A stretch of DNA of 51,528 nucleotides from a virus (Duplodnaviria; Caudoviricetes). The stretch lies in IMG/VR virus record IMGVR_UViG_3300023181_000010, positions 1-51,528 of that record, one strand, 5' to 3'. Under the pieces are notes generated by a model. The model worked only from the letters and a program-made list of their open reading frames with translations, had not been told where the DNA came from and did no database searches. The position numbers were made by a program, and so were the translations under genes. Of this stretch, positions 1 through 51,528 are shown one piece after another; within the stretch, counting starts at the first letter, position 1, and every line of letters begins with the position of its first letter.

Positions 1-127
1 GACATCGGCCCGATGACTGTGGTGTTCGATTCGGCGATGGAATTCCCGACCGCGAAGGGATGATGACGGCATGCCCGTTCTGACGTACTCGTTCAAGCCG
101 CACGCCCGGCAGCTCACGGCGATGTCG
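1..127. repeat. 127-bp exact terminal direct repeat, copy 1 (contig is circular)
   Basis: Identical to 51402-51528; spans the terS/terL junction. Confidence 0.95.
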
Positions 128-1516
128 ACGATCACCGACGAACTGTTGTACGGCGGGGCCGCCGGCGGTGGCAAGTCCAGGTGGGCCCGTGCTGAGGGTG
201 TGCGGATGTGCGTGCAGGTCCCCGGCTGTCGGGTGATCCTGTTCCGCCGGACCCGAGGCGACCTCGAGCGGGCCGTCGTCGACTACCTGAGGCAGGAGAT
301 CCCCCGCGGCCTGGCCCGGTACGTCCGGAACCGCCACCAGTGGGAGTTCCAGAACGGGTCGGTGTTCGAGCTTGCCTACCTCGAAAACGACGCTGACCTC
401 GAGAATTACCAGGGTGCCGAATACCAACTGGCGATATTCGAGGAACTGACGCAATTCAGCGCGAAGCAATACCGGTACCTACTGAGCCGGCTTAGGACCA
501 ACAGCCAGACGGTGAAGGACCGGATGAACGAGCTCGGTATCCCGTCGAGGATGATCGCCACGACGAACCCCGGCGGCCCCGGTCACGGGTGGGTGAAGGA
601 ACGGTGGGTTGACCACCTGCCCCACGGGGTGCCGTTCACGCCGGCGGTCACCGAGCTCGACCCGGAACCGCTCGAGCGGTGCTACATCCCGGCGAAGCTA
701 TCCGACAACCCGTCCCTCGACCAGGTCGCCTACCGGAAACAGTTGAACTCGCAGGACCCGACGATGCGCCGGGCCCTGCTCGACGGCGATTGGGACATCC
801 TCGAGGGTGTCCGGTTCGCCCAGTGGCGGAAGAACGTTCACGTCATCCCACCGGATATGCCTCACCTGAACCTCGACGTCCTGGCCGGGTTCCCACGGGT
901 CGTCGCAGTCGACTACGGGTCCGAGGCCCCGTTCTGTGCCCTGTGGGGTGCGCTGCTCCCCGACAACCTGGTGGTGATCTACCGGGAGGCATACAAGACC
1001 GGTCTGACACCGTTGGAACAGGTCGAGTTGATGAAGTCCCTCGAGGTCGACGGGGAACGGATGCCACCGACCCGGCCGATCCCGGTCGTCATGGATCCGG
1101 CTATGTGGATTCGAGGCCCGAACAACCTGCTCAAGGCGATCAACCGGGACGAACCGCCACCCGGGTCGATCGCCTACACCTACGGCCGCGGGTTCGGGAT
1201 GGGCACGATTGTCCGGGCGATCAACTCGAGGATCGACGGGTGGGCCCTGGTCGACGAGCACTTGAGGGTCAGACCGGACGGGTTGCCGCGCCTGCTGGTG
1301 ATGGAGACCTGTACGAACCTGATCCGCACCCTGCCGTCCGTCCCGAGGGACAAACGGCACCCTGAGGACGTCGACACGAAGTCGGAGGATCACGCCGCGG
1401 ATGCGCTCCGGTACCTGCTGATGCACTACGCCCGGGGTGCCCGGCCACGCGGGATAACGACGGTGGGCCGTCGGCCTGCCCCCGGGACTGCTAGTTTGGG
1501 CGACAGGCAGTTTTAA
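71..1516 (+). CDS. terL: Terminase large subunit
   Basis: Walker A YGGAAGGGKS, Walker B IFEE, TTNPGGPGHGWVK coupling motif, nuclease motifs VDYG and DHAADALRY. Confidence 0.95.
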   Translation: MPVLTYSFKPHARQLTAMSTITDELLYGGAAGGGKSRWARAEGVRMCVQVPGCRVILFRRTRGDLERAVVDYLRQEIPRGLARYVRNRHQWEFQNGSVFELAYLENDADLENYQGAEYQLAIFEELTQFSAKQYRYLLSRLRTNSQTVKDRMNELGIPSRMIATTNPGGPGHGWVKERWVDHLPHGVPFTPAVTELDPEPLERCYIPAKLSDNPSLDQVAYRKQLNSQDPTMRRALLDGDWDILEGVRFAQWRKNVHVIPPDMPHLNLDVLAGFPRVVAVDYGSEAPFCALWGALLPDNLVVIYREAYKTGLTPLEQVELMKSLEVDGERMPPTRPIPVVMDPAMWIRGPNNLLKAINRDEPPPGSIAYTYGRGFGMGTIVRAINSRIDGWALVDEHLRVRPDGLPRLLVMETCTNLIRTLPSVPRDKRHPEDVDTKSEDHAADALRYLLMHYARGARPRGITTVGRRPAPGTASLGDRQF

Positions 1517-1586
1517 CCTGGCCCGCCGCCCCGGTTATATGTGCCAGATCCACGGTTTCCCCCCAACCATTCGGAAGGAATTTCCT

Positions 1587-1994
1587 GTGAACGATTACGT
1601 CGCACCGCCCGAGGTTCCGGTTCCGTCCGGGCCGCCGGCACGCCCGTCGGGTCCGACCGCCGACCAGATGCACGCCTGGTTTGCGTTTCACCCGGCGGAC
1701 ACCCCCGAGAAGGTCGCCGCATTCGAGGTGTCCCGGCAGGCGTTCGGTGAGCTGCTGGACACGCTGCTGGACGTGCTCCCCGAGGGGCCGGACAAGACGA
1801 CTGCGGTCCGGTCGTTGCACGCCGCGTCGATGCAGGCCCATTCGTGCCTTGCGATCAACGGTGGTCCGCGGCCGGGTTCGTTCGGTGTGTCGGATCGTCT
1901 GGCCGAGTTCCGGCCGAATCCGTTGCAGGCTGACGGGGCCGTGATCCCGACCCGTCCGGCGATCCCGTCGGACCTCAGGTCGGACGAGCGATGA
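1587..1994 (+). CDS. Acb2/Tad1-like helical hairpin protein (candidate nucleotide-signal sponge)
   Basis: GAAGGA RBS then GTG; pattern WFAFHPADTPEK...SRQAFGEL...LPEGPDKTTAVRSLHAASMQAH resembles the F.YH.P...R...P..REKS.A...LEEA.MWAN family. Confidence 0.55.
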   Translation: MNDYVAPPEVPVPSGPPARPSGPTADQMHAWFAFHPADTPEKVAAFEVSRQAFGELLDTLLDVLPEGPDKTTAVRSLHAASMQAHSCLAINGGPRPGSFGVSDRLAEFRPNPLQADGAVIPTRPAIPSDLRSDER

Positions 1995-2536
1995 CCGGCC
2001 CGAAGGTCCCGCCCGAGCCGGTCCCCGTCGACATCGTCGTCGGCGAAAATGTCATGTTCAAATGCGAAACGATGTGCCGGTTCGTCGGTGGCCCGCGCCA
2101 CGGACAAACCGGGATCAGCGCTGGAACCGCCCAGTTCGTCGCCGACCGGGTGCTGATCGACCCTGACCCCGAACCGGTCACCATCGACGGCGTGCCCTAC
2201 CAGGTTGCCGGGGTGTTCGACGGCGTCACCTACTACACCGTCGCCGGGTACAAGATCGGGACCGTCGGCGCGTTCGCGACGATGCCGGACGTCGTCCCGG
2301 CCGAGGACGTCGACTACACCCGGGCATTCAAGCACCGGAAGATCCATGGTGCGCTGATCCGCATGGTTGATCAGTACCGCGGTGACGGCCAATCGTGGGT
2401 GCTCTGGTCAACGTTCCGGCAGTGGGAAGAACCGGTCGATGGTGGGTCGAAGATGCTCGCCTCAGTCGGTGTGATCCATCCGGAACGGGTGGACGTGCCG
2501 GCGGACCGTGATGTGACCTTGCCGTGGGAGGAATGA
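1991..2536 (+). CDS. Hypothetical protein
   Basis: ATGA overlap with upstream gene; GC-rich third positions. Confidence 0.7.
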   Translation: MTGPKVPPEPVPVDIVVGENVMFKCETMCRFVGGPRHGQTGISAGTAQFVADRVLIDPDPEPVTIDGVPYQVAGVFDGVTYYTVAGYKIGTVGAFATMPDVVPAEDVDYTRAFKHRKIHGALIRMVDQYRGDGQSWVLWSTFRQWEEPVDGGSKMLASVGVIHPERVDVPADRDVTLPWEE

Positions 2537-2539
2537 ACG

Positions 2540-2872
2540 ATGACTGATCAGCACCCGGCACTAGGCCCGGCTGTTCCGTACGGTGATGGCGACCTCGAGC
2601 CGTTGCAGATGTACCGGGTCACCGACCTGGACATACCGGCAGCGGTCGACCCGTGGTCCCTCGACGGTGGCACCTACTCCGGCCGGACCATCATGAACAC
2701 CGTCCGTGATGGTCACAACGGGTCCGGCAACCTGCTGGTGCAGGTGTGGCCCGGCGCGTTGCACAACCCGGCGTCCCGGGCGTGCTCCCAGGGTGCCGAC
2801 CGGACCGAGCACGACCCGGCCGCCCAGTGCCCGATCTGCCAACCTGACCCGGCGAACCCGTGGCCGTTCTGA
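2540..2872 (+). CDS. Hypothetical protein with His/Cys-rich C-terminus
   Basis: GGAGG RBS; C-terminal H..C...H...CPIC. Confidence 0.65.
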   Translation: MTDQHPALGPAVPYGDGDLEPLQMYRVTDLDIPAAVDPWSLDGGTYSGRTIMNTVRDGHNGSGNLLVQVWPGALHNPASRACSQGADRTEHDPAAQCPICQPDPANPWPF

Positions 2873-4149
2873 CCCCGCCACCGGTCGTCCACTACGAGGA
2901 CGGCGACGTGACCGTCTGGCACGGCGACAACGTCGTAGCAATGGCACAGATGCCGGCCGATTCCGTCGATGCCGTGGTGTGCGACCCCCCGTACAACCTC
3001 GAGTTCATGGGTCACGGGTGGGACAAGGTGATTGATTTTCAGACCTGGTGCACCCAGTGGGCGACTGAGGCGTTCCGTGTCCTCAAGCCGGGTGGGCACC
3101 TGCTCGCATTCGGGGCCCCGAGGACCGCTCACCGACTCACCGCCGGCATCGAGGACGCCGGGTTCGACATCCGGGACGGAATCGCGTGGATCTACTCCAA
3201 CGGATTCCCGAAGTCCGCGAACGTCACCGACGGCATGACCGCCTACCTCGACGGTGTGCCCCTGGTCGTCGACGAGGGCCGCAGGTTGGCCGCCCTGCCG
3301 ATCACGGCGTTCCTGGCGGCCGCCCGTGACGTCGCGGGGTGGACAAACGCCGACATCGACCGGCTGTTCGGCACGTCCGGTATGGCCGGGCACTGGACGA
3401 CCCAGGGGAAGCAACCGGCCGCGCCGACGTGGGAACAGTGGTCGATCCTGCGGGCCGAACTGGGATTCGACAGCTCGATGGACGCCGCGGTGATCGAGTA
3501 CGGCGCGAAGAACCGGGCCCCGGAAAGGCTCGAGCCGGACGGCAGGCCGTTCCTGAACAACCTGCGGAAGGACCGTGCCGCCCCCGGTGCGACCGGTTGG
3601 GGAACGGCCCTGAAACCCTCCCAGGAACCGATCACGGTGGCCCGCAAACCGTTCAAGGGCCCGACGATCCGGAACGTCGCCGACCACGGCGTCGGTGGGC
3701 TGAATATCGACGGGTGCCGGTCCGTCGACGATGACGGGGTGGAGCGGTGGCCGGCGAACGTCGTAATCGACGCCGACACCGCGGCCGTCCTCGACGAGGT
3801 GACCGGCTCGAGGGAACCGTGGTCGGAAGAACCGGTCGACGGCGCAGCCCGTTTCTACCCGGTGTTTCGGTACCAGGGGAAGGCCGCCCAATCGGAGCGC
3901 CCCAGGGTCGCCGGTGAGGGTCACGTGACGGTGAAGCCGCTCGAGCTGATGCGGTGGCTCGTCCGGCTCGTCACCCCACCAGGTGGTGTGGTGCTGGACC
4001 CGTTCGCCGGGTCAGGGACAACCGGTGAGGCCGCGCTGGCCGAGGGTATGCGGACGGTGCTGGTCGAACAGCACGGCCCGTATTTGCCACTGATCATGCA
4101 ACGGGTTCACCGGTCCTACCCGACGTTGCCGTTCGAGGTGGGGCCGTGA
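2860..4149 (+). CDS. DNA methyltransferase, N6-adenine/N4-cytosine beta class, with internal HTH-like insertion
   Basis: DPPY catalytic motif near N-terminus; HVTVKP and LDPFAGSGTT SAM-binding motif near C-terminus. Confidence 0.92.
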   Translation: MAVLTPPPVVHYEDGDVTVWHGDNVVAMAQMPADSVDAVVCDPPYNLEFMGHGWDKVIDFQTWCTQWATEAFRVLKPGGHLLAFGAPRTAHRLTAGIEDAGFDIRDGIAWIYSNGFPKSANVTDGMTAYLDGVPLVVDEGRRLAALPITAFLAAARDVAGWTNADIDRLFGTSGMAGHWTTQGKQPAAPTWEQWSILRAELGFDSSMDAAVIEYGAKNRAPERLEPDGRPFLNNLRKDRAAPGATGWGTALKPSQEPITVARKPFKGPTIRNVADHGVGGLNIDGCRSVDDDGVERWPANVVIDADTAAVLDEVTGSREPWSEEPVDGAARFYPVFRYQGKAAQSERPRVAGEGHVTVKPLELMRWLVRLVTPPGGVVLDPFAGSGTTGEAALAEGMRTVLVEQHGPYLPLIMQRVHRSYPTLPFEVGP

Positions 4150-4376
4150 GCATCCGCCGGCCGATGTCGGTCGTGAAGAACGATGTGCGGGCCGCTGAGA
4201 CCGAGCGGATCGCCGGGTTGCTCGAGCGGGCCGCCGCGTTGCGTGCCGACGACCCTGACCCGCGGTCGGCGCTCGCCCGCCGGGTATATCTCGACGCGGC
4301 CGCCCTGGCCCGAGCTGATCCGGCCGCGGTGGAGCGGTCGAGCGCCCGGCAGGAACGAAAACGGCTAACACCGTGA
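4146..4376 (+). CDS. Small hypothetical protein
   Basis: GTGA overlaps at both ends. Confidence 0.55.
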   Translation: MSIRRPMSVVKNDVRAAETERIAGLLERAAALRADDPDPRSALARRVYLDAAALARADPAAVERSSARQERKRLTP

Positions 4377-4483
4377 TCGGCGGTGTCGTCTACCCGGTAG
4401 ACGTCCGAACGGCGGTGGTGCTGCTGTCCGTCATCGTCGTGATCGGTGTGGGTGTGTGGGTATCCCTGAGGGAAGGCCGGTGA
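4373..4483 (+). CDS. 36-aa single-pass membrane protein (below ORF-track cutoff)
   Basis: GTGA overlap; MIGGVVYPVDVRTAVVLLSVIVVIGVGVWVSLREGR. Confidence 0.5.
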   Translation: MIGGVVYPVDVRTAVVLLSVIVVIGVGVWVSLREGR

Positions 4484-4557
4484 CCCGGTATCCGTCCCGG
4501 TGGCAGAAGAACCGCCGGCGGGCATTCCTGTCCGCCGCACAACAACAGGAGGAACCG

Positions 4558-4932
4558 ATGTCCCAACAGGTCAGCATGACCCGAACGGTGGTCTACACGC
4601 TCAGCGCGCAGGACGCCGAAGAGATCAACAAACGCCGCAACGACTGGTTCGACGAGGTGACCCGGATTCGGCAGGTCGCCCGCGAAACCGGTGAGCCGCC
4701 GGAATTCATCGGCTACCAGGCACACGCCGGGAACCCGGCCAATGAGGGCGACGAGTTCCCGGCCGTGGTCGTCCGGGTCAACGCTGGCGGGACGGTGAAC
4801 CTGCGGGTCACCCTCGACGGCACCGACGACCTGTGGGCGACGTCGAGGGCCGAAGCTCCGCTGGACCTGGACAAGGACGGCAACGAGACGATCGGCAGTC
4901 CCGGCCGGTGGCACTGGCCGACCCGGGTCTAG
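4558..4932 (+). CDS. Conserved phage hypothetical protein
   Basis: AGGAGG RBS; PAVVVRV..GTVNLRV.LDG...WATS...PGRWHWP pattern common in phages. Confidence 0.75.
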   Translation: MSQQVSMTRTVVYTLSAQDAEEINKRRNDWFDEVTRIRQVARETGEPPEFIGYQAHAGNPANEGDEFPAVVVRVNAGGTVNLRVTLDGTDDLWATSRAEAPLDLDKDGNETIGSPGRWHWPTRV

Positions 4933-5005
4933 GCTCACCGGCACCCCTTCCACAAGGTGCGCTAGTGTCGTCGGTGTCTCCCGTCCAAGAGGTCGCCCAG
5001 ACAAA

Positions 5006-5048
5006 CAGAACGGCCCGACCGGGCTCACCACCCGGTCGGGCCGTTCTG
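5006..5048 (+). terminator. Intrinsic terminator, 18-bp perfect stem
   Basis: CAGAACGGCCCGACCGGG / CCCGGTCGGGCCGTTCTG. Confidence 0.75.
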
Positions 5049-5063
5049 CTGTCTCAGGACAGC

Positions 5064-5108
5064 AACCCGGGCACCATCCCACAACGGCCGCCCGACGTCG
5101 GGAACACT
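5064..5108 (+). promoter_or_regulatory. Putative late promoter, copy 1 (leaderless, tail fibre)
   Basis: CCATCCCACAA-N18-AACACT-N7-ATG(5116). Confidence 0.7.
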
Positions 5109-5115
5109 CCGCACC

Positions 5116-7608
5116 ATGACCGTTGAACAGATCACCGTCGACACCCGGCACTCGACGATCGGGGCCGACGTCGCCGTGACCCGCGGGCTCGAGGTCCACC
5201 CGCTCCGCATGGTGAAAGGCGACTACCTGAGGACCGCCGAACCGTTCAACGTCGACGTGATCGGCGGTCTGGCCGTGTTCAACGTCGACACCACGTTGCC
5301 CGGGCAGGTGATCAAATTCGTCGAGCTGTGGCCCACCGGCACCACCAGGTGGTGCCAGGTCACCGACTCCCGCCCGTATCACCTCCTGGTCGACGTCGAC
5401 CGGCGGACCCTCGACCCCGTCGGCCCGCAACCATCCCCGGCGTGGGTCGCCTACGTCGAGGGGCTGATGGAGTCCTACGACACCGCGGCCGAGCTGGTCG
5501 GCAACGCAGACCAGGCCGTCACCGACGCCGTGGCGGCCGCGGTCCGTGCTGAGGCCGCCGCGATCGAGGCCGAGCTGTCCGCCGGCGGGATCGGGTCGGC
5601 GGTGGAGGACGCGATCGCCGCTGCTGCTGAGGCCGCGGCCGCCGCGCTCGGTGCGCAGGAATCGTCGGCGACGTCGGCCACCCAGGCCGGTGTCGCGACG
5701 TCGGCTGCTGGTGCTGCTGGTGGGTCCGCCACGGCGGCCGCGGGTTCCGCCGGGGCCGCGGCCGGGTCGGCGACGACAGCGATGACGGCGGCCGGGACGG
5801 CCACCGGGGCCGCCACGAACGCGAACACCGCCCGGAACCTGGCCGAGGACGCCGCAAACGACGCCCACCAGGACGCGATTGCCGCCGCAGGATCGGCCAC
5901 CAGCGCGAACACGGCACGGGTCGGTGCCGAGACTGCCCGGACCGGATCGGAAACGGCTAGAACCGAATCGCAGACCGCCCGAACCGACGCGCAGACCGCC
6001 CGGACCGGTGCTGAGACCGCACAGTCCGCGGCCGCCGGGTCGGCCACCGCGGCCGCCGGATCCGCTACTGCCGCCGCGGACAGCGCCGCCGCGGTGGCGA
6101 ACTACTACCCGTCGATACCGCAATTCACGGCCCCCTACCGTGCCGCCGCCGGCAACGGCCCGCCCACCGTCGGCGTGTCGATCAGCCCGACAGCGTCGCC
6201 GTCGTCCCTGATGCAGCGGAACACCGCCGGGCAGGCCGTGGCCGTCGCACCGACCGACCCGACCCACCTCACCCCGAAGCAATCGGTCCTCGACGCGCTG
6301 CTCGCATCGAACAACAACGGCACCCGGACGAACCTGGCAACGAACCCGTCATTCGAGACCGTCGTCGGCGGAACGGCCCTACCTGGCACCGGCGGTGTCG
6401 CCGCACTGACCCGGGCAACCGTCGGTGGCGCGAAATTCGGGACGTCCTACCTGCGGTCACTGTGGTCGACCAGCTCGACGGCCGCCGGCGGGAACCTGGC
6501 CGGCGGTGGCCTGTCCGGGATCTCCGGGGTGTTCAACACCACCCCCGGCGCGACGTATTCGATGTCGGCGTGGGTCCGACCGTCCAAGACGATTTCCCTG
6601 ATGCTCCGGTTCGACCCGACCGGGTTCGCCGCTGTCAACGGCCCGGCGGTGTCCTGCCCGGCGAACACCTGGACACGCCTCACCGTGACGACAATCGCCG
6701 GTGGCACCACCGCGAACTCGAATGTCCTGGTCGCCGCTGGTGTGGCCGCCCCGACGTGGTCCGCCGGTGACACCCTCGACGTCGACGGGATCTGTGTCGA
6801 GCTCGGTGACACCCCGGGTGAGTATTTCGACGGTGCGTCGCAGAACGCCTACTGGACCGGGACGGCCCACCAGTCGTCGTCGGTCGGTGTGTTCGACGCT
6901 GTCACCGTTGAGTCCCTGGCGGCCGCGGTGGCCGGTGTTCTGGCCCAGGCATGGCCGCTGTCGATGGTCACGGCGAAAGGCGACCTGATCAGTGGGTCGG
7001 CCGCCGGGGCCCTGTCTCGCCTGCCGTCGACGTCCGTCACCGACGGTGCGTTCCTGATGAAGAACGCCGGCGGGGCCGGTGGCATGTTGTGGTCGACGTA
7101 CCCGTTCCTGTCCGGCACCGGGTCGCCCGAGGGCAGTAGGGTCGCGCCGCCCGGCACCCGGTACGTCGACACGAACAACACGTTCGGTGTGCCCGAGTGG
7201 GTCAAGCGGACCGGCACCGGCAACACCGGGTGGACGCCCGTTGTCGGCGACACCGGGTGGCGATCGGTGTCGATCGACGCCGGCAGCTCCGGCACGGCTA
7301 CGAACGTCCTCATCCGCCGGTCCGGTGACCTGGTGATGATGGAGATCATCGGGTTCGCCTGCCCTGACGGGTCGCCGTCGCAGCCGATTCACACCCCGGT
7401 GGCCGGGTTCCGTTCCCGTGGCGGGACGGCCGTCTATCAGCCGTTTCGGGCATCCGGGACGACCAACCTGATCAACATCTACATGGCCGGCGGTGGATCG
7501 GTGTCGTTCTCCGGAACGTGGGCATCGGCGAATGGTTCACTGAATGCCCGTGTCCAATGGCTGACGTCCGATGCGTGGCCGACGAGTCTCCCAGGGAGTG
7601 CAGCATGA
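5116..7608 (+). CDS. Tail fibre / receptor-binding protein with Ala-rich shaft and carbohydrate-binding-like domain
   Basis: Stf-like SATAAAG and ART(G/E/D)xxT heptads; NLATNPSFE...LDVDGI.VE.G..PGEYFDG module; GTGSPEG...PGTRYVD...GTGNTGW and GDTGWR motifs. Confidence 0.8.
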   Translation: MTVEQITVDTRHSTIGADVAVTRGLEVHPLRMVKGDYLRTAEPFNVDVIGGLAVFNVDTTLPGQVIKFVELWPTGTTRWCQVTDSRPYHLLVDVDRRTLDPVGPQPSPAWVAYVEGLMESYDTAAELVGNADQAVTDAVAAAVRAEAAAIEAELSAGGIGSAVEDAIAAAAEAAAAALGAQESSATSATQAGVATSAAGAAGGSATAAAGSAGAAAGSATTAMTAAGTATGAATNANTARNLAEDAANDAHQDAIAAAGSATSANTARVGAETARTGSETARTESQTARTDAQTARTGAETAQSAAAGSATAAAGSATAAADSAAAVANYYPSIPQFTAPYRAAAGNGPPTVGVSISPTASPSSLMQRNTAGQAVAVAPTDPTHLTPKQSVLDALLASNNNGTRTNLATNPSFETVVGGTALPGTGGVAALTRATVGGAKFGTSYLRSLWSTSSTAAGGNLAGGGLSGISGVFNTTPGATYSMSAWVRPSKTISLMLRFDPTGFAAVNGPAVSCPANTWTRLTVTTIAGGTTANSNVLVAAGVAAPTWSAGDTLDVDGICVELGDTPGEYFDGASQNAYWTGTAHQSSSVGVFDAVTVESLAAAVAGVLAQAWPLSMVTAKGDLISGSAAGALSRLPSTSVTDGAFLMKNAGGAGGMLWSTYPFLSGTGSPEGSRVAPPGTRYVDTNNTFGVPEWVKRTGTGNTGWTPVVGDTGWRSVSIDAGSSGTATNVLIRRSGDLVMMEIIGFACPDGSPSQPIHTPVAGFRSRGGTAVYQPFRASGTTNLINIYMAGGGSVSFSGTWASANGSLNARVQWLTSDAWPTSLPGSAA

Positions 7609-7805
7609 CCGATTTCGCCGATTACGACGACGACCAGCTCGAGGAATTGAGGCTGGCCGCGGTGAACGAACAGGAACGCCGGGACCGGGTTCGGCAGGCC
7701 CCCGGGCAGGCCGCGCAGTTGGCGATCCGGATGAAGGCCGACGGTGGGGATGTGGCCGAGCTGATCACGGCGATCGAGTCGGTTCCGCCGGCCGCCCCCG
7801 AGTAG
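7605..7805 (+). CDS. Small protein coupled to tail fibre (possible fibre chaperone)
   Basis: ATGA overlap, GGGAG RBS. Confidence 0.65.
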   Translation: MTDFADYDDDQLEELRLAAVNEQERRDRVRQAPGQAAQLAIRMKADGGDVAELITAIESVPPAAPE

Positions 7806-7931
7806 GCCGGACGTCCGCCGGTATATTTTCTGGCATATTTGCCACCCGGTTGTCACTGAGATTCGTTGTGTGGCAACGGGTCTGCAATCGGGTGGAAGAT
7901 CGTTTTCCACGGATCTGTCACGGTGGCCGGC

Positions 7932-7980
7932 CGGGGTGTGACATTCGGCGTAGAAGTTCTACCGCGGATGTCACACCCCG
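7932..7980. repeat. Inverted repeat, 13-bp perfect arms, in a structured intergenic region
   Basis: CGGGGTGTGACAT ... ATGTCACACCCCG with inner GTAGAA/TTCTAC. Confidence 0.85.
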
Positions 7981-8084
7981 TTGCAAGGTTGTCCTGTTCA
8001 ACCCTAGACAGCCCCGCCCCCGACGTGTTCAAATGTATACAGACCCGATGGAGCCGCCACCCGGGCCGACAGACAGGACACGTC

Positions 8085-8276
8085 ATGCCCGACACCACCG
8101 CCCCGATCACCCCCCGCGAACTGATGGCCGAGCTCAGCGTTCCCGACCACGACCAGGACGCGTTCCTGACGTTCACCAGGATCACCTACGACGACATCGA
8201 CGCGCCGCTGACCGCCGAGGACGCCGCAGTCATCCGTGAGGTCGTCGGCGACTGGAACGCCACCCCGAACGTCTGA
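8085..8276 (+). CDS. Small acidic hypothetical protein
   Basis: AGGA RBS; followed by a terminator hairpin. Confidence 0.7.
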   Translation: MPDTTAPITPRELMAELSVPDHDQDAFLTFTRITYDDIDAPLTAEDAAVIREVVGDWNATPNV

Positions 8277-8285
8277 CCCACCCCC

Positions 8286-8317
8286 AACGGCCCCGACCCC
8301 ACCAGGTCGGGGCCGTT
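8286..8317 (+). terminator. Intrinsic terminator-like hairpin
   Basis: AACGGCCCCGACC / GGTCGGGGCCGTT. Confidence 0.7.
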
Positions 8318-8344
8318 CCGCATACCCCCTGAAAGGCACCCCGC

Positions 8345-9343
8345 GTGAAGATCACCGCGACACAGATCATCATCGAACTCGACGAGCTACCCGCCGTCGA
8401 GGTCCGCAAGTCCGACGGCACCCTGAGGACCGGATTCGCCCCCGGCACCGAACCCGAACCCATCGACACCGGATTCCGGTACTTCGAGGGCACCCACGTT
8501 CGGGCCCGCGGCATCGGATTCGAGTACCCGGCCGCCCTGATCCTCGACACCGTGAAGGCCCACCTGGCCCTGTTGGTGGCCGCCGAGACCAGGCGCACGG
8601 AGAAGCTGAACCGGGCCGTCGACAAGGCCCGGACGGCGTACGAGGCACGGATCCGCGCGGCCGAGCCGTTCGACAACGCCTACATCGAGGCCCAGTTTCA
8701 GCGGGTCCGGGCATTTGCGGCCGACGTCGCGACGAGATTCCCCGCCGAACCGACCCCGGCCCCCGTCATGGTGAGCACACCGCCGCTGGTCGTGTCCGGG
8801 TCGTGGCCGGTCGTCAACCCCGGCGAACCGATGAACGCGCCACAAACCCTGTCGGTGACTGTCTCGGTGTCCAGTATGGAGCTGGCCGCCGCGGTGGAAT
8901 GGTTCGAGGATCTGAACGTCCGGCGGGCCCCAGACCCGGCCTGGACCGCGCAACGGAGAATGCTGAACCGGTACTCCGATGCAAGCGAAACCGACATGGC
9001 GTTCGGTCACTTGCCGCCCGGCCTGCAATGGTGCGTGAACACCCTCAGCAAGTCCGACGGGCTGGACAAGATCCGGGCGTTGCTCGAGCAGGTCGAGTCG
9101 GTGCATGAAGTGCCGGTGCCGAACACGCGGATCCGGGCCGACGAACTCACCGATGCTCACATCGGCCGGTGGTTCAACCGCACGATGGACAACGGGGAGA
9201 TCATTCACGCCCGGATCACCGATACGGGCCGTCCCCACGGGGGAGACACCTATTTCCGGTCGACGTGGGGCCCGCACACCGTCGACAACAACACCGTGCT
9301 TGAGCTGTTCCCGGTCGGCTACACGGGGCCCGACGGTGGCTGA
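8345..9343 (+). CDS. Hypothetical protein
   Basis: GAAAGG RBS; 332-aa ORF with coding-like bias. Confidence 0.75.
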   Translation: MKITATQIIIELDELPAVEVRKSDGTLRTGFAPGTEPEPIDTGFRYFEGTHVRARGIGFEYPAALILDTVKAHLALLVAAETRRTEKLNRAVDKARTAYEARIRAAEPFDNAYIEAQFQRVRAFAADVATRFPAEPTPAPVMVSTPPLVVSGSWPVVNPGEPMNAPQTLSVTVSVSSMELAAAVEWFEDLNVRRAPDPAWTAQRRMLNRYSDASETDMAFGHLPPGLQWCVNTLSKSDGLDKIRALLEQVESVHEVPVPNTRIRADELTDAHIGRWFNRTMDNGEIIHARITDTGRPHGGDTYFRSTWGPHTVDNNTVLELFPVGYTGPDGG

Positions 9344-9698
9344 TCTCATCGGGGGCCGGTGCCCGTACATGGCTCACGACAACTGCCAGTGCTCGAGCCG
9401 TGAGGGTCACCAGTCCGAGCACACCTGTTCCGTGTCGCACGCCGACGTCCCGGTCCGGCAGGCCGGGAACCTCACCCGCGACCACCTGAACACCACCATC
9501 GCGTTCCGCTCACTGGCCCCCGGCAGAGACGTGTCCGGGGTGCTGTTCGCGTTCGCTCAGGGGCCCCGCGACACGCGGTTGTTCCTCGACGACGACCGGC
9601 AAAGTGGGTACGTGGTGAATCCGACCAGCCGGATCTCATTCCCGACCCCCCGACCCGTCAACACCACCCCACCAACCACCGATGTGGAGATCCAATGA
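9336..9698 (+). CDS. Hypothetical protein, Cys/His-rich N-terminus
   Basis: Overlapping GTG start; C..C.C...GH...H motif. Confidence 0.65.
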   Translation: MADLIGGRCPYMAHDNCQCSSREGHQSEHTCSVSHADVPVRQAGNLTRDHLNTTIAFRSLAPGRDVSGVLFAFAQGPRDTRLFLDDDRQSGYVVNPTSRISFPTPRPVNTTPPTTDVEIQ

Positions 9699-10273
9699 CC
9701 GACACGAAGCCGCCCACCGGGTTACCGCGCTACGAGCACGACCCGACCACACACCGTGTCGAATGGACGATCGGTCGGTACGCCGTGAGCGGCCGGATCA
9801 TCTGTAAGGGCACCGAATGCCGACTGACACACCTGAGCGGTGACGAGTCGTGCCACGCCGTCACCGGATCAACGATCGGGTCGCCGTGCTCGTGCGGTGG
9901 AATCCTGACCGACGCCGGGCACTGCAACTTCGATGAGTGGATCAGCAACTCCGGCGATATGGCCGAGCAGTATTCCGGCCCACCCGATCAGCCGTTGCGG
10001 GACGGCCCGATCATCTTCGACTGGGAAGGCCAAGACTCCGGGTATTCATGGTTCTACGTCGTTCCCGAACCGGCGGTGCCGGCCGATCAGACGGCGTTCA
10101 TGGCCGCCCGGGATCTGACCGAGGAACACACCGGCCGACAGGCCCACATCGAGGGTGACACTGACCCTGTGTGGATCACATCGGTCACTCACCTGGTCTG
10201 TCTCGACGACTGTGGCGATTTCACCATCGACGCTGACACCCGGGTCACCCTCCTGCCCGAGAGTGGGACCTGA
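9695..10273 (+). CDS. Hypothetical Cys-rich protein
   Basis: GGAG RBS, ATGA overlap. Confidence 0.7.
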   Translation: MTDTKPPTGLPRYEHDPTTHRVEWTIGRYAVSGRIICKGTECRLTHLSGDESCHAVTGSTIGSPCSCGGILTDAGHCNFDEWISNSGDMAEQYSGPPDQPLRDGPIIFDWEGQDSGYSWFYVVPEPAVPADQTAFMAARDLTEEHTGRQAHIEGDTDPVWITSVTHLVCLDDCGDFTIDADTRVTLLPESGT

Positions 10274-10671
10274 TGGACGTCACGCCCCGCCCCTACCTGG
10301 CCCGTATCGGCGACCCCGACCGGGCGCTCGGTGCCGACACCCACCTGGCCCCGGCGAAGATCCTCCGGCCGATGCCGTGTTGCGGCCGGACCATCATCAT
10401 CGGCAACACGTCGCTCACCGGTAGCCCCTACGCGGTGTCATGCCCGGGTGTGTTCGTCGACGGCCGGTGGCGATTTTGGGCACCGGCCGAGTTCGACCGG
10501 ATTCGGGCGGTGCTCGAGCCGATCCACCAACCGGCCCCGGCCGTCGATCTCCGGTTCCTGGCAGACGACGAGGACCAGGACGAACCGCCGATGTCGCCGT
10601 GGACCGCTCACGCCCTGGTGTTCCTCGCCGGGTTGCTCACCGGGTTGTTGATCTGGTGGGTGACCCTGTGA
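10273..10671 (+). CDS. Hypothetical protein with C-terminal transmembrane helix
   Basis: TGATG coupling; ALVFLAGLLTGLLIWWV. Confidence 0.65.
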   Translation: MDVTPRPYLARIGDPDRALGADTHLAPAKILRPMPCCGRTIIIGNTSLTGSPYAVSCPGVFVDGRWRFWAPAEFDRIRAVLEPIHQPAPAVDLRFLADDEDQDEPPMSPWTAHALVFLAGLLTGLLIWWVTL

Positions 10672-10859
10672 CAGAGAACGGGGCCGCCCTGGTCGCACTG
10701 AACCGCGTCGACACCACCGCCGCGGCACTCGCCATTGCCGAGGCGAACGCCGTCGCCGCGATCCGGCACGCACACCGGGCCGGCGCATCCGAGCTGTCCA
10801 TCACCAAAGCATCGGGTCGGGCCCGGAACACCGTGCGGAAGATCATCGGCAAGAAGTAG
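10668..10859 (+). CDS. Small HTH DNA-binding protein
   Basis: AIRHAHRAGASELSITKASGRARNTVRKII, a typical small actinophage HTH. Confidence 0.65.
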   Translation: MTENGAALVALNRVDTTAAALAIAEANAVAAIRHAHRAGASELSITKASGRARNTVRKIIGKK

Positions 10860-10979
10860 GATCGCTGTCGGGGCCGTGCTTTCCGCCGCAGACCATCGCA
10901 GCGGCCGGCACGGTGCCCTATGATCGTCGATGTCACGCGCTGGCCGCCGGCGGCGAAACCTCCGGCCACCCGTCGACCT

Positions 10980-11020
10980 GAACGGCCCCCGCTACAGACA
11001 CAGTCTGGCGGGGGCCGTTC
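10980..11020 (+). terminator. Intrinsic terminator-like hairpin
   Basis: GAACGGCCCCCGC / GCGGGGGCCGTTC. Confidence 0.7.
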
Positions 11021-11121
11021 CCCGTTCTGCTACCGTGACGACCAGATCCGATCAGCCCTCCGGTACGCCGGGCATGTCGGACGTGCACTACGCCGGTCGT
11101 GAAGCTGATAGCGATCGGAGC

Positions 11122-11160
11122 AACGGCCCGGGTCGACCCTCGACGGTCACCCGGGCCGTT
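11122..11160 (+). terminator. Intrinsic terminator-like hairpin
   Basis: AACGGCCCGGGT / ACCCGGGCCGTT. Confidence 0.7.
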
Positions 11161-11227
11161 CTGCTACCGTCGCACCCAGGAACCCCGGTCGTTGCTAACC
11201 CCGACTGCCGGGGTTCCTGCCTATCCA

Positions 11228-11272
11228 GACACGGGCACCGTCCCACAATCGCCGATCCTCACCGGCGACAGT
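11228..11272 (+). promoter_or_regulatory. Putative late promoter, copy 2 (leaderless, portal)
   Basis: GACACGGGCACCGTCCCACAA-N18-GACAGT-N6-ATG(11279). Confidence 0.75.
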
Positions 11273-11278
11273 GCAGGG

Positions 11279-12799
11279 ATGACGACGCCGACACGACGGA
11301 CCGCACTCAAGATCGCCGGCACTGAGATCGGCCACACCGGGCACATGCGCCCCTCGTATGCCGTAGGGACCAGGGCACGGCAGGTCTGGGAGGCCGAACC
11401 GTCGGATCCGAACCTCGAGCTCAGGTTTCCCCTGTCGGTGGCCGTCTACGACTCGATGCGCCGCACCGACGGCAAGGCCCGGCAACTGTTGGCCGCGTTC
11501 ACCCAACCGATCCTGTCCGCCCAGTGGGACCTCGAGGGGGAGGACGTCCGCCCTGAGGTGATGGCCGCGGTCCGGGCGGATCTCGGTCTGCCCGAGCGGG
11601 GGAAGGCCCGCCGGTCCCGGCACCGCAACGCCGGCGGTGTGATCTGGCTTGACCACCTGAGGCAGGCACTGTCCGCGTTGCCGTTCGGGTTCATGCCGTT
11701 CGAGCAGGTCTATTCGGTGACGTTCCCCGGCGACCCCGGTCACCCGGTCGACATCACCGACCGGCCGTTCGTGCACCTGCGGAAGCTTGCCCAGCGTCTC
11801 CCGACGACTGTCCAGGCGATCCGTGTCAACGAAGAGGGTGGGTTGTCTGGCATCGTCCAGAACCCGCCCGTCGGTGCACTGTGGGATCGCAACGGGTCCG
11901 GGCCGATGTCACCCGGGACCGAGCTCGGTGGAGGGAAATTCATCGGCGTCGACCGGCTGGTGATGTACGTCATCGACCGTGAAGGTGCCGACTGGTACGG
12001 CACGTCGGCGCTCCGGCAGGCATACAAGAATTGGCTGATCAAGGATGAGCTGATCCGCACCGGCGCGACATCCGTCGAACGTAACGGAATGGGTCTGCCG
12101 GTCGTCTACTTCGACGACAACGCGATGGACTCCGCGGACGCACTCGAGATCGCCACCCAGGCCCGGGCCGGCCGGACGTCCGGTGTGGCCCTGCCGCACG
12201 GGAAGGCGAAGCTCGAGCTGATCGGCGTCACCGGTGCCCTGATCGACCCGTTGCCGCAGATCAAATACCACGAAGAGGCAATGTCCGCGGGCATCCTGGC
12301 GATGTTCATGGATCTCGGTCACGACGCCGGCGCGCGATCGCTCGGTGACACATTCGTGGAGTTCTTCAAGGGCTCCGTGATCGCCACGGCGCAGGATTTC
12401 GCGGACACCGCAACCGAGCACATCATCCGTGACCTGGTCGAACTGAACTACGGCCCGGACGAGCCGTTCCCGTCGCTGGTGCCCCGGGATATCAACGTCG
12501 GTGCGTCGGCGACCGCCGAGGAACTGGCCGCCCTGTTCGAGGCCGGCGCGATCACCCTGGACCGGTCCGCCGAGGACTACGTGCGGACCCGGTTCCGGAT
12601 GCCCGCGATCGACCCGAAGGACCGGGAGGACGTCGCCGCGAACCCGGCCGCGCAACCCCCGGCCCCGCCGGCGGTGCTCGAGCCGGTCCCGGTCGACGTC
12701 GAGGAAACCGCGGCCCTGTCCGAGCACCGCCGGGCGTACGCCGCGAACCTCACCGACCGGGCCCGCCGGTATGCCGCAACGGCGGCCGCGCACCGGTGA
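11279..12799 (+). CDS. Portal protein (Mu gp29/DUF935-like)
   Basis: YDSMRRTDG, YG.SALR.AY..W..K, ER.GMG.P, GARSLG motifs; first gene of head module. Confidence 0.9.
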   Translation: MTTPTRRTALKIAGTEIGHTGHMRPSYAVGTRARQVWEAEPSDPNLELRFPLSVAVYDSMRRTDGKARQLLAAFTQPILSAQWDLEGEDVRPEVMAAVRADLGLPERGKARRSRHRNAGGVIWLDHLRQALSALPFGFMPFEQVYSVTFPGDPGHPVDITDRPFVHLRKLAQRLPTTVQAIRVNEEGGLSGIVQNPPVGALWDRNGSGPMSPGTELGGGKFIGVDRLVMYVIDREGADWYGTSALRQAYKNWLIKDELIRTGATSVERNGMGLPVVYFDDNAMDSADALEIATQARAGRTSGVALPHGKAKLELIGVTGALIDPLPQIKYHEEAMSAGILAMFMDLGHDAGARSLGDTFVEFFKGSVIATAQDFADTATEHIIRDLVELNYGPDEPFPSLVPRDINVGASATAEELAALFEAGAITLDRSAEDYVRTRFRMPAIDPKDREDVAANPAAQPPAPPAVLEPVPVDVEETAALSEHRRAYAANLTDRARRYAATAAAHR

Positions 12800-14586
12800 A
12801 CACGTACGACCTGGCCGACCTCGAGGCGTACGTCATCCTCGCCGAACGGGCCGAAGGTAGGACGCCGCCGGGGATGTTCCGGCCGACGTTCCCGCACGAG
12901 CAATTCGTGAATTTCGCCGAGATCGACGACATCCTTGGTGACGGGTACCGACGGACCGCCGAGGCCCTGGACGAGGTCCGAAACTCCATCCTGGACGCGA
13001 TGTCGAACGCGTGGGACCTGCCACCGGGGGAGTCCGAGAAGCTGGCCCGGGCGATCCGCGAATTCGGGGCCGCGCAGTCCCCGCAGATCCGGCAGGTCGT
13101 CGACAAGTCAGTGCGGGAGATCGCTGACGCTATGGCATCGGTGAACCACCGGTCCGCAGCCGGCCTGGTCCGTGAGGCCGCCCGGCAGGGTGTGTCCCCG
13201 GCCCGCACGGTGTCGCTGGTCCGCGGTGCCCGGTACGCCGATATGGCATCCGCCGGTCCGGCGATCCTGTGGTCGAGGTTGAACGCCGCGGCCGCCCAGG
13301 TCGTCACGCCCAGGGTCACGCCGGCTGAGGTGATCAGGGCCGCCGAGACGGTGTCGGTGGCGCAGGCAACGGACACGGCCCGGCAGGGTGTGCACGTCGC
13401 CGCTGGTGATGGTCGTCTCGCCGGGATCGACACGTTGCGTGAACCGTCGGATATCTACGCGTCCGAGCTGTTGGACGGCAGGACGTGTGACCGGTGTGCC
13501 CGGGTCGACGGCCGGCGGTACGCGAACCTCGAGGCCGCGATGAACGACTATCCCGGCGCGGGCCCGTACTGGAATTGCCGCGGTGGTGCCAGGTGCCGCG
13601 GGACGTTGGTCGTCGTCTACGAACCGGTCGACCCGGATGATCCGACCGCGCCGAAGGGCCCGCGGTTGCGCCCGGACCAGACCGGGCCGCTCGGTGACCA
13701 GTCCGCCGGGCAGACCGCGCTGGACGTCACCGACGTGACACCGCGGCCGCCGCGCAAGCCGAAGCAGGAACCCGAACCGCCGGCACCGGCCCGGGAGATC
13801 GTCGACGAGGTTCCAGTACCGGCCGAACCTGCCCGTCCGATGCGGGACCCGTCCGATATGACCGTCGATGAGATCGCCGACGAAATGACGGCCGTCATGG
13901 GCCGGTACGAAACGGCGGCCGCGTCCGATTACGAGGCGCTGGACGAGCTGATCGACCGGCTCGCAATGGAACTCGAGCGGAAGGAAGCCGCCGCCTACGC
14001 GGCCGAGCAGGCCGAGCAGCAGGCCGCCGCCCGGCTCGAGGCGAAACGTATCCGGGACCGTGAGCGGGCCCAGGAACGGCGGGACCAGAAACGCGCCGAA
14101 CGTGAAGCCGACGACTACGCCCGGCAGGACCGCATCGGGCAGTTGATCGACGAGGGATACGACGAAGCGAACGCGATCGCCGAGGCGTACGAGGTCCCGG
14201 TCGACCGTGTGCAGCGGAAGCTCGCCACGGAACGACTGCGGGCCGACGGGTACACCGGCCGCGGGTTCGACGAGCTGTCCCGCCGGGCGTGGGCCGATGA
14301 GGTCCGGAATCTGTACGCAGCGGCCGAAGAGGAAACGATCGGCTATTTCCTGAACGCCGAGGCCCGCCGGATCAACGCCGCCTATCACGCCCGCGGTGGC
14401 AAGGGCCGGTACATCGACGACGAGCTGTTGTTCCACGGCGGGTCCGAAGCGTTCGTCCGGAAATGGGCCGCCCCGGAACTGAACGCGTACTGGTCGGCGA
14501 ACGGCCGGATGACGCTCGAATCGTTCCGGGAGGAACTGTTGACCGGCCGTCGTGGCCGACTGTACGAGGGGGATGGTTCGGCGTGA
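12796..14586 (+). CDS. MuF-like minor head protein with long C-terminal extension
   Basis: After portal; SELLDGRTCDRC...DG and C.GG.RCRG motifs; Pro-rich linker, coiled coil, extra C-terminal domain. Confidence 0.75.
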   Translation: MNTYDLADLEAYVILAERAEGRTPPGMFRPTFPHEQFVNFAEIDDILGDGYRRTAEALDEVRNSILDAMSNAWDLPPGESEKLARAIREFGAAQSPQIRQVVDKSVREIADAMASVNHRSAAGLVREAARQGVSPARTVSLVRGARYADMASAGPAILWSRLNAAAAQVVTPRVTPAEVIRAAETVSVAQATDTARQGVHVAAGDGRLAGIDTLREPSDIYASELLDGRTCDRCARVDGRRYANLEAAMNDYPGAGPYWNCRGGARCRGTLVVVYEPVDPDDPTAPKGPRLRPDQTGPLGDQSAGQTALDVTDVTPRPPRKPKQEPEPPAPAREIVDEVPVPAEPARPMRDPSDMTVDEIADEMTAVMGRYETAAASDYEALDELIDRLAMELERKEAAAYAAEQAEQQAAARLEAKRIRDRERAQERRDQKRAEREADDYARQDRIGQLIDEGYDEANAIAEAYEVPVDRVQRKLATERLRADGYTGRGFDELSRRAWADEVRNLYAAAEEETIGYFLNAEARRINAAYHARGGKGRYIDDELLFHGGSEAFVRKWAAPELNAYWSANGRMTLESFREELLTGRRGRLYEGDGSA

Positions 14587-14909
14587 CCGAGACAGGTTTG
14601 ATACCAACGAAAGTCGCACTACGTCGCCCGGTGGCCGAGGCGTACCGGCTCGGTCGGGTGATGGGCCGGCGGCACCTGAACGCCGACGTCGACGCCCGGT
14701 TGCCGCGGTGCCCGTTCATCCTCAACGGCCCGTCATGGGTGCACCACCGGCTCGCGATCGCCTGGCACCGCGGGTTCCGGGAACTCATCCCACACCCCGT
14801 GCCGACGGACGCAGACCGCGCCGAAGGTGCGATCCCGGTCGATCACGACACGACGGCCGTCCCACAATCAGCCGCCGAATTCAGTGACGGTGTGCACCAT
14901 GCCCACTAA
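14583..14909 (+). CDS. Small hypothetical protein with Rmf/CrpP-like pattern
   Basis: GTGA overlap; AYRLG...G...CPF...AWHRGF. Confidence 0.5.
   Translation: MTETGLIPTKVALRRPVAEAYRLGRVMGRRHLNADVDARLPRCPFILNGPSWVHHRLAIAWHRGFRELIPHPVPTDADRAEGAIPVDHDTTAVPQSAAEFSDGVHHAH
14847..14891 (+). promoter_or_regulatory. Putative late promoter, copy 3 (leaderless, protease)
   Basis: GACACGACGGCCGTCCCACAA-N18-GACGGT-N7-ATG(14899). Confidence 0.75.
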
Positions 14910-16161
14910 GTCATTCCGCGCCGTCGAGATCGTGAAGGTCGGCGACTGGTCCGCATCCGCCGGTGACGGCAAGGTCACCCGGGAGGACCTGGCCGCGATG
15001 GTGGAGTCCTACGCGGATCCGCTGATCGACCGGGCCCCGGTGAAGCTCGGTCACAACGACTTGAGGTTTCAGGACGTCAACGGCCGCCCGCCGCTCACCG
15101 GTGACGGCGACCCGGCGTATGGGTGGATCACCGACCCGCGGATCTCCGAGGACGGGACGACCCTGTTGGCCGACATCGTCGGTGTGCCCGAGAAGCTGGC
15201 CGACATGATCCCGCACGGGTACCGCCGCCGGTCGGTGGAGATGATCCGGAACAGGGTCGTCGGCGGGAAAGTCCACCCCGTGTCGCTCCGGGCGCTGTCC
15301 CTGTTGGGCACCACACCGCCGGCTGTGAAGGGACTCGCGGACATCACCGAGGCATACGGGACCGGGCCGCTTCACTACGCCGACCCCGGCGCAACGCTGG
15401 TCGTCCTCACCCTGTCTGAGAGTGACGACACGGCCGCCGTCCCACAACCGACCGACTACACCGCCAACAGTGGCGGTGCTGGCAGTACGACACACACCAC
15501 CGACAAGGGAGCACCCAAGATGGGCAACACGAAGGTCGACGCGAAGATCCTCGCCGCATTCGGTCTGGACGACACCGCCACCGACGAGCAGGTCGCCGAG
15601 GCCGCCAAGGCCGCCGGGATCACGTTCGCCCCGGCCGAACCGGCCACCACGCCGGCCAAGACCGGACTGACCCCGGAAGAGATCGCCGCCACGGTCAAGG
15701 CCAACGAGGACGCGCAGCAGGCCGCCCTGGACGCCGCACTGAAGAACACCCCGAGCAACGGCGGGCAGATCACCGCACTGTCCGAATCGCAGGTCGCCGC
15801 GCTCGGTCCGTTGCTGAACAGTGGCATCCTCAAGCTCATCGACGCCGAGACCCTCACCGCGCTGTCGGCCGGTGCCGAGGCCGGCGCGCAGGCCCAGGCG
15901 ACGCTGGTCAAGGACCGCCGGAAGGGCATCCTCGACGCCGCGGTGGTCGCCGGGAAGGTCGCCCCGACCACCTACGCCGCGTTCGCCGCGATGCTCGACA
16001 AGGACGAGGACGGCGCAGTCGCCGTGATCAACCTGTTGCCCGCCGTGTTCCCGACCGCGTCGATCGGCCACGCAACGGAAACGGCGCTGTCCGAGGTCGA
16101 CGCCGCCACCCAGGCACAGATGTTCATCGACGCCGGCTACATCATCCCCGACGGCAACTGA
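14899..16161 (+). CDS. Capsid maturation protease-scaffold (Mu gpI-like)
   Basis: PVKLGH, PAYGWI, GYRRRSVE, ALSLLG..PPAVKGL motifs; helical C-terminal half. Confidence 0.88.
   Translation: MPTKSFRAVEIVKVGDWSASAGDGKVTREDLAAMVESYADPLIDRAPVKLGHNDLRFQDVNGRPPLTGDGDPAYGWITDPRISEDGTTLLADIVGVPEKLADMIPHGYRRRSVEMIRNRVVGGKVHPVSLRALSLLGTTPPAVKGLADITEAYGTGPLHYADPGATLVVLTLSESDDTAAVPQPTDYTANSGGAGSTTHTTDKGAPKMGNTKVDAKILAAFGLDDTATDEQVAEAAKAAGITFAPAEPATTPAKTGLTPEEIAATVKANEDAQQAALDAALKNTPSNGGQITALSESQVAALGPLLNSGILKLIDAETLTALSAGAEAGAQAQATLVKDRRKGILDAAVVAGKVAPTTYAAFAAMLDKDEDGAVAVINLLPAVFPTASIGHATETALSEVDAATQAQMFIDAGYIIPDGN
15427..15471 (+). promoter_or_regulatory. Putative late promoter, copy 4 (inside protease gene)
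   Basis: GACACGGCCGCCGTCCCACAA-N18-AACAGT, upstream of AAGGGAG RBS and in-frame ATG 15520. Confidence 0.7.
15520..16161 (+). CDS. Nested in-frame scaffolding protein (Mu gpZ-like)
   Basis: Own RBS and promoter motif; MGNTKVDAKILAAFGLDDTATDEQV is a typical scaffold start. Confidence 0.65.
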   Translation: MGNTKVDAKILAAFGLDDTATDEQVAEAAKAAGITFAPAEPATTPAKTGLTPEEIAATVKANEDAQQAALDAALKNTPSNGGQITALSESQVAALGPLLNSGILKLIDAETLTALSAGAEAGAQAQATLVKDRRKGILDAAVVAGKVAPTTYAAFAAMLDKDEDGAVAVINLLPAVFPTASIGHATETALSEVDAATQAQMFIDAGYIIPDGN

Positions 16162-16217
16162 CCACCAGCACCACCGAACAGCACCCGTCAAACCCCTGAC
16201 CACCTGAAAGGCAACTC

Positions 16218-16613
16218 ATGGTCAACACCCGCAAGGCGAACCCGACATTCCAGCATTTCGGCGCGGACGAGCGGAACACGTTCCTCGCCGTCGGTGCGAT
16301 CACCGGCAAGCGGTTCGTGAAGGTCGTCGCCGGTGGCACCGGCAACGTCCCCGCGGTGTCGCAGTGTGCCGCCGGTGAGCGTGCCGTCGGTGTCGCCGCA
16401 ATCGACGCCGCCACCAGCACGACCGTCGGCGTCGACCGCGGTCACCAGAACGTCACCGTGACCTGCGGGACGGCCCCGCTGTCCGCCGGTGCCGCGGTGG
16501 CATCCGACGCGCTCGGTCGCGCCGTCGTCCAGGCATCGACCGCGGTCACGCTCGGTATCTGTGCCGCAGACACCGCGGCCGGCGCGGACACGCCGGTCAT
16601 TCTCTGCATCTAG
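16218..16613 (+). CDS. Capsid cement/decoration protein (DUF2190-like)
   Basis: GAAAGG RBS; AVGVAA.DAA, AGAAVASDA.GRAV; immediately before the capsid gene. Confidence 0.8.
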   Translation: MVNTRKANPTFQHFGADERNTFLAVGAITGKRFVKVVAGGTGNVPAVSQCAAGERAVGVAAIDAATSTTVGVDRGHQNVTVTCGTAPLSAGAAVASDALGRAVVQASTAVTLGICAADTAAGADTPVILCI

Positions 16614-16681
16614 CCCACCCCGTTCGACCAGCAGTGACCCACCCACCCCGGCCCCGGCCGACACGCAAGGAGTAACAGAAA

Positions 16682-17599
16682 ATGCCCCAACTGCCCTACG
16701 GCCCGGGTACGCCGTTGCCGGTCGCCGCCGGCGAAATGACGGTCGACTGGTTCCTCAAGAACCCGACCGTCATCACGAAGGTGCTCGACGCCGTTCCGTC
16801 CCAGTACTTCATCGGGGATTTGATCTTCCGCAAGTCCCGCGCCGACGCCGGCGTCATCATCTACGACCGGGTCACCCAGCTCGACCTGTTCGTCAACGCC
16901 GAACCGGGTCGGCAGCCCGGCAACGTCGAACCGGGTTCCGCGTTCGCCCAGGTCGACGTCGACGAGGCCGTTCCGAACATCGCCCTGGTGCAGACCTCCG
17001 GCGCGTTCTTCAACGTCACCGACGAGCAGGAACGGCGCGACAACCGGGATGTCGTGGCGATCAAGCTCCGGAAGCTGATCAACACGATGATCCGCGTTTC
17101 CGACGCGAAGGCCGTGAACAAGCTGTTCTCGGATCCGCTGATCGCCGCGCAGCAGACCGCCCCGGCGGCCGCGTACTGGGACAGCGGGACGACCCAGCTC
17201 CGCGACCTCCAGGCCGCGATCGGCCGGGTCGACTACAACGAGATGGGTTACTCCGTCGACACGGCCCTGTGTCACCCGGACGCGTTCGAGGCGTTGCAGG
17301 GTGCCGACAAGGTGCAGGCATGGATGGCCCGGGAGAAGCGCCCGGACAACCCGCTGTTCAACAAGCAGATCGACGGGTTCAAGGGGCTGAATTGGGTCAT
17401 CACCCGCCGGGCCCCGCGGACGTCCGTCGCGCTGTTCCACCGCGGCATGGTCGGTGTCCGAGGCGAAGAGATCCCGCCGGCGACCGAGGTGATCCCCGAG
17501 CGGAAGTACCGCCGCACCCGGATCCAGCACTCGCGGGTCGAAACGTTCGCGATCAACGAGCCGATGTCGGTCTCGGTTATCTCGAATGTGATCGCCTGA
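16682..17599 (+). CDS. Major capsid protein
   Basis: AAGGAG RBS; 305 aa; position; V.PG.F, DTALCHP and terminal INEP.SV patterns of HK97-fold capsids. Confidence 0.85.
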   Translation: MPQLPYGPGTPLPVAAGEMTVDWFLKNPTVITKVLDAVPSQYFIGDLIFRKSRADAGVIIYDRVTQLDLFVNAEPGRQPGNVEPGSAFAQVDVDEAVPNIALVQTSGAFFNVTDEQERRDNRDVVAIKLRKLINTMIRVSDAKAVNKLFSDPLIAAQQTAPAAAYWDSGTTQLRDLQAAIGRVDYNEMGYSVDTALCHPDAFEALQGADKVQAWMAREKRPDNPLFNKQIDGFKGLNWVITRRAPRTSVALFHRGMVGVRGEEIPPATEVIPERKYRRTRIQHSRVETFAINEPMSVSVISNVIA

Positions 17600-18345
17600 T
17601 GGCCGGCCGCGCGCGCACTGGCGCAAACACGGCGTCGGCCGCCGCCACCGAGGTTGTGTCGACAGTGGCCCCGGTTGATCCGGTGGCCGCTGTCGACCCG
17701 GTCGAGGCCGTCACGGTCCCGGCACCGTCCGCGGTGGCCCCGACAGCCACCATGGTCGGTGCCGCCGAGACGGTCCCGGACACGGGCGTCCTGGCCGCCC
17801 TCATCGCATCCGGTCACCTGTCCGGCCCCGTCGAGGACGTCAACGCCGCCCCGGCGTTCGTCCCGCCGGTGCCCGGCCCGGTGGAGGTCCCCGGTCTCGG
17901 TTCCATCGACGTCGGTGGGCTGAACGTTGCCGGTATGCCACCGCGGGAACGCCCGGACACCCTGCCGAACCTGGCCGAGGTGCCCGGACAATTCGTCGAC
18001 GTCGAGTCGGCCCGGGCAGTCGCCGAGGCCGAGCGGATCGACGCGCTCGGTGCGCTGATGCAGACCGTCCCGGGTGATCCGACACCGGCCGGGTTCACCA
18101 CCCCCGGCCCGGTGTTCATCCAGACGACCCCGACGGGTCGGTTCCGGGATCTCGCCCCGGGTGAGCCGGTCTACATGGTGACCTGTTCGCAGTACCTCGC
18201 CCCGTCCGGCGCAGGATGGGTCAACAACGGCCGCGGTGACTGTGTGTCTATCAAGATGTCCGACCAGGTCACCAACGGGCTCCGGGACGGCTACCTGGCC
18301 GGCCCGATTCCCCGGGACGACGACACCCCGGCCGACGGGGAGTAG
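17599..18345 (+). CDS. Pro/Ala/Val-rich head-associated hypothetical protein
   Basis: TGATG coupling to capsid gene. Confidence 0.65.
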   Translation: MAGRARTGANTASAAATEVVSTVAPVDPVAAVDPVEAVTVPAPSAVAPTATMVGAAETVPDTGVLAALIASGHLSGPVEDVNAAPAFVPPVPGPVEVPGLGSIDVGGLNVAGMPPRERPDTLPNLAEVPGQFVDVESARAVAEAERIDALGALMQTVPGDPTPAGFTTPGPVFIQTTPTGRFRDLAPGEPVYMVTCSQYLAPSGAGWVNNGRGDCVSIKMSDQVTNGLRDGYLAGPIPRDDDTPADGE

Positions 18346-18356
18346 GACCGCACCCC

Positions 18357-18878
18357 GTGACCTACCCAGGCGCACCGCAGCCGGTAGCACCGACGCCCGA
18401 CACGGCGTCGGCGCTACCGGCTGATGGTGTCGGTGTGTACGGCGTGTCGATCGCCGACATCGGCGCGCTCGTGAAGTCGACCGTCATCGTCCCCGAGACG
18501 TCCGCGCTCCGGCAGGACAAGTCCGCCACTTACGAGCAGGTCATCGCGTGGATCGAGCAGCTATCCGCCGGGACGTTCACGGCGATTCCGAACATCGGCC
18601 GTGTCCCGGCAGGTGATGCTCTGGACACCCTGAACGCCGGGGTGAAGTACGCCGTCGCGTGCGGTGTCGCCTCAACCCTGGTCGCCGCGCTGTTCCCCGA
18701 GATCGCCAAGCCGTCCGACCAGCAGTCCTACGCCGCGATCCTGTGGAAGCGGTACACCGACGGTGTGGCGAACGCGAACACGGCGATCGCCACGATCATC
18801 CGCGGTGGGCCCGGTAACGGTGGGGCCGCCGCGTGGTGTTTCCCGCCGCCGATGTCCCGTGACCGCCGGGCGTTCTGA
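18357..18878 (+). CDS. Putative head-tail adaptor
   Basis: Position, size, helical character. Confidence 0.6.
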   Translation: MTYPGAPQPVAPTPDTASALPADGVGVYGVSIADIGALVKSTVIVPETSALRQDKSATYEQVIAWIEQLSAGTFTAIPNIGRVPAGDALDTLNAGVKYAVACGVASTLVAALFPEIAKPSDQQSYAAILWKRYTDGVANANTAIATIIRGGPGNGGAAAWCFPPPMSRDRRAF

Positions 18879-19324
18879 TGCGGTTCCAGTTCACCGTCGA
18901 CGGTGAAGCGCTGGTCGACCGGACGTTGCTCCGGTGGTCGGACCGTGTGCACAACGCCCGCCCGGCGTTCGAGGCGATCGCCGACCAGTTCGCCACCGCC
19001 GAAATGGCGCATTTCGCATCCAACGGGTCGGGGAAATGGGCCGCGCTGTCCCCCCGGTACGCCGCGTACAAGGCCGCACGGTTCCCCGGCCGCCCGACCC
19101 TGGTCCGCGCCGGTGATCTGCGGAACACCCTGACGCGCCGCCCGCTCGGTGTCGAGCGGATCGCCGACAACTCGCTGGAGGTCGGCACCAACGACCCGAA
19201 GGCACTGTTCCACCAGAAGGGCACCCCGAAGATGCCGGCCCGCCCGGTGATCAAACTCAACGACCGGACCAAGAAACAGATGGCGAAAACACTCCAGCGG
19301 TATCTCGCGACCGGTGCGATCTGA
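18878..19324 (+). CDS. Virion morphogenesis / tail completion protein (Mu gpG-like)
   Basis: W..LSP.Y, L...G.LR..L, VGTN.P.A..HQ.GT..MPARP. Confidence 0.85.
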   Translation: MRFQFTVDGEALVDRTLLRWSDRVHNARPAFEAIADQFATAEMAHFASNGSGKWAALSPRYAAYKAARFPGRPTLVRAGDLRNTLTRRPLGVERIADNSLEVGTNDPKALFHQKGTPKMPARPVIKLNDRTKKQMAKTLQRYLATGAI

Positions 19325-19956
19325 TGCTCGGTGCCGACGGAGTGGCGAACCTTGTCATCGGACGTTTGCGGGACCGGATGCCGGGCCGTGTCGCGCTGAT
19401 CCGTGACCGGTACGGCATCGACGTCAACGCCCTGCCCGACATCGAGCTGTTCAAGGCGTACGAACCGACGTCGATGTCGGTGGAGAAGTGGCCGGCGGTC
19501 TACGTCGAGATCGACGACACCGCCGGCAAGACCGGTGCTCAGCGTGAATCCATGCAGGGTGCATACGACGTCTATTCGTTCCGGTACCGGGTGAGGGTCT
19601 ACGTCATGGCCCGAACCCTGACGGGGCACCTCGAGGGGAACGAGGTCGAACCGATGATCCGCCGGTACATCGCCGCCGCCCAGGAGGCCGTCATCCCCGG
19701 CCTGATCCTGGTCGCCGACGACGTGCACGGGCAGCACGCAACGACCGACCCGAACACCCTGAAACAGGTCTACGGGGCCCCGCAGTTCGGGCAGGACGTC
19801 GCCGAGATCATCGGATCCGCCCGGCTCGAGTTCGAGGTGAAAACGACCGAAGAGATCGAGGCCGTTCCGGGGCCGCTCGCACCACCGCCGGACGGTGAAC
19901 CGGCCGCGGTGCTCGAGGGGATCTACCTGTTCGGCCCCGGCGAAGTGATCGTCTAG
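19324..19956 (+). CDS. Putative tail terminator
   Basis: Position before sheath; WPAVYV beta-rich pattern. Confidence 0.55.
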   Translation: MLGADGVANLVIGRLRDRMPGRVALIRDRYGIDVNALPDIELFKAYEPTSMSVEKWPAVYVEIDDTAGKTGAQRESMQGAYDVYSFRYRVRVYVMARTLTGHLEGNEVEPMIRRYIAAAQEAVIPGLILVADDVHGQHATTDPNTLKQVYGAPQFGQDVAEIIGSARLEFEVKTTEEIEAVPGPLAPPPDGEPAAVLEGIYLFGPGEVIV

Positions 19957-19962
19957 CAGCGC

Positions 19963-20007
19963 GACACGGCAACCGTCCCACCACCAACCACCCCCGACCG
20001 TGAAGGT
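19963..20007 (+). promoter_or_regulatory. Putative late promoter, copy 5 (leaderless, sheath operon)
   Basis: GACACGGCAACCGTCCCACCA-N18-GAAGGT-N7-ATG(20015). Confidence 0.75.
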
Positions 20008-20014
20008 AACCACC

Positions 20015-20344
20015 ATGACCCCTTACGCCGTACTGAACACCACCGCGCACTCGGTCGTCTACGACGACGAAGGGCACACCGTCGACGCGAACGCCCGCGT
20101 CGTCACCGTCCTCGACGAAACGGTGATGAAGCTCGTCGACCAGGGTGTGTTGCTCATCGTCGAGGAATCGCCGACCGAGCTGGTCCCCGCCGGGCTGATC
20201 CCAGACGAGCCGCTCGGCGGCAGCACCATCGACGTCGGCCCGGACGTGACCGTCGGCGACCCGATCCCCGGCCGCAAGGGCCGTCGCACCACCACCACCG
20301 ATAGCCCGGCCGAGGCCGGCACCAATGGAGAGGACCCGGCCTGA
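20015..20344 (+). CDS. Small pre-sheath hypothetical protein
   Basis: Coupled to sheath (TGATG). Confidence 0.65.
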   Translation: MTPYAVLNTTAHSVVYDDEGHTVDANARVVTVLDETVMKLVDQGVLLIVEESPTELVPAGLIPDEPLGGSTIDVGPDVTVGDPIPGRKGRRTTTTDSPAEAGTNGEDPA

Positions 20345-21831
20345 TGGCTACAGGAGTCGTCGTTACCACATCGGTCCGAACCGGACCGTCGAACCCGCCC
20401 GGACCTGACTCCGGCCGCGGGTTCCTGGTCGGGCTCGCCGAGCGTGGCCCGTCCAACGTTGCGGCCCGCGTCGCGTCGATCACCCAGTTCGAGGACATTT
20501 TCGGTGTCCGGAACAGCTACTCCGGCAGCTTGTACGACGCCGCCCGGCTGTTCTTCGAGGAAGGCGGATCGACGCTGTTCGTCGGTCGTGTCGTCGGCCC
20601 GGCCGCGGCCGCCGGCCTGTTGGTGCTCAAGGATCGCACCGGCGGCACGCCGCTCGACACGGCGCGGATCGTGGCCCTGTCGGCCGGTGCCTGGTCCGCG
20701 ACGATCAAGATCGCTGTCGTCGCCGGGACCGTCGCCGGAACCGTCCGCGTCGATGTCTACGTGAACGATGTCGCCACCGAGCGGTGGGACAACATCGCCG
20801 ACATCCCGACGCTCGTCGCCCGGCTGTTGAATTCGGCGCACGTCCGCGGTGTCGATCTCGGTGCCGCATCGACCTACCCGACTCGCCTGCCGGCGTTGCT
20901 GGCCCCGACGGTGCTGTCCACCGGCACCGACGACCGCGGCGCGGTCACCACGTCGCACGTCCTGGCCGCCGCGAACGCACTGTTCCCGGACACGCTCGGT
21001 GCCGGTGCTGTGGCCGCCCCGGGTTACCCGGCGTCGACGATCGGTGCCGGTCTCATCGCTCACGCGAAGGCCACCGGCCGGATGGCGATCCTCGCCGGCG
21101 GTTCCGCCGACGACGCCGCGACCGTGAAGTCCACGGCCGCGACCCTGGCGGCCGCCCCGGACGGCGATTACGGGATGATCTTTTTCCCGTGGGTCCGGTT
21201 CCCCGACGGGTCCGGTGTCCGTTCGGCGTCGCCCGAAGGTGCCGTGATGGGCAAGCGGGCGAAGGCCCACGACCTGGTGGGTTTCTGGCAGCCCGCCGCC
21301 GGCGGGTTCGGCGAATTCACGTTCGTCACCGCGACCGAGGTCGCCGGGAATGCCGTGTCCCTGTCGACCGCCGACATCGACAGCCTCAGTGACGGCAAGG
21401 TCAACGGGATCGTCACGATCGGGACCGCCCTCAAGATCTACGGGTGGTCGTCCCTGTCGGCCGTCGAGGGATACGAACTCGGCACCGCCCGGGACATCCT
21501 CAACGTCCTCACGGCGCTCGCGAAGGACATCCTCGAGCCGTACGTGTGGACCGTCATCGACGGCCGCGGGCAGATGATCAGCAACATCGCCGGGGAAATG
21601 GGTGGCATGTTGCAGCCGCTCGCCGACCGCGACGCGTTCTACCCGAACATCGACCCGGACACCGGCGACGTCATCGACCCCGGGTACTCGGTGACCGTCA
21701 ATTCGGCGAACAACCCGACGAGTGTGGCCGCGAACAACCGCGTCGTGACCCGAATCGCCGTGCGGACCTCCCCTTACGCGAAGCTCATCGAGGTCGCGAT
21801 CGTCAAGGCCGGCCTGAACAGCTCGGTCTAG
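20344..21831 (+). CDS. Contractile tail sheath protein
   Basis: GLAERGP, F...FG, FFEEGG..L.V.RV, PWV, PAAG..G motifs. Confidence 0.92.
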   Translation: MATGVVVTTSVRTGPSNPPGPDSGRGFLVGLAERGPSNVAARVASITQFEDIFGVRNSYSGSLYDAARLFFEEGGSTLFVGRVVGPAAAAGLLVLKDRTGGTPLDTARIVALSAGAWSATIKIAVVAGTVAGTVRVDVYVNDVATERWDNIADIPTLVARLLNSAHVRGVDLGAASTYPTRLPALLAPTVLSTGTDDRGAVTTSHVLAAANALFPDTLGAGAVAAPGYPASTIGAGLIAHAKATGRMAILAGGSADDAATVKSTAATLAAAPDGDYGMIFFPWVRFPDGSGVRSASPEGAVMGKRAKAHDLVGFWQPAAGGFGEFTFVTATEVAGNAVSLSTADIDSLSDGKVNGIVTIGTALKIYGWSSLSAVEGYELGTARDILNVLTALAKDILEPYVWTVIDGRGQMISNIAGEMGGMLQPLADRDAFYPNIDPDTGDVIDPGYSVTVNSANNPTSVAANNRVVTRIAVRTSPYAKLIEVAIVKAGLNSSV

Positions 21832-21874
21832 TCCGCCATTCCGGCAACCCCTCACAGAACAGGAGCACGACCTA

Positions 21875-22297
21875 ATGGCAGGACTCGGCACCACCACCGC
21901 GAAGCGCGACTTCATCGTCAAGATCTCCGGTGTCGCACACGCATTCGCGACGTTCACCGGCGGCAACAAGACCCGAACCGTCACCGAGGCATGGAACGGC
22001 GGTGCGAAGAACCCCGATCTCATCCCCGGCCCGGCCATGAACGAAGAGATCACCTGCTCCGCGCCGTACAACCCGAAGCGCGACGAACCGATCATCGCCC
22101 GGTTCCGTCGGGAGATCCAGCAGGGCAAGACCTACACCGTCACCAAGACCCCGGTCGACGCCGACGGTGTCGTTGCCGCCAAGGGCCGGGTGTTCTCCGG
22201 GTGTGTCCTGGTGTCCATCACCGAACCGGATTCCGACGCCGGTTCGTCCGACGCCGCCCGCTACGAGCTGAAGTTTCGGCCGCAGGCGGACAGCTAG
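21875..22297 (+). CDS. Tail tube protein
   Basis: After sheath; AGGAG RBS; F.GC.L..I..PD.DA.SS..A...L. Confidence 0.85.
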   Translation: MAGLGTTTAKRDFIVKISGVAHAFATFTGGNKTRTVTEAWNGGAKNPDLIPGPAMNEEITCSAPYNPKRDEPIIARFRREIQQGKTYTVTKTPVDADGVVAAKGRVFSGCVLVSITEPDSDAGSSDAARYELKFRPQADS

Positions 22298-22300
22298 TCG

Positions 22301-22349
22301 ACCCGGCGATGAGGGGCACGGGTCGTGTCCCCTACCCTCATCGCCGGGT
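22301..22349 (+). promoter_or_regulatory. 15-bp-stem hairpin after the tube gene (terminator or attenuator)
   Basis: ACCCGGCGATGAGGG / CCCTCATCGCCGGGT; loop complementary to 22434-22448. Confidence 0.65.
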
Positions 22350-22449
22350 TACCCCGTAGTACCAGCACGACACCCGTGGACACGACACGGGCAGCAGCAC
22401 CGGCCCACCACCCGGCGGGCCGCCACCACCTCGAGGGAGACACGACCCA

Positions 22450-23028
22450 ATGAGTGCACCACTCAGCGACTACGACGACATCGACCCGTCCGACCCGTAC
22501 GGGGAAAAGACCGCGGCCGTCCAGGCCGACACCGACGGCGCGTACACCCCGGAAGGCCCGTTCGGGGCCGTCCTGTCCGACCTGTCCATCCTCACCGCCG
22601 ACGCCGAGACCGATATCAGTCGGGTGTCGGTGTTCACCCTCGACAAGGTCAACGGCCGTGAGGGTTACTCACTCCGCGTCCAGGTCGGGTCGCTCGGTTC
22701 CAACGACGTCGAGAAGTGGCGGAAGATCGCCGCCAACGGGCAGCGTGGCGGCAAGCCGAACCCGTCCCACTGGTACGCGCTGATCCTCGCGAACCAGACG
22801 GAACAGATCCTCAAGGACGGCAAGCCGTTCGCTGATGCGGACGGCAACCCGTTCACGTTCCGGGATGAGGAATTGCAGGCCGCGCTCGGTGCGCAGACCG
22901 CGGCCGCCGCAGTTCGGAAGCTGATCGGCGCGGATCCGGTGCTCATCGCGATCGGGTCCGGTGTCCTGACCGAGGCCGGATTCGGGGAGGACGCCGAAGC
23001 GGTGGACCCCGAGGTGCCGGGAGAGTAA
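22450..23028 (+). CDS. Tail assembly chaperone
   Basis: Between tube and tape measure; AGGGAG RBS; ends ...VDPEVPGE. Confidence 0.75.
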   Translation: MSAPLSDYDDIDPSDPYGEKTAAVQADTDGAYTPEGPFGAVLSDLSILTADAETDISRVSVFTLDKVNGREGYSLRVQVGSLGSNDVEKWRKIAANGQRGGKPNPSHWYALILANQTEQILKDGKPFADADGNPFTFRDEELQAALGAQTAAAAVRKLIGADPVLIAIGSGVLTEAGFGEDAEAVDPEVPGE

Positions 23029-23213
23029 CGGCGTTTACGCAACACGTGGCCGTGATCAATGCGGCCCGTGTTGCGTACACGTTCAAGCTCGACCCGGTGA
23101 TGATTCTCCGGGAGACGGACCCGATCGCTCAGGCTGTCCGTCTCGCCGCGCACGTCGTCATTCAGCAGGACAAACAGCAGGCCGCCGACGCGATGCGCTC
23201 CGGTTCCAGATAG
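23025..23213 (+). CDS. Second tail chaperone ORF in the -1 frame (possible frameshift extension)
   Basis: Open -1 frame VTAFTQHVAVINAARVAYTFKLDPVMIL...SGSR fills the gap to the tape measure. Confidence 0.55.
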   Translation, partial: VTAFTQHVAVINAARVAYTFKLDPVMILRETDPIAQAVRLAAHVVIQQDKQQAADAMRSGSR

Positions 23214-23231
23214 CACCAGGAGGGGCAGACA

Positions 23232-26200
23232 GTGTCCAACGAATCATCGGAAACTCTGTCCCTCCGGGTGCTGTTGGACGACCTGGCATCCGCCGGGTTG
23301 AACCGGCTCCGCACTGAATTCTCCGGTGTCACCACGTCGATCCGGGCCGCCGGCACGGCCGCCGGGACACTCACGACCCAGATGACCGCCGCCACCGCGG
23401 CCGCCCGGAATTCGGCCACACAGACCCAGCGTCTCGCCAACGCCGCTACCGCCGCGACGACGGCCACCAGGGCCCAGGTAGCCGAGACCAGGGCCGCTAC
23501 GGCCGCCACGCAGCGGCACGGCGGGGCAATGCAGGCCAACGCCGCCGCGTTCCGGAACAACACCACCGGCGTCCGGTTGCACACAACGACGATGCGTGAG
23601 GGGAACGCCGCCGCGCAGCGGTTCACCACGGCGATGCAGCTCGCCACGATGGGTGTCCGCGCTCACGGCCGGATGTCCCGGGAAGCATCCGGACACGTCC
23701 GTGCACTCGGCACCGCATCCGAGCGGGCCGCAGTGCAGGTCCGGAACCTCGCCGTCGCAGCCAAGGCCGCCGCCCGAGACCTCGAGCTCATGGGCAGGGC
23801 CGCCGCACGGATGGCGGCCCAGCAGACCGCCGCCGCCGCCGACGTCACCGCGGCAATGACCCGGATGGCGGCCGCGACGAACATGGCCGCGGCCGCGCAG
23901 GAACGGCAGATCGCTAGTCTCCGGCGCGGTTCGTCGTCCGCCGGGGCCGCTGGCCGGACCGTCGCCGACGCCTACGGCAACGGGCTCGTGTCAGGTATGC
24001 GCGCCCAGGCCGGGAAACTCCAAACCGTCGTGTCAAAGGTGCTGTCGCCGTTGACGAAAAACGCCGGGCTGTTGGGTCTGGCCGGTCTGGCCGGTGGCGG
24101 AATGCTGGCCGCAGCCGGCGTGAACCGGCTCAGCACCATCGAAGATGCGAACATGGCGTTCAAGACCCAGCTGGGCACGAAGGCCATGGCCCGGGAATTC
24201 TCGACCGAGCTGTTGTCGTTCGCCCGAACGACGCCGTTCCCGTTCCAGGACATCGCCGGGCAGGCCCGGAACCTGATGGCGTTCGGGCTCGAGCGGGACA
24301 AGGTGATCCCGACCCTGACCGCGGCCGGTAACTCAGCGGCCGCCGGCGGGTCCGGGACGATGGGCATGAACAACGTCGCCGTCGCACTCGGCAAGATCCT
24401 GTCCCAGGGGCAGATCTACGCGGACGATATCAACAGTCTCGCCGTCAACGGTGTGTCAGCTCGAGCGATCCTCGCCAATCACTACGACGTCGACGGCCCC
24501 GGTCTGCGGAAGATGATGATGAAGGGGCAGATCGGCGGGTCTGAGGCCGTCGACGTCCTGGTCGACGGCATCCAGAACGGCAACGACGGCCGGATGGGGA
24601 AGGTCACCGGCGTCGATGGCCTGATGAAAGATATGAAGGGCACGTGGTCCGGCACGCTCTCCGATTTCAAGGCATCGGTCACCGGCGGGATGGCCGGCGT
24701 GATGAAGGATGCGATGCCGCATCTACAGGCCGGAATCAAGAAATTCGGCGAAGGTTTCTCCGCGCTCCCCCGGATCGTGAACCGGGTCGTCGACTACGCG
24801 AAGGCCCCGCTGGAAGGACTGACCGGGATCATCGGTGGAATCGCCGCACCGCTCAAAAGCATGTTCGACGTGTTCCGTGGGTCGTCCGCCCCGGTGCAGG
24901 CCGCAGTGATCGGGCTCGCCGCGTTCGCGCTCGTCGGTGTCCGGGTGGCGAAGGCGTTGCAGATGATGTCGGCGCGCGGCCGGCAGAATTGGGCGTTCGC
25001 GTCATACGGTGTCGGGCCGCTCGCGAACCTACGGGCCGCGATGACAACGACAGCAGCGCGGGCCCGGATGTTCGGACAGTCGTTCACCTCATCGGGTATC
25101 GCCTACACGCGGGCCCTGGCCGCGATGGGTGGCATCGCGTCCGGAACGTACCTGACCAGGTCGCAGGCCATTTTTGCCGGCGTCCAGCGGTCGTTCACCG
25201 GTCTAGTCGGTTCGGTGGCATCCGGTGCGCGCCGTATGGGTGCGTCGCTGATGGGTGCTCTCGGTGGCGGTTGGGGAATCGCGATCATGGCGGGCATCAC
25301 CGCCCTGACGATGTGGATCGGCGCGCAGGGCCGGGCCGCCGAGGCCGAGCGGATGCACCAGGAGTCGTTGCGGTCCCTGGCCGACACGATGAACTCGTTC
25401 ACCGGTGCAACGACCGAGGCCACGGTCGCGAAGGTCGCGAAGGACTGGGAGGACCAGGGGCTCAACGATCAGGCGGTCGCGCTCGGTCTGGACCCGTACA
25501 AACTGCAATCCGGGATCCTCAACGGCGGCATCGCCGGGACGGCCGCGACCGATTCGATCAACCAGATGATCGCCGGGAAGCTCGAGGAAACCCACTCGTG
25601 GAAAACGTACGGGGATACCGCGAAGGCCGCCGGGATCACCGCCGCCGACGTCCTGTACGCGACACAGACCGACCAGGCGTTCCTACTGAACCGGATGCGG
25701 TCGGGTATCGAGGATCGGTTCCCGGGGCTCAGCGGTGCCTACAAGAACGACGCCGTCGACCGGGTGATGGCCGGGTTCCGGGATGACGCGATCGCCGCGT
25801 CGACGGACTACCAGCCGTGGCTGGACCGGATGAAGTCCGACACGCTCCACAAGGTCGAGGCGCAGTCCAAGAGGATCAACGAGACCCGCGGCATCATCCA
25901 GACCGCGATGGACGCCGCGAAGATCGAGTCCCCGAACCTGCGGGACCTGTTGACCGACCCGAAGAACCAATCGCTGTCGATCAACGAGATCATGGGCAAG
26001 GCCACCCTCACCGGCGATTCGGACGGTTTCTGGGGGCAGGACCCGGTAGCCCGACTCGAGAAGGAAATTCAACTCACCAACGCGTTGACCGACGTCACCT
26101 ACAAGTCCGAGGCCGGCGCGTTCTACCTGTCGAAGGAGGCCGCGGCCGCCGCAGATGCCGCGATCGGTGGCAAGAAAAAGTCGATCGAGCTCACCGACGA

Positions 26201-27620
26201 ACAGATCGAGGCTCAGAAAGAATTCATGGACAAACTGCGGGAGACGAAAGAGGAACAGAAGGACTGGCGCTACGGGCTCGACGAGGATGCCCAGAAGCTC
26301 GCCACGACCCGACTGACGGCCCTTGCCCAATCGCCCTACGTGAAGATGTACGCCGACATCGCCGACAGTATGCAGTCCGCGATCGACCGGGCCGACATCT
26401 TCCGGCAGGCGATGGACCAGGCACTCGGCATCGACCGTTCATCCGAAGATCTGGCCGTCGACTATGCCGCCGGCAAGGTCGCCCTGGCCGAGGTGTTCAA
26501 GGGTGCTACGGAGAAAACCGGCGGCAACGTCGAGTCGGTGATGGGGAAGGAAGGAGATCTCGCGATCGACGCCGAAGGTGATGCCGGCGTGGCCGCCCGG
26601 GACATCTACGCGGGTCTCGCCAATTTCCGGAAGCTCACCGATGCGAAGATCCTCGACGCGTTCGACCAGGCCGGTGGGCTCGCAAATTACGACGTCGCAC
26701 TGAAAGCCATGCAGACGGCGCAGCAGCAGGGCGCAGCCGATTTCATGGCGGCCGCCGCGACCCAGGGCATCGACCCCGGGTACGCGAACGCGCTACAGAA
26801 CCGGGACTACGACCGGGACGGTGGTGTGGACCGGCACCTGGTCAACATCCTCCCCGAGGCCGATGTGGCCGCGTTCATTCAGCGGATCGAGGCCGCCGGG
26901 GAGAACGCCGCGCTCAGTGGGATGACCGAGATCGAGGGGCAGGCCCAGGAGTTCGTCGCGTGGATGACTGAACAGAATCTCGCCCCGGATGTGGACCTGA
27001 ACACCCTGCCCGCCCTGGCAGCGAATGAGGGGCTCCGGAAGGCCGTCGCCGCCGAGATCCACACGAAGATGCAGCTCGAGGCAATCGCGTGGATCAAGCT
27101 CAACGTGGCCGGTGCGACCAGGCCGGTCGACGGTGGTTACAACGACCTGCCGATGGGTCAGACCCCGCCGAAGAAACGAGCGAACGGCGGGTTCGAGAAG
27201 CACGACGCCGCCTACGCGGACGGTGGCGTCCGGCAGGCGACGATCGCCCGCGGTGGCAGCAACATCCTGTGGGCCGAGAATGAGACCGAGGACGAGCTTT
27301 ACGTGCCGTTCGCGATGTCGAAGCGGGCCCGGGCCGAGCACTGGATGCGCGTCGGTGCCGCCCGGATGGGTGGCCGGTTCACCGCCGCCGGGGAGAACAC
27401 CCGGCCGATGGCATCCGGTGGGCTCATGGCCGCCCCGGCCTACTCGCCGACCCCGTCGGGTGGCGGTGGCGGGTCGGTGGCCGTGACGATCGCACCGGGT
27501 GCGATCAGCGTCGTCGCCGGGCCGGGGATGTCCACCCAGGCTGTCGCCGCCGAGGTGATGTCCGCTCTCCGCGACCAGGTGGAAGAGATCTTCCGGGAGA
27601 ACGACGCAAGGAGTTTCTGA
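23232..27620 (+). CDS. Tape measure protein
   Basis: 1462 aa Ala-rich; FARTTPF tape-measure domain; C-terminal ANGG/ADGG..AE...E..VP motifs; AGGAGG RBS. Confidence 0.93.
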   Translation: MSNESSETLSLRVLLDDLASAGLNRLRTEFSGVTTSIRAAGTAAGTLTTQMTAATAAARNSATQTQRLANAATAATTATRAQVAETRAATAATQRHGGAMQANAAAFRNNTTGVRLHTTTMREGNAAAQRFTTAMQLATMGVRAHGRMSREASGHVRALGTASERAAVQVRNLAVAAKAAARDLELMGRAAARMAAQQTAAAADVTAAMTRMAAATNMAAAAQERQIASLRRGSSSAGAAGRTVADAYGNGLVSGMRAQAGKLQTVVSKVLSPLTKNAGLLGLAGLAGGGMLAAAGVNRLSTIEDANMAFKTQLGTKAMAREFSTELLSFARTTPFPFQDIAGQARNLMAFGLERDKVIPTLTAAGNSAAAGGSGTMGMNNVAVALGKILSQGQIYADDINSLAVNGVSARAILANHYDVDGPGLRKMMMKGQIGGSEAVDVLVDGIQNGNDGRMGKVTGVDGLMKDMKGTWSGTLSDFKASVTGGMAGVMKDAMPHLQAGIKKFGEGFSALPRIVNRVVDYAKAPLEGLTGIIGGIAAPLKSMFDVFRGSSAPVQAAVIGLAAFALVGVRVAKALQMMSARGRQNWAFASYGVGPLANLRAAMTTTAARARMFGQSFTSSGIAYTRALAAMGGIASGTYLTRSQAIFAGVQRSFTGLVGSVASGARRMGASLMGALGGGWGIAIMAGITALTMWIGAQGRAAEAERMHQESLRSLADTMNSFTGATTEATVAKVAKDWEDQGLNDQAVALGLDPYKLQSGILNGGIAGTAATDSINQMIAGKLEETHSWKTYGDTAKAAGITAADVLYATQTDQAFLLNRMRSGIEDRFPGLSGAYKNDAVDRVMAGFRDDAIAASTDYQPWLDRMKSDTLHKVEAQSKRINETRGIIQTAMDAAKIESPNLRDLLTDPKNQSLSINEIMGKATLTGDSDGFWGQDPVARLEKEIQLTNALTDVTYKSEAGAFYLSKEAAAAADAAIGGKKKSIELTDEQIEAQKEFMDKLRETKEEQKDWRYGLDEDAQKLATTRLTALAQSPYVKMYADIADSMQSAIDRADIFRQAMDQALGIDRSSEDLAVDYAAGKVALAEVFKGATEKTGGNVESVMGKEGDLAIDAEGDAGVAARDIYAGLANFRKLTDAKILDAFDQAGGLANYDVALKAMQTAQQQGAADFMAAAATQGIDPGYANALQNRDYDRDGGVDRHLVNILPEADVAAFIQRIEAAGENAALSGMTEIEGQAQEFVAWMTEQNLAPDVDLNTLPALAANEGLRKAVAAEIHTKMQLEAIAWIKLNVAGATRPVDGGYNDLPMGQTPPKKRANGGFEKHDAAYADGGVRQATIARGGSNILWAENETEDELYVPFAMSKRARAEHWMRVGAARMGGRFTAAGENTRPMASGGLMAAPAYSPTPSGGGGGSVAVTIAPGAISVVAGPGMSTQAVAAEVMSALRDQVEEIFRENDARSF

Positions 27621-27621
27621 C

Positions 27622-28323
27622 GTGCCTACCCTGTACGACACCGTGAGCGGGAAAGTGCCCGGGCCGATCGCCCGGGCCGCGCTGGTCACCGAAGGTGGAC
27701 GGGTCGTGAACCTGTCGCACACCCCGACGGACGGATCCGGGACACCGCAGCAACGCCGCATGGTCGAGGTCGACCGGCCCGGCCGGGTCCCACTGTTGGT
27801 GTTCGACAACTACGCGCTGGGTGAGCTGTCTTTCACGCACACCGAGGCCGTCACGATGCTCGGTCCGCGGGACGTCGACGTCGCCCTGATCACGTACGAA
27901 GATCTCGCGACAACCGGTGAGCTCGTCCGACTGACGGGGATGTCCGCAGTCGAGACCCGCGGGTGGTGGACCATTGATCAGCTCACGTGGAAGATCGCCC
28001 AGCGGTCCGAGACGCAGAAGATGTTGGCCGTCGAGTGCTCGTGGAAGCTCAAGCGGCCGACGATCCAACCGCGGGGCATCGGTAAGCCGCCGCCGCCGGC
28101 GTCGAAGAGTCGGCCGGCCGCGCCGACGGCAACACCGAAGGCACCGACGGGGAAGGCCCCGGCCACCGGGACGTACACGGTGAAGTCCGGCGACACCCTG
28201 TGGGCGATCGCCGTCCGGCTACTCGGCTCCGGCTCGAGGTACCCCGAGATCGCGAAGCTGAACGGGATCTCGAATCCGAACCTGATCCGGGTCGGTACCG
28301 TGCTGAAAGTCCCCGCCCGATGA
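27622..28323 (+). CDS. LysM-domain baseplate / tube-initiator protein
   Basis: YTVKSGDTLWAIA...IAKLNGISNPNLIRVGTVLKVP. Confidence 0.9.
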   Translation: MPTLYDTVSGKVPGPIARAALVTEGGRVVNLSHTPTDGSGTPQQRRMVEVDRPGRVPLLVFDNYALGELSFTHTEAVTMLGPRDVDVALITYEDLATTGELVRLTGMSAVETRGWWTIDQLTWKIAQRSETQKMLAVECSWKLKRPTIQPRGIGKPPPPASKSRPAAPTATPKAPTGKAPATGTYTVKSGDTLWAIAVRLLGSGSRYPEIAKLNGISNPNLIRVGTVLKVPAR

Positions 28324-29195
28324 CCCGGCGTGTCATCGTCGGCGCGGACAACCGCCTGATGCTCGTCACCGTCGCCGGGCAGGATCTCTCCGGGTTGCTC
28401 AGCGAACGGGCCGTAGAGGCGAAAATGTCCTACTCGGCCGAGCAGGTCGGGCAGTTCTCGATGGCGTTCACCGACCCCGACGGTGACATCGTCAACAGCG
28501 GGTTGATGGTGAAGGGGGCCGCCCTGGATTACGGCGGGTACCAGCTCGCGATCGCCACGGTGAAGCATTCCCCGGCACCCGGCGGGATCTCGGTCCGGAT
28601 CGAGGCCCGCTCGAGGGTGATCCGGGATCTCCGGAAGCAGACCGGGAAGAACGCGTACGGCACGACCGACGTCGCCCAGTGGGTCCGGTCCCGCGTCACC
28701 GAGGCCGGCGGGATCACCGTCGCCCAGGGTGTCGGCTCCGAACCGATTAGCCGGCAGGACGGCAACGAAGAGGAGTCGTCGTGGGACGTGATGCGCCGAC
28801 TGACGTCCGTCAAAGGCGTGTGGTGTTTCGAGGTCGACCAGACGATCTATTTCGCGAAACCGACGTGGCTTGCCGCGCAATCGTCGGCCCGGTCGTGGGC
28901 CGTCTACTGGAACACCAACACCGACCGGTCCGACATGCTGGTCGATTACCCCGACTATGAGGACCAGGAGGACGGGGAATCGACGCAACGCCTCACGATG
29001 AAGTGGGTCAGTGCGACCGATTATGCGCTGGCCGCCGAGGTCCGCCCCGGGCACGTCGTCGACTACACCGGCCGGATCGGGCCCGCCGCGGGCCGGTGGT
29101 TGGTCACCGGCGTCGACGTCGGCGCGTCTCACTCCGAACCGGTGTCTGTCACGATGGAACGCCCGATCGATCCGAAGGTGGAAAAGACCGCATGA
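28320..29195 (+). CDS. Baseplate hub protein
   Basis: Position; ESSWDV.RRL...G.W.F; G.W.VTGV. Confidence 0.75.
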   Translation: MTRRVIVGADNRLMLVTVAGQDLSGLLSERAVEAKMSYSAEQVGQFSMAFTDPDGDIVNSGLMVKGAALDYGGYQLAIATVKHSPAPGGISVRIEARSRVIRDLRKQTGKNAYGTTDVAQWVRSRVTEAGGITVAQGVGSEPISRQDGNEEESSWDVMRRLTSVKGVWCFEVDQTIYFAKPTWLAAQSSARSWAVYWNTNTDRSDMLVDYPDYEDQEDGESTQRLTMKWVSATDYALAAEVRPGHVVDYTGRIGPAAGRWLVTGVDVGASHSEPVSVTMERPIDPKVEKTA

Positions 29196-29560
29196 TCGTT
29201 GACATTGTCGCCGCGACCGCAGCTCTACGGCAGGTGTCCCAGTGGACCGACCAGGACGCCGCGGCCGCCCAAACGGCGGCCGAGCTGTTCCCGTTCACCG
29301 GGCTCGAGCTGTTGTCGACGATCGGCGCGGGCACGTACGACACCGTCGCCGACCTGGTCGCCGCGTCGACGCTCGTCGAGTGGTCACCGCCGCCGCGGGC
29401 CGCTGTCGTCACCGACGGGACGATGGTCGGGTTCCTGGTCGGCTACGGCGTTGCCGTGGTCCCCGCCGGCAGGACGTGGGCTCAGGTCGACGTCGATCCG
29501 GACCGGTTCCGTGACGCCTACCTGGTGCCCGGGATCACCTACACCGGACGGCCCCGGTAA
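29192..29560 (+). CDS. Baseplate-associated protein, possibly degenerate NlpC/P60 fold
   Basis: ATGA overlap; VGFLVGYG.AV...F.DAYLVPGI. Confidence 0.5.
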   Translation: MIVDIVAATAALRQVSQWTDQDAAAAQTAAELFPFTGLELLSTIGAGTYDTVADLVAASTLVEWSPPPRAAVVTDGTMVGFLVGYGVAVVPAGRTWAQVDVDPDRFRDAYLVPGITYTGRPR

Positions 29561-29805
29561 TGGGCCGGCCGATCCCCGGCACGGGGAAACCGAAGGAGGG
29601 GCCCGGACTGTTCGGTGTGTGGGCCGCCGAGGTCGCGTCGATTCGCGATTCCGGAATTATGATCCGCGTTCCGAAGCTCACCGGGCAGGGGCTCAACGGG
29701 CCCGTGTCGATCGTCGCCGGGCTCGAGGTGGAACCGGGCGACCTGGTGTGGGTGCTCCCCGTCGACGGCCGCCGGGATCTGTTCCTGATCATCGCCCAGC
29801 GCTGA
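29560..29805 (+). CDS. Short baseplate spike-like (OB-fold) protein
   Basis: IRVPKL...GP...PGDLVWV...GRR. Confidence 0.65.
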   Translation: MGRPIPGTGKPKEGPGLFGVWAAEVASIRDSGIMIRVPKLTGQGLNGPVSIVAGLEVEPGDLVWVLPVDGRRDLFLIIAQR

Positions 29806-29849
29806 CCACGGTCGCCGTCCCACAACGGCCGCGGTGGGCCGGGCATGAT
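29805..29849 (+). promoter_or_regulatory. Putative late promoter, copy 6 (leaderless, baseplate wedge)
   Basis: ACCACGGTCGCCGTCCCACAA-N18-CATGAT-N7-ATG(29857). Confidence 0.7.
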
Positions 29850-29856
29850 TCGCCCC

Positions 29857-30174
29857 ATGCCAATCTCGCACCCGTTCCGGCTCGGTGTCGGTGGCCGGGT
29901 CGCCACCACCGCCCCCGGGTCCGACGCCGAAGCTGAGGACGCGATCCGCGTGCTGATCGGCTCACGCCCGAACGAACGCCCGATGTGCTGGTCGTTCGGG
30001 ATACCTGACCCGACGTGGTCGACGCTCACCGCGGACACCCTGAACGCCGCCCTCGAGCTCTGGGGCCCGGACGGTGTCCGCGTCACACGGGTCGACACCC
30101 GGCCCCGCACTGAAACGGTGCAGGACGTCACCGTCGAATACACCCGCAACACGGCAGGAGAAACCGACCGATGA
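29857..30174 (+). CDS. Baseplate wedge protein (GPW/gp25 family)
   Basis: SHPFR, RPNERPM...FG. Confidence 0.85.
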   Translation: MPISHPFRLGVGGRVATTAPGSDAEAEDAIRVLIGSRPNERPMCWSFGIPDPTWSTLTADTLNAALELWGPDGVRVTRVDTRPRTETVQDVTVEYTRNTAGETDR

Positions 30175-31310
30175 CATCCCCATCCCCGGATCTGGCGACG
30201 CTGGTCACCGCGACGATCCATGACGTCACCGAAAACGAGCTGGTCGACGCCGCGATCGCCGCGTTCCAAACGTGGGTGCCCGACTGGCGGCCCGCCGAAG
30301 GCCAGACTGAGGTGATGCTGTTGCAGGCGATGGCCGTCATCGCCGGGCAGACCATCTACGCGACGAATCAGATGCCCGAGAAGGTGCTCGGTGACCTACT
30401 GGCGATGAACGGGGTGTGGCGGACACCGGCCGTCGCCGCGACCGCGCTGATCGCGATCAAGGCCGATCCGTCGTTGCCGTCCGAGCGGACGTTGCCGGCC
30501 GGCACGCAGTTCCGGGCCGTCGTCTCCCCCGGGGTGTCCTACGATTTCGCGCTCGAGGGGCCCGCAACGTTCACCACCGATGCGCTGACCCAGTTCGGGA
30601 CGGCCCGGGCTGTCATCGCCGGTGACGAGCCGAACGGAATCCCCGCCGGGTTCGACGTCGATTTGCTCGACGGGGTGTCCTGGATCGAGTCCGCCGAGAT
30701 CGTGAACGAGGTCGTCGGCGGGGTGAACGTCGAGGCGTTCACGGCGTTCCTGACCCGCGGGGCCGCCCGGCTCCGCAGGCACTCAACGACGCTGGTGACC
30801 GCGGATCATTTCGCCGCGGCCGCCCTCGACATCCCCGGTGTCGTCCGGGCCCGAACCCTGAACCTGTACGACCCCGACGAGCCGGGAGTACCGGGCGACC
30901 ACCCCGGGAACGTCACCGTCGCCGTGTCCGACGGTGACGGCAACGCCGTTCCGGAACCCGTCGCCGATGCGCTGTTGGCCTACCTGACCGAGAACGCGAT
31001 CGCCGGGTTGATCGTGCACATCGTCGCGCCGACGGTCAACGAGGGGATCACGCACACCATCGCAATCCGGGTGCTCCCCGGGTACGACCCGCCCACCGTC
31101 GCCGGGCTGGTGCAGCAAAAGGTGGCCGCGTTCCTGTCGCCGGCGCGGTGGCCGTTCGACCGGTTCATCTACAAGAACCAACTGGTCGGCATCGCGTCGA
31201 CCGTCCCCGGCGTGGAACGGGTCGTGTCGGTGTCCCCTGATATGGACATCGAGCTGGTCGGTCTGGCCCCGCTACCTGACCACACCGTCGTCGTGACGGT
31301 GACACCGTGA
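30171..31310 (+). CDS. Baseplate J-like protein
   Basis: LPAGT.F, GG...E, VT..F...A..IPGV.RA, PG.VTV. Confidence 0.9.
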   Translation: MTSPSPDLATLVTATIHDVTENELVDAAIAAFQTWVPDWRPAEGQTEVMLLQAMAVIAGQTIYATNQMPEKVLGDLLAMNGVWRTPAVAATALIAIKADPSLPSERTLPAGTQFRAVVSPGVSYDFALEGPATFTTDALTQFGTARAVIAGDEPNGIPAGFDVDLLDGVSWIESAEIVNEVVGGVNVEAFTAFLTRGAARLRRHSTTLVTADHFAAAALDIPGVVRARTLNLYDPDEPGVPGDHPGNVTVAVSDGDGNAVPEPVADALLAYLTENAIAGLIVHIVAPTVNEGITHTIAIRVLPGYDPPTVAGLVQQKVAAFLSPARWPFDRFIYKNQLVGIASTVPGVERVVSVSPDMDIELVGLAPLPDHTVVVTVTP

Positions 31311-31921
31311 CCGAACCGGTCCCGTCCCCCGGTGAGCTGTTGTGGTCCTACCTGCCGGCGGTGGTCCGCGACGCCGACGACGTCGGCCACGACGGGGGCC
31401 CGCCGGATCTCCTACGCGATTACGTCGAGTCGATCGCCGGGATGGTCGAACCGTCGACGTACACGCTCGCCCAGGGCGCAGCGGGTCACCTCACCGACGC
31501 CGCCCTGACACCGGCCGCGCTGGTGCCCTGGCTGGCTCAGGCGCTCGGTGTGGACCCGTTCGGGTCCGAGGCCACCGTCCGGGCCCGGATCGCCGCACGG
31601 GCCGAAGCTCCGGCCACCGGCTCGAGGTCCGCGATCGCCGCGTCCGCCCGACAGTTCCTCATCGGGGAACGACAGGTGCTCATCGGCGCAGACCCACCGT
31701 GGGGAATCAAGATCGGTGTCCGCCCCGCAGACCGAGACATCACCCTGGCCGCCCTGGCCGCGAAGGTCGTCGCCACCGGCGTGGTCCCCGCCGGGTACGT
31801 CCTCGAGGCCGTCGACGTCCTCGCGTCGTGGGCCGCAGTAGAAGCCGGCATCGGTGGCACGTGGGCCGGGGCATACGGGTCGTGGTCCCGGATCGAGGCG
31901 TTCGGCGTTGACCTTGGATGA
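31307..31921 (+). CDS. Baseplate/tail protein (P2 gpI-like)
   Basis: YLP.V.R..D, PWLAQ..GV, PAG motifs after baseplate J. Confidence 0.8.
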   Translation: MTEPVPSPGELLWSYLPAVVRDADDVGHDGGPPDLLRDYVESIAGMVEPSTYTLAQGAAGHLTDAALTPAALVPWLAQALGVDPFGSEATVRARIAARAEAPATGSRSAIAASARQFLIGERQVLIGADPPWGIKIGVRPADRDITLAALAAKVVATGVVPAGYVLEAVDVLASWAAVEAGIGGTWAGAYGSWSRIEAFGVDLG

Positions 31922-31964
31922 CACACCCGACGTCCCACCATCCCACCGTGATTGATCGGAAAGT
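31920..31964 (+). promoter_or_regulatory. Putative late promoter, copy 7 (leaderless, tail fibre/lysis)
   Basis: GACACACCCGACGTCCCACCA-N18-GAAAGT-N6-GTG(31971). Confidence 0.7.
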
Positions 31965-31970
31965 GAACCC

Positions 31971-33452
31971 GTGACCAAGACCTACACCCCGCGTTTCGAG
32001 CTCGAGCAGGCATCGTCACCGTCCGATTCGTTCCCGGGTCGCGTCGGTTTCAACACGATGTTCTCTCACCTCGAGGAACGGGCCGCGCAGTTCCTCCCGC
32101 CGGGGCCGCTGTCGTCCAGGCCCTCGACGCCGGTCGGTGGCCGGATCTTCATTCAGACCGACGTGACGCCCCGGCGGATGTTCTACGACGACGGGGTGTC
32201 CTGGCTGGACATCACCCCCGTCGGTGGCGGTGGCGCACCGCAACCGGTCACCGCTGGGACGGCCGCCGCCGAAGGCGTGTCGGCGCGGGCCGCCCGGGCC
32301 GACCACGTGCACGCGTTCACCCCGTTGACGGCCGCGCAGATCCCCGACCTGCCCGCGTCGAGGATCACGTCCGGGTCCGTCCCACCTGCCCGCGGTGGTA
32401 CCGGTCAGACCGGTGTCAACGCGAACATGTTCCTGGTCGGCAACGGGGCCGGCACGGCGTTCGAGTGGATCAACTACACGAACCTGTTGGCGAATCTCGG
32501 TGCCGCGTCGCAGTTCCGGCAGATCATCGCCGGAACCGGCCTGTCCGGTGGCGGCAACCTGCAAGCCGACCGGACCCTGTCCGTCCTGTACGGCACCGCC
32601 GCCGGCACCGCGGCCGCCGGTAACGATTCCCGGCTGACCAACTCGCGCACCCCTACCGGCGCGGCCGGTGGTGTCCTCGACGGCACCTACCCGAACCCCG
32701 GGTGGAGTCCTAGTTTCGTCGACCCGCTACCCGCGACGCCGGGCGTGCGGACTCTCGGCACGACCGCGCAGTCCGCGGCCGCCGGGAATGACGCACGGCT
32801 GAGCAATTCCCGGACCCCGTCCGGTGCCGCCGGCGGTGCACTGGCCGGGAACTACCCGAACCCGTCGTTCAACCCCGCGTTCATCGACACGGCCGCCGGA
32901 ACCGCTGGTCTGCGAACACTCGGCACCGGACCACTGCAGGCCGCCGCCGGCAACGACTTCCGGCTCGTGAACGCGTTCACCAACACCACCGACCGAGACG
33001 CCTACATCACCGCGCCGGTGCTTTATCAGCTGTGCATGGTCGACGGCATGCTGTTGCAGTGGACCGGTTCCGCGTGGGCGCCGTACTGGCGTACCCGGAC
33101 GTGGGCGCAGCTGTCCCTCGCGTCCGGCTACACGTTCACCCCGGGCACGATGCCAACCCCGGCGGTCCGAATCGAAGGTGGCCGGGCATTCCTGAACGGC
33201 CGAATCAACGGCACGATCAGCGGGACGATCAATCCCATCGCAACGGTGCCCGTCGGTTTCCGGCCCAACGGCGCAGCAGCGCCCGGGTCGAACGTCGATT
33301 TCTACGAGTTCCGGTGCTCCGCCGGTGCTGGTGCGAACGCGTTCGCCCGCATCCGGGCGTACATCGACGGGTCGCTGGTGTGCGACTCCAACGGCACCAG
33401 CGGGCTGACGACGGTATCGCTGGATCAGATCAGTTGGCCGGTGGCACTGTGA
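31971..33452 (+). CDS. Tail fibre protein
   Basis: After baseplate; ARADHVH, IPDLPASRITSG, AGTGLSGGG and repeated AAAGND.RL motifs. Confidence 0.85.
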   Translation: MTKTYTPRFELEQASSPSDSFPGRVGFNTMFSHLEERAAQFLPPGPLSSRPSTPVGGRIFIQTDVTPRRMFYDDGVSWLDITPVGGGGAPQPVTAGTAAAEGVSARAARADHVHAFTPLTAAQIPDLPASRITSGSVPPARGGTGQTGVNANMFLVGNGAGTAFEWINYTNLLANLGAASQFRQIIAGTGLSGGGNLQADRTLSVLYGTAAGTAAAGNDSRLTNSRTPTGAAGGVLDGTYPNPGWSPSFVDPLPATPGVRTLGTTAQSAAAGNDARLSNSRTPSGAAGGALAGNYPNPSFNPAFIDTAAGTAGLRTLGTGPLQAAAGNDFRLVNAFTNTTDRDAYITAPVLYQLCMVDGMLLQWTGSAWAPYWRTRTWAQLSLASGYTFTPGTMPTPAVRIEGGRAFLNGRINGTISGTINPIATVPVGFRPNGAAAPGSNVDFYEFRCSAGAGANAFARIRAYIDGSLVCDSNGTSGLTTVSLDQISWPVAL

Positions 33453-33478
33453 CCGACCCCCACGGAAAGGACGACCCC

Positions 33479-34084
33479 GTGACAACAGCTCACCCGCACG
33501 CCGAGCACTGGCGGACGATCCGAGACCGGTTCCCCGCCCCGGGGCCGCCGGAACTTGCCGCCCCGTCCCGGTTGACCCTCGAGCAGGAGCACGCCGCCCA
33601 GGTCGCCGCCGAGCTCCGCGACGAACGGGTCAAGTGGTACGTGGTTTGTGTGCTTCAAGGTTGGTACTCGGCAGCGTGCATGGTCGTCGGGTACTCGTAC
33701 ATTCCGGCGTTGGCCGGGCCGTCGACCCTGCCGAAGGGGCTCGACATCCTCACCGCTGAGGGTGCCATTCCGATTTGGGTCTACGGGTCGGCGTGGGCGC
33801 TCGGTGGTGCGCTCGGTGTGATCTCCGCAGTGTTCAAGCTCCGACGGCTGTTCTGGACGGCGTACATCTGGCTGGCGATCCTCGCCGCGATCTGGACCGT
33901 CGGTTACCTGGTCGGCTGGATTCAGTCCCCGCCCGGTGACCGCGGGTACCTCAACGTCGCGTCCTACATGCGAACCCTGGCCCCTCAACTGGCCCTGATG
34001 ATCTTCATCCCGCAGGCGCTCAAGTACCTCGACCGCAGAACCGAGGAACACGCGACGATGCACGGAAGATCTCCGGGCGAGTGA
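33479..34084 (+). CDS. Multi-pass membrane protein (lysis cassette)
   Basis: GAAAGGA RBS; about four hydrophobic helices. Confidence 0.7.
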   Translation: MTTAHPHAEHWRTIRDRFPAPGPPELAAPSRLTLEQEHAAQVAAELRDERVKWYVVCVLQGWYSAACMVVGYSYIPALAGPSTLPKGLDILTAEGAIPIWVYGSAWALGGALGVISAVFKLRRLFWTAYIWLAILAAIWTVGYLVGWIQSPPGDRGYLNVASYMRTLAPQLALMIFIPQALKYLDRRTEEHATMHGRSPGE

Positions 34085-34392
34085 ACCCGACTGTCGTGGC
34101 GGCCCTGTGTGCACTGGTTGGGTCCGCCGTGGTCGCCGGTTTCGGTGCATGGGTTGCTCGCCGTGGTCAAACCGACACCGCAAGTGACAAGGTCACGACC
34201 AGGGCCGTATCCGACAGCGACCGGTGGTACCTCCGGTCGCTGGACCTGGACAACGAACGGGAGTGGGAACGGATCAAGGCTGAGCACTACAACGAAGAGG
34301 CGCTGGGTTACCGCCGCGGGATCGCCGTCGGCGACTACGCGACCACGTGGGACGCTGGCCCCCGACCGCCACTACCGGCCCGGCCGGCGTGA
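34081..34392 (+). CDS. N-terminally anchored membrane protein
   Basis: VVAALCALVGSAVVAGFGAWV then charged tail. Confidence 0.7.
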   Translation: MNPTVVAALCALVGSAVVAGFGAWVARRGQTDTASDKVTTRAVSDSDRWYLRSLDLDNEREWERIKAEHYNEEALGYRRGIAVGDYATTWDAGPRPPLPARPA

Positions 34393-34769
34393 GTACCGCC
34401 CTGTTCGTCGCCGCAATGAGACTGGCGATATTCGTCCTGTCCCTGGCCGGCGGGTTGCTCATGGTGGCCGTCAACGCCCAGCGTTTCCGGCACGCCCACA
34501 TCCGGCCGGTACTCCCCGGCATCGAGCTACTGTCCGCCCGGACCCGACTGTTGGCCGTCCGCGTCGAGGTGTTCGTCCGGATCGGATTCACCGCCCTCCT
34601 ATTCGTCTCGGCATACTCTGTGATCGAGACTCACCTAACGTCGGTGGCTGGCGGAACCCGCCTGCCCGTCGTCATCGCCGCCCTGTTGTTCGTCGACATC
34701 CCGCTCGTCTACCTGTGGCGATTGAATCGCCGACTCACGAAAGGCTGTTCCTGTGGCAAACGCGAATGA
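34389..34769 (+). CDS. Membrane protein, about three helices
   Basis: GTGA overlap; three hydrophobic segments. Confidence 0.65.
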   Translation: MSTALFVAAMRLAIFVLSLAGGLLMVAVNAQRFRHAHIRPVLPGIELLSARTRLLAVRVEVFVRIGFTALLFVSAYSVIETHLTSVAGGTRLPVVIAALLFVDIPLVYLWRLNRRLTKGCSCGKRE

Positions 34770-34935
34770 CCCCGGTGTGCTCCACACCGACGACATCGGC
34801 CGTGAGGGGAACCTGACGGCCGCCGACTACGAGGCCGCCCGGTCCCGCCGTATGGCCGAGGGGCCCGTTCACCAGATTCCGGCCGACGTCCTGGCCGCGG
34901 CCGAGGCCGCCGCGGATGCTGAGGCGAACCTGTGA
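34753..34935 (+). CDS. Small hypothetical protein
   Basis: GAAAGG RBS; coupled to endolysin. Confidence 0.6.
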   Translation: MANANDPGVLHTDDIGREGNLTAADYEAARSRRMAEGPVHQIPADVLAAAEAAADAEANL

Positions 34936-35882
34936 ACGCCCTCGCGATTCCGTCCGGGATTACCTACACGGCCGGTTCCTGGATCCAGAACTACGGGCCG
35001 TTCAAGATCCCGGCACCGTACGGCCGGACGATCCACACCCTCGAGTGCGACGCGAAGCCGGGCATCGCGAAGCAACTGTCCGTCCGCGGTGGGTATTTGG
35101 ACACGCAGAAGCTCGGTCCGCAACGGATGGTTGACCCGACCGAGCGGGTCGCCACCATGGCCGGGAATCTCCGCGGTGGGCACGCCGGGACGTACGGCAA
35201 CAATGGGACGGTCGGCTATGAGATCAGCGGCCGCGCCGCCTGGTCCCGGTCCCAGTGGCTCGACGAGTCGAACCCCCGGGCCGCCCTCGAGAACGCCGCC
35301 CGGTGTGTCGCCGAGGACATGGTCCGAGACGGGTGGTCCCGGACCGACATCCGGTGGCTGTCCGGTGCCCAGATCATCGCGAACAACGCCGGCACCGCCT
35401 ACGTCCGCGGGTTGCTCGAGCACAACGACGTGTCCGAATTCCTTGGACTCACCAACCATTGGGACCCGGGCCCCGGGTTCCCCGGCGACGTGTTCCTCGA
35501 GCGTGTCGCCTACTGGTACGACCAGTATTCCGGCGCGGTCACGCCCACCCCGACACCGGTGCCGAAACCCCCGGCCCCGAAACCCCCGACAGATGAGGAA
35601 TACCTGATGGCATTCAGCAAAGAAGCGATCGCCCAACTCAAGGCGATCGCCGACCAGGCCGCGAAGGACGCCGTCGCACCGCGATTCGTGCAGGTCCCGA
35701 TCAACGGCAACACCACCACCGTCGAGATTCAGCACAACGGCGACCACCGGACCTACACCATCGGCGCGAACCTCGACGCCCGTTACGAGGTGCTCGACAA
35801 GCTCGGTATCAAGGCGATCAAACTCGGCAAGGTCCCGGGTCTGACCTACGCCGAGATCGCATCCTCCGGTCGCAAGCTGTGA
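34932..35882 (+). CDS. Endolysin, zinc N-acetylmuramoyl-L-alanine amidase
   Basis: IHTLE, GHAG, VGYEISG, EHNDV, HWDPGPGFP; Pro-rich linker to C-terminal domain. Confidence 0.85.
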   Translation: MNALAIPSGITYTAGSWIQNYGPFKIPAPYGRTIHTLECDAKPGIAKQLSVRGGYLDTQKLGPQRMVDPTERVATMAGNLRGGHAGTYGNNGTVGYEISGRAAWSRSQWLDESNPRAALENAARCVAEDMVRDGWSRTDIRWLSGAQIIANNAGTAYVRGLLEHNDVSEFLGLTNHWDPGPGFPGDVFLERVAYWYDQYSGAVTPTPTPVPKPPAPKPPTDEEYLMAFSKEAIAQLKAIADQAAKDAVAPRFVQVPINGNTTTVEIQHNGDHRTYTIGANLDARYEVLDKLGIKAIKLGKVPGLTYAEIASSGRKL

Positions 35883-36316
35883 TGGCACCCGAGGGATTCG
35901 ACGTCGACGATTACGGCGACCACGCGGCACCGAAGGTCCACCCCTACCCGGCCGCGGACCTGCCCGAGGCAAACGAGCGGATCTACCGGCTCGCCGAGCA
36001 ACTGGAAACCGAACGTGAGGTGGCCGCGGATCTGCGGGTCGCGATCGTCACCCAGGCCGATGTCGTCGCGCCGACTCAGGTCCGCCGGCCGTGGCGGGCG
36101 ACGCTCCGGACCGCGGTGGCCGCGATCGCTGGTGTCGCTGGTGCTCTGCCGTTGATCGTCGATGCGGTGCAGGCCGGCGCGAACGGGGTGCAACTCGGTG
36201 CCGCCGGGTCGGCAGCGGTGATCTACGCGGCCGCCGTTACCCGGGTGATGGCGATCCCGGTCGTGAACAAGTGGCTGACGTCGATCGGTGCTGGCGCGGC
36301 CCCGAAGGTGCAGTAG
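35879..36316 (+). CDS. Holin
   Basis: PWRATLRT...two helices...AAVTRVMAIP.VN.WL actinophage holin pattern; after endolysin. Confidence 0.8.
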   Translation: MMAPEGFDVDDYGDHAAPKVHPYPAADLPEANERIYRLAEQLETEREVAADLRVAIVTQADVVAPTQVRRPWRATLRTAVAAIAGVAGALPLIVDAVQAGANGVQLGAAGSAAVIYAAAVTRVMAIPVVNKWLTSIGAGAAPKVQ

Positions 36317-36349
36317 TCCACACGGCGTGTCCCCAGTGTGGACAAGGTT

Positions 36350-36389
36350 CGGCCCCGGCCATGGGGATGTGGCCGGGGCCGTTCTGTTT
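36350..36389 (+). terminator. Intrinsic terminator ending the late region
   Basis: CGGCCCCGGCCA / TGGCCGGGGCCG followed by TTCTGTTT. Confidence 0.8.
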
Positions 36390-36399
36390 CCGCTACCGC

Positions 36400-36424
36400 A
36401 CCTTAGGACGGTGTGTGCTAAGGT
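36400..36424 (+). promoter_or_regulatory. Palindromic operator overlapping extended -10 promoter, copy 1
   Basis: ACCTTAG-N11-CTAAGGT; TGcTAAGGT-N6-ATG(36431). Confidence 0.7.
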
Positions 36425-36430
36425 TGATTC

Positions 36431-36631
36431 ATGAAGCCGCCGAGCACCACCACCGCACTGTTCCCGGCGTCGCTCGCCACCGACGCCCCGACCCTGTTCG
36501 ACGCTGATCTCCTGCCGCCCGTACCGCCCGCCATGCTCGCCGCCGTCCGCGGGAACACCCGCACCACCCCGACAACCGTCTACCTGGTGACGAACCCTCA
36601 CCCGCCGCTGTCCATCGTCCGTCCCGTCTGA
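36431..36631 (+). CDS. Small hypothetical protein (leaderless)
   Basis: ATG 6 nt after -10 box. Confidence 0.5.
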   Translation: MKPPSTTTALFPASLATDAPTLFDADLLPPVPPAMLAAVRGNTRTTPTTVYLVTNPHPPLSIVRPV

Positions 36632-36685
36632 CCACTCCCCGGCCGGTGCTCCCCGGCCACCCGAACCCCCGCGAAAGGCACCACC

Positions 36686-36889
36686 ATGCACCGACCCACC
36701 GCCCAGACCGTCACCGGCCGCCGGTTCACCTCGCCGCCGTACGTCCGCCCCGCCCCGCGGCCGGCCCCGCACCCCGACCGGCTCGAGCCGACCGCGGATG
36801 GCGACAAGCTGTTCAACCAGGTCGGTGTTTGCCTGATCATCGCGCTCGTCGTCCTGGTCGTCATCGTCGCCGTGGCGCAGGTGTTCTGA
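36686..36889 (+). CDS. Small membrane protein
   Basis: GAAAGG RBS; C-terminal hydrophobic helix. Confidence 0.7.
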   Translation: MHRPTAQTVTGRRFTSPPYVRPAPRPAPHPDRLEPTADGDKLFNQVGVCLIIALVVLVVIVAVAQVF

Positions 36890-36891
36890 CG

Positions 36892-37092
36892 ATGATCGAC
36901 ACCATCGAGCTGTTCCCCGCCCCCACCCGGTCCGTCGCAGTCGTCGAGGGTGTGGCCGGCGGGTCAATCGCCGTCCGGCACCAGGCCCCCGGGCTGGTCC
37001 GCCTGTCCATCGTCGCCGCAGACGGCAAGGTGTCTCACCTGATCGTCGCCGTCGCCGACCTGGATTCCGCGTGTGCGCAGGTAGCACCGTGA
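36892..37092 (+). CDS. Small hypothetical protein
   Basis: Tight packing, GTGA overlap downstream. Confidence 0.55.
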   Translation: MIDTIELFPAPTRSVAVVEGVAGGSIAVRHQAPGLVRLSIVAADGKVSHLIVAVADLDSACAQVAP

Positions 37093-38063
37093 CCCGGCGC
37101 GCACCGATCGAGCGGACCGCGATCGACCTGTTCGCCGGCGGTGGCGGGTCGTCGCTCGGTCTGACCGCGGCCGGGTTCGAGATCCTGGCGGCCGCGAACC
37201 ACTGGCCGACGTCGGTCCGCACGCACGAGCTGAACCACCCGCACACCCAGCACTTCACCGCGAATTTGGCCGAGACCGATTTCCGGCTGTTCCCGCGGGC
37301 CCGGTTCGCGTGGGGATCCCCGTCTTGCGTGTGGCACGCCCGAGCTGGTGGCCGGAAGAAACCGCCGGCCGAGGTCGAACAGCTCCGCGCCGACGCCGGC
37401 GCGATCAGCCGGGCGACCGCGTTCGCGATCGTCGAGGCCGCTGAGGTCTGGGGATTCGACGGGGTGATCGTCGAGAACGTCCAGGAATTCGCGGACTGGA
37501 CCCTGTTCGACGCGTGGCGCGGTCTGATGCACGCACTCGGCTACCAGTCCCAGACGGTTGTCCTGGACTCCGCAACGGTCGGCCCGGTGCCGGTGGCCCA
37601 GCACCGGAAACGCCTGTACGTGGTGTTCACCCGGGCCGGGAACGTAGACCTGTCCCTGGACCCGGCACCGATCACGCCGGCGTCGACGATCCTGGACCCG
37701 AACCCGGGCAAGCTGGTCAGCCGGACCCTGTACGTCGCCGACCAGCTCGCCCAGATCGACGACTACGACCGCCCGCACCTGGTGACGTTCCGGAAGCACG
37801 CCCGGGCGAAGGCCGCGGACACGCACGCACTGGCGACGATCACCGCCGGCGGGAACCACCACGGCGTCGCCACCCGCACCCGGGCCGGGATGTTCTTCCG
37901 GATGCTCACCAACCGTGAGCGCGCACGGGCCCAGGGATTCCCCGACACCTACCAATTCCACGGGAAAGCCGATGAGGTCCGGGCCCAGATCGGCAACGCC
38001 GTCACGGTGCCGGTGGCAACGTGGCTCGGTCACCGTGTCGCCACCGCGGTCGGTGCCCGATGA
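37089..38063 (+). CDS. DNA (cytosine-5) methyltransferase
   Basis: DLFAGGGG, SPSC, ENV, QHRKR, RERARAQGFP, IGNAV. Confidence 0.93.
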   Translation: MTRRAPIERTAIDLFAGGGGSSLGLTAAGFEILAAANHWPTSVRTHELNHPHTQHFTANLAETDFRLFPRARFAWGSPSCVWHARAGGRKKPPAEVEQLRADAGAISRATAFAIVEAAEVWGFDGVIVENVQEFADWTLFDAWRGLMHALGYQSQTVVLDSATVGPVPVAQHRKRLYVVFTRAGNVDLSLDPAPITPASTILDPNPGKLVSRTLYVADQLAQIDDYDRPHLVTFRKHARAKAADTHALATITAGGNHHGVATRTRAGMFFRMLTNRERARAQGFPDTYQFHGKADEVRAQIGNAVTVPVATWLGHRVATAVGAR

Positions 38064-38353
38064 CCCGGGCCGCCGGCGCGACCGTCTACGTGTGCAAGCC
38101 GATCCGGACCATGCTCGGTATCTACGCCCCCGGCCTGCCGGTCACCGTCCTGTCCGACCTCAGTGGGCACCTGGTGCTGTGCATGGACAACGGGTTCCCA
38201 AACCCCGGCAACCCGGCGCACCCGTGCCAACGGGCAACGGTGCCGTCCCACTACGTCGCCGACCGGCCACCGCCGCCGGCGACGCCCTGGCCGTCATCGT
38301 TCCGGCTGGCCCGGATCAACAACCCCGACCCGCGCACCAGGCCCGCGTCATGA
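38060..38353 (+). CDS. Hypothetical protein
   Basis: ATGA overlaps at both ends. Confidence 0.55.
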   Translation: MTRAAGATVYVCKPIRTMLGIYAPGLPVTVLSDLSGHLVLCMDNGFPNPGNPAHPCQRATVPSHYVADRPPPPATPWPSSFRLARINNPDPRTRPAS

Positions 38354-38901
38354 CCGAACCCGGCCTATTCGATGCACCCGAACCGACCGGGCCGCCGGTC
38401 GTCGACCGGTACGCCGGGCTCGGCAAGGACGCCCGCCGCACCGCCAAGCAAGCCGACGCACTGTCCGTCGGTATCCACCCCGGAACACGCCTGCCGTTGC
38501 ACCCGGCGGCCGCCCCGGCCACCGACAAGGACCGCCCCGGGTTCCGCTGCGGAACCTGCGGGAACAAGACCCGGAAGCAATCCGGCGGGTGGTCCGGGTG
38601 GAAATGCAAACTCACCGCCGCCGGGTACCAGGACGGCCCGGATCTCCGGCAATGGTGGCCGGCGTGCGACCGGTTCATCCCCACCGACGAATCCTTCCGC
38701 CCCGGTGACGTCGTCCGACTGTTCACCGGCGGTGCCTACTACCTGGTCGCCGGATTCGCTGGCCCACAAATGAACCTCGACCCGTTCCCCGACCACCTCA
38801 ACGGATCGACCCGCCGAGCGTGGCGCGTCGACCCCGCCGACTACACCCTCGTCCGCCCGGTCGAGGACACCCCACCCCCGAAAGGCACGCCCGCACCATG
38901 A
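38350..38901 (+). CDS. Cys-rich hypothetical protein with C-terminal SH3/KOW-like segment
   Basis: GIHP, CGTC, WKC, DLRQWWPAC; FRPGDVVRL. Confidence 0.7.
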   Translation: MTEPGLFDAPEPTGPPVVDRYAGLGKDARRTAKQADALSVGIHPGTRLPLHPAAAPATDKDRPGFRCGTCGNKTRKQSGGWSGWKCKLTAAGYQDGPDLRQWWPACDRFIPTDESFRPGDVVRLFTGGAYYLVAGFAGPQMNLDPFPDHLNGSTRRAWRVDPADYTLVRPVEDTPPPKGTPAP

Positions 38902-39455
38902 CCGATGAGACCCCCACCGCGCCGCGGTACGCGCACGTCGCCTACCCGCCGGTCGACGGGATGAAGCACATCGCCGGCGAACGATGGGCCGGTGCTGACC
39001 TGCAAACCGTCCGCTACCACCTGGCCCGGGCGTTCGCGTTCGGCCGCGGCATCCTTCACGTGGGCCCTGAGGCCGGGCCGGACGTGTGGCCCGAGGCGAT
39101 CCCCTACTTCCACGCCGCCTACGAATCGGCGATGACGTGGCACCTGCTGGTGAACGAGGACGTGAACGGCCCGTGTGACACACCCCTGTCGCCGTCGTGG
39201 ATCGCCGCCGAGCTGTCCGCCGAGCTGGCATCGCCGCAGAATTTCGCTGCGAACCTCAAAACACTGATGGAGCTGTACGACGTCGACCCGACGTCGTTCG
39301 ACCCGTACGACCCGCCGCCCCGGAAACAGGACCCTGTCGATGCGCTGGCCGTGGCAACGGCCGACCTGTTGGTCCGGTGGGCCGCCAACGACGCGACCAA
39401 CGACGACGTCCGCGCCGCGGCCGCCCTGTTCGATCAGGCCCGCCGTCATGGGTAG
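38898..39455 (+). CDS. Hypothetical protein
   Basis: GAAAGG RBS, ATGA overlap. Confidence 0.7.
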   Translation: MTDETPTAPRYAHVAYPPVDGMKHIAGERWAGADLQTVRYHLARAFAFGRGILHVGPEAGPDVWPEAIPYFHAAYESAMTWHLLVNEDVNGPCDTPLSPSWIAAELSAELASPQNFAANLKTLMELYDVDPTSFDPYDPPPRKQDPVDALAVATADLLVRWAANDATNDDVRAAAALFDQARRHG

Positions 39456-39993
39456 CGCGCCGCAGTGGCAGTCCCGGTCGTGGGCCGTGCTGTCCGAAGA
39501 TGAGAAGTACCGGTACCGGCTCGGTCGCCGGTGGGCCGACGACGGGCCCACCGCGCTGTTCGTGATGCTGAACCCGTCGACCGCCGACGGCACCGACGAC
39601 GATCCGACGATCCGCCGGTGTGTCGGGTTCGCGAAACGCGAAGGTGCGGCCGCCCTCGAGGTGGTGAACCTGTTCGGCTACCGGGCGAAGGACCCGCGGT
39701 CGATCGCCACGATGGCCGCGACCGACGCCGGCCGGCTCGAGCTGGTCGGCCCCGACAACAACGCCCAGATCGCCGAGGCCGCCGAACAAGACCACATCGG
39801 GATCATCATCGCCGCGTGGGGTGCCGGGTTTGGCGTGAAGTACCGCGGCCCCGAGGTGGTGAAGCTGGTCGAGTCCGTCAACCCGAACCCGGTGATGTGT
39901 CTCGGTCACACCGCGGCCGGGTTCCCGAAACACCCGCTGTATATCCGGTCGAACGCCCCGCTCGTTCCGATCTCAGGAGATCCCCGTGGCTGA
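39448..39993 (+). CDS. DUF1643 family protein
   Basis: YRYRL.R.W, MLNPSTAD...DDPTIRRC..FA, VVNLF.YR, AAWG, PKHPLY. Confidence 0.92.
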   Translation: MGSAPQWQSRSWAVLSEDEKYRYRLGRRWADDGPTALFVMLNPSTADGTDDDPTIRRCVGFAKREGAAALEVVNLFGYRAKDPRSIATMAATDAGRLELVGPDNNAQIAEAAEQDHIGIIIAAWGAGFGVKYRGPEVVKLVESVNPNPVMCLGHTAAGFPKHPLYIRSNAPLVPISGDPRG

Positions 39994-40369
39994 TCAGGTC
40001 TGTGTCCGGTTTTCGTTTCACCCGCTGATCGTCCCGGCCCCGTCGGTGATTTTCCCGAACATCCCGAACGGCCTGGAAGCGATGATCGTCGACCAGCTCC
40101 GGACGATGTTCGGGTTCGCCCCGCGTTCCTACGAGGTCACGATGCCGGTCGACGTCGAACCCGGCTCTTACCGCCGGATAGGGAAGATCGTCCGCTCCGG
40201 TGGGACGTTCGCCGTGTTCGACGTGACCCCGTGGCCGGGTGAGTCGGCACACGCGGCCCCGGACTACTACCGGGACGCACTGGTCCCCGAGCTACGCGCC
40301 GAGATCGCCGAACTCCGGGCGAAGCTGGCGGACGCACACGTCCGCGGGGCCCAGGGGCTCAAGCCGTGA
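39986..40369 (+). CDS. Hypothetical protein
   Basis: AGGAG RBS. Confidence 0.65.
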   Translation: MADQVCVRFSFHPLIVPAPSVIFPNIPNGLEAMIVDQLRTMFGFAPRSYEVTMPVDVEPGSYRRIGKIVRSGGTFAVFDVTPWPGESAHAAPDYYRDALVPELRAEIAELRAKLADAHVRGAQGLKP

Positions 40370-40395
40370 ACCTTAGGACGGATCGTGCTAAGGTT
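40369..40395 (+). promoter_or_regulatory. Palindromic operator overlapping extended -10 promoter, copy 2
   Basis: AACCTTAG-N11-CTAAGGTT; TGcTAAGGT-N7-ATG(40402). Confidence 0.7.
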
Positions 40396-40401
40396 CCTGC
40401 C

Positions 40402-40623
40402 ATGGAAACCACCACACGACCGGTGCTGTCGATCGACGACGTCGCCGCGATCATCGGTGTCGTCCCCGGGACAGTCCGGTCCTACCGGCACGCCGGCCGA
40501 CTGCCGGACCCCGACCACACCGACCCCGTGTCCGGCCGCCCCGGTTGGTACCGCGAAACCATCGACCAGTGGAACGCGAACCGCCCCGGCCCCGGTTACC
40601 GGACGGACCTGGCCGGCAAATAG
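40402..40623 (+). CDS. AlpA/excisionase-like HTH DNA-binding protein
   Basis: LSIDDVAAIIGV.PGTVRSYR..G.LP.PD...W....I..W...RPG.G.RTDL. Confidence 0.85.
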   Translation: METTTRPVLSIDDVAAIIGVVPGTVRSYRHAGRLPDPDHTDPVSGRPGWYRETIDQWNANRPGPGYRTDLAGK

Positions 40624-40625
40624 CA

Positions 40626-40672
40626 AACGGCCCGGCCACCAGGTGCTCCCCTGATGCTGCGGCCGGGCCGTT
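40626..40672 (+). terminator. Terminator-like hairpin
   Basis: AACGGCCCGGCC / GGCCGGGCCGTT. Confidence 0.6.
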
Positions 40673-40704
40673 CATCGACGAACCCCCACGAAAGGAACCA
40701 TCGA

Positions 40705-41859
40705 ATGACCACCACACTACCCGCCGCGATCACCCGGAAGGGCCCCGGACGGCCGTCCGTATCGCACCCCGCGGCCCGGGTGCTCATCCCCGCCGCGAAG
40801 CTCAGCGACCGCGGCCGCTGGAAGGCCGCCCGCCGGCAGGGCATGACGGCCACCAACACCCGCGTCCTGATGGGTCACGGCTACGAGTCCGAGAACGTCA
40901 TGTCCGTCTACCTCGACAAGGTCGACCCGGAACCCGTCGACGGTGACGACGCCCCGGCGACGCAGTGGACCGAGGCAAGCCGGTTCCGGCTCCGGCTCGG
41001 TAACGAGTCCGAGGCGATGATCGCGAAGTTCGCCGCCGAGCTGCTGGACCTGCGGATGTCGAAGGTCGGCATGTTGCAATCCCTGATGTATCCCGAGCTG
41101 ATCGCCTCACCGGACCGCACGACGTCGGACGGTGCACTGTGTGAGCTGAAATTGACGTCGTCGCACTACCTGCTCGCCTACCTGGACAAGTCGTCGTCGT
41201 GGACGAACGCTGAGGGCTGGACCCTGCCCGGGTCGTGGCGGGTGCAGGTGCAACACCAACTGGCGGTGTCCGGCCGGACGCACGCCTACGTTGCCGCGCT
41301 GGTCACCGACAAGTCGCAGATGACGGCGTGGGTCGTCGAGGCTGACCCTGAGGAACAGGGCCAGATCGTCGAGCTGAACCGCCGATTCTGGTGGGACTGT
41401 GTCGTCCCACGGAAGGTCCCGGACATCGACTGGGACACCGTCACCAGGCAGGAAATGTTCCTCCGGTTCCCGCACGCCGACGGGACCCGCACGGTCACCG
41501 GCGACGAACTCGACGTAACGCTGTTCTGGATCCGGCAACGGAAACTGGCGAAGGAACAGGAGAAGGAGGCTAAGGCCCTGGCCGATTTCGCCGAAAACCA
41601 TCTGCGGGAGATCCACGGCCCGGCGGCCGAGCTGTACGCCCCCAACGATCCGCGGGCCCTGTCGAAGTACCCGCGGATGGAGTCTGTGAACTACGACGCG
41701 AAACGACTCGCCCTGGATCACGCGATCGACCTCGAGCCGTACACGAACCGCACCCCGTACCGGAAGTTCACGTCCGTTCGGGACCTGTCGAAGAACCCGC
41801 TGGTGTCGCTGATCAAGGCCCCTAAGAAGCGGGCCCGGAAGGTCGCCCCCGATGCCTGA
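40705..41859 (+). CDS. YqaJ/lambda-exonuclease-like recombination nuclease
   Basis: W..ARR.G..A, G...E, ASPDR, ELK, QVQHQL.V.G, FW..V. Confidence 0.88.
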   Translation: MTTTLPAAITRKGPGRPSVSHPAARVLIPAAKLSDRGRWKAARRQGMTATNTRVLMGHGYESENVMSVYLDKVDPEPVDGDDAPATQWTEASRFRLRLGNESEAMIAKFAAELLDLRMSKVGMLQSLMYPELIASPDRTTSDGALCELKLTSSHYLLAYLDKSSSWTNAEGWTLPGSWRVQVQHQLAVSGRTHAYVAALVTDKSQMTAWVVEADPEEQGQIVELNRRFWWDCVVPRKVPDIDWDTVTRQEMFLRFPHADGTRTVTGDELDVTLFWIRQRKLAKEQEKEAKALADFAENHLREIHGPAAELYAPNDPRALSKYPRMESVNYDAKRLALDHAIDLEPYTNRTPYRKFTSVRDLSKNPLVSLIKAPKKRARKVAPDA

Positions 41860-43030
41860 ACTCGCCGCTACGAAGCTCCGGACCCGGCCGCCGACGGGTA
41901 AGCCGGCGTGGCCGTTCATCGTCCTCGCCGGGGTGCAGTCCGGCGGCAAGTCCTACCAGGCCGCCCTTGCCACCGGGTCGGCCCGGGTCGGACAGGCGTT
42001 CATGTTCGAGTTCGGCGAATCCCAACAGGACATGCTTGCCGCGATCCCCGGTGCCCGGTTCCACATGGTCGAACTCACCGGCCGATTCAACGACCTACTA
42101 GAACAGGTGCTCGAGGCATCGAAGATCGACTGGGTCGACGGGAAACCGAACCTGCTCGTCCTGGATTCGGTGTCGAAGGTCTGGCAACTGCTGTGTGATG
42201 AGGCCCAGTGGACCGCGAACAAACGCGTCGCCGACAAGATCGCCTACGCCTCACGGCAGGGCCGGGAGTACCGCGGCCGCGCCGCGGACCCGGTCACCAA
42301 CGACTACGACATTTCGTCGGACCTGTGGAACCGGGCGACGATGCGGTGGGACAAGCTCATCGCCGCGTTGCAGAAATTCCCCGGCATCGTCATCGCAACA
42401 GCCCGGCTCGACGAGGTGTCGGTGTTCGACGCCCAGGGCAACATCACCCGCGACAAGATGTGGAAGATGCAGGCCCAGAAGCGGTTCCCGTTCGAGGTCG
42501 ACGTGATCATCGAGATCCGGGAACCCCGCGGGGTGCCGATCGTGACGAAGGTCCGGTCGTTGGCCTACGACGTGCCGATGAACAGCGCCGAGAAATTCGA
42601 CGGGTTCACCGCCGACGCGCTGCTCGAGCGGATGCAACTCACCGTCGAGAACACCGGGCCCCGGGTGATCGTCATCCCGGACGCCGAAGAGAAGGACGAC
42701 GCCCACCCGGACGATTGGCCGGCGACGATCGAAGAGTTCTTCAAGATCGTCGAGGCCGCCGGGAACGCGAAGGACACCGCCCGGCTGACGCACTTGTGGA
42801 AGCTGGCCCGGCAGCATGAGAGCGCACAAGGGCAGGAGTACGCGGCCGAGTGGGGCCGCTATGTCGCCGGGGTGCAACGCGATGAGGAAGCCGAGCGGGC
42901 CCGAATGCAGGCCGAGGCCGACCGGATCGCCGCCGAACCGGACCGCCCCGATTTCGGCGACACCCCGCCGCCGGCGGGCCGCCCGGTGAACGACCCGCGT
43001 GCCCGGGCCCGAACCGGTGCACCGGCGTGA
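41852..43030 (+). CDS. AAA-family ATPase (AAA_24/Sak4-like recombination protein)
   Basis: G..SGGKS, LVLDS, IATAR; paired with exonuclease. Confidence 0.8.
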   Translation: MPELAATKLRTRPPTGKPAWPFIVLAGVQSGGKSYQAALATGSARVGQAFMFEFGESQQDMLAAIPGARFHMVELTGRFNDLLEQVLEASKIDWVDGKPNLLVLDSVSKVWQLLCDEAQWTANKRVADKIAYASRQGREYRGRAADPVTNDYDISSDLWNRATMRWDKLIAALQKFPGIVIATARLDEVSVFDAQGNITRDKMWKMQAQKRFPFEVDVIIEIREPRGVPIVTKVRSLAYDVPMNSAEKFDGFTADALLERMQLTVENTGPRVIVIPDAEEKDDAHPDDWPATIEEFFKIVEAAGNAKDTARLTHLWKLARQHESAQGQEYAAEWGRYVAGVQRDEEAERARMQAEADRIAAEPDRPDFGDTPPPAGRPVNDPRARARTGAPA

Positions 43031-43209
43031 ACGACCGAACACGCGGCCGGGCCGTGCACGCGCTAGTCGTGCACGGCCGGGCCGCCGGTATCTCCGAAGC
43101 TGAGGTGCGATTCCTGCTGTCATCCGTTGACGGGGATCCCGCACTCGCACGAAACGTGATCAATCTCGGCTGGCGTCCGCCGGCCCAACCGGAAGGAACC
43201 CCCCGATGA
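43027..43209 (+). CDS. Small hypothetical protein
   Basis: Overlaps at both ends. Confidence 0.5.
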   Translation: MNDRTRGRAVHALVVHGRAAGISEAEVRFLLSSVDGDPALARNVINLGWRPPAQPEGTPR

Positions 43210-43658
43210 GTAACACGCCCCTGAGGTCTGCCCGCTGTAGCGCACTGGCGTTCGCCGCGGGGCTGCTCGTGATGACGTTCGCGTACGTGATGGCGAACAA
43301 CAGCGCCGGGCAACTGTCCAGTGAGCTTGCCGCCGAGCGGTCCGCCCCGCCGGTCGAGGTCACCATCCTCGAGACGGAAACGCTGAGGGTGACGTTCACG
43401 GCCACCGAGACGAGCATGGTCCCGACGACCGAGACCGTGCCGGTCACCACCACGGCCGTCCCGGCGGTGTGCGTCGAAGTCGTCGATGGACTGACGACGA
43501 CGATCCGGTTCCTCAGCGCCGCGATGGACGACTACGCCCAGGCCGGCCGAGAGGGTGCCGCCGGGTACCTGGCGAAAATGGCAAGCGGCAATGACAACCT
43601 AGCGGCCGCCACCGACAGCATGTCCGGCGTCGGTTCGGTGACACGTTGCACCGGGTGA
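43206..43658 (+). CDS. Membrane-anchored/secreted protein
   Basis: GAAGGA RBS; N-terminal hydrophobic helix, Thr-rich linker, two Cys. Confidence 0.7.
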   Translation: MSNTPLRSARCSALAFAAGLLVMTFAYVMANNSAGQLSSELAAERSAPPVEVTILETETLRVTFTATETSMVPTTETVPVTTTAVPAVCVEVVDGLTTTIRFLSAAMDDYAQAGREGAAGYLAKMASGNDNLAAATDSMSGVGSVTRCTG

Positions 43659-43709
43659 CCTACAGTCACCCGTAACCCGTGTTTCGCCGCACACCGAAGG
43701 AACCCCCCG

Positions 43710-44162
43710 ATGCCCGAAGTAACCCCTGTCCTGATCAAGCTGTGGGCCACCGTCGCCCCGGCCGACGTGTGCTGGTCGGCCGCCGCTGGTGGCCCGGCCC
43801 GCCGCCCGTCGGCCCCGCAGTCCGGTTTCATGTGGGCCCTGTACCGGAACCCCCCTGAGGGGATGAAGTCCGCGTCGTGGAACGTCGACGGCGCGTCGAT
43901 CCGGATTCACACCCCGGACGGCCCGAAGGTCCGGACGATGTCCGAGAAGTGGGCGGTCGTCGACGCGTGGCTGTCGACCCTGGCACCGGTGGACCGTGAG
44001 TGGTTCGCCGACCACGCTCACTGGTTCGCGAACGCCGCCACACCACCGGCCGCCCGGGTACAGGCCGCCGCGACCCTGCTTGCCCGCCTGGAAGAGCTGA
44101 CGGCACCGCCGGGGGAGTCGCTGACCCTGTTCGATGATCTCGACTACTCCGGCCATGCCTGA
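43710..44162 (+). CDS. Hypothetical protein
   Basis: GAAGGA RBS. Confidence 0.65.
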   Translation: MPEVTPVLIKLWATVAPADVCWSAAAGGPARRPSAPQSGFMWALYRNPPEGMKSASWNVDGASIRIHTPDGPKVRTMSEKWAVVDAWLSTLAPVDREWFADHAHWFANAATPPAARVQAAATLLARLEELTAPPGESLTLFDDLDYSGHA

Positions 44163-44862
44163 GGGACCCGCCGACGGTGTCGAACCCGTCGGACTGTTCG
44201 AGTGGCAGACGTTGATCCGCCGGTGGCAACCGACCGACGGTGCTGAGAAGCGCGCCAAGGCGACAGCCCTGTTTTTCGCGACCTATGGCAACAAGTTCGG
44301 TGGGTCGATCCACGTCGGGCAGAAGAAGCTGGCGCGGGTCGTGTCGGTGTCTGAGAGCACGATCGGCCGGCACCTCGAGATCCTGGTCGAGCGTGGGTTC
44401 ATCGAGCGGACCCGGCGCGGCAACCGCCACGCTCAGCAAGCGGATGAATACCGATTGACGTTTCCGATCAATGGTTTCGACGGCCGTTTGCGGATGCTCG
44501 ACCCGTCCGAGAACGGCATTATGAAAAATGATCTCTACCCGTCACCGGTGACGGGTAGAGTTGTCCCCACGGAACCGGTCCAACCTTCACCCGTGACGGT
44601 TGGACCGGCCACCGCGCCCGATGTCCAACCGTCACCGGTGGAAGGTCTAACCGTCAAAACGGAGAGTCCAACCGTCACCCATGACGGACCACCAGAACAT
44701 AACCACCACCCAAGACCAGAACAGACGACTCAAGTACCCGACGTACCTCACCACCCCACGGCACGGGTCCCGATCCAAAGAAATTCCCCTCGAGGAAACT
44801 ACGAACCCCAAAACCCGTATTACCGCCAATACCTCGACGATCGAAAGGCAGCCGGACGATGA
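44155..44862 (+). CDS. Replication initiator-like winged-HTH protein
   Basis: GQKKLARVVSVSESTIGRHLEILVERGFI...Y.L; repeated PSPVT reflecting internal DNA iterons. Confidence 0.8.
   Translation: MPEGPADGVEPVGLFEWQTLIRRWQPTDGAEKRAKATALFFATYGNKFGGSIHVGQKKLARVVSVSESTIGRHLEILVERGFIERTRRGNRHAQQADEYRLTFPINGFDGRLRMLDPSENGIMKNDLYPSPVTGRVVPTEPVQPSPVTVGPATAPDVQPSPVEGLTVKTESPTVTHDGPPEHNHHPRPEQTTQVPDVPHHPTARVPIQRNSPRGNYEPQNPYYRQYLDDRKAAGR
44533..44688. repeat. Palindromic iteron cluster, putative replication origin
   Basis: 28-bp perfect palindrome 44533-44560; near-perfect palindrome 44575-44608; GTCCAACC(G/T)TCACC at 44578, 44623, 44666. Confidence 0.8.
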
Positions 44863-45350
44863 CACCCATCACCACCGAGCACCGGACTGTGGCTTGCGCG
44901 GCACTCGCCGTCGCCGCACAGTCCGACGGCGCGATCGACGACACGTCCGCGCACCTGATCCGAACGTTCGCCTACGCCGTCGCCACCCCGGCCCCGCCGA
45001 TGACCCTCGACGAGGTGACCACCGCGGTCCGCACGCACTACGCCGTCGCCGGTGCCGGGCACCTCACCCCGCAGGCGCTGATCGATGCGGTCCGCGCCGA
45101 ACGTCTGGCGGCCGCGAAGGCCGCCCGGCTGACGTCGAACCGGCCACCGGCACCGGACCCGGTCGAGGTCGCCGCCGCCACGGAGTACCGGCGTGCCGTG
45201 CGGTCGGTGCCGTGCCCGGAACCGGGTTGCGGTGCCGCTGTCGGTGCCCCGTGCATGAACCCGACCCGCGACCGGCCGTACCACGGCCCCGGTCACCTGT
45301 CCCGGGCCCGTGCTGGCGCACCGGTGGACCTGTTCGCGGCCGCCCGGTGA
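44859..45350 (+). CDS. Replication-associated protein with C-terminal zinc finger (possible helicase loader)
   Basis: After initiator; AVRTHY...P..LI..VR; CP..GC.A..G.PC...H.SR. Confidence 0.6.
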   Translation: MTPITTEHRTVACAALAVAAQSDGAIDDTSAHLIRTFAYAVATPAPPMTLDEVTTAVRTHYAVAGAGHLTPQALIDAVRAERLAAAKAARLTSNRPPAPDPVEVAAATEYRRAVRSVPCPEPGCGAAVGAPCMNPTRDRPYHGPGHLSRARAGAPVDLFAAAR

Positions 45351-45946
45351 TCGGCGACCGACGGACACCGATGGTCCGCAAAACGCCGCTCAAGTCCGGC
45401 GGGCCGTTGCCGGCGGGTAAGCCGCTGGCACGGTCCGCCGGTATCGGCACCAGCAAGCCGATGTCCAGGGCCCGCACACCGCGGCTCGAGTCGTCCCGGG
45501 CCGGGTGGCGGGAGATCTGGCCGGCCGTGCAACGCCGTGACCGGTCGGTGTGCGTCATGTGCGGTCTGGCCCCCGGGACGACCCAGCATCACCGCCTGCC
45601 CGGCGGGATGGGTGGCACGTCGAGGGACCCGAAGGCACACACGTTCGCCCGGTTGATGCTCGCGTGCGTGGTCTGCCACAACTACACCGAGGACCACGGG
45701 ACGTGGGCTGAGGCCCGCGGGTGGAAGATCCGCCACGGGGTGCTCGGTCCCGCCGATGTGCCGGTGTTCTACGGCCACCAGGGCACGTTCGGCACCCGGT
45801 GGGATTGGGTCTGGTTGTCCGATGACGCCCCGAAATGGTCGCTGTGCACCGACGATGAGGTCGCAGACCTGCCGGTGATCGACCTGGCAACCGTGTCGGG
45901 CCGTCACGTCCTGTTCAACGGCCGTGACTCCGGGCGTTTACAGTGA
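45347..45946 (+). CDS. HNH endonuclease-like protein
   Basis: RD...CVMCG...HHR...GMGG...L...C..CH...E.H...A...GW. Confidence 0.8.
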   Translation: MIGDRRTPMVRKTPLKSGGPLPAGKPLARSAGIGTSKPMSRARTPRLESSRAGWREIWPAVQRRDRSVCVMCGLAPGTTQHHRLPGGMGGTSRDPKAHTFARLMLACVVCHNYTEDHGTWAEARGWKIRHGVLGPADVPVFYGHQGTFGTRWDWVWLSDDAPKWSLCTDDEVADLPVIDLATVSGRHVLFNGRDSGRLQ

Positions 45947-45976
45947 GCGACATCGCCGTCCGTGAGGAATCTGTGA

Positions 45977-46573
45977 ATGACTGCTCGAGCCTGCCCGGCG
46001 TGTGCCCGCCGGTACACGATGGTGATCGCCCCCGATTGCCCGATCTGTGCCGGGGCCGGGACGTTGACGCTCGGTCGGACGGTCGCCCAGTACGGGGCCG
46101 AGACGGTGTCACGATCCGTCGAGTTGACGCTGGAGCTGGCCGCCCGGGACGTCATGGCCGCCGGCGGAACGATCGACCAGGGCCGCGCCGCACTGTCCGC
46201 CGCGGTGGCGAACCTACGCCGGGTCGGGCTGTTGGGCACCGAACCGACCAGGCCGCCCGCGGGCCGCCTCACCGTCGATGTCGTCAACGCAACAGCCGCG
46301 GCCCTCACCGACGGGTACCGCCCGGATCTGCCCTACGCTGTAGACGCTCCACCGCTCACCCCGTACCGCCCGGACGATCGCCCGCACGCCGCCGGAACGA
46401 TCCCCGGATTCAGCAACGCAGGTTACATTTCGTCGATGACCCGGGTCAGTGACCCGCTGGACATCGCGACCCGCTCAACGCAGGTGCACGCCGCGCAAAC
46501 GGCCCGCACCGAGCAACGAGCGACCATCCTCGCCGACGCCGCGACGAGGATTCAACAGACCCGAAAGGAATGA
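45977..46573 (+). CDS. Zinc-finger hypothetical protein
   Basis: CPAC...CPICAGAG; GAGGA RBS. Confidence 0.65.
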   Translation: MTARACPACARRYTMVIAPDCPICAGAGTLTLGRTVAQYGAETVSRSVELTLELAARDVMAAGGTIDQGRAALSAAVANLRRVGLLGTEPTRPPAGRLTVDVVNATAAALTDGYRPDLPYAVDAPPLTPYRPDDRPHAAGTIPGFSNAGYISSMTRVSDPLDIATRSTQVHAAQTARTEQRATILADAATRIQQTRKE

Positions 46574-46917
46574 CCGTGAGTGCTCCCCACGATCACCCGA
46601 CCACCGCCCGACTGTTCCCCAGGATCGCCGACGACGACGTCGACTACGGCTACCAGCTCACCCCCGACAACCTGCTCACCGTCGGCACGTGGGTCGCCGA
46701 AATGGACGAGGCCGCCGAGGTCCGCGCGTTCGCCGGCGACGTGTTGCAGATCAACACCCAACGCCCGGCCGCCCCGGGTTCGTACGTCACGATCACCATC
46801 CCCGAGGCTATGGCCCCGTATTTCGACATGGTGGAAACGATCTGCTACCCCGGCACCGCGACCGTCTGGGAACAGGCCGATTTCGAGGCCGCTCACGTGA
46901 TGCCGGGTGACCGGTGA
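46570..46917 (+). CDS. Hypothetical protein
   Basis: GAAAGGA RBS; YQLTPDN...V.TWV...LQINT. Confidence 0.7.
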   Translation: MTVSAPHDHPTTARLFPRIADDDVDYGYQLTPDNLLTVGTWVAEMDEAAEVRAFAGDVLQINTQRPAAPGSYVTITIPEAMAPYFDMVETICYPGTATVWEQADFEAAHVMPGDR

Positions 46918-47216
46918 GCGGGCTCCGCCCGTACCGGATGCGAACCGGCGATAGCCTGCTGGCCCTACGGGTGACGTCCGAGCTGTCGTTGCTCGCAGCG
47001 AAGGGAATCGCCACCCGCTCCGGTGCGCTCGCGATGACGTGGCACCACGCGCACCCAGCACCGTGCACGCACACCGCCCACCTGACGATCCACTACGGCG
47101 TGGCCGAGATTGTCATCCCGGCCGGTGACTACCTGGTGCAACACCCGGACCGGCGTCTCGGTGCGCTGTCCGTCGAATCGTTCCGGCAGTCGTTCCCGCC
47201 GGCGCTGAACCGATGA
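46914..47216 (+). CDS. Hypothetical protein
   Basis: GTGA overlap; LTIH...AGDYLV...SFRQSF. Confidence 0.6.
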   Translation: MSGLRPYRMRTGDSLLALRVTSELSLLAAKGIATRSGALAMTWHHAHPAPCTHTAHLTIHYGVAEIVIPAGDYLVQHPDRRLGALSVESFRQSFPPALNR

Positions 47217-47419
47217 CCGTGGGGAGACGCCGCCGGTACGTCTACCGGCTGATCACCGAGGAACTGCCACCGCTGGACCCGGACACCATCGTCGGTCCGG
47301 CGGTCGGCTCACGCCGCCACTATCTGACCCGGAAGGCCGCGAACACCCGGGCCGACCTCGAGACCCGGAACGGCGCGAAGGTCCGGGTCCAACGGTCGAA
47401 CCCGATCACCTGGCCGTGA
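47213..47419 (+). CDS. Small basic hypothetical protein
   Basis: Overlaps both ends; YLTRKAA..RA...V.RS.PI.W. Confidence 0.6.
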   Translation: MTVGRRRRYVYRLITEELPPLDPDTIVGPAVGSRRHYLTRKAANTRADLETRNGAKVRVQRSNPITWP

Positions 47420-47784
47420 AGATCTCCGACTACCCGCCACCGTGGACGGGCCGGAAACCGACACCGGGCCAGATAACCATGGCCCTGGACTTGCGCGAAT
47501 TGCACGGCCCCGAGGTCGACGCCGCCCTGTCGGTGCCGGAACCGACGGTCGACCTGTGGGAGACCGGGCAGATCGTCCCGAGGTGGGTCGACCTGCTCGC
47601 CCTGGCCGAGCTGACCGACTTCCCCGTCGCGTTTTTCTTCCGAAAGGAATCGCCGCGGATCACGTCCGGGTTCATCTGTGGACCCCGGAAATGCGTGTCG
47701 CTGTCCCCGCCGGCACCGATCGCCCCGGTGATCCCGCTACGCCCCGAGAATCGTCCTGATACCCACCCGAACACCCTGTTCTGA
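47416..47784 (+). CDS. XRE/Cro-type HTH protein
   Basis: ITMALDLREL.GPEVDAAL.V...TVD.WE.G...P....L.ALAELT.FP..FF. Confidence 0.75.
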   Translation: MKISDYPPPWTGRKPTPGQITMALDLRELHGPEVDAALSVPEPTVDLWETGQIVPRWVDLLALAELTDFPVAFFFRKESPRITSGFICGPRKCVSLSPPAPIAPVIPLRPENRPDTHPNTLF

Positions 47785-47806
47785 CCAACCGAAAGGCACC
47801 AACACC

Positions 47807-48721
47807 ATGCCACCCACACCCCGCACGGGCCCCGATTCCTCCCCGCCGCCCGAGACACCCGCCGAGTGGAACGACCGTAAGTTCGCTGACCGGGTCGAGC
47901 TGCTCCGGTCACTGCTGATCGGTCGAGTTGGCCCGGACGGTCAAGATCCGAGGTACCTGCTCGAGGCAATCAGCGCGACCGCCGAGATCTGGCGGATGAA
48001 GTTGGCTCAGTGTGAGGGCCGGGTCCGCGAACTCGAGGAACAGCTGGTCGCAGCCGACGCCCGGAAGGACCCCGCCGGGTTCGGCACCGATTGGGCGTTG
48101 CTGGACGCCGACCTCGAGGCGATCTGTGCCGTGATGGATTTCGACGAACCGTCCGAGGTCGATCGGGCCGCGATGGCCGCGTTCGACCGGCTCAGTCGGG
48201 CCCTGACTGGCCGCCGGGGCCCGTTCACGACCCGTTCGACACCGTTGGAGCGGGCCCCGTACATGTCGGGTTCGAGGACCGCGGCCGAGATCGTCGCCGT
48301 CGTTCACGGGCAACCGGCCACGGCGAACGGCCCGACGCCGTGTTGTGGTCTGGACCCGTTCGGTCTGCCCACCGGTGACCGGATCGCAGTCGGCCCCGAG
48401 GCCGCGAATTGCCAGGGCCGGCCGATGACGTTGAACGTGTCGACGTCGATCGACCCGCACGTCCTCCCCGCCCTGGCGATGCTCGAGGAGGCCACGCGGG
48501 CCGTCGCCGAGCTGGCGAAGTTCGAGTACCCGCGGTCGGCCCCCGTGATCGTCCTGGCGACCGGTGACGCCCAGGAGAACGGCGACGCTGTGGCCCGGGC
48601 GAACCCGAAGGGTGCCGGCGTCATCGTGATCAACGTGCGGTCCCGCCGGCAGGCAGTGTCGACGGCCGCTACGGCCGAGATCATGCGCCGTTGGTTCGAG
48701 GACGATCTCAGTAACCCGTGA
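47807..48721 (+). CDS. Multi-domain hypothetical protein
   Basis: GAAAGG RBS; coiled coil and H...TPCCG..PF.LP..DR...C motif. Confidence 0.7.
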   Translation: MPPTPRTGPDSSPPPETPAEWNDRKFADRVELLRSLLIGRVGPDGQDPRYLLEAISATAEIWRMKLAQCEGRVRELEEQLVAADARKDPAGFGTDWALLDADLEAICAVMDFDEPSEVDRAAMAAFDRLSRALTGRRGPFTTRSTPLERAPYMSGSRTAAEIVAVVHGQPATANGPTPCCGLDPFGLPTGDRIAVGPEAANCQGRPMTLNVSTSIDPHVLPALAMLEEATRAVAELAKFEYPRSAPVIVLATGDAQENGDAVARANPKGAGVIVINVRSRRQAVSTAATAEIMRRWFEDDLSNP

Positions 48722-48774
48722 CTCACCCGATGATCCGCGGCATGGTCCCGCGGCACCCGAGATTGGAAACAGCT

Positions 48775-49425
48775 ATGACCGACACACCGATGATCACACC
48801 GGCGAAGTTCTGCCGGCGGCCGACGACGGCCACCATCGAGGCGATGCAGTGGCACCCCCGGTCGTTGATGGACGGCCGGATGAACGTTTGCGCGTGGATC
48901 GTTCAACACACCCCGAACCACACAACACACCCGCACGCCGGCGCGGGTGATTCGTTGCGCCTGTTCGTCAACGCGAACGATTCGTGGATCACCGTTCAAC
49001 CCGGGCAGTGGATCGCCCGCGACGAACACGGTTTCTACCCGATCCACAACGACAAATTCCGCGAATCCTGGCAACCCGTCGGCGACGCCCAGGACCAGCC
49101 CACGATCATCGGTGGATTCATGGCCGCGGTCGACGCCGAGGGCACCGACGCGTGGATCTCCGTCTACGGCCACCCCGTGATCCTCCCCGGCCTGGACCTG
49201 CCGGATGAGACGACGGTGCTGGTCCCGTTCGGCTCCGATATGGAACCGTTCCGGGTGCCGTTCCATCACCTCAGGGTGATCAGAGCTATCGGCGATTTCC
49301 ACGGCGGTTACCTGGACTCCGAGACAGGGTTGCCCCTGTACGCCGTCGACGCGTTGGCCGACGAACACGTCTGCCAACGGCTCACCGTCCCGCCGGCATT
49401 CGAGCCGAAGGACCACCAGGGATGA
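48775..49425 (+). CDS. Hypothetical protein with K.RKKP..IEA.QW / GDWI..FYP-type N-terminal domain
   Basis: AKFCRRP...IEAMQW...VQPGQWIARDEHGFYPIHNDKFRESW; alternative start 48718. Confidence 0.7.
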   Translation: MTDTPMITPAKFCRRPTTATIEAMQWHPRSLMDGRMNVCAWIVQHTPNHTTHPHAGAGDSLRLFVNANDSWITVQPGQWIARDEHGFYPIHNDKFRESWQPVGDAQDQPTIIGGFMAAVDAEGTDAWISVYGHPVILPGLDLPDETTVLVPFGSDMEPFRVPFHHLRVIRAIGDFHGGYLDSETGLPLYAVDALADEHVCQRLTVPPAFEPKDHQG

Positions 49426-49949
49426 TCGGCACCGTCGAACTACCCGTGAAGGTCGTCGGTGTCCCGAACATGCGGCCGGTGAGGTTGCTCGTCAACCACA
49501 CCGTGTCGTGGGACGTCGACGCCCCGGAACCGACCTACACCCCGGAATCGGGCAGCGGGCACATATTCGTCCCGTGCGATGACACACCCGGTGAGCTGGT
49601 CTATTGGGTCACGACAGTCGGTGGATTCGCCTACTACGCCCCGGCGAAGTTCTACCCGGTCACCGGGTACCGCCGGCGGACAATCGCACCATCGGTGATG
49701 AGCGGTTTCCCGCCGCAAATGCGGGCCGATTTGGCGCAACACGAGCACCAGCGGATGCACTCACAGTTGGTCGGGTGGGCACTCGCCCACGATTTCGCCG
49801 GCCATGGCGTCCTGTGGTCGACGATGAAGCTCACCGAGGACCAGGACGACGACGACATCGGCGTAATCCGGATGACCCTGTCCCTGACCGTCATCGCGGA
49901 CAAGACGAACCCGGACCTGTTGTCCACGATCGACAAGATGCTCGGATGA
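49422..49949 (+). CDS. Hypothetical protein
   Basis: ATGA overlaps. Confidence 0.65.
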   Translation: MIGTVELPVKVVGVPNMRPVRLLVNHTVSWDVDAPEPTYTPESGSGHIFVPCDDTPGELVYWVTTVGGFAYYAPAKFYPVTGYRRRTIAPSVMSGFPPQMRADLAQHEHQRMHSQLVGWALAHDFAGHGVLWSTMKLTEDQDDDDIGVIRMTLSLTVIADKTNPDLLSTIDKMLG

Positions 49950-50146
49950 TCCGGCCGGCCACCGCGGCCGGTGTCCCCGGCTACGGTGGCCGGCCCCGGC
50001 ACGGTTCGACCACCTGGCACGTCCTCAACCGCACGCCCCGTGAGCACGTCCCGTTGGATCTGTGGCCGGATGTCTGCGGGTGGGACTATGTCGCGTGTGC
50101 CGATGAAATTGGTCAGCTCGCCGCCCTGATGATGGAGGAAAAATGA
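49946..50146 (+). CDS. Small hypothetical protein
   Basis: ATGA overlaps at both ends. Confidence 0.5.
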   Translation: MIRPATAAGVPGYGGRPRHGSTTWHVLNRTPREHVPLDLWPDVCGWDYVACADEIGQLAALMMEEK

Positions 50147-50802
50147 CCGGCCCTGTTCACCTGCCGTGGGAACCGGTAGACGACCCCACACGCCTATTGC
50201 CGGTCCACGAACCGGTGTCGTCGATGTCGGACCTATTCGGGATGCTGCGGTCGATCACGCACGGCCCACCACCGCCCCGCCCACTGTTCCCGCTACCTGA
50301 GGGCCCGCCACTGTTCGGGCCGCTGTCGAACCTGGCCGAGTGCGCCCGGGAACGGTTCGAGCGGCACCACGCCGACATCGTGCGCCGCCTGTTCCGCACC
50401 AATACCGCCGCCCAGTTCACCGTCGCCGAGGCCGCCTGGACACCACCGCTCACCCTGGCAGCACTGAACGACGCAATCGCGAAGGTCAACCAGGCAGGCA
50501 GCACCATCCGGTCTGACCTGTTCCATCACCGGGTGATCGCCGCGGTCCGGCCGAAAGACGAACCAATCCGGCCCCTGACAATCGTCGAGCTGAACAATGC
50601 GATCCGGGCCGTCGACGGCAGCTACCGCCGCCCCGCCGCGATCCGGATGCACCCCGACACCATCGCCACGTTCACCGTCGAAACAGAGGAACGAACCCCC
50701 GACAACCCGGCGCTACGGGTGTTCGGAATCCCCGTCCGAACCGACCCCAGCCTGCCCCCCGGAACGTTCAAGATCGAACCCGCCGACCAGGACACACCAT
50801 GA
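50143..50802 (+). CDS. Hypothetical protein with capsid-A-domain-like C-terminus
   Basis: GGAGG RBS; LTIVELNNAI...PAAIRMHPDT...VFGIPVRTDPSLPPG. Confidence 0.65.
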   Translation: MTGPVHLPWEPVDDPTRLLPVHEPVSSMSDLFGMLRSITHGPPPPRPLFPLPEGPPLFGPLSNLAECARERFERHHADIVRRLFRTNTAAQFTVAEAAWTPPLTLAALNDAIAKVNQAGSTIRSDLFHHRVIAAVRPKDEPIRPLTIVELNNAIRAVDGSYRRPAAIRMHPDTIATFTVETEERTPDNPALRVFGIPVRTDPSLPPGTFKIEPADQDTP

Positions 50803-51464
50803 CCGAAGAGGACAACCAAACAACGGGACAAACACCCCCCGGCGGTCCCCAGAGGCCGTCGAGTCGTCGTACCCGTGTGGGTGGGGATGAGCCGTTGCCG
50901 GGTTCGAGGTTGATTCACACTGTGAAGCCGGGTGTGAAGCGGGCACCACGCCGGCGGGCGACGACACCGCGGGCCGCGACGATCCGGATCAAACAGGCTG
51001 AGGCGTTGCGGTTGCGGGCCGGTGGTGCGACGTACGACGCGATCGCGAAGGAACTCGGCTACCGGGGAGGGCCGTCGGCCGCGTCGAAGGCTGTGACGGC
51101 CGCCCTGGCCCGGGTGGAGTCCGACGCCGCTGAGGACCTGCGGGCGTTGCATGACATCCGGCTGGATGAGGGTTTCGCCGCGGTCTACGTGATCTTGCAA
51201 CAGACCTATCCGACGCTTGACCGGATACCGGACTATTTCGAGGACGACCGGGCCGCCCGGAATTTCGTCGAGAACATGGCCGAACAGCTCCGCACGCTCG
51301 GTCTGCTCAAGATGCACGCCGTCGACCGCCTGGTCCGCCTGCTCGAGCGGCAGTCGAAGATGCACGGTCTCGACGCCCCGGCCCGAACGGAAATGATGGG
51401 CGACATCGGCCCGATGACTGTGGTGTTCGATTCGGCGATGGAATTCCCGACCGCGAAGGGATGA
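50799..51464 (+). CDS. terS: Terminase small subunit
   Basis: ALRLRAGGATYDAIAKELGY HTH; R.K..GLDAP; directly upstream of terL across the circular junction. Confidence 0.8.
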   Translation: MTEEDNQTTGQTPPGGPQRPSSRRTRVGGDEPLPGSRLIHTVKPGVKRAPRRRATTPRAATIRIKQAEALRLRAGGATYDAIAKELGYRGGPSAASKAVTAALARVESDAAEDLRALHDIRLDEGFAAVYVILQQTYPTLDRIPDYFEDDRAARNFVENMAEQLRTLGLLKMHAVDRLVRLLERQSKMHGLDAPARTEMMGDIGPMTVVFDSAMEFPTAKG

Positions 51465-51528
51465 TGACGGCATGCCCGTTCTGACGTACTCGTTCAAGCC
51501 GCACGCCCGGCAGCTCACGGCGATGTCG
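51402..51528. repeat. 127-bp exact terminal direct repeat, copy 2
   Basis: Identical to 1-127. Confidence 0.95.

Follow-up and report, generated by a model that had tools for sequence, protein, structure and literature searches.

The 51,528-nt window analysed here (viral record IMGVR_UViG_3300023181_000010) carries seven copies of a composite motif that probably represent a promoter class restricted to a single lineage of actinobacterial myophages, with mRNAs predicted to start at the start codon itself and phage factors supplying the recognition. Dozens of related soil phages share this signal, along with two small phage proteins that might read it.

Examination of the window confirmed the positions and fixed geometry given for the seven sites in the initial annotation, all of them on the + strand, which is the coding strand. 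All seven consist of a 21-nt box (GACAC-N5-CCGTCCCACMA) separated from a hexamer by exactly 18 nt. The counts reported for two sub-elements were also reproduced: GACAC is perfect in five of the seven sites, the deviating copies reading AACCC at 5064 and ACCAC at 29805, and ACGG-N3-CCGT is found in four (11228, 15427, 19963, and 29805). None of the seven hexamers begins with T. In six copies a start codon follows the hexamer after 7, 6, 7, 7, 7, and 6 nt, in agreement with the 6–7 nt described earlier (ATG at 5116, 11279, 14899, 20015, and 29857; GTG at 31971), and each opens a listed long ORF.

Profile matches placed virion genes downstream of all seven sites, as had been claimed. Copy 1 (5064–5108; box 5064–5084, hexamer AACACT 5103–5108; 35.0 bits) precedes the gene for an 830-aa minor-tail-like protein starting at ATG 5116 (phrog_6614 minor tail protein, E 8.8e-30). 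Copy 2 (11228–11272; GACAGT 11267–11272; 42.2 bits) lies ahead of the portal gene (11279–12799; Portal_Mu, E 7e-41), where relatives carry a matching copy. Copy 3 (14847–14891; GACGGT 14886–14891; 37.7 bits) precedes a protease-scaffold gene (14899–16161; phrog_3894 head maturation protease, E 9.1e-68), and copy 4 (15427–15471; AACAGT 15466–15471; 42.6 bits, the best score of the window) sits within that same ORF. Copy 5 (19963–20007; GAAGGT 20002–20007; 38.3 bits) is followed by a 109-aa pre-sheath gene from ATG 20015, the sheath gene (20344–21831) and the tube gene. Copy 6 (29805–29849; CATGAT 29844–29849; 32.6 bits) heads a baseplate W-like gene from ATG 29857 (phrog_5026 baseplate protein, E 1.6e-24), then Baseplate_J and Tail_P2_I, and copy 7 (31920–31964; GAAAGT 31959–31964; 35.3 bits) precedes a tail-fibre-like gene (31971–33452; tail protein PHROGs).

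The set stands out clearly from the rest of the window. With a weight matrix, the seven sites scored 32.6–42.6 bits (14.9–40.2 bits when each was left out in turn), while no other location on the two strands exceeded 12.1 bits. TCCCAC-N20-NANNNT occurred seven times on the + strand and three times on the − strand; 50 shuffled sequences gave 0.56 per strand. The 9-mer CCGTCCCAC, allowing at most one mismatch, was not enriched in the window by itself (47 matches vs 56.9 expected); it is thus the composite motif that is enriched and not the 9-mer alone. A scan of the structural region for canonical sigma-70-like promoters returned none, with 1.3 expected.

The motif also recurs in relatives. Arthrobacter myophages of clusters AO and AR carry the same geometry (TCCCAC box, 20 nt, VANNNT, 6–7 nt, ATG) at corresponding positions, as do metagenomic relatives. 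The viral contigs holding the exact 16-base motif proved to be phages of these clusters or such relatives, again with N18, VANNNT and an ATG 6 nt on. Across 11 genomes, 72 core sites lay on the coding strand and 9 on the opposite one (0.1–1.2 per strand in shuffles). The first hexamer base was C in 38 sites, G in 24, A in 9 and T in 1, extending the lack of T at −12 noted earlier beyond the window. An ATG or GTG followed 6 nt past the hexamer in 34/72 sites and 7 nt past it in 8/72, with C at −1 in 45 and A at +1 in 46. The TCCCAC box is the invariant part of the motif across relatives; the spacer between box and hexamer showed no conservation. The third-party annotation of phage Martha places the starts of genes 14, 24, and 30 exactly at the predicted +1; gene 30 is the counterpart of copy 6 and gene 24 that of copy 7. 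Among 80 sheath loci, 38 bear at least one core site, at either of two matching places, the pre-sheath position (about 295 nt ahead of the sheath gene) or after the tube gene, with 65 sites on the coding strand versus 1 on the other. Operon heads of virion genes are marked by sites in all relatives, and the motif-bearing phages span 56–72% G+C and probably have different hosts. In Vibaki, the motif is also found ahead of some non-structural genes, so exclusively late use would not be universal. No description of the motif was found in the searchable literature, the coverage of which excludes the ArV1 paper.

If +1 is the A of the start codon, the hexamer VANNNT forms a minimal −10 element spanning −12 to −7, and C at −1 and A at +1 come after it. 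Farther upstream, the near-invariant box C-x-TCCCAC-A-(A/C) occupies −40 to −31, and GACAC, which is optional, occupies −51 to −47. Actinobacterial leaderless promoters consist of TANNNT followed after 6–7 nt by ATG or GTG. The sites resemble them in the hexamer-to-start distance, A at position 2, T at position 6 and a start at +1, and differ in the near absence of T at hexamer position 1 and in the added, rigidly spaced TCCCAC box. The missing T at −12 and the lack of a TTGACA-like −35 are consistent with a need for an extra factor. Host RNA polymerase would melt the DNA via the conserved A(−11) and T(−7), and alone would use such promoters poorly because they have neither T at −12 nor a TTGACA-like −35. 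Recognition would instead be supplied at the TCCCAC box by one or two phage proteins synthesized beforehand, and transcription would begin on the start codon or one base before it, giving leaderless mRNAs for six blocks of virion genes. The initial annotation had read the sites as activator-dependent late promoters, which suits the fixed, mostly leaderless and conserved arrangement and the Martha gene starts; of the readers it named, host WhiA/WhiB and the products of genes 10668 and 47416 fared less well.

Of the non-structural proteins of the window, only two have counterparts in relatives. One, encoded at 45977–46573 (+), was among the readers put forward earlier and is an orphan zinc-ribbon protein of 198 aa; its zinc ribbon (CxxC...CxxCxGxG) is N-terminal, and it also has long helices and a basic helix at the C-terminus. 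Its gene is present in 7/7 complete related genomes. The other two genes proposed with it, 10668 and 47416, gained no support, having no relatives in any related genome; these searches used tblastn at E < 0.05, at which small regulators can be missed. The zinc-ribbon protein matched no Pfam family, and its matches at E up to 0.1 included no Ogr_Delta. Its structure model is confident (pLDDT 93.4), and comparison with solved folds gave no match, DNA-binding and sigma folds included (best Z 3.9). The second protein is a small HTH protein (40366–40623, +; likely true start ATG 40402) of MerR/excisionase/sigma-region-4 type, a conserved candidate that the initial annotation had overlooked. Its matches, HTH_17 (E 1.1e-4) and Sigma70_r4_2 (14 bits), both fall below the family cut-off and are no closer to sigma region 4 than to the HTHs of excisionases or small terminases. 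It was detected in nine related genomes or fragments but in neither G010 nor the 5-kb fragment G012.

Both genes track the motif: the zinc-ribbon gene was found in 10/10 motif-positive contigs and the HTH gene in 9/10, versus 0/14 motif-negative contigs for each, a comparison confounded by descent, since common inheritance could by itself link the motif to the structural module and both genes, and by the motif-negative set, most of which is more distant or incomplete (11/14 are 22–69% complete). In the HTH-less genomes G010 and G023, the TCCCAC box is degenerate. In 13/18 HTH-bearing genomes, the start of the HTH gene has a divergent TCCCAC box no more than 400 nt away; in the AO phages, the HTH gene is not adjacent to a box. 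In the window this is an incomplete eighth box, AACACGGCGAACGTCCCACCG (40198–40218, −), 197 nt upstream of the HTH gene start, directed away from that gene and devoid of VANNNT; it is the top-scoring non-site of the window (12.1 bits in one scoring, 15.3 in another). These patterns make the two proteins the best candidate readers, with the HTH protein as the putative DNA-binding part and the zinc-ribbon protein as a putative co-factor or polymerase-binding part.

Two phage systems offer comparison. P2 late promoters are activated by the zinc-finger protein Ogr (the P2/186/P4 Ogr-Delta family) through a dyad near −55. As in P2, several operons make up a P2-type contractile-tail module (Baseplate_J, Tail_P2_I, W-like, sheath, tube), a copy of the same conserved element combined with a poor −35 stands ahead of each, and the phages also retain a small zinc-binding protein. 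Unlike P2, no Ogr_Delta match was obtained here at E up to 0.1, the element is asymmetric and overlaps the −35 position (−40 to −31), the transcripts are predicted to be leaderless, and the candidate protein has 198 aa and an unmatched fold. In T4 middle promoters, a MotA box replaces the −35, and MotA acts with the sigma-remodelling AsiA. The present sites likewise combine a good, A/T-anchored −10 with a phage-specific box where the −35 would lie, and there are two candidate phage proteins, one predicted to bind DNA; in contrast, no relationship to MotA or AsiA emerged from sequence or fold, the host is probably actinobacterial and the box is TCCCAC.

Alternatively, a host factor could read the sites. 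The initial annotation suggested that host WhiA and WhiB bind GACAC and co-activate with the host principal sigma, tying virion production to cell-division state, and this now appears improbable. In five of the seven window sites, GACAC does belong to the non-template strand and precede the −35 position, an arrangement shared by the Streptomyces WhiA/WhiB target sepX, which also yields a leaderless transcript (PMC10243135). Moreover, the HTH-less G010/G023 lineage retains GACACGG while its TCCCAC box decays, and GACAC may therefore have a reader other than the HTH protein. However, GACAC is in register at only 32/72 core sites and absent from the G011-lineage sites and most Vibaki sites, and this optional character weakens the WhiA reading. 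Characterised WhiA sites differ in spacing and strand (PMC10243135), whereas placement here is rigid and, unlike in sepX, there is no canonical −35; furthermore, the strongest conservation falls on TCCCAC, where DNA is touched non-specifically in the WhiA/WhiB complex, by WhiB (PMC10243135). A six-frame search found no WhiB gene and a domain search detected no phage sigma domain, in line with what had been noted before. In two Arthrobacter chromosomes, the composite motif was not enriched (9 and 11 matches vs 13 and 15 for a reversed control), and the full leaderless pattern occurred once and not at all (controls 0 and 1).

The same chromosomal counts bear on a host alternative (ECF-type) sigma reading the promoters with no phage factor, the phage borrowing a small host regulon. 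A two-block, fixed-spacing motif resembles alternative-sigma promoters in form, and with no detectable phage sigma domain a host one would be needed; yet the viral matches with the right geometry are confined to AO/AR-type genomes and related metagenomic contigs, the hexamer geometry accompanies only 3/80 bacterial exact-motif matches, the motif persists across the whole G+C range of the phages, and A at −11 and T at −7 fit a −10 of the principal-sigma type, leaving this explanation doubtful as well. Somewhat less unlikely is that the promoters are real and the zinc-ribbon protein serves as an accessory in packaging or morphogenesis, the reader being the HTH protein alone or an undetected, fast-evolving small protein such as tblastn may overlook. 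The zinc-ribbon gene lies directly upstream of terminase genes in G002, G012, and G013 and adjoins an HNH gene in the window and Vibaki, neighbours that make a packaging accessory possible, and the modelled structure resembles no known DNA-binding fold. In the window, however, about 5.6 kb separates it from the downstream terminase gene, and it is kept in every motif-bearing genome, HTH-less G010 and G023 included. That the repeats are a recombination, packaging or RNA-level signal is very improbable given their orientation strictly along the coding strand, the fixed distance to an A/T-anchored hexamer with a start codon at the predicted +1 in 42/72 sites, their position at virion operon heads, and the unconserved spacer.

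Returning to the predicted phage-specific promoters, copy 4 at 15427 lacks a start codon 6–7 nt on because it lies inside ORF 14899–16161, and its predicted role as an internal promoter was overlooked in the initial annotation. An SD and an in-frame ATG or GTG occur 37–61 nt past the intragenic hexamer in 9/9 genomes, which indicates that the site is a predicted internal promoter for a nested scaffold protein. In the window, the first in-frame start comes 49 nt past the hexamer with an SD in front, defining a predicted gene at 15506–16161 (+; SD AGGGAG 15506–15511, ATG 15520, stop 16161, 213 aa). The transcript would be translated from this SD and ATG, and would also add message for the downstream decoration and major capsid genes. 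Scaffold genes nested within head-protease genes occur in phage Mu (I/Z) and lambda (C/Nu3). The present gene shares their N-terminal protease domain, scaffold-like C-terminal half and internal in-frame start with its own SD, in a Mu-like head module (Portal_Mu); unlike theirs, its internal start has its own predicted promoter embedded in coding sequence, and we know of no comparable internal promoter described for Mu or lambda. The in-frame box was kept in 9/9 genomes examined. Read in the frame of the ORF, it encodes DTAAVPQ in the window; the peptide is of DTAxVPQ type in six genomes, with the variants DTARIPH, DTPPVPP, and DTAPVPH in three more, a conservation that a dedicated promoter embedded in coding sequence would force.

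All elements that the initial annotation had listed for a recurring motif, a box followed after 18 nt by a hexamer, were found at 5064, 11228, 14847, 15427, 19963, 29805, and 31920, and the seven-site observation is confirmed. Scored with a weight matrix, these copies reached 32.6–42.6 bits, compared with 12.1 for the next-highest position on the two strands. The short core alone gave 47 near-matches in the window where 56.9 were expected; it is the composite, not the core, that stands out. The seven sites lie on the coding strand, all within 5–32 kb, and in six of them a long virion ORF begins with an ATG or GTG 6 or 7 nt past the hexamer. At these six, the start codon coincides with the predicted +1 and no Shine-Dalgarno (SD) sequence precedes it, as expected of the leaderless layout that had been proposed. 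We consider the reading of these sites as a putative promoter regulon well supported by sequence comparison.

In all seven sites the second base of the hexamer is A and the sixth is T; these two bases were built into the pattern used to search 11 genomes, so that only the count from the window is independent. None of the seven has the T at the first position of the usual TANNNT, a peculiarity already noted in the initial annotation, and among the 72 sites of the 11 genomes the first base is C in 38, G in 24, A in 9, and T in one. A consensus scan of positions 4000–23000 gave no site with a TTGACA-like -35 element 16–18 nt upstream, and canonical sigma-70-like promoters in the same interval numbered 0 vs 1.3 expected. 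What the box, TCCCACA, has in common with TTGACA is ACA at most, and then only at a spacing of 19 nt. GACAC was ruled out as a -35 element because 34 nt separate it from the hexamer. A dimeric operator formed by the ACGG-N3-CCGT dyad is unlikely, since the dyad is not conserved in relatives. Terminator scans revealed nothing exceeding shuffles.

When viral contigs were scanned for exact matches to the 16 specified bases, 45 stretches were obtained. The downstream geometry was correct in the Arthrobacter phages Martha, BarretLemon, Zartrosa, Brent, Jawnski, Beans, Piccoletto, and Abba, as well as in 69–71 kb AR phages and a few metagenomic contigs. The 11 genomes compared comprise the window, five records from the motif scan, four reached through the Zn-ribbon protein encoded at 45977–46573 (with a 5-row alignment as query), and the relative Vibaki; a search for related loci with the single protease protein as query gave no match. 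Across these genomes, TCCCAC-N20-NANNNT occurred 72 times on the coding strand and 9 times on the other, the shuffle expectation being 0.1–1.2 per strand. An ATG or GTG follows the hexamer after 6 nt in 34/72 sites and after 7 nt in 8/72 (42/72 in all). Column counts over the 72 sites were 45 for C at -1, 46 for A at +1, 67 for C at -40, and 58 for A at -32, with no conservation of the spacer between box and hexamer. For Martha genes 14, 24, and 30, the starts annotated by others coincide to the base with the predicted +1, and such exact prediction of leaderless starts lends itself to gene-start correction. A sweep by sheath alignment covered 80 loci and disclosed the exact core in 38; these have 65 coding-strand sites and one on the opposite strand. 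These exact-match counts understate the spread of the family, since contig L250, motif-negative by this measure, has a TCCCGC box (one change) correctly placed before its pre-sheath gene at about 1190–1240.

According to Pfam and PHROG scans, which covered 69 ORFs, the phage is contractile-tailed and combines a Mu-like head module with a P2-like tail; the + strand carries nearly all genes. These include the large terminase (71–1516), a Portal_Mu portal (11279–12799), a MuF-like protein (12796–14586), the head protease/scaffold (14899–16161), the major capsid protein (16682–17599), sheath (20344–21831), tube (21875–22297), tape measure (23232–27620), baseplate W, J, and I (29857–31921), a fibre-like gene (31971–33452), and an endolysin (34932–35882), with the replication/recombination region at about 37–51 kb. 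Among cultured phages, the closest are the Arthrobacter myophages of clusters AO and AR, with a protein identity of about 40%. Syntenic sites of the head module are located upstream of the portal, upstream of the protease-scaffold gene, and inside that gene; those of the tail module are found before a small pre-sheath gene, after the tube, and upstream of both the fibre-like gene and baseplate W. Vibaki also has this promoter type before non-structural genes and before the first gene of the genome (33155, 40655, 41107, and 48121), and the class is thus not strictly associated with virion genes in every relative.

Site 15427, which has the top score in the window, lies inside ORF 14899–16161, along whose entire length third-position G+C keeps to a single frame. 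Its box occupies the same reading frame in the window and five relatives, where it encodes DTAxVPQ; three further genomes have the variants DTARIPH, DTPPVPP, and DTAPVPH. Embedded in the protease-scaffold gene, the box forces a conserved peptide, a DNA-level constraint that can be seen in protein alignments. The hexamer is followed by an SD sequence and a start codon in frame (ATG or GTG), 40–61 nt on in the window and the five relatives and 37–58 nt on in three more (9/9). The window has AGGGAG at 15506–15511 and an ATG at 15520, from which a 213-aa C-terminal product is predicted. A GTG at 15476, which opens a +1-frame ORF after the site, was ruled out, given that third-position G+C continues in the frame of the protease. 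The N-terminal part of the protein matches the head maturation protease families phrog_3894 and phrog_976, while phrog_2976 covers 253–401. At the level of the genes, this is a nested-scaffold layout, with an N-terminal protease domain and an internal in-frame start, preceded by an SD sequence, before the scaffold half.

Nested scaffolds inside a head-protease gene occur in Mu (gene I/Z) and lambda (C/Nu3). The window protease-scaffold gene shares with these the nested scaffold start and differs from them in having a predicted dedicated promoter written into the coding sequence. This internal promoter would also raise transcription of the downstream decoration and major capsid genes. Its significance lies in being a conserved predicted promoter inside a protein-coding sequence, where it would set the scaffold-to-protease ratio.

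To judge from two Arthrobacter chromosomes (5.2 and 4.9 Mb), the motif does not appear to be a host promoter class: the box plus hexamer, with one mismatch, occurred 9 and 11 times vs 13 and 15 times in the reversed control, and the full leaderless pattern occurred once and not at all, with 0 and 1 in the controls. Exact-motif matches in bacterial genomes are, among those listed, mostly chance, and 3 of the 80 listed have a NANNNT hexamer 18 nt downstream, about the chance level. At least one of these three belongs to a Nocardioides MAG, which contains three motif copies on contig C44 and two on contig C553, one strand each, and in which one site shows the full leaderless geometry. These clusters are probably phage or prophage DNA of the motif lineage binned with a non-Arthrobacter host. 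As for the phage itself, searches bore out the earlier remark that neither a sigma factor nor WhiB is visible: a six-frame search of the window with Sigma70_r2 gave no match up to E 1, and the WhiB domain was likewise not found in six frames. The only match to Sigma70_r4_2 was sub-threshold (14.1 bits) and fell inside an 85-aa helix-turn-helix (HTH) gene.

The initial annotation had also proposed that host WhiA, with WhiB, reads the GACAC part of the composite. GACAC is in register at 5/7 window sites and 32/72 family sites, although a 5-mer is too short for diagnosis. In the related record G010, GACACGG is kept and the TCCCAC box has decayed, and the pre-sheath site of G023 has the identical variant. 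Most Vibaki sites read CCTTCCCACAC, without GACAC; a related provirus, G011, has GACAC at none of its sites, and it is absent from the two sheath-locus sites examined in the G011-related proviruses G017 and G018. In the parts of PMC10243135 that bear on this question, WhiA motifs differ in spacing and strand among targets, the contact of WhiB with DNA just upstream of the -35 element is non-specific, and sepX has a leaderless transcript. The rigid placement of the window elements and the dominant conservation of TCCCAC are therefore a poor fit to the WhiA/WhiB picture drawn there. Given these two features and the occurrence of GACAC at 32/72 sites, we regard the WhiA proposal as weak; WhiA may act at the GACAC-bearing subset of sites.

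A tblastn comparison of 70 window proteins with seven complete relatives recovered the whole structural module, and the recurring non-structural proteins were only two, the Zn-ribbon protein (198 aa) and the small HTH protein (40366–40623, likely start 40402). The Zn-ribbon is present in 7/7 of these relatives. It matches 72 records in the phage collection, all of them Arthrobacter phages; the protease matches 157 records, 72 of them from Arthrobacter phages, an agreement in totals only. The Zn-ribbon family numbers 159 representatives at an E-value cut-off of 0.001. No Pfam family was found for it, Ogr_Delta not being among the hits of 70 family members at E up to 0.1, and in a PDB profile search its sole sequence resemblance was an N-terminal DnaJ/anti-TRAP-like CxxCxGxG knuckle (E 0.037). 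A structure model from a 70-row alignment reached pLDDT 93.4 and pTM 0.87, compared with pLDDT 48.8 from five sequences, and had no match to a solved fold (Foldseek best E 2.8, VIA best Z 3.9). BFVD contained its own family only, ESM Atlas gave no lead, and a word-indexed homologue search returned the query protein itself only. The HTH protein occurs in nine related genomes or fragments and is missing from G010 and from the 5-kb fragment G012; its matches, to HTH_17, MerR, Phage_Cox, and Sigma70_r4_2, were all sub-threshold.

Co-occurrence was evaluated on 24 larger contigs with a sheath homologue. The 10 motif-positive contigs (G014–G023) have the Zn-ribbon in 10/10 and the HTH in 9/10, with 4–14 core sites on the coding strand and 0–1 on the other (G023 has one on each). 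The 14 motif-negative contigs (G024–G037), three of them 98–100% complete and 11 of them 22–69% complete, have neither protein (0/14 for each) and 0–3 core sites, not above reversed controls. Both G010 and G023 combine the lack of the HTH with a degenerate TCCCAC box, and they apparently represent one lineage. A divergent TCCCAC box lies <400 nt from the HTH gene in 13/18 HTH-bearing genomes (chance estimate about 2.5); in the window it is at 40198–40218 on the - strand, the best-scoring non-site, without a hexamer. A packaging role is possible for the Zn-ribbon, whose gene is often near terminase or HNH genes. The co-occurrence, the degenerate box in HTH-less genomes, and the divergent box together make the HTH the likelier DNA reader, with the Zn-ribbon as a putative universal partner, patterns that are a correlation within one clade.

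Activator-dependent late or middle promoters are known from P2 (Ogr), Mu (C), and T4 (MotA/AsiA), and leaderless starts are typical of Actinobacteria. The window promoters would resemble these phage systems in their working, with an actinobacterial leaderless start in addition. Membership in the P2 Ogr, Mu C, or T4 MotA/AsiA families could not be shown, and a Pfam-A scan of the 69 listed ORFs (E up to 0.01) found no Mor-family HTH activator of the Mu Mor/C type. A tentative model, possible rather than probable in our judgment, is that a two-protein kit, the sigma-region-4-like HTH and the Zn-ribbon, retargets the principal RNA polymerase of the host to TCCCAC-N20-VANNNT. This would be a sigma appropriation in the style of MotA/AsiA, independent in Actinobacteria, in which the same promoter inside a coding sequence makes the nested scaffold. 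If activity depends on phage factors, the promoters could serve in Arthrobacter and related hosts as an expression switch that is tightly dependent on the phage.

To our knowledge, late-gene control in actinobacteriophages is largely unknown despite thousands of sequenced genomes. The putative promoter class is sharply defined and directly testable, occurs in 72 or more records of cultured Arthrobacter phages as well as in many uncultured relatives, and comes with two specific candidate regulators, one with an unmatched fold. The lineage-wide conservation, the predicted internal scaffold promoter, and the two candidate factors are new. No description of the motif was found in the searchable literature, and only unrelated papers were among the matches listed for the motif letters. 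The words promoter, motif, sigma, and leaderless are absent from an Arthrobacter phage survey (PMC5513430); the ArV1 paper (J Virol 2017, PMC5375659) may describe promoters.

The window, of 51,528 bases, is a complete virus record whose first and last 127 bases (1–127 and 51402–51528) are identical, and IMG/VR classifies the ends as direct terminal repeats. A repeat of this length points to a k-mer overlap left by the assembler, the genome being circular or permuted. In that case, the gene at 50799–51464, by position a small-terminase candidate, continues straight into the large terminase at 71. Between terminase and portal, a stretch of ~9.7 kb (1539–11228) is without counterpart in the AO/AR relatives. 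Encoded there are an N6/N4 DNA methylase (2860–4149), a tail-like protein of 830 aa preceded by a promoter copy (5064) of its own, and, at 1539–1991, an ORF whose match to the Acb2/Tad1 hairpin is sub-threshold (E 9e-4) and whose product may act as an anti-defence sponge. The early region contains a second methylase, of the C-5 cytosine type (37071–38063, E 6.5e-29), and a DUF1643 protein (39340–39993, E 4.1e-35). At 44134–45946 the ORF calls overlap in three frames and gene boundaries are ambiguous, with a winged-HTH/replication-initiator-like ORF at 44134–44862, a zinc-binding one at 44859–45350, and one at 44681–45946 with an HNH match at its C-terminus.
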